From Acutalibacteraceae bacterium (lineage in GTDB: Bacteria; Bacillota; Clostridia; Oscillospirales; Acutalibacteraceae): a DNA stretch of 64,000 nucleotides. Positions 1 to 64,000 of this stretch are shown here, piece after piece. The notes beneath the pieces are model-generated. The model made no database searches, was not told the origin of the DNA, and saw only the letters and a list, made by a program, of their open reading frames with translations. Position numbers and translations under genes: made by a program. The stretch is taken from contig JAZUON010000007.1 in the NCBI GenBank assembly GCA_045604685.1, forward strand, positions 10,197-74,196. Direction: 5' to 3'. Numbering within the stretch: the first letter of the stretch is position 1; every line of letters begins with the position of its first letter.

Positions 1-1440
1 GGTTGTTGAAATGTTGAAGTTATCATAGCCGTAGATACGGGTGATTTCTTCAATGATATCAGCCTTGATTGTAACATCCTTTGTTGCGCGCCATGAGGGA
101 ACCTTAACGGTGTATTCGCCGTTTACATATTCAACGCCAAAGCCAAGGGCTGTAAGGGTTTTTGTTATCTGCTCGTCGCTGATATCAATGCCCGTATAAC
201 GGTCAACATATTTCTTATCAAACGAAAGACTTATTTCGGGATATTTTCTTACATACTTATCGGTGAGCTTTGATGCAACTCTTGCGCCGCTGTCAATATC
301 TTTAACCAGCTTCACAAATCTGCCAACCGCATCAAGAGTCAGCTCGGGGTCAAGCATTTTTTCGTATCTTGCGCTGGCATCTGTTCTGTGGCCAAGCCTT
401 GAGGATGACTTGCGGATGCTTACGCCGTCAAAGTTTGCACTTTCAAGCACAACGGAGCCTGTATCCTCAACAATTTCTGATTCAAGGCCGCCCATAATGC
501 CTGCAATGCCCACGGGAACATCACCGTTGCAAATCATAAGGGTTTCTTCGTCAATAGGTCTTTCAACGCCGTCAAGGGTTTTGAAGGTTGTCTTTTCCTT
601 GGGAGTTGTAACAACAATATTATCAATTGCGCTGCCTGCAAATGCATGGGTAGGCTGACCGATTTCAAGCATAATGTAGTTTGTAACGTCAGCAAGCAGA
701 TTAATGCCTCTCATGCCGCAGTAATAAAGGCGGATACGCATTTCAAGGGGACTCTTGTTCTTTGTGATGTTATCCATCTTGATGCAGGAATATCTGTAAA
801 CAAGGTCCTCCCTGCCGATTGTTACATCAACGGCCTCATCGCCGTCATAGGAAAGGTCGCCCATCTCAAGGGGCTTAAGCTCCCTGCCTGCAAGGGCTGC
901 AAGCTCCCTTGCGATGCCGTAGTGACCCCAGAGGTCGGGACGGTTTGTGAGCGATTTATTATCAACCTCAAAAATGATATCATCAATAGGGAAGATTTCT
1001 TTGATGCTTGTGCCGTTTTTAAGCGAGGGGTCAAGCTCCATAATGCCTGCATGGTCATCGCTGATGCCGAGCTCTTTTTCAGAGCAGCACATACCCTCGG
1101 ACTCATAGCCTGCAACGGTTGCAACCTTGATTTCGCCGCCGCATACTCTGCCGCCGGCAAGAGCAAGAGCAACCTTCTGACCAACCGCAACATTAGGTGC
1201 GCCGCAAACGATGTTGCATACCTTTTCTCCTGCATCAACCTTGAGAAGGTGAAGTTTCTTTGAGTTAGGGTGATTTTCAACGGAAAGGATTTCGCCTACA
1301 ACTACCTTTTCAACGTCGGCACCTTTTTCAATAATATCCTCAACCTCGGCGGTTGCAAGAGTGAAGCTCTCAATAAGTTTTTTAATGTCTATTCCGTCAA
1401 GGTCAACATAGTCTTTAATCCAATTAATTGATACAAACAT
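1..1440 (-). CDS. pheT: phenylalanine--tRNA ligase beta subunit, N-terminal ~480 codons (gene runs off the left edge)
   Basis: My translation of the minus strand from the ATG at 1440 gives MFVSINWIKDYVDLDGIDIKKLIESFTLATAEVEDIIEKG..., a typical PheT N-terminus. It starts 4 nt after the pheS stop. It is absent from the ORF track because it leaves the window. Confidence 0.9.
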   Translation of the reverse strand, partial: MFVSINWIKDYVDLDGIDIKKLIESFTLATAEVEDIIEKGADVEKVVVGEILSVENHPNSKKLHLLKVDAGEKVCNIVCGAPNVAVGQKVALALAGGRVCGGEIKVATVAGYESEGMCCSEKELGISDDHAGIMELDPSLKNGTSIKEIFPIDDIIFEVDNKSLTNRPDLWGHYGIARELAALAGRELKPLEMGDLSYDGDEAVDVTIGREDLVYRYSCIKMDNITKNKSPLEMRIRLYYCGMRGINLLADVTNYIMLEIGQPTHAFAGSAIDNIVVTTPKEKTTFKTLDGVERPIDEETLMICNGDVPVGIAGIMGGLESEIVEDTGSVVLESANFDGVSIRKSSSRLGHRTDASARYEKMLDPELTLDAVGRFVKLVKDIDSGARVASKLTDKYVRKYPEISLSFDKKYVDRYTGIDISDEQITKTLTALGFGVEYVNGEYTVKVPSWRATKDVTIKADIIEEITRIYGYDNFNISTT

Positions 1441-1443
1441 TGC

Positions 1444-2523
1444 TTATGCCTCCTTGCTTTCTTCGGGTCTTGTGAATGACTTTTCGGTAAACTGTGAAAG
1501 TGACTTAAGGCTGCCGCTGTTGAACACACGGATATCCTTAACGCCGTATGTCATCATTGCAAGCCTTGTCATTCCGAGGCCGAAAGCAAAACCGATATAT
1601 TTTTCAGGGTCAATGCCTGCGGCGGTAAGAACATTGGGATGAATCATACCGCAGGGGCAAAGCTCAAGCCAGCCCGAATCCTTGCAGGAGGGGCAGCCCT
1701 TACCCTTACAGATTGTGCACTGAATATCAAGCTCAAAGCCCGGCTCAACGAAGGGGAAGAAGCCGGGGCGAAGCCTTACGGTGATATCCTTCTGGAACAC
1801 TTCGGAAAGCATTGTTTTCATAAAGTAAATAAGGTTTGAAATTGAAATATCCTTATCAACCATAATGCCTTCCATCTGGAAGAAGGTGTTTTCGTGGCAA
1901 GCATCAATCTTCTCATTTCTGAAGCATCTGCCGGGGAAAATCGCACGGATGGGATTGCCGTTTTCAAGATTCTGCGCATACTTACGGAGAATTGTGTTCT
2001 GAGCAGCAGAGGTATGAGTCTTAAGAAGCTGACCCGTGCTCAGGTAATAGGTATCCTGCATATCTCTTGCGGGGTGATGCTTGGGAATATTGAGTGCCTC
2101 AAAGCAGTTATAGTCATCGGTGATTTCCGAATAATCCTCAATGGTAAAGCCCATGCTGAGGAAAATGTTCTCAACTCTGCGGCGTGTGAGGGTTATAGGG
2201 TGGTATGAACCGAGGTCAGCATCAGTGGGCATTGATTCATCGTAGCTTTCTGCAGAATCAATAAGTCTCTGCTCCTTAAGAGCCTTAAGCTCTTCAATTT
2301 TAGCCGCAATTGCGCCCTCAATAAACTGCTTTGTTTCGTTTATTATCTGGCCTGCTTCTTTCTTTTGGTCATTGGGTACATTGCGAAGCTCCTGCATAAG
2401 AGCCGCAACAGAGCCTTTTTTGCCGAGGAATTCGATTCGGAGCTGTTCAACCTCTGATGTCTGATTGACAGCTGCAACCTTCGCCTCAAAAAGCTGCTTG
2501 AGTTCAAGTGATTTCTGAGTCAT
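1444..2523 (-). CDS. pheS: phenylalanine--tRNA ligase alpha subunit
   Basis: 359-aa ORF with PheS-like sequence (LRIEFLGKKG..., HPARDMQDTYY, FRNE, class II core). It is followed by pheT and preceded by a T-box leader. Confidence 0.95.
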   Translation of the reverse strand: MTQKSLELKQLFEAKVAAVNQTSEVEQLRIEFLGKKGSVAALMQELRNVPNDQKKEAGQIINETKQFIEGAIAAKIEELKALKEQRLIDSAESYDESMPTDADLGSYHPITLTRRRVENIFLSMGFTIEDYSEITDDYNCFEALNIPKHHPARDMQDTYYLSTGQLLKTHTSAAQNTILRKYAQNLENGNPIRAIFPGRCFRNEKIDACHENTFFQMEGIMVDKDISISNLIYFMKTMLSEVFQKDITVRLRPGFFPFVEPGFELDIQCTICKGKGCPSCKDSGWLELCPCGMIHPNVLTAAGIDPEKYIGFAFGLGMTRLAMMTYGVKDIRVFNSGSLKSLSQFTEKSFTRPEESKEA

Positions 2524-2547
2524 TTTATATCAATCCTTTCATAATTT

Positions 2548-2790
2548 ACAAAAATAAAAATCCCCCGTCAAAAGACGAGGGACGAATAAAATCCGCGGTA
2601 CCACCCTGCATTCACGGCAAGCCGTGCGCTTTGATGCCCGTAACGGGGGCTGCCGTTGCGCCCTACTGAATTCAGGCGCACCGCTAACGGGTGAACTTCA
2701 GACATCTTAGCTCATAATCCGCTTCCAGCCGATGACGGATTTTCTCTTGAATGAGCATCGGAGCTTACTCTCCCGATCACTGCATTTTAT
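2548..2790 (-). promoter_or_regulatory. T-box leader (tRNA-Phe responsive transcription attenuator) of pheST
   Basis: Minus-strand T-box motif GGGTGGTACCGCG (2594-2606). Stem I elements AGAGA and GGCTGGAA are present. Candidate specifier UUC followed by A (2693-2695) lies directly before the base-stem strand CCCG. A terminator hairpin plus T-tract is at about 2551-2582. Confidence 0.85.
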
Positions 2791-2833
2791 ATATCCTTGA
2801 TAGTTTATCATAATGAAATAAAAAAAGCAAGTG

Positions 2834-3088
2834 TTATTTTGTTGTATCTATTTTTTTAGCTAATTTCTTCAGTAATTCCGTCTGTTTTTCTTGCTCTTCG
2901 GCTATTATTTTACTGTTATGTGCAATTACAAAAACAAGAGATGCAATTAAAACCAAGCAAAAAACAATTCCCCATAAAAGCCTTGTTTCACTTATTACCG
3001 TACTTAAATATTCCATTCCTAATCCTAATATAATTACCAAACAAGGAAAAATTATAGCAGCTATTGCCGAAACTAAAAATCTTCTCAT
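2834..3088 (-). CDS. small membrane protein, two predicted TM helices, unknown function
   Basis: 84-aa ORF with two hydrophobic stretches and a charged C-terminal tail. AT-rich. Divergent from the HTH gene. Confidence 0.5.
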   Translation of the reverse strand: MRRFLVSAIAAIIFPCLVIILGLGMEYLSTVISETRLLWGIVFCLVLIASLVFVIAHNSKIIAEEQEKQTELLKKLAKKIDTTK

Positions 3089-3161
3089 AATATCACCGCT
3101 TATATTATGCTCGTTTTATAGACAATTGTCAATAATACAAGTATAAAATAAAATTAAATCG

Positions 3162-3371
3162 GTGATAAAAATGATAACATATGAGCCTTTTTATGAAACT
3201 ATGAAAAATAAAGGTCTTTCAACATATAGGCTTATCAAAGACTATAATGTAAGCCGCAGTTTGCTTGACAGACTTAAACACAACAAACCTATAAGCACAG
3301 TAACTCTCAACGACCTTTGCAAAATTCTTGACTGTACTCCCTCGGAAATAATAAAATACACAAAAGATTAA
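3162..3371 (+). CDS. small XRE/Cro-C1-type HTH transcriptional regulator (YozG-like size class)
   Basis: 69-aa ORF whose HTH signature is LSTYRLIKDYNVSRSLLDRLKHNKPISTVTLNDLCKILDCTPSEII. Confidence 0.7.
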   Translation: MIKMITYEPFYETMKNKGLSTYRLIKDYNVSRSLLDRLKHNKPISTVTLNDLCKILDCTPSEIIKYTKD

Positions 3372-3378
3372 CCGCCGT

Positions 3379-5720
<2,342 letters not shown>

Positions 5721-5767
5721 TTAATGTATTTATTATATCAATTTCATACCGTAAAATCAATAATTTT

Positions 5768-6397
5768 TTACTCAACCATTACATCAGGCACGGTGCCGAC
5801 TATGACAGTTTGAGCTACACAAAACGAGGTTGAAATATTTTTCGTTATTCGCCTGCCCGACATTGTTAAAACAACCTGCGTTTCAAGGCTGAGCATAATG
5901 CTGTGCTGAGTCTGATTAATGCCTGCGCTTTCAAAAACATTTTTAAAATCGGAATGAGTGGACGAGGCAAGGCGCATTTTCACATCAATATCGGGTCCCC
6001 AGCCCGAAAGAAAAGTAACCCCCGTTGCGCTGCCCAGCGGCACAGTTACGGTTACGCTTTCATTTTGCAAAAAAGCGTTGTCAACAGCATTTGTGACCTG
6101 CGATTTGAACAGATTCATTTTAACAATATCTGTTGTTATGCCCGTGATTGAGCCGCTTTCATTACGGCTGATTGCAACAATATCCGAATATGATACTCCG
6201 CCCTTTGAAAGGATTTTTTCAACGGCGGTATTAATTATTTTCACTGACGATGCATGGGCTTCAAGAGCTGCGAGGTCATATATTGCAGGGCGCAGCTTTG
6301 CATCGGTGAGAAGAATACCGATAAGCACGGCAAGAAAAATGCAGATAATTTTGAAAATCCATTTATTATTCCGACCGTAAAAACGCCTGCGCCTCAT
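5768..6397 (-). CDS. yunB: sporulation protein YunB
   Basis: 209 aa with an N-terminal TM segment and a YunB-family body (LRPAIYDLAALEA...INTAVEKIL...ITGITTDIVKMN). Confidence 0.75.
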   Translation of the reverse strand: MRRRRFYGRNNKWIFKIICIFLAVLIGILLTDAKLRPAIYDLAALEAHASSVKIINTAVEKILSKGGVSYSDIVAISRNESGSITGITTDIVKMNLFKSQVTNAVDNAFLQNESVTVTVPLGSATGVTFLSGWGPDIDVKMRLASSTHSDFKNVFESAGINQTQHSIMLSLETQVVLTMSGRRITKNISTSFCVAQTVIVGTVPDVMVE

Positions 6398-6528
6398 AAC
6401 ATCACCCCGTATATTATATGCGGCAAGTAATTTTACGGATAATATTTATTTGTTTTTTAATATTTTCTGTTGAATTTATTTGAACAAAGTGTTACAATTA
6501 AAAAAAATTGCGAAAGGACAATGCAATT

Positions 6529-7815
6529 ATGGAATACAAAATGATTCTTACTCAGGAAGAGCAGGACATTCTCAACGGTTCCAAAGGCGAAGCAATGGCA
6601 AAGGTTATGAAAACCCTTGTGCTTTACGGTGACGCCTTCGGTGCAACAAAAATGGTTCCTGTAGAAAGCAAAATGGGTCACCTTGTTACAAGCTTCGGCC
6701 TTAAGGTTATGAAGCCCGTTTATGAGCTTATGGATAAGCTTATTGAGGGCGGCGCACTCTCACAGCAGAAGTTTTCCGTTGACCCCAAACCCATCGACCC
6801 CAAGGTGCCCGCAAATTTCCTTCAGAAGCTGATTTTCAACAAGTTTATGTACAGCATGCAGGACAGCTACGATGCTCAGCTTTCAAAGCTCGGCCTTATT
6901 GACGATAAGTCATACACCTGCACCTGTTATATGGACGAGGTAGGCAATGTTCCCAAAAAGGGCGAGGTTCTTTCTTGGGCAGAGTCATCAGCCGTTGTTT
7001 ATGCTAACTCCGTTCTTGGCGCACGCTGCAACAGAAACTCCGGCATCATTGAGCTTTTCGGCTCAATCGTTGGCAGAGTTCCCTATTTCGGCCTTGTTAC
7101 CGACGAAGGCAGAAAGGCAACCTGGATTGTTGAAGTTAAGACAACAAAGAAACCCGAAGCTCAGATTCTCGGTTCTGCAATCGGCATGAAGGTTATGGAA
7201 GACGTTCCTTACATCAAGGGTCTCGATAAGTGGATCGGCACAGAGCTTGACGGCGACACAAAGGCATACCTCAAGGATTTCGGCGCTGCAACCGCTTCAA
7301 ACGGCGCAGTAGGTCTTTATCACGTTGCAAACCTTACCCCCGAAGCAGTTGAAATGGGTGAAAGCCTTATTGAAGAGGGCGCTCAGGTTTATGTTGTTGA
7401 CGATGCTGAACTTGAAAGAGTTCAGGCTAATTACCCTGTTATGTGGAAAAACAAGGAAGCTACTCCCAAGCTCTGCTTTGTTGGCTGCCCCCACCTTTCA
7501 CATGCTCAGCTTATTGAATGGACAGACAATGTTGTTGCAGGTCTTAAGAAGAACGGCCTCAAGAAGGTTTCAATCCCCACCGTATTCACCGCTGCTCCCG
7601 CAGTTGTTGAAGCCTTCAACAAAACTCCCTACGCTGCAAAGCTTAAGGAAACAGGCGTTGTCCTCAGCTACATCTGCCCCCTTATGTATATGAACAATCC
7701 TCTTTGCAAGAAGATGCCCGTTATCACAAACTCAAACAAGCTCAGAACATACACAACATCACGTTACTACAAGAGTGACGAGATTCTTGACATAATCACA
7801 AAGGAGGCAAAGTAA
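6529..7815 (+). CDS. aconitase X catalytic (large) subunit, DUF521 family
   Basis: LTQEEQDILNGSKGEAMAKVMKTLVLYGDAFGA is a typical AcnX N-terminus. The track ORF starts at 6508, but the ATG at 6529 has better RBS spacing (AAAGGA). Confidence 0.8.
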   Translation: MEYKMILTQEEQDILNGSKGEAMAKVMKTLVLYGDAFGATKMVPVESKMGHLVTSFGLKVMKPVYELMDKLIEGGALSQQKFSVDPKPIDPKVPANFLQKLIFNKFMYSMQDSYDAQLSKLGLIDDKSYTCTCYMDEVGNVPKKGEVLSWAESSAVVYANSVLGARCNRNSGIIELFGSIVGRVPYFGLVTDEGRKATWIVEVKTTKKPEAQILGSAIGMKVMEDVPYIKGLDKWIGTELDGDTKAYLKDFGAATASNGAVGLYHVANLTPEAVEMGESLIEEGAQVYVVDDAELERVQANYPVMWKNKEATPKLCFVGCPHLSHAQLIEWTDNVVAGLKKNGLKKVSIPTVFTAAPAVVEAFNKTPYAAKLKETGVVLSYICPLMYMNNPLCKKMPVITNSNKLRTYTTSRYYKSDEILDIITKEAK

Positions 7816-7816
7816 G

Positions 7817-8257
7817 ATGAAACAGTTCAAAGGACGCCCCGTTGTAGCGGGCAAATGCACTGCAAACGCTCTTGTTTCCCACGGCGGTTTCAACACCCTC
7901 GCTTCCTTCCAGAATGCTCTTCAGTTCGGCGACAAAGAAGCAAAGTGCGGTGACCAGAACAACGCTGACCTTTACAACAAGCCCATGGTTGGCACAGCTC
8001 TCTGCCTGCCCCAGACAATCGGCTCAACAACAGGCGGCATGGTTCTCTACTGCGCAAACGCTATGAAGCGCAACCCCAAGTGCATGCTTTTCTCAGAGCA
8101 TATTGACTCACTTGCTTGCGCAGGTGCAGTTCTTTCCGCTGTATGGGCTGACGAACCCATGATTACTGTTGACTGCCTCGGCCAGGAATTCCTTGACTAT
8201 GTTAAGGACGGAATGAAAATCACCGTTGAGGAAGACGGCACTGTTACAGTTGAATAA
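7817..8257 (+). CDS. aconitase X swivel (small) subunit, DUF126 family
   Basis: 146 aa (GRPVVAGKCTANALVSHGGFNTLASF... GGMVLYC). It starts 2 nt after the large subunit. Confidence 0.8.
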   Translation: MKQFKGRPVVAGKCTANALVSHGGFNTLASFQNALQFGDKEAKCGDQNNADLYNKPMVGTALCLPQTIGSTTGGMVLYCANAMKRNPKCMLFSEHIDSLACAGAVLSAVWADEPMITVDCLGQEFLDYVKDGMKITVEEDGTVTVE

Positions 8258-8278
8258 AAACTGACAGAAACGAAAAAC

Positions 8279-8304
8279 GGCTTGCACGGAATTCCGTGCA
8301 AGCC
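8279..8304. terminator. bidirectional intrinsic terminator
   Basis: Perfect 26-nt palindrome GGCTTGCACGGAATTCCGTGCAAGCC flanked by a T-tract on both strands. It lies between convergent genes. Confidence 0.8.
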
Positions 8305-8322
8305 ATATTTTTTTGCATTGTT

Positions 8323-8613
8323 TTATGCGCCCTGCTTAAGCTCTCTTTCAAGCCAGATGCAGCCGATATCCATTGCGCTGTAAAGGCCCTTGCGCTCTGC
8401 CTTCTTGACGATTTTATCCTTCATTCTGACATCGGGGTCTGTGTTAACGAGCTGAACAACAACTCTGTCCGCAACCTCAACGCCCTTAACCTCGCGGGTG
8501 CTTGTTATCTGCATTATAACAACATAAGGGTCGCTCATGTAGCCGTAATAAACGGTTTTGCCGCTTCTGACAAGAGGCCTGCCCTTATACATAAGGAACT
8601 TTTTTTCTGCCAC
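8323..8613 (-). CDS. hypothetical protein (conserved-looking, soluble), cotranscribed with ireB
   Basis: 96-aa ORF located 19 nt downstream of ireB. I recognise no family. Confidence 0.5.
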   Translation of the reverse strand: MAEKKFLMYKGRPLVRSGKTVYYGYMSDPYVVIMQITSTREVKGVEVADRVVVQLVNTDPDVRMKDKIVKKAERKGLYSAMDIGCIWLERELKQGA

Positions 8614-8632
8614 TTAATTCACTCCTTCAAGA

Positions 8633-8881
8633 TTATTCGATTCCAAGATAGCACTTAACCATAGCCTGAAGAAGTTCATCTCTGTCGAGCCTTCTGACAA
8701 GACTGCGTGCATTATTGTGTGTCGTGATATAGGTCGGGTCCTCGGAGAGGATATAGCCTACTATCTGGCTGATTGAGTTATAACCCTTTTCGTTCAAAGC
8801 CTCATAAACGGCGAGAAGATTTTTCTTCATCTCAACCTCATTTTCGTCCTTGATTGAAAACTTTATTGTTTTATCAGTCAT
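8633..8881 (-). CDS. ireB: IreB family regulatory phosphoprotein (UPF0297/YrzL)
   Basis: [67 protein letters not shown] is a UPF0297 signature. The ATG at 8881 sits 6 nt after GGAGGTG. The track ORF starts at 8896. Confidence 0.8.
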
Positions 8882-8980
8882 TTCGGTCACCTCCATACCA
8901 CATTATTATATAACACCTTTTGAAATAAAACAAGGTTTTTTCAAAATTTTATACAGAATCTTAAAAAAGCCTTAATAAAA

Positions 8981-10606
8981 TTACGGCTGAGGAACGATGG
9001 GATGGTTTTCGCTGACGTGCTCAACCGTGATAAAATTATTCCTTGCGGCGTATGCCCATTTCATTCCGAATGCCTTGCAGGCGCCGTCAACGGGCATATA
9101 AAGCTGACCCTCGTTGCCTCTGAAAACTTCGTAGCCGAGGTCAATATTTCCGCCGTTTGCCTGAACAAATCTGCTGCCCTCGGTGAAGGTTGCTTCCTTG
9201 CCGTAAAGCCTGAGGGTAACCCTGCCCTTTTCGCGGATATCCTCACCGCCCGCAAACCTTATCATTGTTGCAAAGGCCATATACCACACCCCGTCAATGC
9301 ATACGGGCGGAGTTGACATGTTGCAAAGCCCCAAATCTGAGCCTTTATAGAAAACCCTTGTTCTGCCCTCGCCGAATACGGGAGCTACTCTGTAAGGTCG
9401 GATTTCATCTTTCTCTTTATCTATGCGGCATTCGTCAATAATTCTGCCGTCATTAAGCTCCGAAATGAGGGTAATTTTATCGCCGTCAACCTCAATCAGG
9501 GCATATGCCGCAACCTTTTCCTCCTGAGGGTGGAATGAGGCATGCCATACCTTATCGGTTGTTTTTGTGCCGGGAGGATTGAAATTACCGTTGCCAAGCT
9601 CATAATGAACGGTGCCCTGCGAGGGTCTGTCAAAAATCTCCTCATTTTTTATGGGAAAGGAACGGGAGAAATTATGCTCATGACCCGAGAAAAGCACATC
9701 AAGCATTTCCATGGATTCTCTCATCATTGGGTAACTGTCATCATTTGCAAGGTTGGGACCTGCATAATAAATGGGGAAATGATGGGCACCGAACTTCCAT
9801 GTTTTGCCGCAATTTTCTATATCCGCCTTTGCCCATTCATTCATAAGCTCAGGCTCATTGACTCCGTAAACAACAAAATGAGCGTTGCCGTAATTGAATG
9901 AATAAATCTCCGTCTGCCAGCCCTCAGGTCCGTTTTTGGGGTAAGAATATTCAAGCTGAGTATTGAAAAATTCGGCAGGCTCTGCATAATATCTGCCCAC
10001 CTCGTTGGGGAAATACTCTTTAAAGCCTCTGTTATCGTGGTTACCGCAGCTCATCATATAAGGCAGATGCTCCATTATTCCCTGCATACCCTCAAACATT
10101 GCATTCCACTGAATTTCATGCTGACCGCAGTTTGTGTTATCCCCTGCCGTAAGAATAAACTTCACATCGGGGTGCTTTTTGAGCACATCCTTAAGGAATT
10201 TATTAAGGGTTGAATAATCGGGGTTATAATGGTCATCGTCTTTCTGATGGTCGGAAATAGCAATGAACTTGAATTTTGTAAGATTTTCTTCCTCGGTGTC
10301 AAACCAATATTCTTCGCTGCGATTTTCGGCACTTCCGCAGGTATAATAATAGCGTGTACCCGCCTTAAGATCAGATGGAGTTGCCCAGAAAATGTTGCTT
10401 GTATTCACATCGCTTTTAAAGGGTTTTACGATAGCATCGGCGCGCTTTTTTTCGCCGCCTTTTTCGTAATATTCAACATAACCTTCGGTTACATCAAGGC
10501 TTGAACGCCATGTGACCGTCATTGAGTTTTTTGCATCGCCCGAAATGCTGACCATAATATGGTCAGGTTTTTCGGTTGCAAGTCTTAAATTTGGTTTTCT
10601 GTTCAT
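8981..10606 (-). CDS. metallophosphoesterase (purple-acid-phosphatase-like N-terminal domain plus calcineurin-like core plus C-terminal stalk-like domain)
   Basis: 541 aa with FIAISDHQ, TAGDNTN, GNHD and SGHEHN metallophosphatase motifs. The N-terminal FN3-like segment reads MTVTWRS...GTRYYY. Confidence 0.75.
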   Translation of the reverse strand: MNRKPNLRLATEKPDHIMVSISGDAKNSMTVTWRSSLDVTEGYVEYYEKGGEKKRADAIVKPFKSDVNTSNIFWATPSDLKAGTRYYYTCGSAENRSEEYWFDTEEENLTKFKFIAISDHQKDDDHYNPDYSTLNKFLKDVLKKHPDVKFILTAGDNTNCGQHEIQWNAMFEGMQGIMEHLPYMMSCGNHDNRGFKEYFPNEVGRYYAEPAEFFNTQLEYSYPKNGPEGWQTEIYSFNYGNAHFVVYGVNEPELMNEWAKADIENCGKTWKFGAHHFPIYYAGPNLANDDSYPMMRESMEMLDVLFSGHEHNFSRSFPIKNEEIFDRPSQGTVHYELGNGNFNPPGTKTTDKVWHASFHPQEEKVAAYALIEVDGDKITLISELNDGRIIDECRIDKEKDEIRPYRVAPVFGEGRTRVFYKGSDLGLCNMSTPPVCIDGVWYMAFATMIRFAGGEDIREKGRVTLRLYGKEATFTEGSRFVQANGGNIDLGYEVFRGNEGQLYMPVDGACKAFGMKWAYAARNNFITVEHVSENHPIVPQP

Positions 10607-10607
10607 T

Positions 10608-11915
10608 TTATTTCACCTTGATTCTGAAAAGTCTTGAGCCGTGGGGATTGACCTCGGCGGTAAACACGCCGTCCGTAACCGCAAACTCGCTGTGGCTCCA
10701 CATATCCCAAACCGAATAATTCAGGCCGTCCATTGCGACATCGGTTACATCAAAGGAAATGTTCCTTGCATCGTCATCGGTGTTGAAAAGCGCAACGTAC
10801 TTGCATTTTTCGCCCTTTGAAGTCCATATAATTTCACCCTTGCCGTCAGTTTCCTTACGGCTGAACTGCCTTGCGCCCCACGAATTTTTGAGCATATCTA
10901 TAAGCTCTCTATTTTGAAGAAGAGAAAGGGTAAACTCATCGTTATCGCGCATTTCGCCGCCCATCATGAGCGGTGAACGGAAGATACCCCAGAGGGTCAT
11001 CATGGTTACCTGCTCATCCTTGGTGAATCGGGTGTATCTGCCTCTGTATTCAATCAGCTTTTCCGTAAGCTGAATATGGCCGAGGGGCAGCATATCACAA
11101 TCGGGCCATGCGCCGGGCTGAACATAATCCTGCCATGCATAGCAGCGTTCAAACATGGCATAGAGTTTATCCCAGCTATCCCAGAAATCTCCCGTCATGC
11201 GCCACATATTTGCATTTGCGGCAAGATGCTCGTGCTCCCACACGGGTGCAGGGCCCGGAGAAAGGCTTAGAACCATATCTCTGCCGCAGTTATCAATAGC
11301 CTTGCGGAGCATTTCAATCTCTCTGCGCGCAGAATAGGGATTATCCTTCAGAAATTCCGTGTTTGCGATATCATCGCACTTTATGTAGTCAACGCCCCAT
11401 GAAGCATAAAGCTCAAAAAGTGAATCATAGTATTCCTGAGCACCTTTTGCATCGGGATTAACGCCGTACATATCCGTCTGCCACGGGCAAACAGAAAACT
11501 GCTGAGCAATATCCTTCGCTGTTACGCCTTCGCACTTGATTGCCGTATTCTGATGCACAGCCTGACGGGGAATACCTCGCATAATATGAATACCAAACTT
11601 AAGTCCGAGAGAATGAACATAATCAGCAATAGGCTTGAAACCCTTGCCCCCTGCCGAGGAAGGAAATCTTTCGGGCGCAGGAATAAGACGCGAATATTCA
11701 TCCATACAGAGAGGTGCAAAGTTGTGATAATAATAGCTGTCTGCGGTAGGCTCTGACCACTGAATATCACATACTACATATTCCCAGCCGTAGTCTTTAA
11801 GGTGCTCTGCCATATAATCAGCATTGCCTATAAGCTGCTCCTCATTAACGGCTGCACCGTAGCAATCCCAGCTGTTCCAGCCCATGGGAGGAGTCATTGC
11901 AAATCTTTTATGCAT
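10608..11915 (-). CDS. alpha-galactosidase, GH27-like
   Basis: 435 aa with PPMGWNSWDCYG and DYIKCDD motifs typical of GH27 melibiase-type enzymes. Confidence 0.75.
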   Translation of the reverse strand: MHKRFAMTPPMGWNSWDCYGAAVNEEQLIGNADYMAEHLKDYGWEYVVCDIQWSEPTADSYYYHNFAPLCMDEYSRLIPAPERFPSSAGGKGFKPIADYVHSLGLKFGIHIMRGIPRQAVHQNTAIKCEGVTAKDIAQQFSVCPWQTDMYGVNPDAKGAQEYYDSLFELYASWGVDYIKCDDIANTEFLKDNPYSARREIEMLRKAIDNCGRDMVLSLSPGPAPVWEHEHLAANANMWRMTGDFWDSWDKLYAMFERCYAWQDYVQPGAWPDCDMLPLGHIQLTEKLIEYRGRYTRFTKDEQVTMMTLWGIFRSPLMMGGEMRDNDEFTLSLLQNRELIDMLKNSWGARQFSRKETDGKGEIIWTSKGEKCKYVALFNTDDDARNISFDVTDVAMDGLNYSVWDMWSHSEFAVTDGVFTAEVNPHGSRLFRIKVK

Positions 11916-11917
11916 AT

Positions 11918-12742
11918 TTAATCTTCCTTTCGGTAAACTCTGATTTCAAAGCCTGCCTCGGTTTCAAGATAATCAAGGCTGTTTATTTTGTTCTGATCAT
12001 CAACACCCGTTTTGTAATAATAGGGCGTCATTTTAAAAAGATTCTGAATCATTTCGTTGGATTCAAGCCAAAACTTTGCTCCGAGCTGCCTTGTGCTTAC
12101 ACACTTGAAGCCCTCAAGCTCTACGGGAGGCATTCCGTTAAGATAGGGCTTTTCATAAATTGCAGCTTTAAGTCCCAGAAGATGCTTTTCGCGGGGAATA
12201 ACTCTGATAAGATATCCACCTTTTTTCAGCACCCTGCGGAATTCGCCGTCTGCCTCGGGAGAAAAGATATTGAGGATGCAGTCAACGCTTCCATCTGCAA
12301 GAGGAAGGTCAAAAAGGCTGGCAACTGCGCAGGGAATGCCGCTTTTCCTTTTGCAGAGAAATTCAAGGGCATCCTTTGAAATGTCAACGCCGTAAATATC
12401 AAGAACCTTGCCATTCTGTTCAAAATATGATTTTATTCCCGTGGAATAATACCCCTCGCCGCAGCCTGCATCAAGCACCACTCCGCCGTCGGACAGGTAT
12501 TTTTCACAAACTTCACACAGTTTATCGCGAAGAAAGCCGTAAGCTCCCGTATCAAGGAAATCACGCCTTGCCCTGACCATAAGGCGGTCATCACCGTGCC
12601 TTTTTGCGGAGGATTTCTGAGATTGCAGCAGATTAACATATCCGAATTTTGACTTGTCAAAGCAGTGCCCGTTTTCGCATCTGTAAATTTTTTCTTGCTC
12701 TTCAAGAGTTTTTTTGCAAACCGGGCAGATAAAAAGGCTCAT
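11918..12742 (-). CDS. rlmA: 23S rRNA (guanine745-N1)-methyltransferase
   Basis: 274 aa. The N-terminal Zn-finger CPVC...C..GHCFDKSKFGYVNLL, RARRDFLDTGAYGFLRD and the SAM motif VLDAGCGEGYY together align closely with E. coli RlmA. Confidence 0.85.
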   Translation of the reverse strand: MSLFICPVCKKTLEEQEKIYRCENGHCFDKSKFGYVNLLQSQKSSAKRHGDDRLMVRARRDFLDTGAYGFLRDKLCEVCEKYLSDGGVVLDAGCGEGYYSTGIKSYFEQNGKVLDIYGVDISKDALEFLCKRKSGIPCAVASLFDLPLADGSVDCILNIFSPEADGEFRRVLKKGGYLIRVIPREKHLLGLKAAIYEKPYLNGMPPVELEGFKCVSTRQLGAKFWLESNEMIQNLFKMTPYYYKTGVDDQNKINSLDYLETEAGFEIRVYRKED

Positions 12743-13614
12743 TTTTTCACCCTGTATCCTTCAATTTTGCTCATCATTGACCTGCCTACATCGTGCATGA
12801 ATCTTTCACAGGCAGGCAGCAAATCATCAGGGAATTTTTTAAGGAAATAATCTGCTTCATATGTAAAATTACCCTGATAATCAATCTCGCCCAATGCGCG
12901 CAGAATATCATCCCAATCCATTTCAGATGTGTAAGGAAGGGTATGACTGTCATTAATATTATCGTTATCGTGAATATGCAGGCAGCCCAGCCTTGAGCCC
13001 ATCTGCCTTATCATTGCGCCCGCATTATCACCTACGAGGCCGCAATGACCAAGGTCAAGGCAGGCTGTGAAATGAGCAGGGTCAAGAGCATCAACATAGC
13101 GGTTAAAATCCTCCGCAACGCTGCACACATTGGGAACAATGCGCTGAAGTTCTTCACTCCAGCCCCACATGTTTTCAAGAGCAATTTTAACGCCGTAATC
13201 CGCAGCATAAGGCTCAAGCCTGTGATAAAGCTCCATGTTCTGTTCAAACTGATTTTCCCTGAACTGAACGGGATGAACAACGCAGATTTTTGCATCAAGA
13301 ATGCCTGCAATTTCAAGGGCTCTTTTCAGTTTTTCAAACATGGACTCATTATATTCGGGCTTGCCATCCCTCGCTGAGGGGAAGGGAGCGTGGGACTGCT
13401 CAAAGGTTACACCGTAAGAAGCCGCAAGCTCTTTAAGGTTTTTAACATGGTTTTTATAATCCGGAGTGTTGAGGACACAGTCATCCTTACTCATACAAAA
13501 CATGGAATAATCAATGCCGTCAAAGCCGCTTTCGCAGATAATTCGCACCGCAGCCTCATCACCCATACGTTTTGAAATCTGTTCCGTCTGGTTTACTATT
13601 TTCATACACTTCAC
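12739..13614 (-). CDS. sugar phosphate isomerase/epimerase (xylose-isomerase-like TIM barrel)
   Basis: 291 aa with AP-endonuclease-2/TIM-barrel features (VHP..., ALENMW, LDLGHC, LHIHDN). Has an ATGA overlap with rlmA. Confidence 0.7.
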   Translation of the reverse strand: MKCMKIVNQTEQISKRMGDEAAVRIICESGFDGIDYSMFCMSKDDCVLNTPDYKNHVKNLKELAASYGVTFEQSHAPFPSARDGKPEYNESMFEKLKRALEIAGILDAKICVVHPVQFRENQFEQNMELYHRLEPYAADYGVKIALENMWGWSEELQRIVPNVCSVAEDFNRYVDALDPAHFTACLDLGHCGLVGDNAGAMIRQMGSRLGCLHIHDNDNINDSHTLPYTSEMDWDDILRALGEIDYQGNFTYEADYFLKKFPDDLLPACERFMHDVGRSMMSKIEGYRVKK

Positions 13615-13769
13615 CCTTTTAATTCAATGAATTAAGAATATTATAGCAGGAACAAAAAAATTCTACAAGTAATTATTAAGAAAAACATAAATTCACAATT
13701 TATTTATTGACTTTTTCTCAAAAAAAAGATAAATTTAACAATGATATATTATCAGGGGAGAGAAAACAT

Positions 13770-14342
13770 ATGGCAAAGGCAGAATACAGAAGCTCCATTC
13801 GTTCAAAGAGCTTAATCAAAAAAGCAGTGGCAAAGCTGATTCATGAAAAAGATGTAAAAAAAATCACCGTTTCCGATATTATCAGAGAGGCCGATATCAG
13901 CCGAGGCACTTTTTACGCTCATTATTCGGATGTGGGAAGCGTGCTCGAGCAAATTGAAAACGAAGAGCTGCAGGCGCTGATGGGTTATGTTGACCGCTTC
14001 GGCCTTGAAAATGTGCTCACAAATGTCACAAGCCTTTTTGAGCAGATTTGCGAATACCTGAGCAGAGATATTGAATATTACAGAATGCTTGCCCAATCAA
14101 ATGTGCTCAACAACTATCTCTGGAGATTGGTTGAGGTTTATTACGACAAGCTGCTGGAGCTTGTTATGTCAAATAAAAAAGCAACTAACCGCGACGAGGC
14201 TAACACCTACCTTCTTTATGTTACATCGGGCGCAAAGTCAGCAATCCTTGCATGGCTCAACGGCAATCTCAGCGGCACGCCCAAGGAAATTTCAAAGATA
14301 GTCGGCGACCTTGTTGAGCTTAACATGAAATATTATGCATAA
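13770..14342 (+). CDS. TetR/AcrR family transcriptional regulator
   Basis: KITVSDIIREADISRGTFYAHYSDV is a TetR HTH. The ATG at 13770 follows GGGGAGAG. The track ORF starts upstream at 13707. Confidence 0.85.
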   Translation: MAKAEYRSSIRSKSLIKKAVAKLIHEKDVKKITVSDIIREADISRGTFYAHYSDVGSVLEQIENEELQALMGYVDRFGLENVLTNVTSLFEQICEYLSRDIEYYRMLAQSNVLNNYLWRLVEVYYDKLLELVMSNKKATNRDEANTYLLYVTSGAKSAILAWLNGNLSGTPKEISKIVGDLVELNMKYYA

Positions 14343-14347
14343 AATAA

Positions 14348-14386
14348 ACCCTTGTTCTTTTTACCGAACAAGGGTTTTATTTTTTA
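14348..14386. terminator. bidirectional intrinsic terminator
   Basis: Hairpin ACCCTTGTTC-N8-GAACAAGGGT with flanking A- and T-tracts, between convergent genes. Confidence 0.75.
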
Positions 14387-14887
14387 TAATCCGATGGCAC
14401 CCAAAAGCCCGTAAGAAAAAACGGACATAATCAGGTTTGCAATCAGCACTCCGAGAGCAATAACTGGGAAAGAGATTTTTATTCTCATATCAAGCAATGC
14501 AGCAATGAGCGAGCCTGTCCATCCGCCTGTACCTGGCAGAGGAATTGCAACAAAGGTGAGCAAGCCCCACTTGCTTGTCTTTTTTATTTTTTCACTCTTG
14601 CGCAGAGAGCTTGTTTCAAGTTTTTCAACCAGCTTGCGGGTTGGACCGAAGCGCTTGAGAAACTCAAAAATTCTCCTTATGAAGAGAAGAATAAACGGAA
14701 TGGGCACGATATTGCCGATGTAGCAAATTATAAATGCTTTAATAAAATCAACATCAAGCAGCTTAGCCGCAATCATTCCGCCCCTCAACTCAACAACAGG
14801 AAGCATTGAAATGATAAAAATTATAAGCTCCTCCGGTATCTTACCTTGAAAAAGCTCAACAAGATAATCGGCAATTGTTTCTGCCAT
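14384..14887 (-). CDS. small multidrug export protein family membrane protein (COG2426)
   Basis: 167 aa with multiple TM segments. LPVVELRGGMIAA and PLPGTGGWTGSLIAALL motifs are typical of this family. Confidence 0.7.
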   Translation of the reverse strand: MAETIADYLVELFQGKIPEELIIFIISMLPVVELRGGMIAAKLLDVDFIKAFIICYIGNIVPIPFILLFIRRIFEFLKRFGPTRKLVEKLETSSLRKSEKIKKTSKWGLLTFVAIPLPGTGGWTGSLIAALLDMRIKISFPVIALGVLIANLIMSVFSYGLLGAIGL

Positions 14888-14900
14888 CTGACAACCTCAC

Positions 14901-15635
14901 TTAAACTATATTTTGTTCCGCAAGAAAATCATGAGCGCTGCGAAGGATGTTTCTGTCGTTTATAAACCTCAGTGTATCCATCGCCTTGTCATAATTGAGC
15001 CAAACATAATCCTCAATTTCTTCACGCTGAATTATTGTTTGGGTATCCTTGGTTTTTGCAAGGAAGATTGTGACCGACTTCTCTACCCTGCCCTGAATCG
15101 TATATTCCGATTTTGAGGCAAACTGAGGCAGAATCTGAATGTGGATACCCGTTTCCTCAAGCACCTCACGCATCGCCGTCTGCTCAGGGGTTTCACCCTT
15201 TTCAATGTGACCCTTGGGGAAGCCCCAATGAGTGCTGCGTCTGTTTTTGATTAAAAGATAGCGAAGCTCATCGTTGATTCTGCGGTAAACAACCGCACCG
15301 CACGAACGCTCGTAAAGACACTCGAGTTTGTAATCCCTGCCTTTTTCCGCAAAGGCAATTGCATCCTCAATCTGATAGGAAATAAAGCGCATGCTTTTGG
15401 GAGCAACGATATAAACTGTCGGGCTGCCGTCACCCCTTTTGATTGCCGCAATAACCCTTCCGTCAAAGGTTCTGACGGGATGATTGATGCCCATGATATA
15501 AGCACCGTGAGAGATATTGTCATATCTCTTTTTTCCCTCAATTGCACCAAAATTAAGCTGGTACACAAAACCGAACTGCCTGTTTACGGAGCGGATAGGG
15601 TTAGTAACCCTGACTCTGACATATTTGCCGAGCAT
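14901..15635 (-). CDS. NUDIX hydrolase with ~115-aa N-terminal extension domain
   Basis: Nudix box GHIEKGETPEQTAMREVLEETGI at about aa 152-174. I do not recognise the N-terminal domain (MLGKYVRVRVTNPI...). Confidence 0.8.
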   Translation of the reverse strand: MLGKYVRVRVTNPIRSVNRQFGFVYQLNFGAIEGKKRYDNISHGAYIMGINHPVRTFDGRVIAAIKRGDGSPTVYIVAPKSMRFISYQIEDAIAFAEKGRDYKLECLYERSCGAVVYRRINDELRYLLIKNRRSTHWGFPKGHIEKGETPEQTAMREVLEETGIHIQILPQFASKSEYTIQGRVEKSVTIFLAKTKDTQTIIQREEIEDYVWLNYDKAMDTLRFINDRNILRSAHDFLAEQNIV

Positions 15636-15865
15636 AAAACCACACCTTTCGAAAGACCTCGGCGGCGCAAAGCCGCTTTAGCCCAGATTAAATACTTTTT
15701 TATTATACTAAAAAGCGAATTATAAAACAATAGTTTAATTGAAAATTTTTCAGGTTTTTTAAAAATTTTGGGGCAGATTAAAGTTATTTGCCTTATAACT
15801 TGATTTTTATAATAATAATATGGTAGAATGTATTTGTATAAATATCTTTAAAAGGCAGTGAAACA

Positions 15866-16546
15866 ATGAAAAAAATACTTGTTGCTGACGATGAAGCAAG
15901 AATCAGACGCCTTGTTTGCGACTTTCTTAAAAATTCGGGCTACGAAACCGTTGAAGCGGTTGACGGCAAAGATGCCATTGAAAAATTCTTTGCCTGCGGA
16001 GATTTCAGCCTTGTTATATGCGACATTATGATGCCCGAGGCTGACGGCTGGGAGGTTTGCAGCAAAATCAGGGAAGCAAGCGCCGTTCCCCTGCTGATGC
16101 TTACGGCAAGAAGTCAGGAGTTTGATGAACTCCGTTCATTTGAAAGCGGTGCAGACGATTTTGTAACAAAGCCCTTCAGCCCCGTTGTTCTTGTTAAGCG
16201 TGTTGAAGCGCTTCTCAAGAGGGCTCAGAATGCAACAATGGCAAAATCCAAAGACATAATAACCCTCGGCGGGCTTGTTATTGACATTCCCGCTCACAAA
16301 ATCACACTTGACGGCGAAGCTCTTGACCTGACGGTCAAGGAGCATAACATACTTGTTAAGCTGGCAGGCAATACAGGCAGAATCTATTCCCGCGAACAGC
16401 TTCTGGACAGCATCTGGGGCGTTGATTTCATCGGCGACCCGAGAACCGTTGACTCCCATGTTGCCAGGCTGAGAACCAAGTTGGGTGTATGGGGCGAAAC
16501 ACATCTTAAAACCGTTTACGGAGTGGGATATAAGATTGAGGTGTAA
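15866..16546 (+). CDS. OmpR/PhoB-family response regulator
   Basis: 226 aa with a receiver domain (DDE...D...MP, LTAR, KPF) and a winged-helix C-terminus (TVDSHVARLRTKL...YGVGYK). Confidence 0.95.
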   Translation: MKKILVADDEARIRRLVCDFLKNSGYETVEAVDGKDAIEKFFACGDFSLVICDIMMPEADGWEVCSKIREASAVPLLMLTARSQEFDELRSFESGADDFVTKPFSPVVLVKRVEALLKRAQNATMAKSKDIITLGGLVIDIPAHKITLDGEALDLTVKEHNILVKLAGNTGRIYSREQLLDSIWGVDFIGDPRTVDSHVARLRTKLGVWGETHLKTVYGVGYKIEV

Positions 16547-16549
16547 GAC

Positions 16550-18070
16550 TTGAAAAAGCCGTTCTCCAAAAACAGAACAAGCCGCATCCGCACCAAGCTC
16601 TTTGCAGCCGTTTTCTGCGTGCTTGCAACGCTGCTTGTGCTTATTTCGGTTTTCAGCAAGCCTATGCTTTTCAGGGTTTTTGCTTTTCAGACCTATCGCG
16701 ACCTCAGCTCGGTTTCCGAAAGCATCAATTTGCTGATTCCCGATTCGGCAACCTATTATTTTGACCTTTATTCAATCTCGGTCAGAAACAATGTTGATTT
16801 TGAAATTGTTAATCCCGACGGTTCTCTTGCCTACACATCGAGCGTGGGAAACTCTGCCGCAAGCAGCGAGCATTTCGCTTCCTCCGGCGCGTCAACCGCG
16901 TCCTACGACACGCTCAGGCCGTCAGACAGCTACAAAAATTCGGTTGACTACAAAAACTTTGAAATAAGAAAAAAAGAAGCAACCAACATAGAATTTTTTG
17001 TTTACACAGCTCCCCTGCAGTCAGGCGAAACCATCCACATTTATTATGAGGTTGCAGACGTTGAAAATATTGTTGATGTTGCAGGCAGAGTTTACACTTT
17101 CATCAGCATCGCAATGATTATTCTCATGGCTGCCATTTTCTACATCATCGTTGCACGGTTTACAAGGCCGCTTGTTGAAATGAACAACATCACAAGGGAC
17201 ATGGCCGCGCTGAATTTCAGCAGAAAATGCGGCGATTACGGCAGGGATGAAATCGGCGAGCTTGGAAAAAGCATTAACATTCTTTCAACTACGCTTGACT
17301 CAACGCTGATGGATCTTAAGGATAAAAACGAACAGCTCGAAAAGGATATCGAGCGCCGACATGCACTTGATAATGCAAGAAAATCCTTCATCAGCAATGT
17401 TTCACATGAATTGAAAACACCCATAGCCATAATTTCGGGCTATGCGGAAGGCGTTTGCGCCGGCATAAGCGACGACCCCGAAGTTATCAGGGAATACTGC
17501 CAGATAATTTATGACGAAAGCCAGAAAATGAACGTGCTTGTTGTTGAGCTTCTTGAGCTTTCAAAGCTGGAAAGCAAGTCCCAGCCCTTTTATCCGCAGT
17601 ATTTTGACCTCGGCGCCAAAACTGCATCGCTGCTCAACCACCTTTCGCTCCAGACAGAACAACTTGGCATAACCGTGCTCAACAGAATCCCCAGTCCCCT
17701 TGCCTGCTACGGCCAGGAGGATAAAATAGAAATAGTTCTCAAAAACTATATCACCAACGCTATTTCCCACTGCTCGGGCAAAAAACACATTGAGCTTGTT
17801 TGCACGGAGAGCGCAGACAAATTTGAAATCAGCGTTTTTAACACGGGCGAGCATATCGGTAAAGATGATATGGCAGAGCTCTGGGACAGTTTTTACAGAG
17901 CCGACAAGGCTCACGGCAGAAGCGAAAACCGCTTCGGTCTCGGTCTGTCAATAGTAAAAAGTATTATGGAAAATCACAACTGCCGTTACGGAGTTAAAAA
18001 CGTAAAAAGCGGCGTTGTTTTCACATTTGAAGTTGCAAAGGACCCGAGTTACTATGGCAATAAAGAATAA
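16550..18070 (+). CDS. sensor histidine kinase (2 TM, HAMP, HisKA, HATPase_c)
   Basis: 506 aa with H-box FISNVSHELKTPIA, N box and G box (GLGLSIVKSI). TTG start 3 nt after the RR stop, preceded by a GAGGTG RBS. Confidence 0.9.
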   Translation: MKKPFSKNRTSRIRTKLFAAVFCVLATLLVLISVFSKPMLFRVFAFQTYRDLSSVSESINLLIPDSATYYFDLYSISVRNNVDFEIVNPDGSLAYTSSVGNSAASSEHFASSGASTASYDTLRPSDSYKNSVDYKNFEIRKKEATNIEFFVYTAPLQSGETIHIYYEVADVENIVDVAGRVYTFISIAMIILMAAIFYIIVARFTRPLVEMNNITRDMAALNFSRKCGDYGRDEIGELGKSINILSTTLDSTLMDLKDKNEQLEKDIERRHALDNARKSFISNVSHELKTPIAIISGYAEGVCAGISDDPEVIREYCQIIYDESQKMNVLVVELLELSKLESKSQPFYPQYFDLGAKTASLLNHLSLQTEQLGITVLNRIPSPLACYGQEDKIEIVLKNYITNAISHCSGKKHIELVCTESADKFEISVFNTGEHIGKDDMAELWDSFYRADKAHGRSENRFGLGLSIVKSIMENHNCRYGVKNVKSGVVFTFEVAKDPSYYGNKE

Positions 18071-20300
18071 AACAAAACAGATTATCCGCAGGGCAATTGC
18101 AGCCGCAGTCTGCCTTTGCTTTGTTGCGCTTTCAGGCTGCTCGGGCAACGAAGAAACAGGCGTTTCCATTAAAAAATCCGTTGAAAACCGCAACACGGTT
18201 ACCCTGCCTGCAGAAAACGCAGAAATACATTATGCAAAAAATGTTGACTCTTTTTCAGAAAAGGCTGCATCATCAGGTTTTATAGAAATGAGAATTGACT
18301 CTGATTCCAACAGCTTCTGCATTGTTGAAACAACAAAAAATAAAGTATGGTCCGCACTTCCTCTTCTCAGCGAGGTTGCAAGCGGAGAAGAGCTGACAAG
18401 CAATGCAAGCGCAGTTTCACTGACCGTAAGCGGCGGCACGGATATTTATATTCTCAATTCTCAGGACAACTCCCTTGCTTACGGCAAGGCATCATACCGT
18501 CTGCTTGAAAACGGTGCAGAGTTTGTTTACGACATATTTGCGGATAAAACCACTGCCGAAAAGCAAGCCCTTGAAAAAACGGACATTGCATTCAGAGTCA
18601 GCCTCAGTATAACACTTGCGGATGGCAGCATGCTTGCAAACTGCACATATTCAAACCTTTCAGGCAATCCCGATGCATACATTGAAAGCATTGAAATTCT
18701 CAATGGCTTCGGCTCATTCAACAGCTCGCACGAGGATGATTTTCTTCTTGTGCCTGACGGATGCGGAGCAATTATCAAAACCGCAACCTACGACGAATCC
18801 TTTGAACCTCTGACATTCAGCGTTTACGGCGATGACCCGTCAACGGGAAGCGAAAGCGACGGCTCGGCTGTTGTTCCTGCATTCGGAATAAAACACGGCG
18901 ATTCTGCATTCGTTGCGCTCATTCAGAAAGGCGATGCTGTTGCATATATCAATGCAGACAAGGCAACAACAATGAGCGAATATAACAAGGTTTATTCTTC
19001 CTTTAACATCACTCCTACAATTTATGAAGGCCAAAAAATCTATTCATCAAAAACCGCTGCGCTCAGCGAGATTTCCCTTTGCTACCGCTTCCTTTCAGGC
19101 AACAATGCAACCTACGCTGGCCTTGCATCCGCCTGCAGAGAGCAGCTCATCAGAAACTCCGTGCTTTCAACAAAAACCTCAGGCGGCAGCGACTATCTTC
19201 CCTTCCATCTTACTCTCACGGGTGCAGCAAAAGCCCGATCCGGACCTTTCAGCTATCTTAAAAAGCTGACCACTTTTGAGCAAGCTCAGGATATGCTTGT
19301 CAGAATGAAAAACAAGGGTATAAACAACGTGAGTGTTCGATATTCAGGCGTTTTCAGCGGCGGACTTGATTCAAAGGACATCTCGCATTCAAATCTGCTT
19401 TCAAGGCTTGGCGGCTCTGAAAAGCTCAGCGAGCTTTTCAACTATATTACAACTCAGAAAATGAGCCTTTTTCTTGATATCAACCTGCTTTCATCCTCAA
19501 GGAGCTTTAATTCGGGCAATGCAATGAACATCAGCAAGGATGACTCTGTTTACGCCCCAGATAGTTACCTGGGCGAATATATAAGCAATGCACCCGCAGA
19601 AAGAAAACTGCGCCGCACTTCGGAGCTTTCGGATGTTGTTGCTTCGGTTGTTAAAAACACAAAAAACTACAGCTTCTCGGGCTACTGCATCAGCGATGCA
19701 GGCAGCGTGCTCTATTCGGATTTTTCAAACGGAGGCTTTCTGAGAGAGGATGCATCCATAGAAATCGCAAAAGCTATTGCTCCCCTTTCAACAGACCATC
19801 TCACAATGACATCAACAGGCAATTTTTACATGCTCAAAAACATTGACTCGGTTATTAATCTGCCCCTTAAATCTGCCGCATCTGAAAGCGGTGCATATGT
19901 CAGCGTGCCCTTTGTTCAGCTTATTCTTCACGGAATAGTTGACTATTCGGGAGAAGCAATAAACACAAGCATAAACAGCAACGAGCTTCTTCTCAGATAT
20001 ATTGAATACGGCGCGTGCCCCCATTACGAATGGAATTACGAACCCGTAAGCGGCGCAACAGAAATCGATATTTTCTATTATGACAACACAATCAACACCG
20101 CCGCCGAATTCTACACTAAAGCCAACAAAACCCTCAATGACCTGAGAAGCGCAAGAATGACCGACCATTACGAGGTTGAAAACGGCGTTTTCTGCACAGA
20201 ATACGACACGGGCACAATGATTTACGTTAACTATACCGACAGCGACTGCACTGTTCTCGGTGCGGTTGTTGAGGCAAGAAGCTATATAAGAATTAACTAA
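18054..20300 (+). CDS. large lipoprotein of unknown function (possibly DUF5696-like; family recalled from memory, unverified)
   Basis: MAIKNKTKQIIRRAIAAAVCLCFVALSGCSG carries a lipobox LSGC. About 748 aa. It overlaps the HK 3' end by 17 nt. The track ORF starts at 18015. Confidence 0.6.
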   Translation: MAIKNKTKQIIRRAIAAAVCLCFVALSGCSGNEETGVSIKKSVENRNTVTLPAENAEIHYAKNVDSFSEKAASSGFIEMRIDSDSNSFCIVETTKNKVWSALPLLSEVASGEELTSNASAVSLTVSGGTDIYILNSQDNSLAYGKASYRLLENGAEFVYDIFADKTTAEKQALEKTDIAFRVSLSITLADGSMLANCTYSNLSGNPDAYIESIEILNGFGSFNSSHEDDFLLVPDGCGAIIKTATYDESFEPLTFSVYGDDPSTGSESDGSAVVPAFGIKHGDSAFVALIQKGDAVAYINADKATTMSEYNKVYSSFNITPTIYEGQKIYSSKTAALSEISLCYRFLSGNNATYAGLASACREQLIRNSVLSTKTSGGSDYLPFHLTLTGAAKARSGPFSYLKKLTTFEQAQDMLVRMKNKGINNVSVRYSGVFSGGLDSKDISHSNLLSRLGGSEKLSELFNYITTQKMSLFLDINLLSSSRSFNSGNAMNISKDDSVYAPDSYLGEYISNAPAERKLRRTSELSDVVASVVKNTKNYSFSGYCISDAGSVLYSDFSNGGFLREDASIEIAKAIAPLSTDHLTMTSTGNFYMLKNIDSVINLPLKSAASESGAYVSVPFVQLILHGIVDYSGEAINTSINSNELLLRYIEYGACPHYEWNYEPVSGATEIDIFYYDNTINTAAEFYTKANKTLNDLRSARMTDHYEVENGVFCTEYDTGTMIYVNYTDSDCTVLGAVVEARSYIRIN

Positions 20301-20314
20301 AAGGAGAATAAAGA

Positions 20315-20659
20315 ATGCCTTATATCAGAACAACGGTAAGCAAAGCTCTTACAGACGAAAACAAAGAAAGCCTCAAAGCAAAGCTGGGCGAGGCAATTGC
20401 TCTCATCCCCGGCAAAAGCGAAGCATGGCTTATGCTTGCATTTGAGGATAACATCAGCATGTACTTCAAAGGTGACGGAACTCAGGATTATGCATACCTT
20501 GAGGTCAGCCTTTTCGGCTCAACCTCCGACGCCGCCTATGACAGACTCACCGCCGCACTGAGCGAAATCGTTAATGAGGAGCTGGGCATTGACAGAGCAA
20601 ACATCTACATCAAATATGAGGAAGCGGAGCATTGGGGCTGGAATGGCGTCAACTTCTGA
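20315..20659 (+). CDS. MIF/tautomerase-superfamily protein (Pro-1 tautomerase-like)
   Basis: 114 aa starting MPYIRT (Pro after the initiator Met). The length and beta-alpha-beta pattern resemble the MIF/phenylpyruvate tautomerase family. Confidence 0.6.
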   Translation: MPYIRTTVSKALTDENKESLKAKLGEAIALIPGKSEAWLMLAFEDNISMYFKGDGTQDYAYLEVSLFGSTSDAAYDRLTAALSEIVNEELGIDRANIYIKYEEAEHWGWNGVNF

Positions 20660-20671
20660 TGGAGGCAAAAA

Positions 20672-22066
20672 ATGGACAGACTTGAAATAAAAAAGCTCTT
20701 TGACTCAACTGAGAGCTATGCCGACAAAAGCGTTACTGTTTGCGGCTGGGTAAAAACACTCAGGGATTCAAAGGCTATCGGATTTATTGAGCTTAATGAC
20801 GGAAGCTGCTTCAAGGGCGTACAGATTGTTTTTGAGGCAGAAAAACTGGTTAACTACAAGGATATTGCAAAGCTCAACGTCGGCTCCGCGGTTAGGGTTA
20901 CGGGCAAATTGCTGCTCACCCCTCAGGCGAATCAGCCCTTTGAAATCAATGCGGATGAAATCAGCATTGAGGCAACCTCAACCCCCGATTATCCTTTGCA
21001 GAAAAAGCGCCACTCTGTTGAATTCCTGCGCACAATCGCTCATTTAAGACCCCGCACCAACCTTTTTAACGCTGCATTCAGAATTCGCTCCGTTGCAGCA
21101 TATGCAATCCACAAGTTCTTTATTGACCAAGGCTTTGTTTATGCACATACCCCCCTCATTTCATGCAGTGACTGCGAGGGCGCAGGCGAAATGTTCAGAG
21201 TAACAACCCTTGACATGGAAAACCTGCCCAAGACAGAGGATGGCACCGTTGACTACGGCGAGGATTTCTTCCAGAAGCCTGCATACCTTACGGTTTCGGG
21301 TCAGCTTCAGGCGGAAACAATGGCCCTTGCATTCGGCAAGGTTTACACCTTCGGTCCCACGTTCAGGGCAGAAAAATCCTACACACAGCGTCACGCCGCA
21401 GAATTCTGGATGATTGAGCCCGAAATGGCATTTGCGGAGCTGAGCGACGATATGGACGTTGCTGAGGCAATGATAAAATATGTTATTCGGTATGTGCTTG
21501 ATAACTGCCCCATGGAGCTTGAATTCCTCAACAAATTTGTTGACAAGGAGCTTATTGAAAGGCTTACGGCGGTTGCTAATTCGGACTTCGGAAGAGTGAC
21601 CTACACGGAAGCAATAAAGCTGCTTGAGGAATATAACGGCGAATTTGAATACAAAGTAAGCTGGGGCTGCGATTTGCAGACGGAACACGAAAGATACCTG
21701 ACAGAAAAGATATTCAAAAAGCCTGTTTTTGTTACGGATTATCCCAAGGAAATCAAGGCGTTCTATATGCGCCTTAACGATGACGGCAAAACCGTTGCAG
21801 CCTGCGACTGCCTTGTTATGGGCATTGGCGAAATCATCGGCGGCAGCCAGAGAGAGGAACGCCTTGACCTGCTTGAAGCACGCATAAAAGAGCTTGGCCT
21901 CAACCCCGAGGACTACGATTGGTACCTCGACCTGCGCCGCTACGGCGGAGTTAAGCACAGCGGCTTTGGCCTCGGCTTTGAAAGGCTTGTTATGTATCTT
22001 ACAGGCATTTCAAACATCCGTGATGTTATCCCCTTCCCCAGAACAACGGGAACAGCAGATTTTTAA
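20672..22066 (+). CDS. asnS: asparagine--tRNA ligase
   Basis: 464 aa with an OB-fold N-terminus ([25 protein letters not shown]) and class IIb motifs ([19 protein letters not shown]). Confidence 0.93.
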
Positions 22067-22080
22067 TAGGCAAAAATTTA

Positions 22081-22107
22081 TCCCTCGGTTTTCACCGAGG
22101 GATTTTT
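22081..22107 (+). terminator. intrinsic terminator after asnS
   Basis: TCCCTCGG-TTTTCA-CCGAGGGA followed by TTTTTG. Confidence 0.8.
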
Positions 22108-22116
22108 GTTTATTGA

Positions 22117-23973
22117 TTAAAATGCAAAGAATGAAACGATTTTATCAAAAACATCCTTAAGAATATTTATAAAATATCTGATGAACACCGGCAGCTTTGT
22201 GTTTCCGGGCATTTCGTCTGCCTCAGTTGCGCCGCTGTAGCTTTCAAGCACGGTTATACCGAAAGTCTTTTCAGCCGATTCAAAAACATTCTTTGTTTCC
22301 GAATAAGACACATTTATTCTGCCGCTCTTTGCTTCTTTCGCGGTTACGGTTATGTTAACACTTTCACCGGGGAGAAGCACCTTTCTGAACGAATAATCGG
22401 GCGTTACGGCGCCGTTATCGCACTCCACGGAATTGATAACAAATGTCTTTTCCTTGGAAACATTTTTAAGAATCATTGTGTATTCTTCCCTACCGTCCTC
22501 AAGGAGAAGGAAATTGCTGTTGGTATTTACAAATCTTATTGAAAGGGCTGATGTGGGTGATTCGCTCTGCATAAACTGAGGGAATTCGTAGGATGAATAT
22601 GCATCCTTGATATCATCGGTGAAAAGCAGAGCTTCAACAAGGGCAAGTGACCTTGGGCACCACTCAACCTGACCGTGAAAAAGGCCGTCAACAACCCATG
22701 TTCTGTGGGGCCAGTAGCCTGCGGAAAGGTCAATTGTTCTGTCGGGCGAAATGCTGTTTTTGCCGTTATCAACCGCCTGCACATAGTCCTCGGGGAAGGT
22801 TTCGCCGTAGGGTGCGCAGATTGCGCCTGTTGAATATTTTGTGTCAACAATGCAGTCCGAATATTCAGCCGAAGGAGTAACAAGATCAAAACCCGTGCAT
22901 GCCTTGATTGAAACAGTTGCTCCGTGCTCCGTTGCCTTTTCAAAGGTTTCGGTAATGTTGCCCATAAAGCCTTTATGGAAGTTCTTAACCGCCTTTATAA
23001 CCTCGGCATTTGCATCTTCATCAAGAAGCATCGCTGCATGCTCGTCAAACTCATCAACGGGAACCATCTGCCAGAAAGCAATACAGCCTTTCATAGGAGG
23101 TATAAGGATATTTTTACCGATATCGATTGCGCCTGCAATCCATTCGCCCTCAAGGAACGAAACAAGCTCCTCACTTTCGGAGAGCTTAAGCTCCATATGG
23201 AGAATATCGGAAAGAAGGTCAAGGATCACGGGGAAATTAAGGGTTACGCCGCCTTCGGAAAGCAAATCCGAAACAAAGGTTGAGCCGCCGAGAACAGGAG
23301 TATCAAAAACAACCTTATCGGTTTGTTCAAGCTCTGCATACTTATAAAGATACTGACCCACAACAAGGCTGCCCTGGCTGATTGAATAAATACTCACCTT
23401 TTCTGCGCCCGTAAGCTCAAGCACATCGTCAATATATGCCTTGAATTCATCAGCGACAACATCATAATCAACTCGCCAGTCATACATAAAGTTGAACACG
23501 TTTTCCTCACCGATGCGGTCTGCGATTGATTCCATATCAAGGAATTCGGAGCCCGTATAGGGCACATAATTGAGCATATCCTGCTCTTTGAATGCGGCAA
23601 GCGAGGTGTTTTCCGCGCCGCTGATAATAGGCTTCACATCATAGGCTGATGTGCCGTCATCATTAACTCTGATTGTTTCAATAATTCTTTCAACAATTGC
23701 CGAAAGCTGAACAACATAGCCCTCATCCTGCATCCAGATTTCAAGCTCACTCAATGCTTTTTCAAGAGTAAGGCTATCATCAATTCCTATTGCTTCAAGA
23801 ATCTTATCACCTGAAGGCGGGAATACTGCTTCGCCGTTCATGGCAAGGGCTGTTGCGCCGAAGCCCGACACCATAACAACGGGAGTGACTTTTGATGTTG
23901 CTGCCGCAAAGGGTATTGCTGCAAAGGCAACAACCGCAGCCATAATAAATGCTAAAAATCTTTTCATTTTCAT
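22117..23973 (-). CDS. secreted alpha/beta-hydrolase, lipase/LCAT-like, with C-terminal amphipathic tail
   Basis: 618 aa with a signal peptide (MKMKRFLAFIMAAVVAFAAIPFAAA), PVVMVSGFG and the nucleophile-elbow-like YSISQGS. The tail is FIRYFINILKDVFDKIVSFFAF. Confidence 0.55.
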   Translation of the reverse strand: MKMKRFLAFIMAAVVAFAAIPFAAATSKVTPVVMVSGFGATALAMNGEAVFPPSGDKILEAIGIDDSLTLEKALSELEIWMQDEGYVVQLSAIVERIIETIRVNDDGTSAYDVKPIISGAENTSLAAFKEQDMLNYVPYTGSEFLDMESIADRIGEENVFNFMYDWRVDYDVVADEFKAYIDDVLELTGAEKVSIYSISQGSLVVGQYLYKYAELEQTDKVVFDTPVLGGSTFVSDLLSEGGVTLNFPVILDLLSDILHMELKLSESEELVSFLEGEWIAGAIDIGKNILIPPMKGCIAFWQMVPVDEFDEHAAMLLDEDANAEVIKAVKNFHKGFMGNITETFEKATEHGATVSIKACTGFDLVTPSAEYSDCIVDTKYSTGAICAPYGETFPEDYVQAVDNGKNSISPDRTIDLSAGYWPHRTWVVDGLFHGQVEWCPRSLALVEALLFTDDIKDAYSSYEFPQFMQSESPTSALSIRFVNTNSNFLLLEDGREEYTMILKNVSKEKTFVINSVECDNGAVTPDYSFRKVLLPGESVNITVTAKEAKSGRINVSYSETKNVFESAEKTFGITVLESYSGATEADEMPGNTKLPVFIRYFINILKDVFDKIVSFFAF

Positions 23974-23978
23974 TCTCC

Positions 23979-24926
23979 TTATATTTCAAACTGCTTACGG
24001 TCAGCGGTTATGATTCCGTCTTTTACATTAAGACGGCAGATTCTTGCATTTCTTCTGTCGCCCTCAAGGCCGTCCTCTTCAGCATTGCGGGCGTGATAAA
24101 CCGCATACCACTCGTCTTTATGCTTAATCATTGAGTGGTGACCCGTGCCCTCCTCCCATTCATTGCTGTTAAGCACGGGGGCATAGGTTTTATCATCGGG
24201 ATATTTTTCAAATTTGATTTTGGTAAGGTCTGTTTCATCGGTTTTTGCCCTGGCATAACCGATGAAATATTTTTCATTTTCATAGCAGGCACCACTATAC
24301 ATTACATACTGCCAATCGCCTTCTTTGAAGTAAAATGCGCCCTCAAGGGTGTGCCAATGAATACCCTTTTCGTATCTGTCCCTGCAATATATTTCCTCAT
24401 CTATTGAGGCGGTTATAACGGGCACAGGCTTGCCCTCAACTGTTTCGGGATCAAGAAGCCTGTCAACAACAATATATGTGCCTATGCGGCTGCCCTCAAA
24501 GGTGTTGGTTGAATAGAAAATGAAGAGTCCGTTTTCGTTTTTGACAACATGGGAGTCAATCGAAAAAGGATGCAAAAGCTGCTTGGCATTTTCAAAGGGA
24601 CCGAGGGGATTTTTGCTTGAGGAAACGAACATTGCCTGATGATGTCCACCCTCATCGGGAATATCATCGTAATACTCAAATGAGTTATACATATAAAATG
24701 TACCGTCAAGCTCAATAACAGAGGGTGCCCAATAGTCATGCACTGTGGGATTATCATAACTGAAAACTCTGCCCTCAAACTGCCAGCCCGAAAGAAGCTC
24801 ATCCGAGGAATAGGCATAAATGCCGTCCTTGCCCGTGGTGTAGATATAAAATCTGCCGCCGCTTTCAAGAATAAACGGGTCTGCCTGGCCAATGTATTTC
24901 TCTTTATTTATTTCAAGTAACTGCAT
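23979..24926 (-). CDS. glycoside hydrolase family 43 (xylosidase/arabinofuranosidase-like)
   Basis: 315 aa with ADPFIL, WAPSVIELDGTFYMY and a five-bladed-propeller pattern. No signal peptide. Confidence 0.8.
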   Translation of the reverse strand: MQLLEINKEKYIGQADPFILESGGRFYIYTTGKDGIYAYSSDELLSGWQFEGRVFSYDNPTVHDYWAPSVIELDGTFYMYNSFEYYDDIPDEGGHHQAMFVSSSKNPLGPFENAKQLLHPFSIDSHVVKNENGLFIFYSTNTFEGSRIGTYIVVDRLLDPETVEGKPVPVITASIDEEIYCRDRYEKGIHWHTLEGAFYFKEGDWQYVMYSGACYENEKYFIGYARAKTDETDLTKIKFEKYPDDKTYAPVLNSNEWEEGTGHHSMIKHKDEWYAVYHARNAEEDGLEGDRRNARICRLNVKDGIITADRKQFEI

Positions 24927-24936
24927 AGCCTACCTC

Positions 24937-25227
24937 TTAAATCACATAATCAACTGCAACGCTGCTTTCTCTCACGGCATGCATATGGGTTTTGACAACC
25001 GAGCAATGGTAGGGGTCATTCTGATAGCTTTCAAGAGCCGCTTCATCATCAAGCACAACCTCAAGGATAAGGTCGTATGAACGCTCGGAATGAAGAAAAT
25101 CAATGCCCACCGCAATGTCACGAAGCTGAGGAACATTCCCTTTCATTGAAAGGAGCACTTCCTTTGCCCTTTCGCATTCTGCAGGGCTGTTATCCTTTAA
25201 TTTAAAGCAAACAATATGTTTTATCAT
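24937..25227 (-). CDS. Dabb (stress-responsive A/B-barrel) family protein
   Basis: MIKHIVCFKLKDN...HSERSYDLILEVVLDDEAALESYQNDPYH. The internal ATG at 25227 gives the canonical ~96-aa protein. Confidence 0.75.
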   Translation of the reverse strand: MIKHIVCFKLKDNSPAECERAKEVLLSMKGNVPQLRDIAVGIDFLHSERSYDLILEVVLDDEAALESYQNDPYHCSVVKTHMHAVRESSVAVDYVI

Positions 25228-25307
25228 AAACCACACACTTCCCATATTACAATTTTGTTGAAATTGTAACATATTTCAGCATTTTTTTCAATACAAAGAA
25301 ACAAAAA

Positions 25308-25333
25308 AATCCGACAGCCGAAGCCATCGGATT
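25308..25333 (-). terminator. intrinsic terminator after pyrI
   Basis: On the minus strand: AATCCGA-loop-TCGGATT followed by TTTTTTTG. Confidence 0.75.
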
Positions 25334-25339
25334 TTGAAA

Positions 25340-25756
25340 TTATTTTGCTTTTGACTCGCAGTAAATGCAGCGGTATGTCTCTGTTTCTGCATTTGTGAGC
25401 TTGAAAATATGGGGCAAATCCTGCTCCGTTGTTGTTATGCAGCGGGGATTTTTGCACTTAACAACATCCTTTATCATTGCAGGAAGAGTCAGCTTTTTCT
25501 TTTCGCAAAGCTGCTCATTTTTGATTATATTAACCGTGATGTTGGGGTCAATATAACCCAGCACCTCAAGATCAACCTCCATTTCGGAGTCAATTTTAAT
25601 TATATCCTTGCGTCCCATTTTTTTGCTGCTTACATTTTTGATAATGGCAACGGTGCAATCCAGCTTATCAAGCTCAAGATGCTTATAGATATCCATGCAC
25701 TTACCTGCTTTGATATGGTCAATTACAACGCCGTTTTTGATAGAATCAATATGCAT
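25340..25756 (-). CDS. pyrI: aspartate carbamoyltransferase regulatory subunit
   Basis: 138 aa with IKNGVVIDHI and C-terminal Zn cysteines (CKNPRC...CIYC). Confidence 0.92.
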   Translation of the reverse strand: MHIDSIKNGVVIDHIKAGKCMDIYKHLELDKLDCTVAIIKNVSSKKMGRKDIIKIDSEMEVDLEVLGYIDPNITVNIIKNEQLCEKKKLTLPAMIKDVVKCKNPRCITTTEQDLPHIFKLTNAETETYRCIYCESKAK

Positions 25757-26671
25757 TTACTCCACCTCCAGCAGTTTAAGAATAAGAGCCATACGGATGA
25801 ATTTGCCGTTAAGCACCTGCCTGAAATAGCAAGCTCTGGGGTCTGCATCAACAGAGGTATGAATCTCATTAACTCTGGGCAGCGGATGAAGAATTGCAAG
25901 GTCGCTCTTGGCATTTGACAGCTTTGAGGGAGTGAGAATATAGCTGTCCTTAAGCCTGAGGTAATCCTCCTCGTTGAAGAAGCGCTCACGCTGAACCCTT
26001 GTCATATAAAGAATATCAAGCTCGGGCATTACTGCACTTAAATCCGTTGTTTCAACATACTCAATGCCCTTTGCATCAAGGGTTTCCTTTTTAAGATATC
26101 CGGGAAGCTGAAGCTCATAAGGTGAGATAAGCACAACCTTAATACCCGTGTATCTTGACATAGCCTCAATAAGAGAATGAACCGTTCTGCCAAACTTAAG
26201 GTCACCGCAGAAGCCAATTGTAAGATTATCGAGCCTGCCTTTTTCACGCTTGATTGTAAGCAGGTCGGTAAGGGTCTGGGTGGGGTGGTTATGGCCGCCG
26301 TCACCTGCATTGATAATGGGAACACTTGCTGCCATTGAAGCAACAAGGGGTGCTCCCTCCTTGGGGTGGCGCATAGCAATAATATCCGCATAGCAGCTTA
26401 CCGTTCTTGCGGTATCTGCAACGCTTTCACCCTTCGCGGCTGAGGAGGAGTTGGCCTCCGAAAAGCCGAGCACCTGACCGCCAAGCTCATACATTGCAGC
26501 CTCAAAGCTGAGGCGTGTTCTTGTTGACGGCTCAAAGAAAAGGGTTGCGAGCTTTTTATAACGGCACTTATCACGGTATTTTACGGGATTTGCAATAATA
26601 TCCTCGGCAACCGCAATAAGTTCATCAATTTCTTCTGTTGAGAGCGAAAGAATGTCTATAAGACTTCTCAT
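25757..26671 (-). CDS. pyrB: aspartate carbamoyltransferase catalytic subunit
   Basis: 304 aa with STRTR, HPTQ and HPLPR motifs. Confidence 0.95.
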
Positions 26672-27306
26672 TTTGCTCCCCCTATCCAGCTTTCGTCGGA
26701 GGGGTTATTTCTGAAAGCGATAAGACGGGCAACATCCTCGGGCTTGATATAGCCGATTTCCGCTGCTACTTCTGCTATAACATCAAGGTTTGTAAGGCTG
26801 ACATTCTTAACATTTGCTGCTGCAAGTCTGTCAAGACCCTTCTTCATGCCGTAGGTGAAAATGCTGGCGATACCAAGCACCTCTGCGCCTGCTTCACGGA
26901 GAGCTTCAACAACCTCAATTACGCTGCCGCCTGTTGAAATAAGGTCCTCAATAACAACAACCTTCTGACCCTTTTCCAGCTTGCCTTCAATCTGGTTGCC
27001 TCTGCCGTGGTCCTTTGCACCTGAGCGAACATAACCCATAGGCATATCAAGCATATGAGCTGTGATTGCAGCGTGTGCGATGCCTGCGGTTGATGTGCCC
27101 ATAAGCACCTCTGCATCGGGATAATGATTCTTAACAATTTCTGCAAGACCCTTTTCAACATCTGTTCTTACTGCGGGGGCGGTAAGGGTGAGTCTGTTGT
27201 CACAGTAAATGGGGCTTTTGATTCCGCTTGCCCATGTGAAGGGCTCTTCAGGGCGGAGAAAAACCGCACCGATTGAAAGTAAATCTTTTGCAATAAGCTT
27301 TTCCAT
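26668..27306 (-). CDS. pyrE: orotate phosphoribosyltransferase
   Basis: 212 aa with the PRPP-binding motif [13 protein letters not shown]. Has a 4-nt overlap with pyrB. Confidence 0.93.
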
Positions 27307-27336
27307 ATATATAACCTCCTGAGTATTATTAACGAA

Positions 27337-28035
27337 TTAACCTACGAACTCGGCAACACATCTTCTATATGCTGCAACTGGATCTTCCGCAGCGGTGATG
27401 GGTCTGCCCACAACAATGTAGTCCGAGCCAAGCTCCTTTGCCTTTGCAGGAGTTGTAACTCTTACCTGGTCGCCGATATCGCCGTCTGCAAAACGAACGC
27501 CGGGGGTAACGGTAAGGAATTTTTCGCCGCATCTGCCGTGAACCTTGCCGCTTTCAAGAGGCGAGCAAACAACGCCGTCAAGGCCTGCCTTTTCAGCATT
27601 TGAAGCATAGTGCATAACAACCTCATCAAGAGGCTTATCGATAAGAAGCTGCTCTCTCATTCTCTCCTCGCTGGTTGAGGTAAGCTGAGTTACAGCAATG
27701 AGAAGAGGTCTTGTGCCGTCTGCTCTTGTAAGGCCTTCGATAGCAGCCTGCATCATTTCAATTGTGCCGCTTGCATGAAGGTTTGTCATGTCAACATCAA
27801 GGCCGCTGAGAACGCTCATAGCTTTCTTAACAGTGTTGGGAATATCGCAGAGCTTGAGGTCAAGGAAGATTTTATGACCTCTTGCCTTGATTTCCTTAAC
27901 GATTGAGGGACCCTCGGCATAGAAAAGCTCCATACCGATTTTTACATAAGGCTTTTCCTCAGTGAACTTATCGAGAAAACCCATTACTGCCTGCTTGCTG
28001 CTGAAATCGCAAGCTACGATTACGTCTTTACCCAT
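27337..28035 (-). CDS. pyrF: orotidine-5'-phosphate decarboxylase
   Basis: VACDF..., [13 protein letters not shown] and VGRPI motifs. The ATG at 28035 overlaps the pyrD stop. The track uses a GTG at 28044. Confidence 0.93.
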
Positions 28036-28945
28036 TGTGTGCACATCCTTTTATATCATTTAAATTTTTAATACCGTATTTTTCCATAACTGCAGGAAGC
28101 TCTTCAACGATTTCCTTGCAGATATAGGGGTTTACAAGGTTTGCCGCGCCGACCTCAACAGCTGTTGCGCCTGCCATAATATATTCTATAACGTCATTTG
28201 CGCTTGATACGCCGCCCATTCCCACAACAGGGATGTTGACTGCGCTGCTGACCTGATAGACCATTCTGATGCCTACGGGCTTTATTGCTGCACCCGAAAA
28301 GCCGCCCATTTTGTTGGCGATAACGGGTTTGCCCGTTTTAAGGTCAATTCTCATTCCGAGAAGTGTATTGATAAGGCTGATGCCGTCTGCCCCTGCAGCT
28401 TCGCAAGCCTTTGCTATTGCAACGATATCCGTTACGTTGGGTGAAAGCTTAATAATAACGGGCTTTGTTGTTACCGCCTTAACGGCTTTTGTAACCTCCG
28501 CCGCAGCCTCGGGCGATGTGCCGAAGCTCATTCCACCGCCGTGAACATTGGGGCAGCTTATATTAACCTCAAGCCAACCCACCTGCTCCTCTTTATCCAA
28601 TTTTTCGCATGTATAAGCATACTCATCAAGCGAAAATCCGCTTACATTTGCCATAACGGGCTTTGAAAAACACTTTGCCAACCTGGGAAGCTCGTCACTG
28701 ATAACCTTTTCAACACCCGGATTTTGCAGACCCACGGCATTAATCATTCCGCTGTCACACTCCGCAATTCTGGGCGTAGGATTGCCGAAGCGTGAATCCT
28801 TTGTTGTTCCCTTGAATGAAAACGTGCCGAGGCAGTTGATATCGTAAAGCTCTGCGAATTCATAACCGAAGCCGAAAGTACCCGATGCGGGGATAACGGG
28901 ATTATCAAGCTCAATTCCGCAAAGATTAACCTTAGTGTTTACCAT
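28028..28945 (-). CDS. pyrD: dihydroorotate dehydrogenase 1B, catalytic subunit
   Basis: 305 aa with ASGTFG, NISCPN and GGV...D motifs. It is paired with pyrK. Confidence 0.93.
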
Positions 28946-29670
28946 ATAATCTCCTCCCTTTCAAGCACGGGACCGTCCCTGCAAATTCTCTTGTAGCCGT
29001 ATTTTGTTTTGCATGAGCAGCCCATGCATGCGCCGAAGCCGCAGCCCATGCGCTCCTCAAAGCTGTACTGACCGCTTGTTGCAGCTGTTTTTTCAATAGC
29101 CCTGAACATGGGCATAGGGCCGCAGGTATAGAAATAATCGTATTCAATATCCTTAAGCACATCGGTAACAAATCCCTTTGCACCCGCAGAACCGTCAACG
29201 GTTGAAACATAAACTTTTGCGCCGAGAGCCTCAAATTCATCCTTATAAAAAATCTCACTTTCGGTATTGAAACCGAGGATAACGGAAACACTCTTGCCCT
29301 GAGCAATGAGCTTTTTGCAAAGATTATAGAGAGGAGGCACGCCTACGCCGCCGCCGATAAGAGCAACCTTTGAGCCGCTTTTATCGGGGTCAAATCCGTT
29401 GCCCAGACCGCAAAGCACATCAAGCATTTCACCTTCAGTGAGCTTTGCCATGGCCTCGGTGCCCTGACCGACAACCTTATAGATAATAGTTATTGTTTTG
29501 TCATCGTAATCGCAGATTGAAATGGGTCTGCGAAGATAAAAGCCCTCAAGCTGAATGTTGATAAACTGACCCGGAGCAGTTATATGAGAAGTTTCGCCTG
29601 CAAGAATCATTTTATAAACATCCTTGGTCAGCGCTTTGTTCTCAAGAATTTCGTAAATTCCTCTGTTCAT
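28939..29670 (-). CDS. pyrK: dihydroorotate dehydrogenase electron-transfer subunit
   Basis: FAD/NAD-binding fold (RRPISI) and a C-terminal 2Fe-2S cysteine cluster (CGFGACMGCSC). The ATG at 29670 forms ATGA with the pyrC stop and follows an AGGGAG RBS. The track ORF starts at 29691. Confidence 0.9.
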   Translation of the reverse strand: MNRGIYEILENKALTKDVYKMILAGETSHITAPGQFINIQLEGFYLRRPISICDYDDKTITIIYKVVGQGTEAMAKLTEGEMLDVLCGLGNGFDPDKSGSKVALIGGGVGVPPLYNLCKKLIAQGKSVSVILGFNTESEIFYKDEFEALGAKVYVSTVDGSAGAKGFVTDVLKDIEYDYFYTCGPMPMFRAIEKTAATSGQYSFEERMGCGFGACMGCSCKTKYGYKRICRDGPVLEREEIIW

Positions 29671-30917
29671 CTGTTTTCTCCCTTCTGCCAAACGATTTTG
29701 CCGCCCTTAACTGTCATCAGGCATTCGCCGTAAACCTCGCAGCCTTCAAAGGGAGTTGCCCTGCCTTTGGAAATAAAATCGTCGGGATTAATTGTGTATT
29801 TGCTGTTCAAATCAAACACCGTAAAATCGGCAGGCATACCCTCTGCAAGGGAGCTGTTGAAACCAAACCGCTTTGCAGGATTTGTGCTCATAAGCTCAAC
29901 AAGCCTGTCCATGGTGATGATGTTTGTTTTAACAAGATGTGTATAAAGCAGCGGAAATGCGGTTTCGATTCCTACAATTCCCATTGCGCTTTTTTCGAGA
30001 CCCCTGCCCTTTTCTTCTGCAGAATGCGGTGCATGGTCCGTTGCAATCATATCAATTGTGCCATCGCAGATTCCTTCAATCAAAGCAAGTCTGTCACTTT
30101 CGTCGCGCAGAGGCGGATTCATTTTGAATCTGCCGTGCTCCTGCATATCCTTATCGCTCAGAATGAGATAATGGGGCGCGGTTTCGCAGGTTACATCAAC
30201 GCCTGCCGCCTTGGCTTTGCGGATGAGGTCAACGCTCTCCTTGGTTGAAATGTGGCAGACATGATATGGGCAGCCCGTTTCAGCCGCAAGCCTCAGGTCA
30301 CGCTCAATGGGCTTCCATTCGCTTTCGGAGCAGATTCCTCTGTGACCGTGCTCAGCGGCATATTTGCCTGCATGAATGTATCCACCGTTAAGGAGTGAAT
30401 TATCCTCGCAATGAGCAACAATCATTTTGCCGAGAGCCTTTGCTTTAAGCATCGCCTCGCGCATCATATCCTCGCTCTGCACGCCCTTGCCGTCATCAGA
30501 AAAAGCGCATACATCCCCTGTCATTGCATCCATATCGGAAAGCTCGCCGCCATTCTGACCAACGGTTATTGCGCCGTAAGGCATAACGCTGATAACAGCA
30601 TCATCTGCAATCAGCTTAAGCTGCTCTGCAAGGTTCGCCGCATTATCGGGCACGGGGTTGAGATTAGGCATTGAGCAAACTGTTGTGTAGCCGCCCCTTG
30701 CGCAGGCGCGGGTGCCCGTTGCAACGGTTTCTTTATAAGAAAATCCCGGCTCTCTGAGATGAACATGAACATCAATAAAGCCGGGAAAAACAGCACAGTT
30801 ATTAAATTCAAAAACGGTATCGTAGGCACCGCCAAAGACGCCACCTGAAACACTGATATCGGCAGGATTGCCCTGCCCGTTTATTTTACAGCCTTTTACA
30901 GTAAAGCCCATAGTCAA
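29667..30917 (-). CDS. pyrC: dihydroorotase
   Basis: 416 aa with DVHVHLREPG and ATDHAPH amidohydrolase motifs. Confidence 0.93.
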   Translation of the reverse strand: MTMGFTVKGCKINGQGNPADISVSGGVFGGAYDTVFEFNNCAVFPGFIDVHVHLREPGFSYKETVATGTRACARGGYTTVCSMPNLNPVPDNAANLAEQLKLIADDAVISVMPYGAITVGQNGGELSDMDAMTGDVCAFSDDGKGVQSEDMMREAMLKAKALGKMIVAHCEDNSLLNGGYIHAGKYAAEHGHRGICSESEWKPIERDLRLAAETGCPYHVCHISTKESVDLIRKAKAAGVDVTCETAPHYLILSDKDMQEHGRFKMNPPLRDESDRLALIEGICDGTIDMIATDHAPHSAEEKGRGLEKSAMGIVGIETAFPLLYTHLVKTNIITMDRLVELMSTNPAKRFGFNSSLAEGMPADFTVFDLNSKYTINPDDFISKGRATPFEGCEVYGECLMTVKGGKIVWQKGENR

Positions 30918-30941
30918 ACCCTTTCATCAGTTACTTTATTA

Positions 30942-30969
30942 AGTATACCATATTAAAAGAAAAAGTCAA
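30942..30969 (-). promoter_or_regulatory. putative sigma-A promoter of the pyr operon
   Basis: On the minus strand: TTGACT-16 nt-TATACT with an extended TG. About 25 nt upstream of the pyrC ATG. Confidence 0.5.
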
Positions 30970-30987
30970 CCTTTAAAAACAAAAATA

Positions 30988-31011
30988 ATGGGCAGAGTTG
31001 ATTCTGCCCAT
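30988..31011 (-). terminator. intrinsic terminator after the GDPD gene
   Basis: On the minus strand: ATGGGCAG-loop-CTGCCCAT followed by TATTTTTGTTTTT. Confidence 0.7.
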
Positions 31012-31015
31012 CACA

Positions 31016-31864
31016 TTATTTACAGAGAATATCACTCTCAATATACCTTACACCAAGGTCATAGAGCTTCCTTGCTTTTTCAATAGTATTAACCGTCCAG
31101 AAAGAAACGCCTATCCCTGCTTCAAGGGCAAGTTTTATTGAATCCGCATCATTTTCATCATAATTGGGTGAAAGCCACACATTTGAACCTATTGCCTGAG
31201 CCTCCGCAATTCTTTCGGGGGTAATTTTACCGATAAGATACCAAAGCTCAATGCTGCTGTCAATTTTATTGATAGCCTTAAGCTGCTCAAGGTCAAAGGA
31301 AATAACTATTGCGCTTTTTTCAAGACCCTTTGCCTTCACGGCATCAACAACGGTGTAAAGCAGGTCGTAGGTTTCGCTTTTAATCTCAATCTGAGGGCGG
31401 GTGTTTGTGCCCACAAAAACATCAAGGTATTCCTCGAATGAACACATTTTAAGCCCCTCATATGCCCAGAAATTTGAGCCGTGCTTGTATGTAAAGCTTC
31501 TTGCTTCATCATAGGTAAAATCTTCAATTTTCCCCTTCTGACAGTAAAGGGAATCAACGGTATCATTATGAAGAACAACCCATTTATTATCCTTTGTGAG
31601 TCTGATATCACACTCCGCCGTATAATAGCCCAGTTCAACGGATTTTTTGAATGCAGGCAGGCTGTTTTCAGGCGCAACGGAGCTTACGCCTCTGTGGGCG
31701 GTAAGATAAACCGGGTCATCCTTTGTGCCGATGCCGTTTTCGCTGAGTGAAATGCGGGTTTTGGGCTTATTGGTCATTTTATAGATATGTATAAAAGGCA
31801 ATGCAGGGCACTTAAACAGCGGCACACCCACCTTTGAAATCAACTTGTTTTTAAATGAAAGCAT
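31016..31864 (-). CDS. glycerophosphodiester phosphodiesterase family protein
   Basis: LTAHRGVSSVAPENSLPAFKKSVELGYYTAECDIRLTKDNKWVVLHNDTVD is the GDPD signature. The true start may be an internal Met. Confidence 0.8.
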   Translation of the reverse strand: MLSFKNKLISKVGVPLFKCPALPFIHIYKMTNKPKTRISLSENGIGTKDDPVYLTAHRGVSSVAPENSLPAFKKSVELGYYTAECDIRLTKDNKWVVLHNDTVDSLYCQKGKIEDFTYDEARSFTYKHGSNFWAYEGLKMCSFEEYLDVFVGTNTRPQIEIKSETYDLLYTVVDAVKAKGLEKSAIVISFDLEQLKAINKIDSSIELWYLIGKITPERIAEAQAIGSNVWLSPNYDENDADSIKLALEAGIGVSFWTVNTIEKARKLYDLGVRYIESDILCK

Positions 31865-31980
31865 ACATAACTCCCCTTTCTTTGTTTAACCTTTGTAATC
31901 GTACATCAATCGCGAGAAAAAGTCAATTAATTTATTGCCAAAAGCACTGCAAAATGTTATATTTTATTCGGGTGATAATT

Positions 31981-32463
31981 ATGAAAAAAGATATTGAAAT
32001 CAGATTTGCAAACGAAAACGATGTTGAAACCGTTTTGGATTTTATCCTCAGACTTGCGGAATACGAAAAAATGCTTGGGGATGTTGTTGCAACCCCCGAG
32101 CTGCTCAAAGAATGGATTTTCGAAAAGAAGAAAGCAGAGGTTATTTTTGCAATCGAGGACGGCAAAGAGGTTGGCTTCGCATTATTCTTCCATAACTTCT
32201 CAACCTTCCTCGGCAGGGCCGGAATTTACCTTGAGGACCTTTTTGTGCTGCCCGAGCACAGAGGCAATGGCTATGGCAAAGGGCTGCTGAAAGCCCTCGC
32301 AAAAATCGCTTGCGAAAGAGGCTGCGGCAGGCTTGAATGGAGCTGCCTTGACTGGAACAAACCGAGCATTGATTTTTATTTATCTCTTGGCGCTACTCCC
32401 ATGGATGAATGGACGGTATACCGAATTGCAGGCGAAAAATTAAAAGAATTTGCGGAACAATGA
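31981..32463 (+). CDS. GNAT family N-acetyltransferase (diamine/SSAT-like)
   Basis: 160 aa. The acetyl-CoA motif is VLPEHRGNGYGKGLLKAL. The ATG at 31981 is internal to the track ORF that starts at 31855. Confidence 0.8.
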   Translation: MKKDIEIRFANENDVETVLDFILRLAEYEKMLGDVVATPELLKEWIFEKKKAEVIFAIEDGKEVGFALFFHNFSTFLGRAGIYLEDLFVLPEHRGNGYGKGLLKALAKIACERGCGRLEWSCLDWNKPSIDFYLSLGATPMDEWTVYRIAGEKLKEFAEQ

Positions 32464-32504
32464 GCAAAGCCGACGGCACATGAATTTGTACCGTCGGCTG
32501 TTCC

Positions 32505-32921
32505 TTATTTTATTGTATTATTAAATTTTTTGCTTGTGGCTTTAACGGAAAAATAAACAACAGTCCAGATTATAATATAAACAGCTACAAAAATTGCCGT
32601 GAATATTGCGATAACTTTCCATTCAAACGGAATCCATATATTAACCGTATAACAGATCACATAAACAGAATACAGACTTGCAAAATGGCACAGCAATGAC
32701 TTTGCAAGCGGCCAATGTTCAATCTGATTAAACACGCTTGAGCCTGCCTGAACAAAAGTCAGCAGATAGGTTGAAACAATGGCAAGCAGCACTTCGCCGC
32801 CGCTCAGGGAAAAATCAGTTAAAGTTTTTGAAAGTATAAAGTAGATTATTCCTGATATAATCGGCCCGAATCCGCCGAACATCATTCCTCTGCGCAGATA
32901 TTCTTTAAAATATTTGTTCAT
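32505..32921 (-). CDS. DUF3021-like membrane protein (4 TM)
   Basis: 138 aa, polytopic, immediately downstream of a LytTR gene. This is the usual LytTR-DUF3021 pairing. Confidence 0.65.
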   Translation of the reverse strand: MNKYFKEYLRRGMMFGGFGPIISGIIYFILSKTLTDFSLSGGEVLLAIVSTYLLTFVQAGSSVFNQIEHWPLAKSLLCHFASLYSVYVICYTVNIWIPFEWKVIAIFTAIFVAVYIIIWTVVYFSVKATSKKFNNTIK

Positions 32922-33355
32922 TATTTAACACCTAACCTTTCCTTAACAGCCTTCACGTTGCGGCGCGAAACATAATCAGTGTAACCGTTCTTTAATGTTA
33001 CGTTAAGCACGCCCGAAAAAGCTGCATCAAATTTCAAAATAAATTTAATATTGACAATACAGGATTGATTGATTTTAATAAATCCGTTATCCAACATATC
33101 TTCAACCTGATAAAGCCGCTGCTTTATGTGAAGTTTATTATTATCTGTTAAAGCATATACTTTATTATTTTCAATAGTAAAGCAACAAACTTCACCGAGG
33201 CTGACCACATAGGTTTCACCGTCGGCATATCCCGTCAGCTCATTTAAACCGTTTTTAACAAGGCTTTCAATTTCATTAACGAGCCTTGTTCTTTTACGGG
33301 CAAAAATATGCACCTCCTCATTGCAGTTTTCGTTAATGTTAACAATGCATTTCAT
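32921..33355 (-). CDS. LytTR-family DNA-binding protein
   Basis: 144 aa. FIKINQSCIVNIKFI...NGYTDYVSRRNVKAVKERL is the LytTR signature. Confidence 0.8.
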   Translation of the reverse strand: MKCIVNINENCNEEVHIFARKRTRLVNEIESLVKNGLNELTGYADGETYVVSLGEVCCFTIENNKVYALTDNNKLHIKQRLYQVEDMLDNGFIKINQSCIVNIKFILKFDAAFSGVLNVTLKNGYTDYVSRRNVKAVKERLGVK

Positions 33356-33473
33356 AAGAAGCCTCCTTACAACTGAATAATATATCCTTGACTATCAGAA
33401 TTCAAGAGTTTTTAAGCATTCGGCAGATTTTGAAATTTATTCGGTAACTTTTAAAAAAATTCAAAAAAAGGTA

Positions 33474-33502
33474 TTGACAAACCGAAAATCACACGCTATA
33501 AT
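33474..33502 (+). promoter_or_regulatory. sigma-A promoter of the perR-rbr unit
   Basis: TTGACA (33474-33479), a 17-nt spacer, then TATAAT (33497-33502). Confidence 0.75.
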
Positions 33503-33505
33503 AAT

Positions 33506-33530
33506 GCTAACGATAACGATTATCGTTAGC
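33506..33530. promoter_or_regulatory. putative Fur/PerR-family operator
   Basis: Perfect 11-3-11 inverted repeat GCTAACGATAA-CGA-TTATCGTTAGC, immediately downstream of the -10 and upstream of the RBS. Confidence 0.6.
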
Positions 33531-33546
33531 GAAAGGAGTGAATAGA

Positions 33547-33936
33547 ATGCAGGCTCAACGGCACAGCAAGCAAAGAGATGCAATCCTTGAAAATCTTTGT
33601 TCACGCTATGACCACCCCACGGCAGAAGACCTTTACTTTTCTCTTAAGCCCAAGATACCGGCGCTGAGCCTTGCAACGGTTTACAGAAACCTTGCTCAGC
33701 TTGAAGGTGACGGAAAAATAATCAGAATCGGCTCTGGCGGCACTGCAAGGTATGACGGCAACGTTAATCTTCACTATCACCTCACCTGCCTCAATTGCAA
33801 CGGCGTTTTTGACGTTTTTCTTGATGATGACTGCGGATTATGCAGCAAGGCTGCAAAGACATTTGACGGAAGAATAATTTCCCATTCGGTTTTATTTACA
33901 GGCTATTGTTCCTCCTGCTCAAAGCAGGTTGGATAA
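33547..33936 (+). CDS. perR: Fur-family transcriptional repressor, PerR-like
   Basis: HSKQRDAILENL...HPTAEDLY...SLATVYRNL plus two CxxC pairs (CLNC, CSSC). The ATG at 33547 is 8 nt after AAAGGAG. The track uses a GTG at 33538. The PerR assignment rests on the rubrerythrin neighbour. Confidence 0.75.
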   Translation: MQAQRHSKQRDAILENLCSRYDHPTAEDLYFSLKPKIPALSLATVYRNLAQLEGDGKIIRIGSGGTARYDGNVNLHYHLTCLNCNGVFDVFLDDDCGLCSKAAKTFDGRIISHSVLFTGYCSSCSKQVG

Positions 33937-33982
33937 GCATAAAAAGAAAAATTAAAAATTATATTTTTGGAGGAAAAATGTT

Positions 33983-34528
33983 ATGAAAAAGTTTGTATGT
34001 TCAGTATGCGGTTATGTTCACGAAGGTGACTCAGCTCCCGAATTCTGCCCCCAGTGCAAGGTGCCTGCAGAAAAGTTCAACGAGCAGGTTGAAGGCAATC
34101 TCACTTGGGCAGCAGAGCATGTTGTAGGCGTTGCAAAGGGCGTTAGCCAGGAAATCATCGACGGCCTGAGAGCTAACTTTGAAGGCGAATGCTCAGAGGT
34201 TGGCATGTATCTTGCAATGGCAAGAGTTGCTCACCGCGAGGGCTACCCCGAAATCGGTCTCTATTGGGAAAAGGCTGCATATGAAGAAGCAGAGCACGCC
34301 GCAAAGTTTGCAGAGCTTCTCGGCGAAGTTATCACAGACAGCACAAAGAAGAACCTCGAAATGAGAGTTGATGCAGAAAACGGCGCAACAGCAGGCAAAT
34401 TTGAGCTTGCAAAGATGGCTAAGGAGCAGGGTCTTGACGCTATCCATGACACCGTTCACGAAATGGCACGCGACGAGGCAAGACACGGCAAGGCATTCCA
34501 GGGTCTTCTTGAGAGATACTTCGGTTAA
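33983..34528 (+). CDS. rbr: reverse rubrerythrin (N-terminal rubredoxin domain plus C-terminal di-iron ferritin-like domain)
   Basis: 181 aa. CSVCGY...CPQC lies at the N-terminus, followed by E..EH di-iron motifs ([18 protein letters not shown]). Confidence 0.9.
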
Positions 34529-34542
34529 TTAAGAATGAAACA

Positions 34543-34575
34543 AAGCGCAAGGCGATTGCCTTGCGCTTATTTTTT
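34543..34575 (+). terminator. intrinsic terminator after rbr
   Basis: AAGCGCAAGGC-GATT-GCCTTGCGCTT followed by ATTTTTTG. Confidence 0.85.
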
Positions 34576-34689
34576 GCTGTATTCAATTATATCTCCGATA
34601 TCACAATTCAAAGCCTCACAGATTCTATCAAGAACATAACTATCATAGCGTTTAACCTTGGGGTTCACTTCAAAATGACAGCCTGATTT
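34567..34689 (-). pseudogene. 3' remnant of a small XRE-type HTH gene (C-terminal half only)
   Basis: The minus-strand frame reads ...SGCHFEVNPKVKRYDSYVLDRICEALNCDIGDIIEYSKK*. This matches the C-terminal half of YozG-like regulators (compare 3162-3371: VTLNDLCKILDCTPSEIIKYTKD). An in-frame TAA lies directly upstream and there is no ATG. Confidence 0.4.
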
Positions 34690-34690
34690 T

Positions 34691-36610
34691 CTAATATTTC
34701 TTTACTTTCAGCAGCCTTGCGGCGTTGGCAACGGAGATTATCATTGTACCCACATCGGCAAATATTGCTGTCCACATAGGTGCTATTCCTGCTATACCCA
34801 AAGCTATAACGGCAATTTTAACTGCAATTGAAAATGCAATGTTAGCCTTAAGCACCGCCATAGTACGCTTGCTTTGATAAACCGTATCCGCAAGCCTTGA
34901 AATCTCCGAATTAGTAAGAATTACATCCGCTGCCTCGCAGGCCGCCTGAGTACCCAGACCCATTGCAATGCCTACATCTGCGGATGCAAGCACGGGCGCG
35001 TCGTTAATACCGTCTCCGATATAAATAACACCCTTTGCGCCGTCCTTGATTTCTTCAAGGGCGGTTAATTTATCCTCCGGCAAAAGTCCGCTTCTGAAAT
35101 CATCAATCCCGCATTTTGTGCAGACCTTCCTCGCCTGCTCCGCACTGTCACCCGTAAGAATCAAAGAATGTTCAACGCCCAGCTTTCTCAGCTTTTCAAC
35201 CGTTTCAGGCGCAGCTTCTCTTATTTCGCCGTCAATTTCAATTGCACCGATTGCTTTGCCGTTCAGCGCAACATAAACGGGCGCTTTCGGAAAATCTTCA
35301 ACGCTGATTCCGTTTTGTTCCATCAGCCTTTCACCGCCGCAGAGTACTCTGCCCTCCACCGTAACTGCCGATGTTCCGCCGCCTGCAACCTCCGAAAACT
35401 CGGATATATCCGATTCATTAACATTGCCGCATCGACTGACAACAGCCCTTGCAATGGGATGTGTTGAATAGTATTCGCATCTTGCCGCCAAAGAAATAAC
35501 TCCGTCGGCATTATAGCCGTCTGCAGGATATATTTTGCCAACCTTAAGCTCGCCCGTAGTTAAAGTACCTGTTTTATCAAAAACCACGGTATCCGCCTTT
35601 GCAAGAGCTTCAATATAACGGCTGCCCTTGATAATCATTCCGTTTTTTGCTGCCGCACCCATTGAGGAAAAGAATGCAATGGGCGCCGAAAGAACAATGG
35701 AGCAAGGGCAGGATGCAACAAGCAGAAGCATGCTTCTGTAAATCCACTCACGCCAATCCCCCGTTATTACCGACGGAATAACCGCAACAAGAATTGCCGC
35801 AGCAATTACAGCAGGCGTATAATATTTTGCGAAGATTGAAACCGCACGCTGAGCAAAGCCTTTTTTCTGCGCGGCCTGCTCAACCATTTTTGCAATTCTC
35901 GCCGCAGATGACTCATTCTTTACGGCAGTTGCCTCAATCTGCAAAGTGTTGTTACCGTTTATCATACCGCTTGAAACGGCTGAACCTTTTTCAACCTGAA
36001 AAGGCATTGTTTCACCCGTCAGGGCAGATGCATCAACGCTGCCCGCCCCGTTTACAACAACGCCGTCAACGGGCACTGTTTCATGTGGCAGCACTGCAAG
36101 AATATCTCCGATTTTAACATCATCGGCATCAATCTTTTTCAGTGTACCGTCAGGCATAACAAGATTCGCCTCATCGCTGACAATACTGAAAATTGCCTCA
36201 ACCGCTTTTCTGCTTCTGCCGCTTGCATAATCTTCCATAAGCTCCCCTGCCCTGAACAGCACGGAGAGCATTGCCGCTTCAAAAAATTCTTTCAGAACTA
36301 TAGCAGCTGCAACCGCAACAATCAGCAGCAGCGATTCGTTTATTTTGAATTTCATAACGGATTTCACTGCGCTTATGAGGGTAGGTATTCCGCAGATAAC
36401 GGTTGCACCGAGCAGCAAAATGCTTTTTATTTCTTCCGCAAAAGGCAGAAAGGATGCAACTATCAGCACTGCTCCTGCAATAACCGCAGCAACAGGCAGC
36501 TTGCTTTCTTTTTCAGTTTCGCAACAATGTCCGCAGCCGCAGGTTTCAATTTTTGCTTTGCCATGTCCGTCACAACCGCAGCCACATCCGCATTCTTGTT
36601 TATGTTCCAT
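34691..36610 (-). CDS. heavy-metal-translocating P1B-type ATPase (Cd/Zn/Co-type)
   Basis: 639 aa with the CPC motif (ASCPCSIVLSAP), DKTGTLT and GDGINDAP. The N-terminus is Cys/His-rich (ECGCGCGCDGHG...CGCGHCC). Confidence 0.92.
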   Translation of the reverse strand: MEHKQECGCGCGCDGHGKAKIETCGCGHCCETEKESKLPVAAVIAGAVLIVASFLPFAEEIKSILLLGATVICGIPTLISAVKSVMKFKINESLLLIVAVAAAIVLKEFFEAAMLSVLFRAGELMEDYASGRSRKAVEAIFSIVSDEANLVMPDGTLKKIDADDVKIGDILAVLPHETVPVDGVVVNGAGSVDASALTGETMPFQVEKGSAVSSGMINGNNTLQIEATAVKNESSAARIAKMVEQAAQKKGFAQRAVSIFAKYYTPAVIAAAILVAVIPSVITGDWREWIYRSMLLLVASCPCSIVLSAPIAFFSSMGAAAKNGMIIKGSRYIEALAKADTVVFDKTGTLTTGELKVGKIYPADGYNADGVISLAARCEYYSTHPIARAVVSRCGNVNESDISEFSEVAGGGTSAVTVEGRVLCGGERLMEQNGISVEDFPKAPVYVALNGKAIGAIEIDGEIREAAPETVEKLRKLGVEHSLILTGDSAEQARKVCTKCGIDDFRSGLLPEDKLTALEEIKDGAKGVIYIGDGINDAPVLASADVGIAMGLGTQAACEAADVILTNSEISRLADTVYQSKRTMAVLKANIAFSIAVKIAVIALGIAGIAPMWTAIFADVGTMIISVANAARLLKVKKY

Positions 36611-36619
36611 AAAAACACC

Positions 36620-36973
36620 TCATTTGTGAAGAATATGCTCAAGACCCGCCTCAAGAATTTCCCTGACATGGTCATCATCAAGGGAATAATAAACGGTTTT
36701 CCCTGCCCTGCGAGGTCTTACCAGCCCTGCCGCGCGAAGAATCCTTAGCTGATGAGAAACCGCACTCTGACCCATTTCAAGACGCTCCGCAAGATGCAAA
36801 ACACACATTTCCCCTGCCGTCAGCGCGGTTAAAATTCTTATCCTTGTGCTGTCACCAAAAACCTTGAAAAGCTCAGACAAATCATACAGTATCTCAATAT
36901 CGGGCTCATCGGATTTGTTGATGGCATCGCAGATGCAGCCTTTTTTCAACTTTGTATTATCCATATGCACCAC
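36620..36973 (-). CDS. ArsR/SmtB-family metalloregulator (CadC-like)
   Basis: 117 aa. ELFKVFGDSTRIRILTAL..GEMCV..L...L.MGQSAVSHQLRILR, plus N-terminal cysteines (CICD). Confidence 0.88.
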   Translation of the reverse strand: MVHMDNTKLKKGCICDAINKSDEPDIEILYDLSELFKVFGDSTRIRILTALTAGEMCVLHLAERLEMGQSAVSHQLRILRAAGLVRPRRAGKTVYYSLDDDHVREILEAGLEHILHK

Positions 36974-36994
36974 CTCCGCACAAATTCATTTCAC

Positions 36995-37020
36995 AACATA
37001 TGAATATATATTCATATGTT
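36995..37020. promoter_or_regulatory. putative ArsR/CadC operator
   Basis: Perfect 26-bp palindrome AACATATGAATAT|ATATTCATATGTT, located 22 nt upstream of the regulator start. Confidence 0.7.
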
Positions 37021-37172
37021 GGTTTTATTGTAGACGGTTTTTCATTTTTTGTCAAGCACCGTGGCAAGGAATTATATTTGATTGTTCAATTTGCCGAAAA
37101 ACGATTGACTATTTGCAATTAAATATATATAATATAAGTAATTATAATCATTTTTTGAAAAGGATAGCATTT

Positions 37173-37724
37173 ATGAAAAAAATAATTGCCGCAGTAATCT
37201 GCATTGCACTTCTATTCGGAGGATGCGCAGCAAAAGTCCCCGACCCTCTTGACGAAAACTATGTTGGCGAGGGTCAGATGACCGTGCTGCGTTACCTGAT
37301 TAATTCAAATGCATTTTTTGTTGAAGATGTTTTTGTTGAAAGCCCGCTGCCCGCGGAAACCGGCAAAGATATTACCAACGAAAGCGGAACATTTGCACCT
37401 GTTGTTTCCGACACAATCGGCTCATACACCGAGCTGAAGGAAACATTGGAGGCAACCTACACGAAGGAGGCTGCCGAAAAAATCCTGAGCGAATCTGACA
37501 GATATGCAGAAATTGACGGCCAACTTTATTTCAACACAAAATATGCAAACACAGAGGCGGAGGACTACGACTGGTCTGAGCCTGAAATTGAGATTATCAG
37601 CGTTTCCGACGGAACATATGAGCTTGAGGTTACAATAAAAAAATCAAGCGGCTTCAGGCACAGCTTTCAGGCTAAGGCTGTAACGGTTAACGGCGATATC
37701 CGCCTTGACGATATGTACTATTAA
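37173..37724 (+). CDS. lipoprotein, unknown function
   Basis: MKKIIAAVICIALLFGGCAAK carries a lipobox LFGGC. 183 aa. The track ORF (36846) includes a spurious 5' extension. Confidence 0.65.
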   Translation: MKKIIAAVICIALLFGGCAAKVPDPLDENYVGEGQMTVLRYLINSNAFFVEDVFVESPLPAETGKDITNESGTFAPVVSDTIGSYTELKETLEATYTKEAAEKILSESDRYAEIDGQLYFNTKYANTEAEDYDWSEPEIEIISVSDGTYELEVTIKKSSGFRHSFQAKAVTVNGDIRLDDMYY

Positions 37725-37748
37725 TCATACTTATGCAGGAGAAAATTT

Positions 37749-39506
37749 ATGAATGAACTGAGAACAAAATGGTTTAAGGATATCAGCAAGGATTGCCCTC
37801 TGCCCGAATATCCCAGACCTCAGCTTGAAAGAGCAAGCTGGCTTTGCCTTAACGGTGAATACGACTATGCCATCACTGATGAAAATGCAGAAAAACCTGA
37901 AAGCTATGATGGCAAAATCCTTGTTCCGTTTGCCATCGAATCAGCTGCATCTGGTGTGCAGAAGCACCTGAAGCCCGAGGAAAGGCTCTGGTACCGCAGA
38001 TTTTTCACCCTTAACGATAATTTCAACGAAAAGAGAACAATTCTGCACTTTGATGCCGTTGATTGGCAGTGCAGCGTGTGGGTAAACTCCGTGCCTATAG
38101 GTGAGCACACAGGCGGTTATAACCCGTTCAGCTTTGATATTACAGATGTTCTTAAAGAGGGCGAAAATGAGCTTGTTGTTAAGGTTTACGACCCCACGGA
38201 TTCGGGCCATCAGCAAAGAGGCAAGCAGGTTCATAAGTCGAAGGGCTTCTGGTACACTCCCACATCAGGAATATGGCAGACCGTGTGGCTTGAGCCTGTT
38301 AATTACTGCCATATTGAAAACATCAAGCTCACGCCCGACATTGATGCAGGCGTAATCGGCGTTAAGATTAATCACACCTGCCAATGCGGCGGCAAACTTT
38401 ATGCAAAGATTCTTGACGGAGATAAGGTTGTTTTTGAAGGTGAAATCAATGCGGATACAAAAATCTCCGTTCCCGATGCAAAGCTCTGGAGCCCTGAAAA
38501 TCCTTTTCTTTATGACCTTTACATTACTCTTGAATGTGACGGCGAAAAGGATGAAGTCAAAAGCTACTTCGGAATGCGCAAATATTCAATAATGAAGGAT
38601 GACAAAGGAATCCCCCGACTCGCTCTCAACAACAAGCCTTATTTCCAGAAAGGCCTGCTTGACCAGGGTTATTGGCCTGAAAGCCAGCTCACTCCCCCCA
38701 GCGACGAGGCAATGATTTTTGACATCGAAAAGATGAAGGAAGTCGGCTTCAACATGCTTCGCAAGCATATCAAGGCCGAGCCCCTCAGGTGGTATTATCA
38801 CTGCGACAGACTTGGAATGCTTGTCTGGCAGGATATGATAAGCGGCGGTCAATACATCGGCAACATCCTCGCAGGTGTATTTCCCAACCTTAACATCCAT
38901 GTTAAGGATAATATTTACAAAAGCTTCAAGCGCGGCAAACCCGAGTGGCGCGAGGAATTCCGACAAGAGCTTTGGGCCATGATTGACAACCTTTACAACA
39001 GCGTTTCAATCTGCTGCTGGGTACCCTTTAACGAGGGCTGGGGTCAGTTTGATGCCCACGAAATCGGAATCAAGGTGAAGGAAATCGACCCCACAAGATT
39101 TGTTGACCATGCAAGCGGTTGGCACGACCAAAAAGGCCCCGACTTCAAGAGCGTTCACAGATACATTGTTCCCGTTACCGCACCCACAAGATTCACAAAA
39201 AGAGGCAGGCCCTTTGTTCTGAGTGAATACGGCGGCTATAGCTGGAATATTGAAAATCATGTGTGGAACAAAGCTCGCTCCTTCGGCTACATTATGTTCG
39301 GCAACAGCAAAAGCCTTTCCGCCGCATACAGACACCTTCATGAGGTTCAGATTCTCAGGCTTATAAAAAAAGGCCTGAGCGCAACGGTTTACACTCAGGT
39401 CAGCGATGTTGAATTTGAGGTTAACGGAATTTACAGTTACGACAGAGAGGTTCTCAAAATAGACAAGGATGTCCTTATTGATATTAACAGCAAGCTGACA
39501 TATTAA
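37749..39506 (+). CDS. glycoside hydrolase family 2 protein
   Basis: 585 aa with PEYPRPQLER, a sugar-binding domain, and a TIM barrel with NEGWGQ and SEYGG regions typical of GH2. Confidence 0.8.
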   Translation: MNELRTKWFKDISKDCPLPEYPRPQLERASWLCLNGEYDYAITDENAEKPESYDGKILVPFAIESAASGVQKHLKPEERLWYRRFFTLNDNFNEKRTILHFDAVDWQCSVWVNSVPIGEHTGGYNPFSFDITDVLKEGENELVVKVYDPTDSGHQQRGKQVHKSKGFWYTPTSGIWQTVWLEPVNYCHIENIKLTPDIDAGVIGVKINHTCQCGGKLYAKILDGDKVVFEGEINADTKISVPDAKLWSPENPFLYDLYITLECDGEKDEVKSYFGMRKYSIMKDDKGIPRLALNNKPYFQKGLLDQGYWPESQLTPPSDEAMIFDIEKMKEVGFNMLRKHIKAEPLRWYYHCDRLGMLVWQDMISGGQYIGNILAGVFPNLNIHVKDNIYKSFKRGKPEWREEFRQELWAMIDNLYNSVSICCWVPFNEGWGQFDAHEIGIKVKEIDPTRFVDHASGWHDQKGPDFKSVHRYIVPVTAPTRFTKRGRPFVLSEYGGYSWNIENHVWNKARSFGYIMFGNSKSLSAAYRHLHEVQILRLIKKGLSATVYTQVSDVEFEVNGIYSYDREVLKIDKDVLIDINSKLTY

Positions 39507-39517
39507 TTAAGGAAGCG

Positions 39518-40510
39518 GTGGTTACATTGACATCAAACGCCAATGCAAGAACAAGATTGCTTATTCTTGTGGAAATTTTTACAATGTTCTCCGACGAAAA
39601 CAATATTCTTTCCCTTGATGAAATCTGCGAACACCTGCATGATTACGGCTACGATGTTTCAAAAAGAAATGTTACGGCTGACATAAAAGCAATAAACACA
39701 ACACCCGTAAAAATCATCAGTGTGTCAAAGCCCAAAAAGGGATATTACATTGTGAAGAATTTTTCACAGGATGCAGTCTGGCTTATTCTTGAGGCAATTT
39801 TTTCATCCGATATTCTTTCGGAGGAGGAAACGGAATACATCAAAAAGTATCTTCGCAGAAACACATGTATCCCAACACTTGACCTGATTCTTAACACAAC
39901 GGTCAACCTTAATTCGTATGCACCGAAAAGAAAAATCTCGGGAGAAACACTTAACACCCTCAGGCAGGCAATACGCGACAAGCAGCAGGTTGTTCTGACT
40001 GTTTCCCGTTCCACTCCGGGCGATTCCTTTTCGGATGCAAGAAAGCTCGAAACGGTTACGGTTAACCCCATAATCCTGACGGTTGCAGACGGAAACGTTT
40101 CCCTTATTTTCACAAATGTAATTACACCAAAAAAATCCGAGTTTGTAAATCTTCAGAGAATTGAGGATGCCCGGATTCTCAAATCAGAAGCAACGGAATA
40201 CACCGATGACCTTGTTTCGGCGGTCAGCTATTTCGACGGAAGCGCTTCGGAAGCAAGCTATTACTTCAAGGAATGGCTCCTGATAAGATTCAGAGAGGAA
40301 CACATTGAACTTATCGAAAACCGCTTCAGCCCCCCTGTCCAGTACCGAAAGGACGAAAAAGAGGGTTACTGCAACGCCAAGGTTTACACCGTTTTTGATG
40401 ATAAGCTATTGGGCTGGCTTTTCGCCCTTGCGGATAAAATAGAGATTGTTGCTCCTCAACGAATCAAGCAAATGTTTGAAGATAAAGCGAAAAATATTCT
40501 TAATTTATAA
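39518..40510 (+). CDS. HTH plus WYL-like-domain transcriptional regulator (YafY-like architecture)
   Basis: N-terminal ARTRLLILVEIF...LSLDEICEHL wHTH, a central WYL-like beta domain, and a C-terminal LLGWLFALADKIEIVAPQRIKQMF (WCX-like). GTG start after AAGGAAG. Confidence 0.6.
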   Translation: MVTLTSNANARTRLLILVEIFTMFSDENNILSLDEICEHLHDYGYDVSKRNVTADIKAINTTPVKIISVSKPKKGYYIVKNFSQDAVWLILEAIFSSDILSEEETEYIKKYLRRNTCIPTLDLILNTTVNLNSYAPKRKISGETLNTLRQAIRDKQQVVLTVSRSTPGDSFSDARKLETVTVNPIILTVADGNVSLIFTNVITPKKSEFVNLQRIEDARILKSEATEYTDDLVSAVSYFDGSASEASYYFKEWLLIRFREEHIELIENRFSPPVQYRKDEKEGYCNAKVYTVFDDKLLGWLFALADKIEIVAPQRIKQMFEDKAKNILNL

Positions 40511-40523
40511 AAGAGGTAATACC

Positions 40524-41696
40524 ATGAAAAGAACAAGCAAAATTTTTAAGAGAATTCTCGCTGCAACTATGGCAGCACTCCTTCTTTTTTCTCTCGCATC
40601 CTGCAAAACAAACCCCGCAGGCAAAGGCGACGAGGTTGTTCTTCCCCAAAAGAAGGTAGCAATTCTTGTTGCACCCGAAGCACAGTTTCCCGAAGACTAC
40701 AGAGCCGCGCAGGAGCTTGCAGCAGAATATCCCGGCACAATTGTTGTTAAAGAATATGACGACAGCCGTATTCTTAAGGGCGGCGACCCCGGCATAATCA
40801 CTCTTTCGAAAGAGATTGCCGCAAACACGGAATTTGGCGCAATTGTTTATGCAAGAGCTACTCAGTACACCCGAAACGCCATTTACAAGGCTAAGGAAAT
40901 TAATCCTGACATCGTAACCGTCTGCATTGAGCCCGAGGATGATATTGAAGAAATTTCAGAGCTTTCATCACTTGTTCTTTGTGTTGATTGGGCAAAAGCT
41001 GCAGAGGATATCGTTGCTCAGGCAAAGGCTCAGGGTGCAAAATACTTCCTTGCATTTTTTGTTTCGCGAACAATGACCAGCAACAAGCTCATCAGAGATG
41101 CGATAAATTCAATCAAAGCCTCCTGCGAAGCTCAGGGAATCACCTTCATAAGCGATAGCAGCGCAGACACAAACAGCGTTCAGATTGCAGGCGCTCAGAA
41201 ATACATTGGTGAAGCAATCGCAAGGCACTACATGAACAACGATATCGAAGGCAAAGATGTTGCAGTTTTCTCAACAGACAGTGCCGTACAGTCAACACTT
41301 GTTGAGCAAGCTGATAAGAGAGGCCTTATTTACATCTGCCCCTCCTTCCCCACCGCCTACAACGGCATTGGCGAGGTGCTTGACATTGCTGCTCCCGAAA
41401 AGGTTGCAGATGTTGACTCATACATCAAGAATGCCAAAGAAGCAGTTAAAGCCCACACAAGCGGCACTGCAAGGCTTTCAATCTACAAAACTCCCCTTGC
41501 AACAATCCTTCTCAGAGGCGCAATTCACAGCGCATTTGACCTTCTCAACGGCACAACAACCGCTGAAAACATGGCCGAAAAAGTAACTTCAAGAGTATCC
41601 GTTGCATCAGGCAGCAAAGATATCAGCGTTACCGCATACGACACAATGACAAATGTGTTCAAGGTATATCAGGCAGGATTTGAAACACTCAGATAA
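40524..41696 (+). CDS. lipoprotein, periplasmic-binding-protein-like (possibly DUF3798; unverified)
   Basis: MKRTSKIFKRILAATMAALLLFSLASCK carries a lipobox. The alternating beta-alpha pattern (KVAILVAPE...) resembles a type I PBP fold. The ATG at 40524 follows AGAGG. Confidence 0.55.
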   Translation: MKRTSKIFKRILAATMAALLLFSLASCKTNPAGKGDEVVLPQKKVAILVAPEAQFPEDYRAAQELAAEYPGTIVVKEYDDSRILKGGDPGIITLSKEIAANTEFGAIVYARATQYTRNAIYKAKEINPDIVTVCIEPEDDIEEISELSSLVLCVDWAKAAEDIVAQAKAQGAKYFLAFFVSRTMTSNKLIRDAINSIKASCEAQGITFISDSSADTNSVQIAGAQKYIGEAIARHYMNNDIEGKDVAVFSTDSAVQSTLVEQADKRGLIYICPSFPTAYNGIGEVLDIAAPEKVADVDSYIKNAKEAVKAHTSGTARLSIYKTPLATILLRGAIHSAFDLLNGTTTAENMAEKVTSRVSVASGSKDISVTAYDTMTNVFKVYQAGFETLR

Positions 41697-41709
41697 AATA
41701 CAAACAACA

Positions 41710-41732
41710 AGCCCCGACCGATGGTCGGGGCT
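41710..41732. terminator. bidirectional intrinsic terminator
   Basis: AGCCCCGACC-GAT-GGTCGGGGCT followed by TTTCTT, between convergent genes. Confidence 0.8.
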
Positions 41733-41743
41733 TTTCTTAGTCT

Positions 41744-44062
41744 TTATTTTCCTGCTCTCAGGTCAACGCGCCTGATTTTGCCGCTGATTGTTTTGGGAAG
41801 CTCATCCCTGAACTCAACGATTCTGGGATATTTATAGGGTGCAGTGCGCTCCTTGACGTATTTCTGAATTTCCTTTTTAAGAGCATCCGTTTTTTCTGTT
41901 CCCTTTGTAAGAACTATATCAGCCTTAACAACCTGACCTCTGATTTCATCGGGTGCAGCTGAAACGGCGCATTCAAGAACATAAGGGAGCTCCATGATAA
42001 CGCTTTCTATCTCGAAGGGTCCGATGCGGTAGCCCGATGACTTGATGAGATCATCAACTCTGCCCACATACCAGAAGAAACCGTCTTCATCTCTCCATGC
42101 GGTATCGCCGGTATGATAGATATTATCGTGCCATGCTTCGGTTGTTTTCTGCTCGTCGCGATAGTATTCCATGAACAGGCCGCAGGGTGAACCTGCATCT
42201 GTTCTGACAACGATTTCGCCAACCTCGCCCACCTTTGCGATTGTTCCCTCGGATGTGATAAGATCAACATCAAAAAGAGGACTGGGCTTACCCATTGAAC
42301 CGACCTTAATTGATGAACCTACAAAATTACCTATAGCAAGGGTTGTTTCCGTCTGGCCGAAACCTTCCATAAGTCTTATACCCGTTGCCTTGAGGAACTG
42401 CTGGAACACCTCGGGGTTGAGAGCCTCGCCTGCGGTTGTTGCATACTTGATTGACTTAAGGTCATATTTTGCAAGGTCTTCCTTAACAAAGAAACGATAC
42501 ATTGTGGGAGGTGCGCAGAAGGTTGTTATTTTATGCTTTCCGATGAGCTTAAGAATATCATCGGCAATGAAGCGGTCAAAGTCATAGGTGAAAACACCTG
42601 CCTCGCAAAGCCACTGACCGTAGAGCTTGCCCCAGAGAGCCTTGCCCCAGCCTGTATCTGAAATCGTAAAGTGCAGGCCGTTGGGGTCAACATTGTGCCA
42701 ATATTTGGCGGTGATGAAATGACCGAGGGGATATCTGTGGCTGTGCATTGCAATTTTGGGATAGCCCGTTGTTCCGCTTGTGAAGAACATAAGCATGGGG
42801 TCATAACCGAAAGCTCCTTCCTCAGGAGAGGGTCTTTCAAAAACATCGCTGAACTTGCAGTATTCTTCATCAAAGCTGTGCCAGCCATCACGGGTACCGT
42901 GAGCAACAATCTTTGTTTTGAGAACATCTGCTTTTTCTGCAGCAAGCTCAACCTGACGGGCAACATCACCGTCGGCAGTGCAGACAATTGCGCTTATCTG
43001 ACCCGCATTGAAGCGATATTCAAAATCATGCTCAACAAGCTGATTTGTTGCAGGAACAACAATTGCGCCTATCTTATGAAGTGCAAGGATTGAGAACCAG
43101 AACTGATAGTGGCGCTTAAGAACAAGCATTACTCTGTCGCCCTTTTTAATGCCGAGAGATTTGAAATAGTTGGCAGTCATTGCCGAATGGCGGCTCATAT
43201 CGCCAAAGGTAAATCTTCTCTCCGTGCCGTCATTTTCAACATGGAGCATCGCCGTTTTATCGGGACACTTTTTAGCAAGCTCATCAACAACGTCAAAAGC
43301 AAAGTTGAACTTGTCATCATTTTTAAAAGTTATTCCGTTAAGAACGCCGTTTTCATCAACAGTTGTTTCAATAAAATTGGCGTAAACGGGATTCTGAAGG
43401 TTAGCGAGGTCAACATTTGTTGCGCTGGGAGTTTTGATTTCCTCAACATATTCGCTCATTTCCGACGAGCCGTCCGGCGAAATAACGATTGCATAAAATT
43501 CGCATTCCTGACCGCCAACTGCAATTTCGTTATGAGGCACCGATGAATCGAAATATATACAGTCGCCTTCGTTGAGGGTTTCGGTTCTGTCACCGATAAT
43601 CATTTTAAGAGCACCTTTTGTGACAATGTTTATCTCCTGTCCTTCATGAGAAACACAGTGATAGGGAGGATTAAGAGCCTCCTCCGAATAAGGAATCACA
43701 ACCCTGAAGGGCTCTGCAATTTTGTTTTTAAAGAAAGGAGCAAGGCGGTTATATACAAAGCCTTCTCTTCTTGTTATTGGCATTCCTTCGCCTTTTCTTG
43801 TGAGAGTGTACTCTGTCAAGCTGGGGCTGCTGCCTTCCATAATATCGGTAATTTCAACATTGCAAACCTGCGCGAGTTTATAAATGAAGGTGAAGCTGAA
43901 ATCTCTGCTACCTGATTCATAGTAGCAATATTCTTCTTCGCTCATACCGATTTTTTTAGCCATTTCGCCCTGGGTAAGACCCATATCCAGACGAAGCGCA
44001 ATAATTCGCTGAGCAACCTCCATTATTTTGTTTTCGACTGAACCCTGACCAAAAGTTATCAT
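41744..44062 (-). CDS. fusion protein: XRE HTH plus cupin plus AMP-forming (medium-chain-type) acyl-CoA synthetase
   Basis: 772 aa. The HTH is LRLDMGLTQGEMAKKIGMSEEEYCYYESG, the cupin GDCIYFDSSVPH. Adenylate-forming motifs are FFTSGTTGYPK, YHTGD, GRVDDLIKSSGYRIGPFEIE and PKTISGKIRR. AAAGGAGAG RBS. Confidence 0.85.
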   Translation of the reverse strand: MITFGQGSVENKIMEVAQRIIALRLDMGLTQGEMAKKIGMSEEEYCYYESGSRDFSFTFIYKLAQVCNVEITDIMEGSSPSLTEYTLTRKGEGMPITRREGFVYNRLAPFFKNKIAEPFRVVIPYSEEALNPPYHCVSHEGQEINIVTKGALKMIIGDRTETLNEGDCIYFDSSVPHNEIAVGGQECEFYAIVISPDGSSEMSEYVEEIKTPSATNVDLANLQNPVYANFIETTVDENGVLNGITFKNDDKFNFAFDVVDELAKKCPDKTAMLHVENDGTERRFTFGDMSRHSAMTANYFKSLGIKKGDRVMLVLKRHYQFWFSILALHKIGAIVVPATNQLVEHDFEYRFNAGQISAIVCTADGDVARQVELAAEKADVLKTKIVAHGTRDGWHSFDEEYCKFSDVFERPSPEEGAFGYDPMLMFFTSGTTGYPKIAMHSHRYPLGHFITAKYWHNVDPNGLHFTISDTGWGKALWGKLYGQWLCEAGVFTYDFDRFIADDILKLIGKHKITTFCAPPTMYRFFVKEDLAKYDLKSIKYATTAGEALNPEVFQQFLKATGIRLMEGFGQTETTLAIGNFVGSSIKVGSMGKPSPLFDVDLITSEGTIAKVGEVGEIVVRTDAGSPCGLFMEYYRDEQKTTEAWHDNIYHTGDTAWRDEDGFFWYVGRVDDLIKSSGYRIGPFEIESVIMELPYVLECAVSAAPDEIRGQVVKADIVLTKGTEKTDALKKEIQKYVKERTAPYKYPRIVEFRDELPKTISGKIRRVDLRAGK

Positions 44063-44092
44063 CTTTTTCTCTCCTTTCGCTCTGAGGAAAAT

Positions 44093-44365
44093 AAAAAACG
44101 CCCCAAAGCAATCATTTTGCTTTGAGACGAGTAAAATCTAACCCGCGGTACCACTCAAATTGCGCTTTTGCGCCACTCATCGGACTCCAACAAGCCCTAC
44201 GCCTTAACGCGGCATTAACGGAAGCTGTCTACTCACCCACAAGGAATTTTCGGAGCTTCGGCTCGGAAGGGATAGCTTTGAAATGCTCTGCTGACGGCTC
44301 GCACCAAACGCCGCCTCTCTGAAAACTTTGCAAATCAGCCTTCTTCGTCATTGCTTTTATGTCAG
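44093..44365 (-). promoter_or_regulatory. T-box leader upstream of the HTH-cupin-acyl-CoA synthetase gene
   Basis: On the minus strand: AGAGAG, the distal-loop GGTGCGAG, and T-box motif GAGTGGTACCGCGGG (44144-44156). A 13-bp terminator stem (44099-44129) is followed by TTTTTT (44093-44098). Specifier candidates are AUC (44271-44273) or GCU (44274-44276). Confidence 0.8.
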
Positions 44366-44367
44366 TA

Positions 44368-44396
44368 ATAATAACACCGAAAAAACAATTTGTCAA
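44368..44396 (-). promoter_or_regulatory. sigma-A promoter of the T-box leader
   Basis: On the minus strand: TTGACA (44391-44396), a 17-nt spacer, then TATTAT (44368-44373). Confidence 0.7.
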
Positions 44397-44422
44397 CACT
44401 TTTTTTCAGAGCATAAAAATTT

Positions 44423-44450
44423 CCCTGCGCCACTTTTACGCGGCGCAGGG
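44423..44450 (-). terminator. intrinsic terminator after CotH paralog 1
   Basis: CCCTGCGCC-N10-GGCGCAGGG with a T-tract on the minus strand. Confidence 0.7.
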
Positions 44451-44457
44451 AGATAAA

Positions 44458-46257
44458 TCAGATTTTGTTTTCCAAGCCTAAAATTACAACTGCTTTTTCA
44501 ACAATATTGCCTGCAAGAATGGTCATTTTGTCAACAAGAGACTCAAAGAAGCTCTTTTCTTCTGCATCATATGTTGCAACAGTTCCGATATTTGCGCTGA
44601 TAAAGGCTGTTTTTTCATCCACGAAATCTGCAACCTTTTTAACATCATTTGCATATGCAGCCTTAATTTCAGCAACATCCGTTGTGCCGTAAACATTCCA
44701 GCGGATTGCATTTGCAACAGCTGAATCCTCTATTGCTGCCACATAATCCGTTGTTATATATTCAGCAGCAGAGCTGAATGCATTTTTCAGAACCAAATCC
44801 CACTTCTCCTTGCAAAGATTAATGAAATCCTGATTTTTAGCAAGAAGATTATAGAATGTGGGGATATGAGTTAACTCGCCGGCTCCGAAAATCGTGTTGT
44901 TACGAAGAGTGCTGCGATAAACAGTCCACTGAGAGGGCTTGTTATAATTCAAACCGAATCTGACCACATCGCAGTTACCCAGAGCTTTATCAAAATCCCA
45001 AACGGGGCCTGCATAAAGAGTGTCGTCAACGGGTTTGTAGAGATATGTGCTGGTAAGGCCTGCATCATGATTTGCCACCCACTCATTGAAAACATAGGAA
45101 TCAACAAGAGAATTAATATTGCAGTATTCACCGATTGCATCAATGCTCTGATTGCCGTGAACAGCATTTTCAAAAAGCTGATAATAGCTTGCAATGTAAA
45201 TCACCTCATTTTCAGAGGCATATTCGGGGGATTTGAGGATAACCGCCTGACTGTTTTCCGTTACAAAGCCGCTGACCTCATCATCATATCTGCCGGGAAG
45301 CTCCAATTCGATAATGTAGCCGCCTGTGATATCCTTGGGGTCATTGGGAATTTCAACCCATTTTCTTGTGCCCTCAAGGTAGCCTGACAAGCTGCCGTAA
45401 ACACCGCCTCTGGGCAATGCCTCAATATCAACATCGGGATTTGCATCTTCATTAAGGTCTTCAAGATTATCAATGTTGACTCTTGTTTTATCAACCTCAA
45501 CCCTCGTTGTGAGAAGATAGGCGCCCATATATTCACCGTTTATGTAAACATCAACGGGCTCATACTTGGGGGTATAAGCTATTCCCGCATTCTCTGCCGC
45601 GGTGAAAGCAAGGCTGTTTCTGATAAGCGATGCATCCGAATAATTGGCAAGGAGGCTCCATTTTTTGCTCTTGCCCATGCCGAAAAGATTTACTTTATCC
45701 TCCAACTTGATGTTATAGGGCTTTTTATCAAGGCCCCAGGTTGAGTTGCCTCTGCCTTTGATGTAATCAAGCTCGCCGTCGCATTCAACGCTGCCGTCTG
45801 CGCCGATGATTGTGATTTCACCTTTTTCCTTGTGCTCCTTATCTGCATGCACACTGTCAAGCGAACCGCTTTCGGTTTCGATAAACACTGTTGATACATC
45901 TGATATAGCTATAATCTTTATCTTATAGCTTGCGCTGCCGCTTGTGAGTGTTACTTCGGTTTTATCTGCAAGGAATGCAGCGGATGAGCCATCTTCAATC
46001 TTAACACCGTCCGCATAAACATCGCCGCTTGCTGAAAAATTAACCTTTGCCTCGTCAAAGTTAATTGACTGAGGCACAAAAAGATACATTGCATCATCTG
46101 CAGCATACCATTCAATGCAAAGCTGAGCGCCGTGTTCTTTTTCTTCAATAATTCCTACCGAAAACTCGGATATTGCATCATCTGCGGCAAATCCCGCAAG
46201 GCATCCGAATGAGCAGGAAATAATAATTGCCATAAGTACAGAAATAACTCTTTTCAC
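44458..46257 (-). CDS. secreted CotH-family (atypical kinase fold) protein, paralog 1
   Basis: 599 aa with a signal peptide. IKGRGNSTWGLDKKPYNIKL...GMGKSKKWSLLANYSDASLIRN...YEPVDVYINGEYMGAYLL is a CotH signature. It has the C-terminal amphipathic tail. Confidence 0.8.
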   Translation of the reverse strand: MKRVISVLMAIIISCSFGCLAGFAADDAISEFSVGIIEEKEHGAQLCIEWYAADDAMYLFVPQSINFDEAKVNFSASGDVYADGVKIEDGSSAAFLADKTEVTLTSGSASYKIKIIAISDVSTVFIETESGSLDSVHADKEHKEKGEITIIGADGSVECDGELDYIKGRGNSTWGLDKKPYNIKLEDKVNLFGMGKSKKWSLLANYSDASLIRNSLAFTAAENAGIAYTPKYEPVDVYINGEYMGAYLLTTRVEVDKTRVNIDNLEDLNEDANPDVDIEALPRGGVYGSLSGYLEGTRKWVEIPNDPKDITGGYIIELELPGRYDDEVSGFVTENSQAVILKSPEYASENEVIYIASYYQLFENAVHGNQSIDAIGEYCNINSLVDSYVFNEWVANHDAGLTSTYLYKPVDDTLYAGPVWDFDKALGNCDVVRFGLNYNKPSQWTVYRSTLRNNTIFGAGELTHIPTFYNLLAKNQDFINLCKEKWDLVLKNAFSSAAEYITTDYVAAIEDSAVANAIRWNVYGTTDVAEIKAAYANDVKKVADFVDEKTAFISANIGTVATYDAEEKSFFESLVDKMTILAGNIVEKAVVILGLENKI

Positions 46258-46318
46258 AAAAGCACTCCTTTCAACTCATTTCAAAATCCGCGCACCAAAA
46301 AGCGAAGAGATATGAATT

Positions 46319-48109
46319 TCAGATTTTGTTTACAAGATCAAATATAACAATAGCCTTTTCAAAAATGTTGTTAACACCAACAAGGAAGCCCTTGAAGAAC
46401 TTAACAACGGGGTTGGTCTGAGGAGCATTATCCTGCACCTCGTCTACACCTGCGCTGATTGTTGCAGCCTTTGTTTTTGCAAAGTTGATTACTTCCTTAA
46501 CCTCATCTGCATATGCAGCCTTGATATCGTCTATATCATCTGTGCCGAAAATGTTCCAGCGGATTGCATTCGCAACAGCGGAGCCCTCAACAAAGGGAGC
46601 ATAGATGCTTTCAACCCAAGCCGTTGTTGTGTTAAGTGCGGTGCTCATACCGCCGTTCCATTCAGCTTCAAGAACGTCAACAAAGCCCTCGTTCTTTGTG
46701 ATTATGTTGAACACATTGGGCTGCTCGTCAATATCCCACTTGCCGAAAATTGTGTTTCTGTACATTCTGTTGTAGCAAACAGTCCATTTCGTGGGGTCGT
46801 TATAATTATTTCCAAAGCGTTCGCCGTCGTTATTGCCGAAAGCAATGTCAAAATCCCATACAGGGCCTGCATAGAGGGTTTCGTGTACGCCCTTGGGCTT
46901 GTAGAAATATGTGCTTGTAAGGCCGCCGTCCATATTGGATGCCCACTCATTAATGAGATAAAGACGTGCAAGAGACTGAACATTGCAATATTTGCCGATT
47001 TCCGCCATATCGGACTCAGCATAAACAGCATCCTCAAACAACTGATAAAGGCTACTGATATAGCTGATCTGTGCCTCTGAGACAAATTCGGGAGTTTTCA
47101 TTGTAAAAGGCTGGTTACGGGTTGTAACAAAGCCGCATGCCTCGTCAGCATATCTGTTGGCAAGCTCCATTTCGATGATGTAGCCACCTGTGATATCTTC
47201 GGGGTCATTGGGAATATCATACCATTTCTTTGTGCCTGCAAGAAGGCCTGCATATGTGCCGTAATAACCCGCCTTGGGGTAGGTATCAAGGTCTGCCTCG
47301 TTTGCATCCTCTGTTGCGCCCTCAAGGTCCTCAATATCAACACTTGTGCCGTCAATACCCACTCTTGTTGTAAGAAGGTATGAACCCATATATTCGCTGT
47401 TAATGTAAACATCAACGGGCTCAAACTGAGGTGAATAAGGCATACCGGCCGCTTTTGCTGCTTCGTATGCAAGAACGTTTCTGATAAGGGACTCATCGCC
47501 GTGGTTTGCAATAAGGCTCCATTTTTTGCTCTTGCCCATACCGAAAAGGTTGGTTTTCTTATCCAGCTTGATGTTATAGGGTTTCTTTTCCATCTGCCAT
47601 GTTGAGTTGCCTCTGCCCTTGATTTCAAGCTCACCGTCATAAACAACTTCGCCGTCACGGTCAACAATTTCAATCATACCGTTTTCTTCGTTACCCTTAA
47701 CGGCATGGATATAATCAAGAGAACCTGACTCGGTTTCAATAAATACAGAAGCAACCTCTGAACCCTTGATGATAAAAACATCGTATGTCCAGCCGTCAAA
47801 TTCAACCGTAATCTCTGTTTTATTGCCAAAAACCTCTGCAAGAGTTTTGGGCTCGGTATAATCTACGCCGTCAACGGTGTAGTCGCCGGGAACATAAAAC
47901 TTTGCGGTATCATAATCAATTGATGCGGGAATAAAGAAATAACATTTGCCGTTTACCTCATACCAGTTGATTGCTCTGTCATAGCCGTTCTCTTCATCAT
48001 AATGATTTGCAATATAACCGGTAACGTGATGACCATCAGCATAACCTATCATTGCAAATGCCGAAAATGCCATAACCGCAGCAAGAATGAATGCTAAAAT
48101 TTTTTTCAT
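46319..48109 (-). CDS. secreted CotH-family protein, paralog 2
   Basis: 596 aa, roughly 55-60 percent identical by eye to paralog 1 over the CotH core. It has a signal peptide and the same C-terminal ...IFEKAIVIFDLVNKI-type tail. Confidence 0.8.
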   Translation of the reverse strand: MKKILAFILAAVMAFSAFAMIGYADGHHVTGYIANHYDEENGYDRAINWYEVNGKCYFFIPASIDYDTAKFYVPGDYTVDGVDYTEPKTLAEVFGNKTEITVEFDGWTYDVFIIKGSEVASVFIETESGSLDYIHAVKGNEENGMIEIVDRDGEVVYDGELEIKGRGNSTWQMEKKPYNIKLDKKTNLFGMGKSKKWSLIANHGDESLIRNVLAYEAAKAAGMPYSPQFEPVDVYINSEYMGSYLLTTRVGIDGTSVDIEDLEGATEDANEADLDTYPKAGYYGTYAGLLAGTKKWYDIPNDPEDITGGYIIEMELANRYADEACGFVTTRNQPFTMKTPEFVSEAQISYISSLYQLFEDAVYAESDMAEIGKYCNVQSLARLYLINEWASNMDGGLTSTYFYKPKGVHETLYAGPVWDFDIAFGNNDGERFGNNYNDPTKWTVCYNRMYRNTIFGKWDIDEQPNVFNIITKNEGFVDVLEAEWNGGMSTALNTTTAWVESIYAPFVEGSAVANAIRWNIFGTDDIDDIKAAYADEVKEVINFAKTKAATISAGVDEVQDNAPQTNPVVKFFKGFLVGVNNIFEKAIVIFDLVNKI

Positions 48110-48168
48110 TTTGTTGCCTCCTTAATTTTATAATTCAATTTTACAACAAACAAAAGCGAAAGTAAACA

Positions 48169-49806
48169 TTAATCTTCAACTTTTTCAGCCAGCTTGTTTC
48201 TGATGAGCTGCTGCCTTGCTGATGCCTGCTCCTTGTTCTCGCCCTTTACGGAGAAATAGAGCTTCAGCTTAGGTTCTGTTCCTGAAGGTCTTGCCGCAGC
48301 CCATGAGCCGTCCTTGAAATTGAAGAGAAGAACATTTTCCTTGGGAAGGCCGTCAACACCCTGAGAATAGTCAATGAGCTTATCAAGGTCATCAAAGAGA
48401 CTTTCGCCTTCCGCACGGAGTGCCTTCATTGCAGCCTGAATCTTTTCTGCGCCTTCCTTCCCCTTAAGAACAAAGGTTTCAAGGCAATCAAAATAATAGC
48501 CGTACTCCGCATAAATCTCATCAAGAGCGTCTACAAGAGTTTTGCCGTTATTCTTATAGTATGATGCCATTTCCGCAATAAGCATTGAGGCCGAAACCGC
48601 ATCCTTATCTCTTGCATGAGTGCCTGCAAGATAGCCGTAGCTTTCTTCATAGCCGAAAAGGAAGCTGTATTCGCCGCTCTTTTCCCACTGACAGATTTTT
48701 TCACCGATATACTTAAAGCCCGTAAGAGTCTGTACGGTTGTTGCGCCGTGCTTTTCTGCAATGGCTGCGCCGATACCGCTTGTTACAACGGTCTTGACAA
48801 CCGCCGCATTTGCAGGCATTGCAGCCTTCTTGAACTTAAGAATAAAATCAACAAGAAGTGCACCTGTCTGGTTACCCGTAAGGAGAACATAACTGCCGTT
48901 ATGGCGAACACCCACGCCTACTCTGTCGCAGTCGGGGTCGGTGCCGATAACAATATCCGCACCTTCTTTTTCTGCCTGCTCAAGTGCAAGATTGAGAGCA
49001 TCCTTTTCTTCGGGGTTGGGTGAACGAACGGTTGAGAAGTTACCATCGGGAAGCTCCTGCGATGCAACTATCGAAACATTCTTGCCCTCAAGAATTCTGC
49101 GAACGGGAATATTACCCGTGCCGTGAAGAGGAGTATAAACTATTTTAAGCTCCGAAGGCTCATCATAAATGCTCTGCATTTTAACCTCTGCAAGGAACGC
49201 TGCAAGAGTTTCATCGCCCACATAAACAAGGCTTCCGTTCTTCTCAGCCTCGGCAAGGTCAGCGCAGGGAATATCCTTGATATCGGTAACTGCATTTACA
49301 TAAGCAATAACCTTATCTGCAAATTCAGGCACAAGCTGGCAGCCGTCACTGTCATAAACCTTGTAGCCGTTGTATTCCTTGGGGTTGTGGCTGGCGGTGA
49401 TAACGATGCCTGCGGTGCACTTGTGATATCTCACAGCAAAGGAAAGCACGGGAGTTGGCATAAGAGTATCAAAAAGGAAAACCTTAATACCTGCCTCGCA
49501 AAGCACACCTGCCGAAACCTCTGCAAAATACTTTGAATTGTTTCTTGAGTCATAAGCGATTGCAACGGACTTTTCGCCCTCAAAACAGGCATTGAGATAA
49601 TCTGCAAGACCCTTTGTTGCCTTTGAAACGGTGTATCTGTTCATTCTGTTGGGACCTGCACCCATAATTCCGCGCAGACCGCCCGTGCCGAATTCAAGCT
49701 CTTTGTAAAATCTGTCCTCAAGCTCGGCTTTATCGGTTATTGCCTCAAGCTCCGCCTTAGTTGCCTCATCAAAGGTAAGCCAATATTCATAGTTGTTCAT
49801 TTCCAT
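48169..49806 (-). CDS. pgcA: phosphoglucomutase / alpha-D-phosphohexomutase (PgcA-like)
   Basis: 545 aa. FYKELEFGTGGLRG, the active-site TASHNPKEYNGYKVY and GTDPDCDR together align well with B. subtilis PgcA. Confidence 0.85.
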   Translation of the reverse strand: MEMNNYEYWLTFDEATKAELEAITDKAELEDRFYKELEFGTGGLRGIMGAGPNRMNRYTVSKATKGLADYLNACFEGEKSVAIAYDSRNNSKYFAEVSAGVLCEAGIKVFLFDTLMPTPVLSFAVRYHKCTAGIVITASHNPKEYNGYKVYDSDGCQLVPEFADKVIAYVNAVTDIKDIPCADLAEAEKNGSLVYVGDETLAAFLAEVKMQSIYDEPSELKIVYTPLHGTGNIPVRRILEGKNVSIVASQELPDGNFSTVRSPNPEEKDALNLALEQAEKEGADIVIGTDPDCDRVGVGVRHNGSYVLLTGNQTGALLVDFILKFKKAAMPANAAVVKTVVTSGIGAAIAEKHGATTVQTLTGFKYIGEKICQWEKSGEYSFLFGYEESYGYLAGTHARDKDAVSASMLIAEMASYYKNNGKTLVDALDEIYAEYGYYFDCLETFVLKGKEGAEKIQAAMKALRAEGESLFDDLDKLIDYSQGVDGLPKENVLLFNFKDGSWAAARPSGTEPKLKLYFSVKGENKEQASARQQLIRNKLAEKVED

Positions 49807-49812
49807 CGCTCC

Positions 49813-52752
49813 TTACATATTTATTCCGAATGTAATTATTTCAAACGGTGAATATTCGATTTTTTCCGTTTCACCGATTTTATCCTCAAGCATATTGAGA
49901 ATATCCGCCTTTTGGGGAAGGGTTACAACTCCCCTTTCGCCGTTTTGCTCGCAAAGGCGGATAACAATTTGTTTTCCGTCCTCCGACAGTTTAACCGCCT
50001 GAAGCCACAACGAGCCGAAATCGGGCAGGCAGGATTCAACATCAGCCTTCCGCAGCGGCACATTATATTCAAAAGCCTTTTTGTTTATCTCTGCCGCAAC
50101 GGCATCGCCGCCGTGTGGATAAATCATATAACAAAAGCTATGCTTTCCCATATCGGATGTTGGGTCAGGTCTTATTGTTGAGCGCAGAAGCGAAAGTGCC
50201 ATTGTATTATTCAATGCCGATACGCCGTATTTGCCCTGATTGATAAGGGCAACGCCGCCGCCCTGCTCCGCCATATCGCACCATTTATGGTGGCAGACCT
50301 CAAAGCGGGCCTGCTGCCAGCTTGTGTTGCGGTGGGTTTCGCGTCGGATTATACCTGCTGATGTATCGCAAAGCAGCTCTCTTGAAAGCACATTGCAGCC
50401 GTATTCAGCCTTTACAAGTTTATGCTTTTCATTCCAGTCAACATTACTCTCAATTTCAATTCCCCTTGACTGACGGAAAAGGCGGATTATCATCTGCCAT
50501 GTGCTTTTATCCGTTGCAAAGGTTACTGTAAACTCTGCGCATTCGCCGTCCGCTTTAACAAATTCAAGAGGCTTTTTAACGGTCAGGTCGCAGGGTCTGT
50601 CCTTATAGTTAGGCAGAATATCCCATGCATCGTAGTTACCCGGGGTATCGTGATACATTTTCAGTTTATTGAAATCGCCGCCTACCCATTCACGGTTAAG
50701 CTCCTTATCGTAAAGCGAAAGCATGCTGCCGTCAGACGCAAATTCAACCGAATAGAAAGGTGTTTCAGCCTTATTGCCACTGACGGTTATCCAATTGACG
50801 GAAGAATTTCCGTCTTTTATGTCGCCGCCCGAAAGCGCATCAAGATCAGGCACGGCGTAAAATCCTTTTTCGCCTTTTCTTATTATTCCGCCTTTTTCAT
50901 CGGGAATAAACGTAAGATCTGAGCGCCTGAAATTAAGGGTGTTAAAGTATTTGCTGCCGCTGCCGATTATCTCAAGCAGTTCTTTTTCGCACTGCTCATA
51001 ATCCTCCATTGCATCACGGTAAACGGGAGTAATGTGGCTGCCGGGGAGAATATCGTGGAACTGATTTATCATCAGCTTTTTATAGATTCCTCTTATTTTC
51101 TCCGCAGGATACTCTGCACCGTTTTTCATTCTGAGAACGCTGAGAAGCTCTGCATCGCGCAGCATAAATTCAAGCCTGCGGTTATAATCCTTGAGCTTTG
51201 ATTTTGTTGTGAAGGTGCCTCTGTGCATTTCGAGGTAAAGCTCGCCGTCCCAGACCGCCAGCTTATCATTACCGTCAAAATTTTTGGCAAGGAATTCAGT
51301 TGCATTGATATGCTCGGTTTCAGGCATAACGGAGAGCTTTTCAAAACGGTGCATAATTTCAACCATTTCCTCCGTTGCGCCGCTGCCTCCGTCACCGTAG
51401 CCGAACATCTGCAGGGTCTGCCCGCTTTCATTCTTATCCTGATAGGCATCCCAATTCTCCTGCACCTGACTGGGCATATTCCACGAAATAAAGTGAGTGG
51501 GCGGCACACAGGCGTAAACCTGCGACCCGTCAATTCCTCTCCAGATAAAATTATTATGAGGGAATCTGTTGGTATCATTCCATGTTGACATTTTGTTGGA
51601 GACAAAATAGTCAACGCCGCTTTTTTTGAGAATCTGAGGTAAAATCCAGCTGTTACCGAAAACATCAGGCAGCCAGCAGTTATTGACCGTCAAGCCGAAT
51701 TTTTTCCTGAAATAGCTTTGGCCGTAAAGGCACTGCCTTATAAGACTTTCGCATGAGGGTACATTACAATCGGGCTCAACATACATTGCGCCGACGGGTT
51801 CAAACCTGCCCTCTTCGATCCTCGCCTTAAGCTCCTCGAAAATTTCGGGATAATATTTTTCAACGGTTTCATAGGTATAAGCCTGGGTGTGGGCATATCT
51901 GAAATCGGGGTATTTATCCATAAGGCGAAGCTGAATGAGCACCGTCCTCAGATTTTTCTGCACCGCGTGGATTCTTCGCCAATAATATGCAATATCAAGG
52001 TGAGAATGAGCAACAAGCGCAACGCTTCCGCTGCCCCTATAGCTTTTATTTGAGAAAATGTTTTTATCTATGTATTCCGCAGCCGCCCTGACATCCGCAT
52101 CTCTTACATCGTCAAAATCAATAAGATTAAGCGCAAGGTCAAGCTCACGGATAACAAATGCGGAGAATTCCTCATTGAAAACCTCGCTTAAAGCAGCATC
52201 AAGAAGCATTTCTATATCATAAACAAGGGACTGCACCGCTTCGTTGACAACGGAGATATAGCCACCCTCAAAAATCTGCCTGCAGCCTCTTACGCTGAGG
52301 CTTTCAGGGTTGCGCTCATCATCGGGCTTTGAACGGTTATAGCCCATAATTTCAAAACTGAGCTTTGTGCCCTTAACGTAATCCGAAAGGTCAAGCCTTT
52401 CTCTGTTAGGGTCAATGCCGCCAACATAAACGCCGTTGACCTTAACTATCATTTCCGCCGCAGTCTTAAGTGAAAAGCAGTATTTTTTGCCCTCAAGGTG
52501 CTCTGGCAGGTCATACTCCGCTTTGATAAATGCCGTGCCGTCCGGGGTAAAATACATATCACCTTTTTTCAGTGGTCTGAAGTCATCGTCGTAATATTCA
52601 AAACTCATTTCGGACACCTGACGGGCATCCTTAATCATAAAGGTTGTTATTTCGTTCTTTTCGCTGTAAATATGCCTTTTAAGCCAGCCGAAGCGCAGGG
52701 TAATCCATTCCTCGGGGCGCATACTTCTTCTGACAACTTTAATATGAGCCAT
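49813..52752 (-). CDS. alpha-mannosidase, GH38
   Basis: 979 aa with VAHSHLDIAYYW and QFHDILPGS motifs and GH38 length and architecture. Confidence 0.85.
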   Translation of the reverse strand: MAHIKVVRRSMRPEEWITLRFGWLKRHIYSEKNEITTFMIKDARQVSEMSFEYYDDDFRPLKKGDMYFTPDGTAFIKAEYDLPEHLEGKKYCFSLKTAAEMIVKVNGVYVGGIDPNRERLDLSDYVKGTKLSFEIMGYNRSKPDDERNPESLSVRGCRQIFEGGYISVVNEAVQSLVYDIEMLLDAALSEVFNEEFSAFVIRELDLALNLIDFDDVRDADVRAAAEYIDKNIFSNKSYRGSGSVALVAHSHLDIAYYWRRIHAVQKNLRTVLIQLRLMDKYPDFRYAHTQAYTYETVEKYYPEIFEELKARIEEGRFEPVGAMYVEPDCNVPSCESLIRQCLYGQSYFRKKFGLTVNNCWLPDVFGNSWILPQILKKSGVDYFVSNKMSTWNDTNRFPHNNFIWRGIDGSQVYACVPPTHFISWNMPSQVQENWDAYQDKNESGQTLQMFGYGDGGSGATEEMVEIMHRFEKLSVMPETEHINATEFLAKNFDGNDKLAVWDGELYLEMHRGTFTTKSKLKDYNRRLEFMLRDAELLSVLRMKNGAEYPAEKIRGIYKKLMINQFHDILPGSHITPVYRDAMEDYEQCEKELLEIIGSGSKYFNTLNFRRSDLTFIPDEKGGIIRKGEKGFYAVPDLDALSGGDIKDGNSSVNWITVSGNKAETPFYSVEFASDGSMLSLYDKELNREWVGGDFNKLKMYHDTPGNYDAWDILPNYKDRPCDLTVKKPLEFVKADGECAEFTVTFATDKSTWQMIIRLFRQSRGIEIESNVDWNEKHKLVKAEYGCNVLSRELLCDTSAGIIRRETHRNTSWQQARFEVCHHKWCDMAEQGGGVALINQGKYGVSALNNTMALSLLRSTIRPDPTSDMGKHSFCYMIYPHGGDAVAAEINKKAFEYNVPLRKADVESCLPDFGSLWLQAVKLSEDGKQIVIRLCEQNGERGVVTLPQKADILNMLEDKIGETEKIEYSPFEIITFGINM

Positions 52753-52760
52753 AATTCACC

Positions 52761-52994
52761 TCAAATATCCTGAAAATAAGGCTTTTTGCGGATTCCGATA
52801 ACCTTAACTTTTTCGTTGCGGTCAATTTCAATCCTCTGCTCAATCCATGCAAGGCAGCGGTCAAGAATAAGACATTTTGAACATTCACCCTGCAAAAGGA
52901 CAGTTACTTCATTACCCACCTGCTTAACGAAGGTGATTTCGCCGCCGTCACCCTGAAGCCTCGGGCGTATGTAGCCATTGATATATTCTTCCAT
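52761..52994 (-). CDS. NifU-like (Nfu C-terminal domain) protein
   Basis: IRPRLQGDGGEITFV...LQGECSKC is the NifU C-terminal-domain CxxC signature. The ATG at 52994 is internal to the track ORF. Confidence 0.7.
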   Translation of the reverse strand: MEEYINGYIRPRLQGDGGEITFVKQVGNEVTVLLQGECSKCLILDRCLAWIEQRIEIDRNEKVKVIGIRKKPYFQDI

Positions 52995-53156
52995 AGGAGC
53001 ACCCCCTGCATAAATATCCATTATGTATTATAACATTATATTTTTACAGTATCAATAAAAAATTGTCAAAATTTCATCAATATTTTGTTTTTTCTTCTTC
53101 CAATACACCCTTGCATATGGTATGATATAATCAAAAAGTACGGGGGACTAAAAACT

Positions 53157-54701
53157 ATGTTTGTTGTAACAAGCAATCAGATGTATCAGGCAGAATGCAA
53201 TGCAGTTAAGAGAGGCATTTCGTTCCCTCAGCTTATGGAAAACGCAGGTCAGGCCTGCGCTAAAATAATAAAAACCAAATTTTCAATCAGCAAATCAAGC
53301 CCGAAAAAGGTTCTGGTTATCTGCGGCAAGGGCAAAAACGGCGGCGACGGCTTTGTTATTGCCCGCGCGCTTTGGGAAGCAGGCTGCAAGGTGACCGTTA
53401 TGCTTGCCTGCGGAGAGCCCAAGGCTGCGGATTCCGTTAATATGTTTTCGCTCATAGAAGCGGCAGGCATTGATGTTATCCGTTATGACAACAACCTGAC
53501 TCTCCACAGACCCTTGCTTGAGGATTCGGATATTATTGTTGAGGCGGTTTTCGGTACGGGCTTTTCTGGCTCGCTCAACCATTCACTCAGCGTGCTTGCT
53601 CAGGCAGTTAATGCAGCAAAGGGCAAGGTTGTTTCAATTGATGTTCCTGCAGGCGCAGATTGCGACAAGGCAACGGTTGCGGGAGTTTGCTTCAGGGCGG
53701 ATATGACAATTGCAATTTCTGCATACAAGCCCATTCATATAATGAAACCCTGCAACAAATACTGCGGCAGAATATATGTTGCAGACATAGGCATAACCGA
53801 AAACGACTATAAAAACCTTGACGGTGTTGCCTGCTTCACCCTCGGCGCCCCCGAAATCCGTAATATGCTGCCAAAGCGTAAGCCGGTTTCGAACAAGGGC
53901 ACCTACGGCCATGCGCTGTGTGTTTGCGGCAGCATGAAAATGACGGGCGCGGCTTATCTTTCCGTCAGCGGTGCATTGAGGTCGGGAGTCGGCCTTGTTA
54001 CCGCGGCATTCCCTCAAAGCGCATATGCAGGCATTGCTCCAAAGCTGACAGAGCCTCTGCTGCTGCCTCTTGAATCAAACTTTGAGGGCACATTTGCATA
54101 TTCGGCAATGGCAGATATCATTGAAGCATCAAAAAGGTCAAGCGCCGTGCTCATCGGCTGCGGCATAGGCTTCAACAAGGACACAACAACTCTTGTTCAT
54201 AATCTTATAAAAGAAATAAAATCGCCGATTATTCTGGATGCAGACGGCATAAATGCCCTGAGCACAAATATAGATATATTGAAAGAAGCTCAGGCTCCCG
54301 TTATTATCACCCCTCATCCGGGCGAAATGAGCCGCCTTTGCGGAAAAACAGTTGCCGAAATAATTGCAAATCCTATCGGCATTGCCTGCGAGTTTGCAAA
54401 GAAATACGGCGTTACCGTTGTTCTCAAAACCGCAAACACTGTTGTTTGTGACGGGAAATCAGGCGTTTATATCAACACAACGGGCAATTCAGGGCTTTCA
54501 AAGGGCGGCAGCGGCGACCTGCTGGCAGGCATGACCGTTTCGTTTGTTGCTCAGGGAATGAACCCCTTTGATGCAGCGGTTTCCGCAGTTTATCTGCACG
54601 GACTCGGCGCAGACATCGTTGCAGAAAAAACTTCCATGAGAGGCATGCTGCCGAGCGATGTTCTGAATTATCTGCCTGAGCTTTTTTCAAAATTTGAATA
54701 G
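53157..54701 (+). CDS. nnr: bifunctional NAD(P)H-hydrate epimerase / ADP-dependent dehydratase
   Basis: YjeF N-terminal domain (VICGKGKNGGDGFVIAR) plus C-terminal carbohydrate-kinase domain (GTYGHALCVCGS..., GGSGDLLAG). The ATG at 53157 is internal to the track ORF. Confidence 0.88.
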   Translation: MFVVTSNQMYQAECNAVKRGISFPQLMENAGQACAKIIKTKFSISKSSPKKVLVICGKGKNGGDGFVIARALWEAGCKVTVMLACGEPKAADSVNMFSLIEAAGIDVIRYDNNLTLHRPLLEDSDIIVEAVFGTGFSGSLNHSLSVLAQAVNAAKGKVVSIDVPAGADCDKATVAGVCFRADMTIAISAYKPIHIMKPCNKYCGRIYVADIGITENDYKNLDGVACFTLGAPEIRNMLPKRKPVSNKGTYGHALCVCGSMKMTGAAYLSVSGALRSGVGLVTAAFPQSAYAGIAPKLTEPLLLPLESNFEGTFAYSAMADIIEASKRSSAVLIGCGIGFNKDTTTLVHNLIKEIKSPIILDADGINALSTNIDILKEAQAPVIITPHPGEMSRLCGKTVAEIIANPIGIACEFAKKYGVTVVLKTANTVVCDGKSGVYINTTGNSGLSKGGSGDLLAGMTVSFVAQGMNPFDAAVSAVYLHGLGADIVAEKTSMRGMLPSDVLNYLPELFSKFE

Positions 54702-54712
54702 CAGGTGATTAT

Positions 54713-55231
54713 TTGAAAAAAGCATTTTCTCTTTTTGCCGCAATCTTTGTTTTGCTTGCGGCAGGATGTGAAAAGCAAGGCGAATCCATCAGCGCCCCTC
54801 CCCCTGCCCCTACGGCATTCACCTCGGAAATAACCGCCGTTTGCGGCAACTCGGAAATGACAGCATTGCTCACTCAAAATGCCGCCGAGGATTTCACGCT
54901 GAAATTTCTCACTCCAGAAGCCCTTGCGCCGCTTTCCGTGGAATATAAAAACGGCGGATGCAAGGTTACATATGACGGACTTTCCTTTGAAACGGATTTA
55001 AACCGCTTTCCGCAAACGGAAATGGGCGCACTGCTGACAAATGCACTGTCCGATGCGGTTCAGGGAATGAACCTGCAAACGGCATATTCAGACGGAATAT
55101 GGACCTACACGGGAACGGGCGAGAGAGGCACATTCACCCTCACCCGCAACGGCGAAACGGGAGAATGGATTGATTTCACCGCTAAAGGCGCCGACCTGAA
55201 AATAACATTCTCTCCGCAGAATAACCAATAA
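54713..55231 (+). CDS. lipoprotein, unknown function
   Basis: MKKAFSLFAAIFVLLAAGCEK carries a lipobox. TTG start after AGGTGA. Confidence 0.6.
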   Translation: MKKAFSLFAAIFVLLAAGCEKQGESISAPPPAPTAFTSEITAVCGNSEMTALLTQNAAEDFTLKFLTPEALAPLSVEYKNGGCKVTYDGLSFETDLNRFPQTEMGALLTNALSDAVQGMNLQTAYSDGIWTYTGTGERGTFTLTRNGETGEWIDFTAKGADLKITFSPQNNQ

Positions 55232-55245
55232 ATAAAATAAAAATT

Positions 55246-55271
55246 GCACCGCACTCAACCGAGTGCGGTGC
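55246..55271. terminator. bidirectional intrinsic terminator
   Basis: GCACCGCACTC-AACC-GAGTGCGGTGC with T-tracts on both strands. Confidence 0.8.
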
Positions 55272-55278
55272 TTTTGAT

Positions 55279-57060
55279 TTAATATCGCAATGTAAAAATA
55301 TATCTGATAATTTCCTTGAATTTCAGAAACAACATTTCCATAAACCTGTCAAGGGTAACAACATTATTTGTGTAGTAAGCCCTTTCCATGAAATCTCCGC
55401 AATGGCTGCAGGTGCTTCTGCTTATTTGTCTGCCATTCTCGGAACTGTAAGCGAAATCAGTCCATTCGCCGTAATCGTGGCCCGTTGCACCGATAACACG
55501 CTCAGCTTCAACCTTTCCGCATTGGGTGCACTGAATTTTTTCGATTCCATCCACGGTGCAGGTTGCATCCTGAGTCAGTGCTTCAAGCTGATGATTGCAC
55601 TTTGTAAGCGCCTGAATATAAACATTATGAGCGCTCTGTGTTGATGTTGAAATCCAACTGTTACCCGTAGCGGAAACATTAATGAAGCTCTCGCCCTCTC
55701 TGCTGCTATAGGTCAGTCCATCCGCAACAGTCTTTTCAATAGGGATATATGTTGTTCCGTTAGGGTTATAATATTCAACAACAACGGAGAATATTTCACC
55801 CGGTTCAAGAACAACTGCGGAGTCAAGATATATGGTATGGTAACCTTCATTGCCAAGAACGGTTTCAACCGTGCATGCAGCAGTTCCCTGAACGGGAGAT
55901 GAGTATCCATCAGAAATATTTTTATATACAGTTGCTTCGATTTCAATATTCTCACCGTAGGTCTGAACCGCAATTGCCGTCAGGCTTTCATAACCGCTTG
56001 CGGTGAAAACATTTGCAACCTGAAATGCACGGGAAAGACCCAGAGCACTGTACCATTCAGCGCCGTTATAGCTGTAGTTCTTATAGTAATCCTCAGATTT
56101 CTGAACGGAATAGCCTGCAAAAAGAGTGATTGACGCGTCATAATAAGAAATCCAGAAATAGCCGCCGTCACCCCAATAGGTTCCCCAACTGTTTTTGCAA
56201 AGCCATGCGCCGTTAGCAGAGGGAGTGCATGTGCTTTTAAAATTTGATGCTGAAAAGCTGTCGTCCCATCCAACAACAACAATCTGATGGTTTATGGAGC
56301 CGGTTGTTGCGGTGCAATAAGCCGCAGATGATGAATTGTAGCAACTGCCTTCGTAGTAAAACGCTGCAGTTACCGAGCCGTGGTCGACTATCCACTGCTT
56401 AACATCCTCCGCACTTGTGAGCGACTGCGCGGATTCCAGAATCACGCCGCCTGATGTGTTATATCTGTCACTTTCGGCATAATTGCCCATGCTTTCAAGG
56501 CTGCTGCCGTAAAACGGAAATTCTGTTTCCTCCGCTGCGCCTGACCACCTTGCAAGGGATGCAGCAGAAATTTTCCAGTTGCCGCCGCGAAGATAAGGCT
56601 CATCGAAATAATAACCGTCGCCGTAGGCAAGGTCGTTTTCATCCTCGGCACGGCCTCTGCTTGCAAACCACACGTGATGAGCCTCTGAAAAATCTGCCGA
56701 TGAGGCTGATTCATATCCTTTAATAATACTGTCACTCTCAAGAAGGCTCATTGCAGAAAACGACCAGCATACGCCTGAATCGCCCTGGCTTTTAACCCGT
56801 GTTACATAGCCTTTATCAACCGCGCTGTATGCCGCAGGAAGGCTTGACGACTGACAGCCCAGCTCATTATTCTCAAAAACAACCTCGTTACCGTTTTCAT
56901 CAACATAACGGTAGTTTATCAGCCCGCCCTCCTGCTCCGTGTTTTCAACATAAATATAAGTGAACATATCCTTTGCCGAATATGCGGGCAGGGCAGCAAA
57001 GGAAAGCATCAGCATCACCGAAAGAATAAGTGACATGAACCTTTGGGCTGCTTTTTTCAT
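55279..57060 (-). CDS. secreted papain-family (C1) cysteine peptidase with Cys/His-rich C-terminal module and amphipathic tail
   Basis: 593 aa with a signal peptide, catalytic Cys context QGDSGVCWSFSA, His context INHQIVVVGWDD, and NSWGTYWGDGGYFWISY. Confidence 0.85.
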   Translation of the reverse strand: MKKAAQRFMSLILSVMLMLSFAALPAYSAKDMFTYIYVENTEQEGGLINYRYVDENGNEVVFENNELGCQSSSLPAAYSAVDKGYVTRVKSQGDSGVCWSFSAMSLLESDSIIKGYESASSADFSEAHHVWFASRGRAEDENDLAYGDGYYFDEPYLRGGNWKISAASLARWSGAAEETEFPFYGSSLESMGNYAESDRYNTSGGVILESAQSLTSAEDVKQWIVDHGSVTAAFYYEGSCYNSSSAAYCTATTGSINHQIVVVGWDDSFSASNFKSTCTPSANGAWLCKNSWGTYWGDGGYFWISYYDASITLFAGYSVQKSEDYYKNYSYNGAEWYSALGLSRAFQVANVFTASGYESLTAIAVQTYGENIEIEATVYKNISDGYSSPVQGTAACTVETVLGNEGYHTIYLDSAVVLEPGEIFSVVVEYYNPNGTTYIPIEKTVADGLTYSSREGESFINVSATGNSWISTSTQSAHNVYIQALTKCNHQLEALTQDATCTVDGIEKIQCTQCGKVEAERVIGATGHDYGEWTDFAYSSENGRQISRSTCSHCGDFMERAYYTNNVVTLDRFMEMLFLKFKEIIRYIFTLRY

Positions 57061-57305
57061 TTAAACCATCTCCGTTTTTTATCGTTCTGTAAATAAGACG
57101 AATTAAAAGGTGCTACGGTTTGATTTTTCAGAAAATTTTTATTTTATATTTCCGATACCTTTATTATAGCACCGGAATATAATAAAGTAAAGGACATGCG
57201 AGGATGAAATTTTTTGCTCCCCGATTTCAAACATGTGTTTAATTTGCCTGCCGTGTGTCAAAAATAGTTGTGAGATAACTTAGCAGCAAAAAGCTGCAAT
57301 GGAGA

Positions 57306-57668
57306 GTGATAACCTTGACCGTTAAACGGGGAGAAATTTATTACGCTGACCTGAGCCCTGTTATCGGCTCCGAGCAGGGCGGCACAAGACCCGTGCTGAT
57401 TGTTCAGAACGATGTTGGCAACAAATTCAGCCCAACGGTTATTGCCGCAGCAATAACAAGCCAGCGATTCAAAACCAGCCTGCCTACCCACATAAGAGTC
57501 AACGCCGACGGCTGCGGACTTGCCAAGGATTCCATTGTTCTTCTTGAGCAGGTACGAACACTTGACAAGAAAAGACTGCGCGAAAAAATGGGAATTCTTG
57601 ACGAGAGCGATATGAACAGAGTTGACAGAGCTCTTTCCGTAAGCCTCGGAATCGGTATTGCAGAATAA
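57306..57668 (+). CDS. mazF: MazF/PemK-family endoribonuclease toxin (EndoA-like)
   Basis: [46 protein letters not shown] is a near-consensus MazF. The start is either the GTG at 57306 or, with better RBS spacing, the TTG at 57315. Confidence 0.9.
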
Positions 57669-57674
57669 ACTTAA

Positions 57675-57700
57675 GGCTGCCTTAAACAGTAAAGGCAGCC
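57675..57700 (+). terminator. intrinsic terminator after mazF
   Basis: GGCTGCCTT-loop-AAGGCAGCC followed by GTTCTTTG. Confidence 0.65.
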
Positions 57701-57806
57701 GTTCTTTGTATTCAACAACTTTTAAAAAATTTTTTCGAAATTTCTATTGCATAAAAGGATTCAAAAATGTAAAATAGTTTTATCACAAACCGCGAGGTGC
57801 AAAAAC

Positions 57807-58865
57807 ATGAAATCATTCAAAAAAATCATTGCAATTTTAATTGCCGCCTGCCTTATTGCCGCAAGCCTTTGCCTCGGCGCTCATGCAACGGGCAGAAAAG
57901 ATGCTCTTCCCACCTCAGCAGGCATTCAGGCTCTGCGCAATGAATTTGAGCATGACGTTGCTCCCGAAGAGGACGGCTACGCCCTCGACTACTGCTACTA
58001 TTCACCCGCAGGAAAAAACGACACGGGAAAATACCCCCTTGTTATCTTCCTTCACGGCATAGGCCATGCAGACTACGAAGGCTATCAGCTTAACGACAGC
58101 GATATGCCTTATTGGGCATCCTCAGAGCTTCAGAGCCGTTTCACAAGCGGCGGCGCATTTATCCTTCTTCCCCGCGCTCCCGAAGACCAGCTTGTTTACT
58201 GGAATTCTTCTCTCATTGAGCCCCTTCGCGTTTTGATTGATGACTTCATTGCAAAGCATGGCAACAACATTGACACAACAAAAATTTTCATCACCGGCAG
58301 CTCCGCAGGCGGTGAAATGGCATGGGATATGGTTATCTCCTTCCCCGAATATTTTGCAGGTGCATTTCCCATTGCTGCAACAGGCACTGTCAGCGCTTCA
58401 GAAGTAAAGAAATGTGCCGATGTTGCAATATGGATGATTGCAAGCGAAAAAGACCCTATTGTTAATTATTCGCTTGTTACTCAGCCTCTTTGGAGCAATG
58501 TTAAAGCATACAACAGCAACCCCGCAAACTGCCGCCTTTCAAGCCTTACCAATGTAATTGAGCCGAGCGGCAACTCCGCAAGCGACAACCACCACCTTGC
58601 AAAGGTTATTACTTACGATTTTCATATGCTTGACGGCAGCACCTACCCCAATGTTACAACCGTTGACGGCAACGGCAACACCGTTAACCTTGAAAGTCCC
58701 AACGGCCTGATTTACTGGATGAATTCGGTTTCTTCATCATTTGACGGCAAAGCAGGCACAGGCACGGGCAAACAAACCATTACTATTATTGATGACATCA
58801 TTAATTTCTTACGCAACTATGTGCTTAAGGTAGTCAACATCTTCCAGAGACTTCTCGGATTATAA
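57807..58865 (+). CDS. secreted alpha/beta-hydrolase esterase with C-terminal amphipathic tail
   Basis: Signal peptide MKSFKKIIAILIAACLIAASLCLGAHA, YPLVIFLHG, and the nucleophile elbow GSSAGG. The ATG at 57807 is internal to the track ORF. Confidence 0.7.
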   Translation: MKSFKKIIAILIAACLIAASLCLGAHATGRKDALPTSAGIQALRNEFEHDVAPEEDGYALDYCYYSPAGKNDTGKYPLVIFLHGIGHADYEGYQLNDSDMPYWASSELQSRFTSGGAFILLPRAPEDQLVYWNSSLIEPLRVLIDDFIAKHGNNIDTTKIFITGSSAGGEMAWDMVISFPEYFAGAFPIAATGTVSASEVKKCADVAIWMIASEKDPIVNYSLVTQPLWSNVKAYNSNPANCRLSSLTNVIEPSGNSASDNHHLAKVITYDFHMLDGSTYPNVTTVDGNGNTVNLESPNGLIYWMNSVSSSFDGKAGTGTGKQTITIIDDIINFLRNYVLKVVNIFQRLLGL

Positions 58866-58881
58866 AATCACATAAATAAAT

Positions 58882-58920
58882 TACAGGCTTGTACGGGTTA
58901 TCCACCTGCACAAGCCTGTA
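58882..58920. terminator. bidirectional intrinsic terminator
   Basis: TACAGGCTTGT-loop-ACAAGCCTGTA followed by ATTTTTT, between convergent genes. Confidence 0.75.
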
Positions 58921-58925
58921 ATTTT

Positions 58926-59798
58926 TTAAAGCCTTGTTGTTACGGAAACCGTATAATACATTTCATTATCGCTCGGTTCAACATAGAGATAATATCTGCC
59001 CGGATTTACAGAATACACCATATTATTGGGGTGGATTTCGGAAGTTACAACCGCATCGGGCTTTCTTGCGCCCGGACGGGGAGGTTCCTCACCCTCGGGA
59101 ATAAAATGAATTTTCAGCTCGTCGCCCTCGTGAAGCGCATAGCCCGTGGCAGGTATACCCTCGCCGTTATTCCTGGTTACCCTTATTTTTACATTCGAGC
59201 TGAGAATGGAGCAATCCTCCTTAACGGCAAAAACATATTCATCCGCACTGTTGCCGATGCCGCAGCACCAACGCCTTGTGGTTTGATATTCCGTATCGGT
59301 CATAACCTCGGCGGCAATGTAATAGTCGGGGTTAACCCACCATGAATAATATTCATCCGTTTTTTCACTTATCATTATGCGACGTATGCCGATTTCCGTG
59401 CTGCTCAAATCGTCCGTATCAACACCCGTATAAAGGATTTTAACATAATAATCATCCGTGGTTGTTGTTATGCGGAAGTTATAGTCACGGGTATCGATTT
59501 CATAATCGCTGTCATCCTCAACAGAAAGAACATCCCCTTCAATGCAGCAAAACAGACCGTCAATGCGCTGCTGCAAATCGGGATGCCTTTCCTTAAGCAT
59601 AGGCGATGCCATTGAGGCAAGCGCTTCGGAATCCTTTACCTCCACCGCTTCAATCAGGCTGTCCGTTACCGTTTCCCAATCATATTCCGATGCAACAATA
59701 TTTGAATATACTTTTGAGATAATTTCCGAATTGGGAAACCAGCTATACAGCAGCGTAATAATTGCAACAAATGCGACCAATATTTTTGACATATACAT
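58926..59798 (-). CDS. membrane-anchored hypothetical protein (N-terminal region reminiscent of DUF5104; unverified)
   Basis: The ATG at 59798 is preceded by GAGGAG. MYMSKILVAFVAIITLLYSWF is a TM anchor. About 290 aa. The track ORF extends to 59909. Confidence 0.5.
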   Translation of the reverse strand: MYMSKILVAFVAIITLLYSWFPNSEIISKVYSNIVASEYDWETVTDSLIEAVEVKDSEALASMASPMLKERHPDLQQRIDGLFCCIEGDVLSVEDDSDYEIDTRDYNFRITTTTDDYYVKILYTGVDTDDLSSTEIGIRRIMISEKTDEYYSWWVNPDYYIAAEVMTDTEYQTTRRWCCGIGNSADEYVFAVKEDCSILSSNVKIRVTRNNGEGIPATGYALHEGDELKIHFIPEGEEPPRPGARKPDAVVTSEIHPNNMVYSVNPGRYYLYVEPSDNEMYYTVSVTTRL

Positions 59799-59802
59799 AA
59801 TA

Positions 59803-60522
59803 TCACTCCTCACGCAGGGCAGGATTATAGCTGAGCCAACGGCTGCCGTCATAATATTTCCTGTCCTCATCCTTGATTTCATATTCACCGACTGTTGCTT
59901 TGATTTCAATAATCATTTTTTCGTAATACGTGGCTTTTTCTGTTTCCGTAGCCTTTATCATATAGTAAAATTCCTCGTGAAAGACTGTACCGATTTCCTT
60001 ATCGGGAAGAAAAAGGAATGTAAATGTTTTTTCACCGTCAACTTCCTTTTCGGCATAAATATTTGTGCTGTTTCCCCACACAATCCATTCCGCACCCTCA
60101 ACGGTTGTTTCTTCTTCAGGAGAATAACTGAAAAGAATATATTCATCGGGTGAATAGAATTCAATCTTTTCATAAAGGGAAATATAGCCGTGATTAACAC
60201 ATGCATAATAAAGCAGTTCATCACCCTTTACGTTGCTGAAAACAACATCCATGACAAGCTCTGTATCAAGCTCATTCTTCATAACATCAACAAAACTTTT
60301 GCCCTTGAAGGTAAAAACCTGCTCATTACCCTTAACCTCGGTTTCAACAAGGTCAAACAGAGGGTCATCAACACCGTCGTATTCCCAAACGAGGCCCTCA
60401 TCAGGGTTATAAGGAAGCTGAACCTTTGTTACGTTATCACCTTTAACAGCACCCGTAACTGTGCCGAAAAGCATAACGACAAACATAATAGGTATGATAA
60501 AAATAACAGTAACCGAGCCCAT
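59803..60522 (-). CDS. membrane-anchored hypothetical protein
   Basis: 239 aa with an N-terminal TM segment (VTVIFIIPIMFVVMLFGTV). Its stop is 4 nt before the next gene's start. No family recognised. Confidence 0.5.
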   Translation of the reverse strand: MGSVTVIFIIPIMFVVMLFGTVTGAVKGDNVTKVQLPYNPDEGLVWEYDGVDDPLFDLVETEVKGNEQVFTFKGKSFVDVMKNELDTELVMDVVFSNVKGDELLYYACVNHGYISLYEKIEFYSPDEYILFSYSPEEETTVEGAEWIVWGNSTNIYAEKEVDGEKTFTFLFLPDKEIGTVFHEEFYYMIKATETEKATYYEKMIIEIKATVGEYEIKDEDRKYYDGSRWLSYNPALREE

Positions 60523-60675
60523 AAATCATCAATCCTTTGCATATTATTTGTTGCACCTGAATGCTGATTAAATCTTAAGGCATGGGGCGCGTTTTTTCAA
60601 CCAACCGTGTTTTACATTTCGGTATTTCAGGGTATATTTTGCTTTGCATAGGAGTGTAAAGTAGGGTTTACATAA

Positions 60676-60700
60676 GAAAAAACCCGCCAAACTGGCGGGT
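60676..60700 (-). terminator. intrinsic terminator after serS
   Basis: On the minus strand: ACCCGCC-AGTTT-GGCGGGT followed by TTTTTT. Confidence 0.85.
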
Positions 60701-60710
60701 TTTGATGATT

Positions 60711-62006
60711 TTATTTAACAGGCTCAAGTTTTTCCTTGCCGCCCATATAGGGACGGAGTGCAACGGGAACATTTACGCTGCCGTCCTCATTGAGGTTGTT
60801 TTCGAGGAATGCAATGAGCATTCTGGGAGGAGCAACAACGGTGTTGTTAAGAGTATGAGCAAAATACTTGCCGTCCTTGCCGTTGACTCTGATTTTAAGT
60901 CTGCGAGCCTGAGCATCGCCAAGGTTTGAGCATGAGCCAACCTCAAAATATTTCTTCTGTCTGGGTGACCATGCCTCAACATCAAATGACTTAACCTTAA
61001 GGTCTGCAAGGTCGCCTGAGCAGCATTCAAGTGTTCTTACGGGAATATCAAGCGAACGGAAAAGGTCAACTGTGTTCTGCCACAGCTTTTCAAACCACAT
61101 CATGCTGTCCTCGGGCTTGCAGACAACAATCATTTCCTGCTTTTCAAACTGATGAATTCTGTAAACGCCTCTCTCCTCAATGCCGTGGGCGCCCTTTTCC
61201 TTACGGAAGCAGGGTGAGTAGCTGGTAAGAGTATGGGGCAGAGTATCCTCATTAACGATTGTGTCAATATATTTGCCTATCATTGAATGCTCGCTGGTGC
61301 CGATAAGATAAAGGTCCTCGCCCTCAATCTTATACATCATTGCATCCATTTCTGCAAAGCTCATAACGCCCGTTACAACGTTGCTGCGAATCATAAAGGG
61401 AGGCACACAATAGGTGAAGCCTCTGTCAATCATAAAATCTCTTGCATATGAAATGCAGGCGGAATGAAGGCGGGCAATATCACCCTGGAGATAATAAAAG
61501 CCGTTGCCTGCAACGTTTCTTGCAGCGTCAAGGTCAATGCCGTTGAAGCGCTCCATAATATCGGTATGATAAGGAATTTCAAACTCAGGAACAACAGGCT
61601 CGCCGTATTTTGTAACCTCAACGTTCTCGCTGTCATCCTTACCGATAGGCACGCTGGGGTCAATGATGTTGGGAATAATCATCATTATTTTGGTAACCTT
61701 TTCGGCATACTCAGCCTCAAGCCTTTCGCACTCTGCAAGCCTTTCGGAAAACTCTGTTACCTTTGACTTTGCGGCCATAGCCTCATCCTTTTTGCCCTGA
61801 GCCATGAGCATACCGATTTCCTTGGAAACCTTGTTGCGGTTTGCGCGCAGATTATCCGCCTCTGTTTTAACGGCTCTGGACTTTGCATCAAGCTCAATTA
61901 CCTCGTCAACAAGAGGGAGCTTGCTGTCCTGAAACTTCTTTTTTATATTTTCCTTAACGATATCGGGGTTTTCTCTTAAGAATTTGATATCAAGCATATT
62001 TTTCAA
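60711..62006 (-). CDS. serS: serine--tRNA ligase
   Basis: 431 aa with an N-terminal coiled-coil arm (MLDIKFLRENPD...) and class II motifs (FRKE, GSCSN). Confidence 0.95.
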   Translation of the reverse strand: MKNMLDIKFLRENPDIVKENIKKKFQDSKLPLVDEVIELDAKSRAVKTEADNLRANRNKVSKEIGMLMAQGKKDEAMAAKSKVTEFSERLAECERLEAEYAEKVTKIMMIIPNIIDPSVPIGKDDSENVEVTKYGEPVVPEFEIPYHTDIMERFNGIDLDAARNVAGNGFYYLQGDIARLHSACISYARDFMIDRGFTYCVPPFMIRSNVVTGVMSFAEMDAMMYKIEGEDLYLIGTSEHSMIGKYIDTIVNEDTLPHTLTSYSPCFRKEKGAHGIEERGVYRIHQFEKQEMIVVCKPEDSMMWFEKLWQNTVDLFRSLDIPVRTLECCSGDLADLKVKSFDVEAWSPRQKKYFEVGSCSNLGDAQARRLKIRVNGKDGKYFAHTLNNTVVAPPRMLIAFLENNLNEDGSVNVPVALRPYMGGKEKLEPVK

Positions 62007-62030
62007 CTCCTAAAGATTTATACTGCTATT

Positions 62031-62861
62031 TTAATCCAACTTTGACAAAAAATCAACTGCATCGGCAACATATTTATCGTCTGCAAGCTCAATTGCACCC
62101 TTGTCCACAAGATTTGCGGTTTTAGGGTCAATGGGCAGCTTTGCAAGCACGGGCACGCCAAGCTCTGCCGCAATTTCGTCAATTTTGCTTTCGCCGAAAA
62201 TTTTGTATTCCTTGCCACAATCGGGACATACGAAATAACTCATATTTTCAACAAGGCCGAGAACAGGAATGTTCATCAGTTTTGCCATATTGAATGCCTT
62301 TTTAACAATCATTGTTACAAGGTCCTGAGGAGTGGTAACAATAACAATTCCGTCAACGGGAAGATTCTGGAAAACGGTGAGAGAAACATCTCCTGTTCCG
62401 GGAGGCATATCAACAAACATATAGTCAACATCGCCCCAGGCTACATCCTTCCAGAACTGCTGGATAACACCTGAAATAACGGGACCGCGCCATACTACGG
62501 GTGACTCCTCATTTTCAAGCAGAAGATTGATTGACATAATCTTTATGCCCGACCTGCTTTCCTCGGGAAGAAGGCCGCTTTCATCCGCCTTTGCTCTTTC
62601 CTTGATTCCGAATGACTTGGGAATTGAAGGGCCTGTTATATCCGCATCAAGCACAGCGCAGGAGTTGCCTCTTGCCTGCATTGCACTTGCAAGCATTGAG
62701 GTTACAAGGGATTTGCCTACGCCGCCCTTGCCGCTGACTACACCTATAACCTTTCTAACATTGCTGAAAGGTCCGCAGGGTATTCTCATATCCTGCGCTT
62801 CTTTTCTTGAATCGCAATTGCTTCCACAGCTTGCGCAATTGCCGCTGCATGCTTCACTCAT
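62031..62861 (-). CDS. Mrp/NBP35 (ApbC) family Fe-S cluster carrier ATPase
   Basis: 276 aa with the deviant Walker A GKGGVGKS, CPDC, and an N-terminal Cys-rich segment CSGNCASCGSNC. Confidence 0.88.
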   Translation of the reverse strand: MSEACSGNCASCGSNCDSRKEAQDMRIPCGPFSNVRKVIGVVSGKGGVGKSLVTSMLASAMQARGNSCAVLDADITGPSIPKSFGIKERAKADESGLLPEESRSGIKIMSINLLLENEESPVVWRGPVISGVIQQFWKDVAWGDVDYMFVDMPPGTGDVSLTVFQNLPVDGIVIVTTPQDLVTMIVKKAFNMAKLMNIPVLGLVENMSYFVCPDCGKEYKIFGESKIDEIAAELGVPVLAKLPIDPKTANLVDKGAIELADDKYVADAVDFLSKLD

Positions 62862-62884
62862 AATTATATCTCCTTGTTTTTCAA

Positions 62885-63661
62885 TTAATTAACAAACATA
62901 TCTATCACATAACCCAAAGCATAAATGGCGGGCATATGAACAATATAAATCAGAAGTGCATTTCTGCCGAGAAATGCAAAAAAACGTATTCTTTGCACAC
63001 CGCACCAATCGGGGTAGCCCTTTTTTGACAAATGCAAACCGGAAAAATTACCTGCAAAAAAAATAAAAATCTGCGGAAAAAGAGGAAAATAATCCGCCGA
63101 GGCAAAATCCTGCGAATGAATGCCTAAAATCATCAAAGCATTGCTTTCGTAAAGGCTTTCGGGCAATGTGAACGAAATCAGCTCGCCATAGCTCAGCGTG
63201 CCGTTTTCTATTCCGCTTGTTAATGCATAAAGCACTGCGCAGACAAGAATCCCCGCAAAGAGCGGAACATTGCAAAGCCTCTTTGACATAAGCGCATAAA
63301 GCAGAATCGAAGCCGCAAGGAAATGAAGAATTCCGAAATATATTTCGCAATCAACAAAACCCATTGCAGGCATAATAACCGCAGTAACAAATGTCAGGCC
63401 CAGCGCTGCTCCGAGCAAAATCGCTCCCCTTTTTAAATTACTTTTTGAAAGAGTGCAGGATATTCCGCAGATAAAAATGAAGATTCCCGCAAAAAAAGGC
63501 TGAAAGGGCATAAAGAAATAAAAAAGCTCATTTGCCCACTGCCAATCAAAAAAGCTGCCCAGCAGATAAAATGCATGATAAAAAATCATGCAGGCAACCG
63601 CAAAGCCCCGCACTTCATCAATAAAATGTATTCTTTTATTCATATTCGGCCTGAGCTCCAT
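62885..63661 (-). CDS. DUF1624 / heparan-alpha-glucosaminide N-acetyltransferase-like membrane protein
   Basis: 258 aa, polytopic, with the N-terminal motif RIHFIDEVRGFAVACMIFYH. Confidence 0.65.
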   Translation of the reverse strand: MELRPNMNKRIHFIDEVRGFAVACMIFYHAFYLLGSFFDWQWANELFYFFMPFQPFFAGIFIFICGISCTLSKSNLKRGAILLGAALGLTFVTAVIMPAMGFVDCEIYFGILHFLAASILLYALMSKRLCNVPLFAGILVCAVLYALTSGIENGTLSYGELISFTLPESLYESNALMILGIHSQDFASADYFPLFPQIFIFFAGNFSGLHLSKKGYPDWCGVQRIRFFAFLGRNALLIYIVHMPAIYALGYVIDMFVN

Positions 63662-63783
63662 AATTTCACCTCATATTATTTTATCATAAAGCGCTAAAAA
63701 AGCAAGGGTTTATTGACTTTATTATGCTTTTGTTTTAAAATAAAAACATAAATTTGCGGCAAATAAGATTAATCGGAGATTAT

Positions 63784-64000
63784 TATGATTGAGAAAATCA
63801 GAAACCTGCTTTTCAGAATTTTCAAAAAGGAAAACTTTCTTGGAAAAATAATTGATAAACTGTTCACTGAAGAAATTGTTACTTATGTTTTCTTCGGCAT
63901 ACTCACAACAATTGTTAATCTGCTCACATTTTATGTTTTTAAGCGCATTTTCATTTCCGTGGGCTGGGAAGGAATATTGAGCAGCATCATTCCCGAAGGC
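63784..64000 (+). CDS. GtrA-family membrane protein, 5' part (runs off the right edge)
   Basis: My translation from the ATG at 63784 gives MIEKIRNLLFRIFKKENFLGKIIDKLFTEEIVTYVFFGILTTIVNLLTFYVF..., a GtrA-like N-terminus. Confidence 0.6.

Follow-up and report, generated by a model that had tools for sequence, protein, structure and literature searches.

C-terminal amphipathic helices on unrelated secreted enzymes of a gut Acutalibacteraceae bacterium: candidate in-plane membrane anchors

Results

Five secreted enzymes with C-terminal tails

The window, by which we mean the whole 64,000-nucleotide stretch of DNA analysed here, comes from a gut Clostridia bacterium of the family Acutalibacteraceae and encodes five secreted enzymes that end in a helical tail. 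The two CotH paralogues aside, their catalytic domains are mutually unrelated (an alpha/beta-hydrolase, a Peptidase_C1 with a Lectin_like domain, and an Abhydrolase_2/PHB-depolymerase-like domain), and on a heuristic reading all five begin with a Sec-type signal peptide. Translation reproduced exactly, in letters and in position, the five tails quoted in the first-pass annotation.

The gene at 22117..23973 (minus strand) encodes a secreted lipase/phospholipase-like alpha/beta-hydrolase with a C-terminal Ig-like sandwich. This assignment comes from an AF2 model (pLDDT 88), to which Tle4, PlaB and lipases were the best Foldseek matches; the Pfam scan gave no match to this protein. The ATG at 23967 is its likely start, with the signal peptide MKRFLAFIMAAVVAFAAIPFAAA, and its tail, KLPVFIRYFINILKDVFDKIVSFFAF (22120..22197, minus strand), is an amphipathic helix by shuffle test and AF2, lying at residues 594-614 of 616 behind a 19-residue coil linker. 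Two secreted CotH-family proteins, recognised by Pfam, are encoded on the same strand. Paralogue 1 (44458..46257), which has a GTG start and a signal peptide by inspection, has the weakest of the five tails, EKSFFESLVDKMTILAGNIVEKAVVILGLENKI (44461..44559, minus strand; muH 0.36, shuffle p=0.03), and paralogue 2 (46319..48109) ends in NPVVKFFKGFLVGVNNIFEKAIVIFDLVNKI (46322..46414, minus strand), a tail kept in its nearest representatives, P0241-P0243. The secreted C1 (papain-family) peptidase (55279..57060, minus strand) has, by Pfam and AF2, a Lectin_like domain and Cys-rich zinc-ribbon-like hairpins; its tail is TLDRFMEMLFLKFKEIIRYIFTLRY (55282..55356, minus strand), modelled as a helix at residues 570-591 with pLDDT 85-88. 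On the plus strand, a secreted alpha/beta-hydrolase esterase of the Abhydrolase_2/PHB-depolymerase-like kind (Pfam; 57807..58865) likely starts at the ATG at 57807, the listed ORF opening at a TTG at 57747, and its tail, ITIIDDIINFLRNYVLKVVNIFQRLLGL (58779..58862, plus strand; translation and shuffle test), stands behind a Gly/Thr-rich linker. Related esterases in two loci of the comparison set described below, L014 and L041, likewise have amphipathic C-terminal tails.

The tail-coding DNA segments of the five genes are unrelated, and each is followed on its 3' side by its own terminator hairpin. The three true lipoproteins of the window have no tail. An earlier statement that every Sec-secreted non-lipoprotein of the window bears one is slightly too strong, since a DUF5104 protein (58926-59909) with a hydrophobic N-terminus lacks it.

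Physical character of the tails

All five tails are hydrophobic, amphipathic C-terminal segments of 21-30 residues that end in hydrophobic residues. Their Fauchere-Pliska hydrophobicity (H) is 0.59-0.83, their hydrophobic moment (muH) 0.36-0.62, and their net charge -1 to +2. The amphipathicity noticed in the first pass stands: with 20,000 shuffles per tail, p was 0.0003 for the esterase, 0.0005 for the lipase-like protein, 0.01 for CotH2 and 0.03 for CotH1, the last being weakly amphipathic with a net charge of -1, and for the C1 tail p was 0.10 over the full 21-mer, with a muH of 0.65 in its best 18-residue window. Each tail has 4-7 charged residues spread along its length and a longest uncharged run of merely 5-10 residues, so that none of the five is a transmembrane (TM) helix. 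In the two families modelled with AF2, lipase-like and C1, a coil linker is followed by a free terminal helix.

Conservation and portability

In the lipase-like and C1 families the sequence of the tail drifts to about 40% identity while its amphipathic character stays, in about 115 of 120 lipase-like homologues and in nearly all of 120 C1-peptidase homologues. Among 143 distinct lipase-family tails F, I and K are enriched (3.0-fold, 2.6-fold and 1.8-fold), D, E, P and G are depleted, and the modal net charge is +2. A recurring core, I/V-F/V-x-K-I/A-V, had been proposed for the tails; it did not survive scrutiny, as it occurs in three of the five, two of them paralogues, and is kept in 2 of 81 lipase-family tails. 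The likeness between families is one of pattern alone, at most 11 bits. An HMM made from the tails of one family has its best match in unrelated families at the very C-terminal end much more often than expected (91/111 observed against 5.5 expected and 53/101 against 4.9; for other pairs, 19/77 against 3.3 and 18/64 against 2.8). Neither Pfam nor NCBIfam has a model covering the tails.

At least eight unrelated enzyme families bear the tail, NAGPA, PHP and metallophosphoesterase enzymes being further carriers, and some homologues of tail-bearing enzymes are without it. In CotH homologues the C-terminal slot is filled instead by Dockerin_1, by three SLH repeats or by TM+basic anchors, and in five C1 homologues a dockerin-like end replaces the tail. 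The earlier suggestion of a portable module is thus borne out. The dockerin, SLH and TM+basic anchors of Clostridia surface enzymes, which take the tail's place in CotH and possibly in C1 homologues, consist of folded domains or of genuine TM segments whose partners (cohesin, wall polymer) are known, whereas the tail is a single helix that lacks a Pfam model and can coexist with a dockerin. Pfam Dockerin_1 and a terminal tail occur together in two C1 homologues, P0234 and P0239, so that the tail and other anchors are not mere substitutes for one another. The Pfam scan gave no Dockerin_1 match in the five window proteins, and some of their homologues do match.

Enrichment on exported proteins

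The comparison set was 80 loci (L001-L080; 1.3 Mb) from related Acutalibacteraceae. With signal-peptide and gene calls from home-made heuristics, and with tail thresholds set after seeing the data, a tail-type C-terminus occurs there on about 15% of exported and about 3% of cytoplasmic proteins. The enrichment check proposed in the first pass came out in favour of the tail: with the window and the query family removed, the counts are 23/157 exported against 18/645 cytoplasmic (p=1e-7), and after collapsing to families 7/79 against 8/353 (p=0.01). Within the window, by criteria derived from E. coli PBP5, they are 4/11 and 0/39. With the window included, the per-window hit rate along exported proteins rises 13-fold from the interior to the C-terminus, and that along cytoplasmic ones only 1.8-fold. 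Clear lipoproteins have no tail (0/25, against 26/142 other exported proteins; p=0.015). No such enrichment was seen when the comparison was repeated on 80 loci surrounding distant C1 homologues of broad gut metagenomes (4/85 exported against 12/416 cytoplasmic proteins, p=0.33), so that it may be lineage-restricted, or else the crude detector may be weak.

Comparison with known signals

The first pass held that the tails match no known sorting signal. As regards TM anchors, CTERM signals and LPXTG this is correct, and as regards lipoboxes probably so; the tails do, however, resemble anchors of the PBP5/PBP6 type. No LPXTG-like motif with TM segment and basic tail was found by C-terminal motif and TM tests of the five proteins; there was no NCBIfam CTERM match at E<=1, and tests for a signature motif, a TM segment and an Arg/Lys cluster were negative. 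The substrates of sortase, exosortase, rhombosortase and archaeosortase and the Firmicu-CTERM proteins (LPXTG, PEP-CTERM, GlyGly-CTERM, PGF-CTERM, Firmicu-CTERM) share with the tails a C-terminal, portable, lineage-specific signal on signal-peptide proteins of unrelated domains, but the tails lack their signature motif, TM helix, basic cluster and NCBIfam match. For the lipobox L-[AS]-[GA]-C, the lipase-like protein, CotH2 and the C1 peptidase have no suitably placed Cys; in CotH1 (IISC/SFGC) and the esterase (IAAC) lipobox-like strings lie within a longer h-region that ends at an AxA-type site. Tail-anchored membrane proteins were ruled out by the presence of a signal peptide and the absence of a TM helix. 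The C-terminal amphipathic helices of MinD and FtsA are also short and terminal and bind the bilayer surface, but they do so on the cytoplasmic face, in proteins without a signal peptide, and are usually shorter (about 10-15 residues).

The closest parallel is E. coli PBP5, whose tail is a membrane anchor, loss of 18 residues releasing the protein (PMC2909392). PBP5 (DacA), PBP6 and DacD have the same layout as the tailed enzymes: a Sec signal peptide, a globular enzyme, a short linker and a terminal amphipathic helix of 18-25 residues. The 20-residue PBP5 tail, read from dacA, has H 0.78, muH 0.55, net charge +1 and a longest uncharged run of 8; H, muH and net charge are nearly equal to those of the window tails, and both are Phe/Ile-rich with an 'FF' close to the start of the helix. 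A signal peptide, a C-terminal helix of high muH and H and the lack of a spanning segment are found in the window proteins as in PBP5, marginally so in CotH1. The two are not homologous, Peptidase_S11 and PBP5_C being absent here in the Pfam scan, so the likeness is not one of descent. The PBP5-type anchor belongs to one enzyme family of diderms and its membrane binding is proven, whereas the tails occur on at least eight unrelated families of one Gram-positive lineage and are known here from sequence and predicted structure.

Discussion

What might such a helix do? We give an even chance to the reading that the tails are in-plane (monotopic, peripheral) membrane anchors of the PBP5 type, used lineage-wide as C-terminal amphipathic alpha-helices. 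The likeness of the five tails to the PBP5 anchor suggests that the lineage probably holds exported enzymes at the cell membrane by such helices, as a general and so far unnamed device. What we observe are sequence features, conservation, predicted helices, enrichment and modularity; membrane binding, and the persistence of the tail after maturation, we infer. The enzyme would be exported by Sec and its signal peptide cleaved off by signal peptidase I; the last 20-25 residues would then fold on the outer leaflet of the cytoplasmic membrane, with a broad Phe/Ile/Leu face in the lipid and a narrow Lys/Arg-rich face at the headgroups, and a short flexible linker would keep the catalytic domain tethered at the cell surface. 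In Acutalibacteraceae the mechanism of PBP5 and PBP6 would thereby serve many unrelated enzymes in place of lipidation, TM anchors, SLH repeats or dockerins. The first pass had offered an in-plane membrane or a spore-surface anchor; a membrane anchor fits all the physicochemical data, and nothing points to the spore surface. A Tle4/PlaB-like phospholipase tethered to its producer's own membrane looks hazardous, and this counts against an anchor.

Could the helix instead bind some other hydrophobic partner, such as a target or host membrane, vesicles, lipid droplets or polymer substrates, or associate with itself into bundles or micelle-like oligomers? Several carriers do act on lipids or esters (those of the Tle4/PlaB-like phospholipase fold and the PHB-depolymerase-like esterases), a hydrophobic fraction of 55-70% would favour self-association too, and tail and dockerin stand together in P0234 and P0239. 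We consider this unlikely, because CotH kinases, the C1 peptidase, NAGPA glycosidases, PHP enzymes and metallophosphoesterases have no lipid substrate, and because the mutual exclusion of tail and lipoprotein anchor is better explained if the two have an equivalent role, retention on the cell's own membrane. A tail that spans the membrane, be it an oligomeric TM segment or a hairpin, is very improbable. In its favour, some tails of the lipase family are far more hydrophobic, 3 of 143 having uncharged stretches that reach 19 residues, and the metallophosphoesterase family has the C-terminus ELNFFSKIFGVLINKIILAFFNLF; the spread charges and short uncharged runs of the five window tails speak against a spanning segment, as does the lack of a basic stop-transfer cluster after the tails. 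Coincidence, the tails being ordinary last helices of their folds or an effect of composition, is disfavoured and hardly credible. It is true that amphipathic helices are common, that 2.6-2.8% of cytoplasmic proteins pass the filter, and that in some CotH representatives the 'hit' is nothing but the last helix of the CotH domain. Coincidence would not, however, account for a linker and free helix in the AF2 models, for tails that persist in over 100 homologues from each of two families, for the C-terminal excess in exported proteins, or for unrelated tail-coding segments each with its own terminator hairpin.

The tail might also be a recognition tag, bound and perhaps cleaved by a dedicated system, candidates being an S41 C-terminal processing protease with a PDZ domain and an unknown sorting enzyme for targeting to wall, spore or vesicle. 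It behaves like a classical CTERM signal, being C-terminal, lineage-restricted, found on many unrelated cargo families and absent from lipoproteins; all five tails end in hydrophobic residues, and tail-specific proteases prefer hydrophobic C-terminal ends. A Cys/His-flanked version of the helix on other secreted proteins, described below, suggests a more structured recognition unit. Against a tag are the lack of a conserved signature motif before or within the helix, of a Pfam or NCBIfam CTERM match, and of a TM helix and basic cluster; the divergence within families would be expected from a constraint that is physicochemical alone. The first pass had raised a dedicated sorting system, and nothing points there: no candidate processing gene adjoins the tail genes in the window. 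We hold a tag to be quite improbable. We see equally small prospects for the broader proposal that the plain tail and its Cys/His-clamped relative are together the cargo tag of a dedicated, unknown Oscillospirales sorting or processing pathway, whose destination could be vesicles, septum, spore surface or a wall compartment, perhaps by way of a C-terminal processing protease. If true, the pathway would amount to a CTERM-type system of a new sort, one that lacks a TM segment, and the tail would not be a passive anchor.

Accounts of surface display in Gram-positive bacteria usually speak of lipoproteins, TM anchors, sortase substrates and wall-binding domains. The word 'amphipathic' is absent from a comprehensive review of surface display in monoderms (PMC5817068). 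If about one in six to ten of the proteins exported by a common family of gut and rumen bacteria were held at the membrane by a 20-residue amphipathic helix, then current secretome and surfaceome predictions for these uncultured commensals, in which such enzymes count as 'extracellular', would be in error. The lipases, esterases, peptidases, CotH kinases and phosphoesterases would then work at the cell surface and not diffuse into the gut lumen, and the tail would offer anaerobic Firmicutes a surface-display tag that is very small and genetically portable.

A further amphipathic C-terminus, unnamed and with no model in Pfam or NCBIfam, occurs on secreted proteins of Clostridia in the form CxCxCH-helix-CxCGxxH[YW], its carriers including CotH, C1-peptidase and large repeat proteins. 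Its helix is of a like kind to the tails (e.g. GFLQFIWKILRMLFKIFG), but it has on either side invariant Cys and His residues that are absent from the five window tails. These residues may bind metal or form disulfides.

Results

Five exported enzymes of the window end in a short amphipathic segment: a lipase-like protein (22117..23973, -), two CotH paralogues (CotH1, 44458..46257, -; CotH2, 46319..48109, -), a C1 peptidase (55279..57060, -) and an esterase (57807..58865, +), with tails encoded at 22120..22197, 44461..44559, 46322..46414, 55282..55356 and 58779..58862, respectively. The C-termini quoted in the first-pass annotation are exactly those obtained on translation of the five genes, and a Sec-type signal peptide is present at all five N-termini, as had been claimed. 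The catalytic domains are indeed mutually unrelated, comprising the two CotH paralogues, a Peptidase_C1 plus Lectin_like protein, an Abhydrolase_2/PHB-depolymerase-like esterase and a lipase-like alpha/beta-hydrolase. The last has zero Pfam matches; AlphaFold2 models it confidently (pLDDT 88) as an alpha/beta-hydrolase, most like the phospholipases Tle4 and PlaB and bacterial lipases, with an Ig-like sandwich behind it. Because lipobox-like strings lie within a longer h-region (IAAC in the esterase, IISC/SFGC in CotH1), the signal-peptidase class of these two proteins is ambiguous. The CotH1 N-terminus (46183-46257, -) has a GTG start, and the listed esterase ORF begins at a TTG (57747-57806, +), with a likely ATG (MKSFKK...) 20 codons downstream.

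The window is ordinary chromosomal DNA of ~45% GC. The closest relatives of its proteins are in gut MAGs of ruminants, horses and humans whose labels read Acutalibacteraceae, Oscillospiraceae, Ruminococcaceae or Clostridia, and the gene content includes the sporulation protein YunB, glycoside hydrolases, pyrimidine biosynthesis genes and a two-component system. One 772-residue ORF (41744-44062, -) is an unusual fusion of HTH_3, Cupin_2, AMP-binding enzyme and AMP-binding_C domains. Each of the five genes is followed by a terminator of its own, a hairpin-plus-T-run, so the tails are true gene ends rather than copies of a repeated DNA cassette; the tail-coding segments are unrelated, their sole DNA similarity being 13 nt common to the CotH paralogues.

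The helical hydrophobic moment (muH) was set against that of 20,000 shuffled versions per tail. The amphipathicity expected from the first-pass annotation held for the lipase-like protein (p=0.0005), the esterase (p=0.0003), CotH2 (p=0.01) and CotH1 (p=0.03), and was marginal for the C1 tail taken as a whole 21-mer (p=0.10), the best 18-residue window of which has a muH of 0.65. The best helical periodicity is 100-105 degrees in three of the five. In AlphaFold2 models built from family alignments, both the lipase-like protein and the C1 peptidase finish in a helix set off by a coil linker (residues 594-614 behind 19 coil residues in the former; residues 570-591, pLDDT 85-88, in the latter).

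Nearly all of 120 homologues of the lipase-like protein, with identities down to 40%, have a hydrophobic amphipathic end of 20-25 residues, the sequence of which drifts freely while the amphipathic character stays. Among 143 distinct tails of this family Phe (3.0-fold), Ile (2.6-fold) and Lys (1.8-fold) are enriched and Asp, Glu, Pro and Gly depleted, with a modal net charge of +2. Two full-looking homologues (P0105, P0113) end before the tail, and some (e.g. P0070, P0073, P0074) have an extended, apparently doubled one, e.g. ...FIFKMVIRIVGTVLSRIGFDLNSFISNGLDLGGLEDIISGIIF. The 'I/V-F/V-x-K-I/A-V core' earlier put forward as recurrent is found in three of the five window tails, two of them paralogues, and in only 2/81 lipase-family members, a rarity that disqualifies it as a signature. 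The C1 tail is likewise present in nearly all of 120 homologues. In five C1 homologues a dockerin-like GDxNGDGxCDVLD end, unconfirmed by Pfam, replaces the tail; P0234 and P0239 combine a Dockerin_1 domain recognised by Pfam with an amphipathic tail at the end, so that dockerin and tail are not simply alternatives.

Are the tails of different families related? Cross-family homology is not detectable by sequence: an HMM of the lipase tails scores those of other families at <=11 bits, so that homology between them is not demonstrable and a database-wide tail-HMM search could never reach significance. The best match of this HMM nevertheless lies at the extreme C-terminus in 91/111 C1-family proteins (expected 5.5) and 19/77 CotH representatives (expected 3.3), and that of the C1 tail HMM in 53/101 lipase-family proteins (expected 4.9) and 18/64 CotH representatives (expected 2.8). 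Judged from these sequence comparisons, the pattern shared across unrelated families is real, though homology is not demonstrable.

The predicted enrichment of tails on signal-peptide proteins over background was found around lipase-family genes and not in a second, broader sample. The first consisted of 80 loci (1.31 Mb) from species-representative genomes, almost all Acutalibacteraceae, with the query family left out and ORFs called greedily. Tail criteria were taken from the proven anchor of E. coli PBP5 (DacA): muH >= 0.40, mean hydrophobicity (H, Fauchere-Pliska) >= 0.55, at least two charged residues, no internal Pro, and an end <=6 residues from the C-terminus. With these thresholds, fixed only after the data had been seen, and with crude exported and membrane classes from a home-made signal-peptide and TM heuristic, loci plus window gave tails on 26/167 exported, 18/684 cytoplasmic and 6/230 membrane proteins (p=3e-9), or 10/87, 8/367 and 5/128 with families collapsed (p=5e-4). 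The loci only, which are independent of the window, gave 23/157, 18/645 and 6/223 (p=1e-7), or, collapsed, 7/79, 8/353 and 5/124 (p=0.01). Counted per scanned segment, the match rate in exported proteins was 8.6% at the C-terminus versus 0.66% internally, and in cytoplasmic proteins 0.71% versus 0.40%. Strict lipoproteins had no tail (0/25, versus 26/142 other exported proteins; p=0.015), nor did the window's three clear lipoproteins (DUF5696, DUF3798 and a small one). In the replication set, 80 loci around distant C1 homologues (30-36% identity) from broad gut metagenomes, there was no enrichment (exported 4/85, cytoplasmic 12/416; p=0.33), and the phenomenon therefore seems concentrated in the Acutalibacteraceae-like lineage, with individual tails occurring elsewhere too.

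Further tail-bearing exported families in the lipase loci are NAGPA phosphodiester glycosidases, PHP-domain proteins, other alpha/beta-hydrolases and metallophosphoesterase-like proteins. In many related genomes tail-bearing esterase, NAGPA, PHP and metallophosphoesterase-like genes directly adjoin the tail-bearing lipase gene; clustered examples are at 11903-12976 (-) and 15465-16724 (-) in locus L041, 11973-13331 (-) and 13420-14739 (-) in L044, and 12014-13159 (+) in L054, with orthologues.

A search of 1.84 billion cluster representatives was made for CotH homologues. Among the best 150 the C-terminal end is a variable slot, occupied by plain amphipathic tails (e.g. VNFFQKIINFFKKIFDWFAKIFS, SLFDLLADFFRKIINFFKNLFK), a Cys/His-flanked helix, Pfam-confirmed Dockerin_1, triple SLH, a TM segment plus basic cluster, or fn3/Big_2-like ends. 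The tail thus sits where homologues carry known surface-anchoring modules.

The Cys/His-flanked version is a second type of C-terminus, in which a similar amphipathic helix is clamped by invariant motifs, CxCxCH...GFxxFFWKIxxFxxKLFG...CxCGxxH[YW]. It is carried by CotH, C1-peptidase and very large repeat proteins (L050:5891-9763, +; L073:20411-21670, -; L113:9770-11377, +; proteins P0252, P0264, P0285 and P0266). Pfam and NCBIfam have no model for it, and a search of a large protein collection with an alignment of the Cys-flanked motif turned up a single candidate and no hit. The window's C1 peptidase has, between its Lectin_like domain and tail, CxxC-type zinc-ribbon-like beta-hairpins (residues ~488-562; 55357-55590, -) of the pattern CTVDG..CTQCG...GHDYGEW...CSHCG, with Cys, His and Trp invariant in 26 homologues; the repeat occurs in tandem multiples in the L050 and L073 proteins.

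Discussion

What might such a tail do? Of the known devices, the one most like it is the C-terminal amphipathic helix with which E. coli PBP5, PBP6 and DacD attach to the inner membrane's outer face; once those 18 residues are deleted, PBP5 becomes soluble and loses its function in vivo (PMC2909392). In the MG1655 dacA sequence the PBP5 tail has H 0.78, muH 0.55 and net charge +1, as against 0.59-0.83, 0.36-0.62 and -1 to +2 for the five tails, and on this likeness we propose an in-plane anchor. The enzyme would be exported via Sec and its signal peptide cleaved, the terminal helix would partition into the outer leaflet, and the linker would keep the enzyme tethered, a sequence of events to which we give roughly an even chance. 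The evidence shown is of sequence, predicted structure and distribution; membrane binding and retention of the tail are inferred.

An amphipathic helix might instead bind other hydrophobic targets or drive self-association, which we think unlikely. Recognition or cleavage of the tail as a tag by an unknown system is a still more doubtful reading; for the five tails themselves, CTERM, LPXTG, lipobox and dockerin were rejected among known signals by Pfam, NCBIfam and motif tests, with no Pfam or NCBIfam model (release of June 2026) touching them even at E<=1. The tails lack LPXTG, PEP, GlyGly and PGF motifs and a C-terminal TM segment, in agreement with the first-pass annotation. Since their longest charge-free run is 5-10 residues, they are not transmembrane helices, and an oligomeric or hairpin TM segment is very improbable. 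That unrelated enzymes should share such ends by coincidence is hardly credible.

Anchoring by amphipathic helices is already known as a class of mechanism. Its apparent generalisation to many unrelated secreted enzymes of one Gram-positive gut lineage is undescribed in the literature searched, where nothing relevant on such tails in Clostridia or Ruminococcaceae was found.

A cytoplasmic protein provides a separate observation. The product of L025:5281-6078 (+), guessed to be MinD, proved to be a SAM-dependent methyltransferase and so supplies no positive control. Its C-terminus, GFFKGIIDKIKK, ranks second among the tail HMM's matches and is possibly a membrane-targeting helix acting from the cytoplasmic side.

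Follow-up and report, generated by a model that had tools for sequence, protein, structure and literature searches.

The locus

The gene considered here lies on the minus strand of the window (the whole 64-kb stretch of DNA that was analysed), as do all of its associated features described below. Transcription is predicted to begin from a sigma-A type promoter at 44368..44396 (TTGACA at 44396-44391, a 17-nt spacer and TATTAT at 44373-44368), which matches the consensus at 11 of 12 positions and carries a TG ahead of the -10 element; TTGACA(A) recurs in 60 of 64 orthologous promoter regions, with an A/T-rich tract just upstream. The promoter is followed by a T-box leader RNA (44120..44360), an intrinsic terminator (44093..44129), a ribosome binding site reading AAAGGAGAG (44069..44077), 6 nt ahead of the ATG, and an ORF of 772 aa (41744..44062) that encodes an HTH-cupin module joined to a predicted short branched-chain acyl-CoA synthetase. 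A bidirectional terminator hairpin at 41709..41733 closes this monocistronic unit. An earlier note on this DNA had reported the promoter, three Stem I elements (a K-turn-like base, AGAGAG and the distal loop), the T-box motif, a 13-bp terminator followed by U6, the ribosome binding site and the 772-aa ORF, and each of these was found in its place.

Pfam profile searches likewise confirm the three domains that had been proposed for the protein. These are an XRE-type HTH_3 domain (aa 21-73, 43844..44002; 38.2 bits against a cut-off of 23), a Cupin_2 barrel (aa 138-192, 43487..43651) with invariant H139, E143 and H177, and an ANL-superfamily acyl-CoA synthetase of the MacsMa/MbcS type (41777..43282), which comprises AMP-binding (aa 261-633, 199 bits) and AMP-binding_C (aa 684-762, 76 bits) and contains the core motifs TSGTTGYPK, YHTGD, SSGYRIGPFEIE and SGKIRR. 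The fusion had been described as a single continuous frame, and it is not a frameshift artefact, because nearly all of the first 120 homologues listed are 762-800 aa long and have the same four domains.

A complete T-box riboswitch

The leader matches the Rfam T-box model RF00230 from end to end (model positions 1-219; 88.6 bits, E = 3.9e-20), with Stem I, Stem II, Stem IIA/B, Stem III and the antiterminator all accounted for. The score lies 4.4 bits below the gathering score of 93 bits, which is why a default Rfam scan of the whole window does not return it. The deficit maps to a non-canonical specifier loop (5' strand AAGGC, 3' strand AAAG), from which the S-turn (loop E; AGUA/GAA) is absent; canonical S-turns are present in T-boxes of the Leu, Tyr and Phe types in the same genomes. 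Orthologous leaders score 80.2, 89.9, 90.7, 98.6, 102 and 106.9 bits (80-107), so that the subfamily straddles the threshold and automated annotation misses part of it. The leader resembles other members of RF00230, such as those of Bacillus subtilis ileS and tyrS, in its GA/K-turn, specifier loop, AGAGA bulge and distal loop, its Stem II, IIA/B and Stem III, its invariant T-box with a UGGN bulge, and its mutually exclusive antiterminator and terminator. It differs from them in these threshold-straddling scores, in a specifier loop that lacks the S-turn consensus and varies in size across the family, and in the downstream gene, which is an acyl-CoA synthetase fusion rather than an aminoacyl-tRNA synthetase, a classical ilv gene or a transporter.

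Stem I (44261..44355) contains the GA/K-turn (AGC AAUGA C GAAG ... CUUC CGA GC; read directly from the window as AUGACGAAG...CUUCCGAGC), the specifier loop, an AGAGAG bulge at 44320-44315, of which AGAGA is invariant in 58/58 leaders, and the distal hairpin GGCGGC-GUUUGGUGCGA-GCCGUC at 44314-44293, whose loop reads GGUGCGAG. Minimum-free-energy folding of the window Stem I alone does not recover the canonical structure (z = +1.1 to +1.7), and the case for its structure is accordingly made by the covariance model and by comparison among the leaders. The earlier note had made its reading depend on the leader recurring in orthologues, and it does, mostly with the same specifier: TGGTACC was found 57-260 nt upstream of the gene in 65 of 80 orthologous loci at the first count, and after re-inspection the same leader precedes the orthologues in 66 of the 79 loci that could be assessed. 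In the alignment of 58 leaders, 95.7% of cells are paired (a one-column shift of the partner lowers this to around 50%) and compensatory changes are seen at 26 of 40 pairs, values that were reached in none of 500 shuffles. Five of the six pairs of the Stem I distal helix covary, and the base helix covaries too. This recurrence and covariation place the leader far beyond chance.

The T-box sequence itself, AAUUUGAGUGGUACCGCGGGU (44141..44161), includes the motif GAGUGGUACCGCGGG, with UGGU at 44153-44150, and TGGTACC is invariant in all 58 aligned leaders. The predicted partner of UGGU is a tRNA 3' end reading ACCA, with discriminator A73; this nucleotide is seen in the tRNA-Val(UAC) of one related genome. 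An antiterminator had been set beforehand as the alternative fold to look for, and it was found at 44121..44159, where helix A1 (UUUGAG/CUCAAA), a 7-nt bulge (UGGUACC) and helix A2 (GCGGG/CUCGU) give a folding energy of -9.7 kcal/mol; across the family its helices are 97-99% paired, with compensatory changes at alignment columns 275/322 and 292/312. The terminator is made up of a 13-bp stem with a 5-nt loop (stem-loop 44129..44099) and U6, has a folding energy of -17.7 kcal/mol (z = -6.5), and keeps its pairs among the leaders, with G-U and A-U alternating. Nucleotides 44129-44121 belong both to the 5' arm of this stem and to the antiterminator's 3' arm, so the two folds are mutually exclusive. 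The window leader is a genuine and complete T-box riboswitch of the transcription-terminating kind.

The specifier codon is AUC

The specifier of the window T-box is AUC, for isoleucine (44271..44273), followed by an unpaired C (44270) and then by the base helix strand CUUC (44269-44266). AUC is the usual codon in ileS leaders. The corresponding alignment columns, 121-123, read ATC in 55/58 leaders and GTA in the other 3/58, and the register is fixed because the base helix covaries. The reading rule was controlled on other T-boxes: for the pheS T-box that the window also contains, the same Rfam model columns give UUC, and CUC is read for the T-box of a LeuA-like operon.

The earlier note had left the specifier unresolved between AUC, given by position, and GCU (Ala), favoured by the rule that a purine follows the codon. 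Were GCU or some other codon the specifier, the leader would sense a tRNA other than tRNA-Ile, and in the window GCU does sit just before AUC with a purine next to it, AUC is followed by C instead of the usual purine, and a shifted base-helix register, GAAGG/CCUUC, is thermodynamically possible when this sequence is taken alone. Across the family, however, the triplet ahead of AUC is variable (GCU, CCU, CCC, CUU, GUG and others), and GCU is limited to the window and three other leaders (L001, L026 and L027), whereas the covarying register sets AUC at the canonical position. The rule that a purine follows the codon holds for the family, where the next nucleotide is A in 34/58 leaders, and fails for the window, which carries a C variant. 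Alanine is thereby ruled out, and a specifier for any tRNA other than tRNA-Ile is exceedingly improbable.

The ligase domain and its probable substrate

The ligase domain shares 53.5% identity over 520 aa with Macs of Methanosarcina acetivorans (MacsMa; MA4008, PDB 3etc). W455 aligns with Trp259 of MacsMa, within the sequence YW(H/Q)NV, and is invariant in 14 orthologues; the CoA-site Tyr and Arg are conserved; and in the motif GFGQTET a Gly, as in MacsMa, replaces the Trp of the Acs acetate pocket (judged by eye from the 3etc alignment). The preferred substrate of MacsMa is 2-methylbutyrate, and substrate binding depends critically on its Trp259 (PMC10455477). It differs from the window protein in being archaeal, in lacking the HTH-cupin extension and in having no T-box; a published physiological role for it was not found in the literature searched.

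The best NCBIfam model for the window protein is MbcS (NF047394), at 444 bits. As the equivalog cut-off of 850 is not reached, the protein is filed as a relative of MbcS and not as MbcS itself. Purified MbcS is selective for 2-methylbutyrate and isobutyrate and uses isovalerate poorly (PMC10026030), a range that mirrors the specifiers of the fusion family, in which Ile and Val are present and Leu is absent. MbcS differs in being a single-domain protein whose documented role, in Staphylococcus aureus, is the supply of fatty-acid primers rather than amino-acid synthesis (PMC10026030; PMC11167679), and mention of a T-box was not found in the MbcS literature searched (including PMC10026030). Judged by these enzymes, to which it is 48-54% identical, the ligase most likely activates 2-methylbutyrate.

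Paralogues and gene neighbourhood

The paralogues partition into Ile and Val types. In nine genomes an Ile-type copy is followed in tandem by a Val-type (GUA) copy, each with a T-box of its own (loci L043, L050, L056, L058, L062, L063, L065, L066 and L080). VOR-type genes lie co-directionally behind the Val-type copy at eight loci; an OFOR alpha gene follows this copy in L050, L056, L062, L065, L066, L080 and L074, the rest being assigned by cluster membership. Behind the Val-type copy ilvE is also found in four fully read loci (L062, L074 and L080, and L041 by cluster membership). The cluster of L062 is annotated as a 2x[4Fe-4S] delta subunit, a VorB-type alpha subunit (NF005507, 550 bits against a cut-off of 399), beta and gamma subunits, and IlvE (NF009897, 486 bits against a cut-off of 307). 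Within the 64-kb window there is no VOR or ilvE homologue, and in most loci there is no conserved synteny around the gene; the pathway link for the present host is therefore borrowed from its relatives. Under strict criteria no residues of the enzyme domain separate the Ile type from the Val type, and when the criteria are relaxed the enzyme and the HTH-cupin module each yield seven.

A probable route from 2-methylbutyrate to isoleucine

We consider it probable (roughly 0.72) that the Ile T-box controls a monocistronic 2-methylbutyrate-CoA ligase which feeds reductive carboxylation to isoleucine. When isoleucine is scarce, the anticodon of uncharged tRNA-Ile(GAU) would pair with AUC in Stem I, the tRNA elbow would dock on the platform formed by AGAGAG and the distal loop, and the free ACCA end would pair with UGGU in the T-box bulge. 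The antiterminator would thus be stabilised against the intrinsically stronger terminator, allowing polymerase to read into the ORF. The ligase would then form 2-methylbutyryl-CoA from exogenous 2-methylbutyrate, and reductive carboxylation of this thioester by a VOR-type 2-oxoacid:ferredoxin oxidoreductase would give 3-methyl-2-oxopentanoate, which IlvE would transaminate to isoleucine. Sister paralogues under a GUA (Val) T-box would take isobutyrate to valine by the same route. In the host of the window, VOR and IlvE would presumably be encoded elsewhere in the genome.

The earlier guess, that the enzyme activates a short branched-chain acid which is then reductively carboxylated to yield an amino acid, has gained support from the conserved AUC specifier, from the tandem Ile and Val paralogues with their separate T-boxes, from the VOR-type genes and ilvE behind the Val-type copy, and from the similarity to MacsMa and MbcS. 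We infer the biosynthetic direction because induction of a ligase, VOR and IlvE on uncharged tRNA-Val makes sense only in that direction. Allison, Bryant and co-workers reportedly established in the 1960s that ruminococci depend on branched-chain volatile fatty acids and that 2-methylbutyrate passes into their isoleucine.

The same T-box and the same chemistry could instead serve the priming of anteiso fatty acids: with isoleucine scarce, no 2-methylbutyryl-CoA would be derived from it, and external 2-methylbutyrate would be salvaged and isoleucine spared. This is exactly the role that MbcS, the closest named family, has in S. aureus (PMC10026030; PMC11167679), and at most loci, that of the window among them, neither VOR nor IlvE accompanies the ligase gene. 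Ruminococci, moreover, incorporate branched-chain acids into lipids as well. Lipid priming as the purpose nevertheless seems quite improbable to us. At eight loci VOR-type genes lie co-directionally behind the Val T-box copy, and ilvE comes after them at loci that are read to that point; a 2-oxoacid oxidoreductase and a transaminase that are switched on by valine starvation fit the synthesis of valine and not its breakdown to a primer. A primer gene would also be expected to answer to membrane or fatty-acid signals and not to the charging of a tRNA. One use does not preclude the other.

On the preferred reading, synthesis of isoleucine from 2-methylbutyrate, the earlier description of a T-box acting on something other than an aminoacyl-tRNA synthetase, biosynthesis or transport gene was overstated. 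The gene is most likely an amino-acid biosynthesis gene of an alternative, salvage/reductive-carboxylation route, and no exception to T-box logic. A prior description of an Ile T-box/HTH-cupin-ligase system was not found in the literature searched. If correct, this reading leads towards the genes, long missing, that underlie the requirement for branched-chain acids in Clostridia of the rumen and gut.

The HTH-cupin module

Relatives of the module also occur apart from the fusion. In a split form without a T-box, the ligase is encoded by a gene of its own, and a stand-alone HTH-cupin lies 17 nt ahead of it; another stand-alone relative precedes ABC exporter genes. A conserved box, TATGTAAGCAC, is found at the transcript start of those paralogues that lack a T-box.

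The fusion joins a domain of DNA-binding type to an adenylate-forming enzyme, as BirA does, and the earlier note had invoked BirA-like logic. The likeness goes no further than analogy, since the catalytic folds are unrelated (biotin protein ligase against ANL superfamily) and Pfam finds no biotin-protein-ligase domain in the ORF. A broader version of the idea is that the protein is a trigger enzyme, whose HTH-cupin module would bind DNA and, with the acid, the acyl-AMP, the acyl-CoA or the 2-oxoacid as ligand, shut down either its own promoter or other genes for branched-chain amino acids, giving dual control by RNA and protein. The HTH_3 match above the Pfam cut-off and the universality of the fusion among the homologues listed are in keeping with this, as are the split pair, which has the layout of an autoregulated operon, the relative ahead of the exporter genes, and TATGTAAGCAC, which could be an operator. 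The HTH domain is acidic, however, with a net charge of about -5.5 (family means -5.4 to -6), including its helix 3 (S-E-E-E-Y in the window; S-x-E-E-Y-x-x-x-E across the family), and no palindromic motif or operator common to the 64 promoter regions was found. H139, E143 and H177, too, look like a metal-binding triad and not like a typical effector pocket. A regulatory role of this kind is, in our judgement, unlikely.

Structural comparison of the module gave both enzymes and an annotated regulator. The predicted model has a five-helix HTH domain (pLDDT around 90) followed by a cupin barrel (pLDDT above 90), and the best two-domain Foldseek matches, which share this order of an N-terminal XRE-like domain and a cupin, are HppE, Psf4, HEPD and MPnS (E 4e-12 to 1e-8), with TM-scores of only 0.4-0.5 and identity of about 20%. 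Also ranked at the top is 1y9q, an annotated HTH_3 transcriptional regulator, which would suit a trigger enzyme. The HTH-like domain of HppE-type enzymes is not known to bind DNA. On these predicted structures the module appears most similar to the HppE-type HTH-cupins, and we take the H-x3-E...H arrangement of its cupin to resemble the 2-His-1-Glu site of HppE. It differs from them in being fused to an ANL ligase, and its metal binding is putative.

The ligase gene and its expression signals

The promoter, leader, terminator, ribosome-binding site and open reading frame described in the earlier note are all found on the minus strand of the window. The sigma-A-type promoter (TTGACA-17-TATTAT, 44396..44368) agrees with the consensus at 11 of 12 positions, has TG before the -10 element, and precedes a leader of approximately 240 nucleotides. 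The terminator, a 13 bp helix followed by U6, lies at 44129..44099 and the ribosome-binding site, AAAGGAGAG, at 44077-44069. From the ATG at 44062 a single open frame of 772 amino acids extends to 41744, in which Pfam HMM searches confirm the three domains that had been proposed, HTH_3 (amino acids 21-73), Cupin_2 (138-192) and AMP-binding (261-633), together with AMP-binding_C (684-762). The idea that two genes have been joined by a frameshift or mis-assembly was ruled out, because homologs of the same length, judged among the matches listed, number in the thousands. At least 598 species-representative genomes encode such an ortholog, annotated only as 'AMP-binding protein'. The ligase gene is monocistronic, and is followed on its 3' side by a bidirectional terminator and then a convergent DUF3798 gene. 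Immediately upstream of the unit are two tandem CotH-domain genes of 599 and 596 amino acids (44458-48109, minus strand), closed by their own terminator at 44451-44422.

A T-box leader below the family threshold

A default Rfam scan of the window reports one T-box only, at 2575-2789, upstream of pheS. Under a permissive scan the ligase leader matches RF00230 end to end (model positions 1-219; 88.6 bits, E 3.9e-20), a full-length match that is significant though 4.4 bits short of Rfam's curated gathering threshold (93). The scores of orthologous leaders range from 80 to 107 bits, and this T-box subfamily therefore straddles the Rfam threshold; since part of it falls below, it is under-reported in automated catalogues. 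The score deficit sits in the specifier loop, which is without the canonical S-turn (AGUA/GAA) and is variable in size.

The leader is widely shared. Among 80 loci from species-representative genomes (ortholog identity 61-95%), a first count placed TGGTACC 57-260 nucleotides 5' of the gene in 65. On re-inspection one locus was left out as its contig is too short to assess (L002), another proved to have T-boxes on both of its ligase copies (L062), and a T-box leader is present in 66 of the 79 assessable loci. When 58 complete leaders are aligned with MAFFT, AGAGA, GGUG and UGGUACC are invariant, and the RNAalifold consensus for this alignment contains the distal helix of Stem I along with Stems II and III, the IIA/B element and the terminator. 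Covariation was tested on the same 58 leaders against a structure that we specified, with the Stem I base helix and antiterminator included: standard pairs occupy 95.7% of cells, as against some 50% after a one-column slide of the 3' partner, compensatory changes occur at 26 of 40 pairs, and the observed covariation values were reached by none of 500 shuffles. Given this comparative evidence, the assignment of the leader as a T-box is beyond doubt. All of the T-box structural features that were tested are present, with the exception of the S-turn consensus and, for the window leader itself, a score at the Rfam gathering level. Single-sequence minimum free energy folding of Stem I failed to yield the canonical structure (z = +1.1 and +1.7) and was not used as evidence.

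The window antiterminator (-9.7 kcal/mol) and terminator (-17.7 kcal/mol, z = -6.5) have overlapping arms. T-boxes are usually arranged in this way: transcription terminates by default, and uncharged tRNA is needed to stabilise the antiterminator.

Specifier assignment

The earlier note had left the specifier ambiguous between AUC and GCU, and the alignment of leaders upholds the first of these and dismisses the second. In the columns lying one nucleotide 5' of the base helix CUUC, 55 of the 58 leaders carry ATC and three carry GTA, while the preceding triplet varies freely (GCT, CCT, CCC, CTT, GTG, CAC, CCG, CCA). With ATC retained and its neighbour variable, GCU (Ala) is ruled out, and a specifier of GCU or another codon is effectively excluded. 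Directly 3' of the codon, A is the commonest nucleotide (34 leaders), ahead of C (18), G (five) and T (one), the window leader being a variant with C. Compensatory changes from A-U to G-C in the base helix fix the register, and the same Rfam model columns give UUC in the pheS T-box of the window, a positive control from the same genome, and CUC in a T-box 5' of a LeuA-like gene in related genomes. From the alignment, the register and the controls, the window specifier therefore reads as AUC (44273-44271, minus strand), an isoleucine codon. The UGGU of the T-box bulge in turn predicts a discriminator A73, matched by the tRNA-Val(UAC) of a related Ruminococcus genome, which ends in ...A-CCA. The control T-box is itself canonical and ordinary (114 bits, specifier UUC, minus strand), and lies upstream of pheS, encoding the phenylalanyl-tRNA synthetase alpha subunit (1444-2523, minus strand).

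Isoleucine- and valine-type paralogs

Specifier type tracks the protein phylogeny: ligases behind AUC leaders (Ile-type) are spread across nearly all lineages, those behind GUA leaders (Val-type) group together, and 11 Ruminococcus loci without a T-box (L004, L005, L008, L009, L010, L012, L013, L016, L017, L022 and L025) constitute a single, genus-specific paralog cluster. One MAG holds both kinds (L013 and L021). The T-box-less paralogs have a different conserved leader, approximately 200 nucleotides 5' of the gene, that comprises in order TTGACA-17-TATAAT, a TATGTAAGCAC box where the transcript begins, 60-250 nucleotides of variable sequence and a conserved ribosome-binding site context. Rfam recognises no known RNA family in these leaders, and none was found 5' of a split form in which the HTH-cupin and ligase are separate genes. 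The TATGTAAGCAC leader may serve as an operator or represent a novel type of leader element.

In nine genomes the paralogs stand in tandem with a T-box on each, the AUC copy first and the GUA copy second (L043, L050, L056, L058, L062, L063, L065, L066 and L080; for example L062:3659-13225). The Val-type copy leads a co-directional gene cluster. A 2-oxoacid:ferredoxin oxidoreductase (OFOR) alpha gene lies 3' of it in eight loci, including L050, L056, L062, L065, L066, L080 and L074, and ilvE lies downstream wherever the locus is long enough, in L062, L074 and L080, with L041 added on the basis of cluster membership. In L062, where the Val-type copy occupies 6596-8884, the cluster encodes, in order, a 220-amino-acid protein, a 68-amino-acid 2x[4Fe-4S] ferredoxin-like delta subunit (observed in this locus), an OFOR alpha subunit scoring 550 bits with the NCBIfam VorB model (cut-off 399), the beta and gamma subunits, and a branched-chain aminotransferase that exceeds the threshold of the IlvE equivalog model (486 bits; cut-off 307). 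Together the tandem ligases, VOR-type subunits and ilvE are a complete gene set leading from branched acid to amino acid. The 220-amino-acid protein (L062:8898-9563) is conserved, with homologs in 10 loci, and lies directly 3' of the Val-type ligase and 5' of the VOR-type genes wherever the latter occur; it belongs to no Pfam family, shows only weak N-terminal P-loop similarity (ParA/Mrp-like), and is a possible Fe-S or maturation factor. The Val-type copy of L065 is split into three open reading frames (8528-10123) with its T-box and downstream VOR-type genes intact, either as a pseudogene or through an assembly error.

The linkage to VOR and IlvE is confined to loci with a Val-type copy, and conserved synteny around the ligase was found neither in most loci nor in the window. 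Because neither VOR nor ilvE lies within the 64 kb, the link is indirect for the organism of the window. No enzyme-domain residues separate Ile-type from Val-type proteins under strict criteria, and relaxed criteria give seven positions in each of the two parts, enzyme and HTH-cupin.

The enzyme and its proposed pathway

The enzyme domain is 53.5% identical over 520 amino acids to Macs of M. acetivorans (PDB 3ETC), an acyl-CoA synthetase that prefers 2-methylbutyrate and in which Trp259 is critical for substrate binding (PMC10455477). The counterpart of this residue, W455, is invariant in orthologs of the window protein. Among NCBIfam models, that for S. aureus MbcS fits best, at 444 bits and below the equivalog cut-off of 850; we class the enzyme as related to MacsMa and MbcS and not as an MbcS equivalog. 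Purified MbcS is selective for 2-methylbutyrate and isobutyrate and poor on isovalerate (PMC10026030), a specificity that parallels the T-boxes of the HTH-cupin-ligase family, in which leaders for Ile and Val were seen and none for Leu.

The RNA part of the mechanism is established by structure and comparison; the substrate of the ligase, the direction of VOR and the dependence on tRNA we infer. Isoleucine limitation would leave tRNA-Ile uncharged, and the uncharged tRNA would cause antitermination and synthesis of the ligase, which would convert 2-methylbutyrate to 2-methylbutyryl-CoA. A VOR-type enzyme would then reductively carboxylate the latter to 3-methyl-2-oxopentanoate, from which IlvE would form isoleucine. 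A biosynthetic direction is favoured because induction of ligase, VOR and IlvE by uncharged tRNA-Val would be self-defeating if the cluster degraded valine. The proposal fits classical physiology, in that branched-chain volatile fatty acids are a requirement of ruminococci, which build them into the matching amino acids. The main rival is that the same chemistry serves lipid synthesis, the product priming anteiso fatty acids as for MbcS. We regard this as improbable as the primary purpose, and it is compatible with the amino-acid route, the two not being mutually exclusive.

A need for branched-chain volatile fatty acids has been recognised since the 1960s in cellulolytic ruminococci and in many gut Clostridia, which make isoleucine, valine and leucine from them by reductive carboxylation. 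To our knowledge, no genes for activation of the acids have been assigned in these bacteria, and this old question now becomes testable. The specifier is an independent functional label, reporting the amino acid that the regulated gene serves. It marks a very large unnamed family, from at least 598 species-representative genomes, as linked to isoleucine or valine and in some genomes physically ties it to VOR-type genes and IlvE. This provides candidate genes for salvage of 2-methylbutyrate and isobutyrate in cultured organisms, for example Ruminococcus flavefaciens SAb67, whose leader lies at L020:5625-5867, and is relevant to rumen nutrition, where branched-chain acid supplements are in use, and to predictions of amino-acid auxotrophy in gut bacteria.

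In the literature searched we found no T-box linked to an acyl-CoA synthetase, 2-methylbutyrate or VOR, although an earlier tabular listing is possible (RegPrecise, TBDB). CoA appears nowhere in the T-box catalogue of Wels et al. 2008, and the TBDB preprint contains no discussion of targets of this kind. Nor did that literature yield a description of any pairing between a T-box and a short branched-chain acyl-CoA ligase, of the Ile/Val paralog partition, of the T-box(Val)-ligase-VOR-IlvE cluster or of the HTH-cupin fusion. The mechanism is that of an ordinary T-box family RNA; its target is new yet logically consistent.

The HTH-cupin module

The earlier note had likened the fusion to BirA, with the HTH as a DNA-binding regulator attached to the ligase, a reading that is not supported. 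The HTH domain is acidic (mean net charge -5.4 to -6; helix 3 S-x-E-E-Y-x-x-x-E-x-G), and the best two-domain matches to an AlphaFold model of amino acids 1-235 (pLDDT 83) are HppE, Psf4, HEPD and MPnS, all of them Fe(II) enzymes with an HTH-like domain that is not known to bind DNA. Residues H139, E143 and H177, which we take to resemble the 2-His-1-Glu site of HppE, are invariant even in stand-alone relatives, and a search of 64 promoter regions found promoter elements only and no shared palindromic operator. Set against this, the structural matches also include 1y9q, a structural-genomics 'HTH_3 regulator', and the gene neighbourhoods of stand-alone forms are suggestive of regulation. In the split form, which belongs to a different lineage from the fusion, an HTH-cupin (189 amino acids, 37% identity) lies 17 nucleotides 5' of a separate ligase (562 amino acids, 48% identity) without a T-box (L086:5001-7275), and another stand-alone relative (P0170, in loci L081-L085) lies 5' of two ABC exporter genes. 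In addition, half of the positions distinguishing Ile-type from Val-type proteins fall in the HTH-cupin (T58A, K62R, K114R and F119L among them), a hint that the module has been adapted to the pathway.

Other T-box-controlled genes

A canonical Leu (CUC) T-box of 125 bits (L055:1419-5586; also in L042, L046, L053, L078 and L015) controls a LeuA-like protein with HMGL and LeuA_dimer domains that scores below the leuA equivalog cut-offs. Its gene is translationally coupled to one for an 819-amino-acid fusion of a xylose-isomerase-like TIM barrel and a FadD-like AMP-binding enzyme, and the operon is possibly a leucine-related route of acid activation. A T-box reading GAA-UUC-C (L046:11584-13687) lies 5' of genes for a PaaK-like ligase and an ACT-pair protein; its specifier is probably Phe, the alternative register being UCC/Ser. 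These cases suggest a broader tendency of these bacteria to place acid-activating enzymes under amino-acid-specific T-boxes.

Amino-acid-specific T-boxes in gut and rumen Clostridia may induce dedicated acid-CoA ligases that feed reductive carboxylation. The arms of such a regulon may be a 2-methylbutyrate ligase for Ile, an isobutyrate ligase with VOR and IlvE for Val, the TIM-barrel-ligase fusion with the LeuA-like enzyme for Leu, and the PaaK-like ligase with the ACT protein for Phe. The HTH-cupin is universally fused and contains an invariant His/Glu/His site as well as residues that differ between Ile- and Val-type copies; within this regulon it may be a second sensor that could respond to metal, ligand or end product, or bind DNA. 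Taken jointly, a hidden acid-salvage regulon and a second sensing layer are a speculative and rather doubtful combination; if it holds, the ligase would be a true trigger enzyme, under dual control by RNA and protein.

A Tyr T-box (GAA-UAC-A; L039:9965-10212, minus strand) is also present 5' of a gene for an SSF sodium:solute symporter (8358-9893, minus strand).
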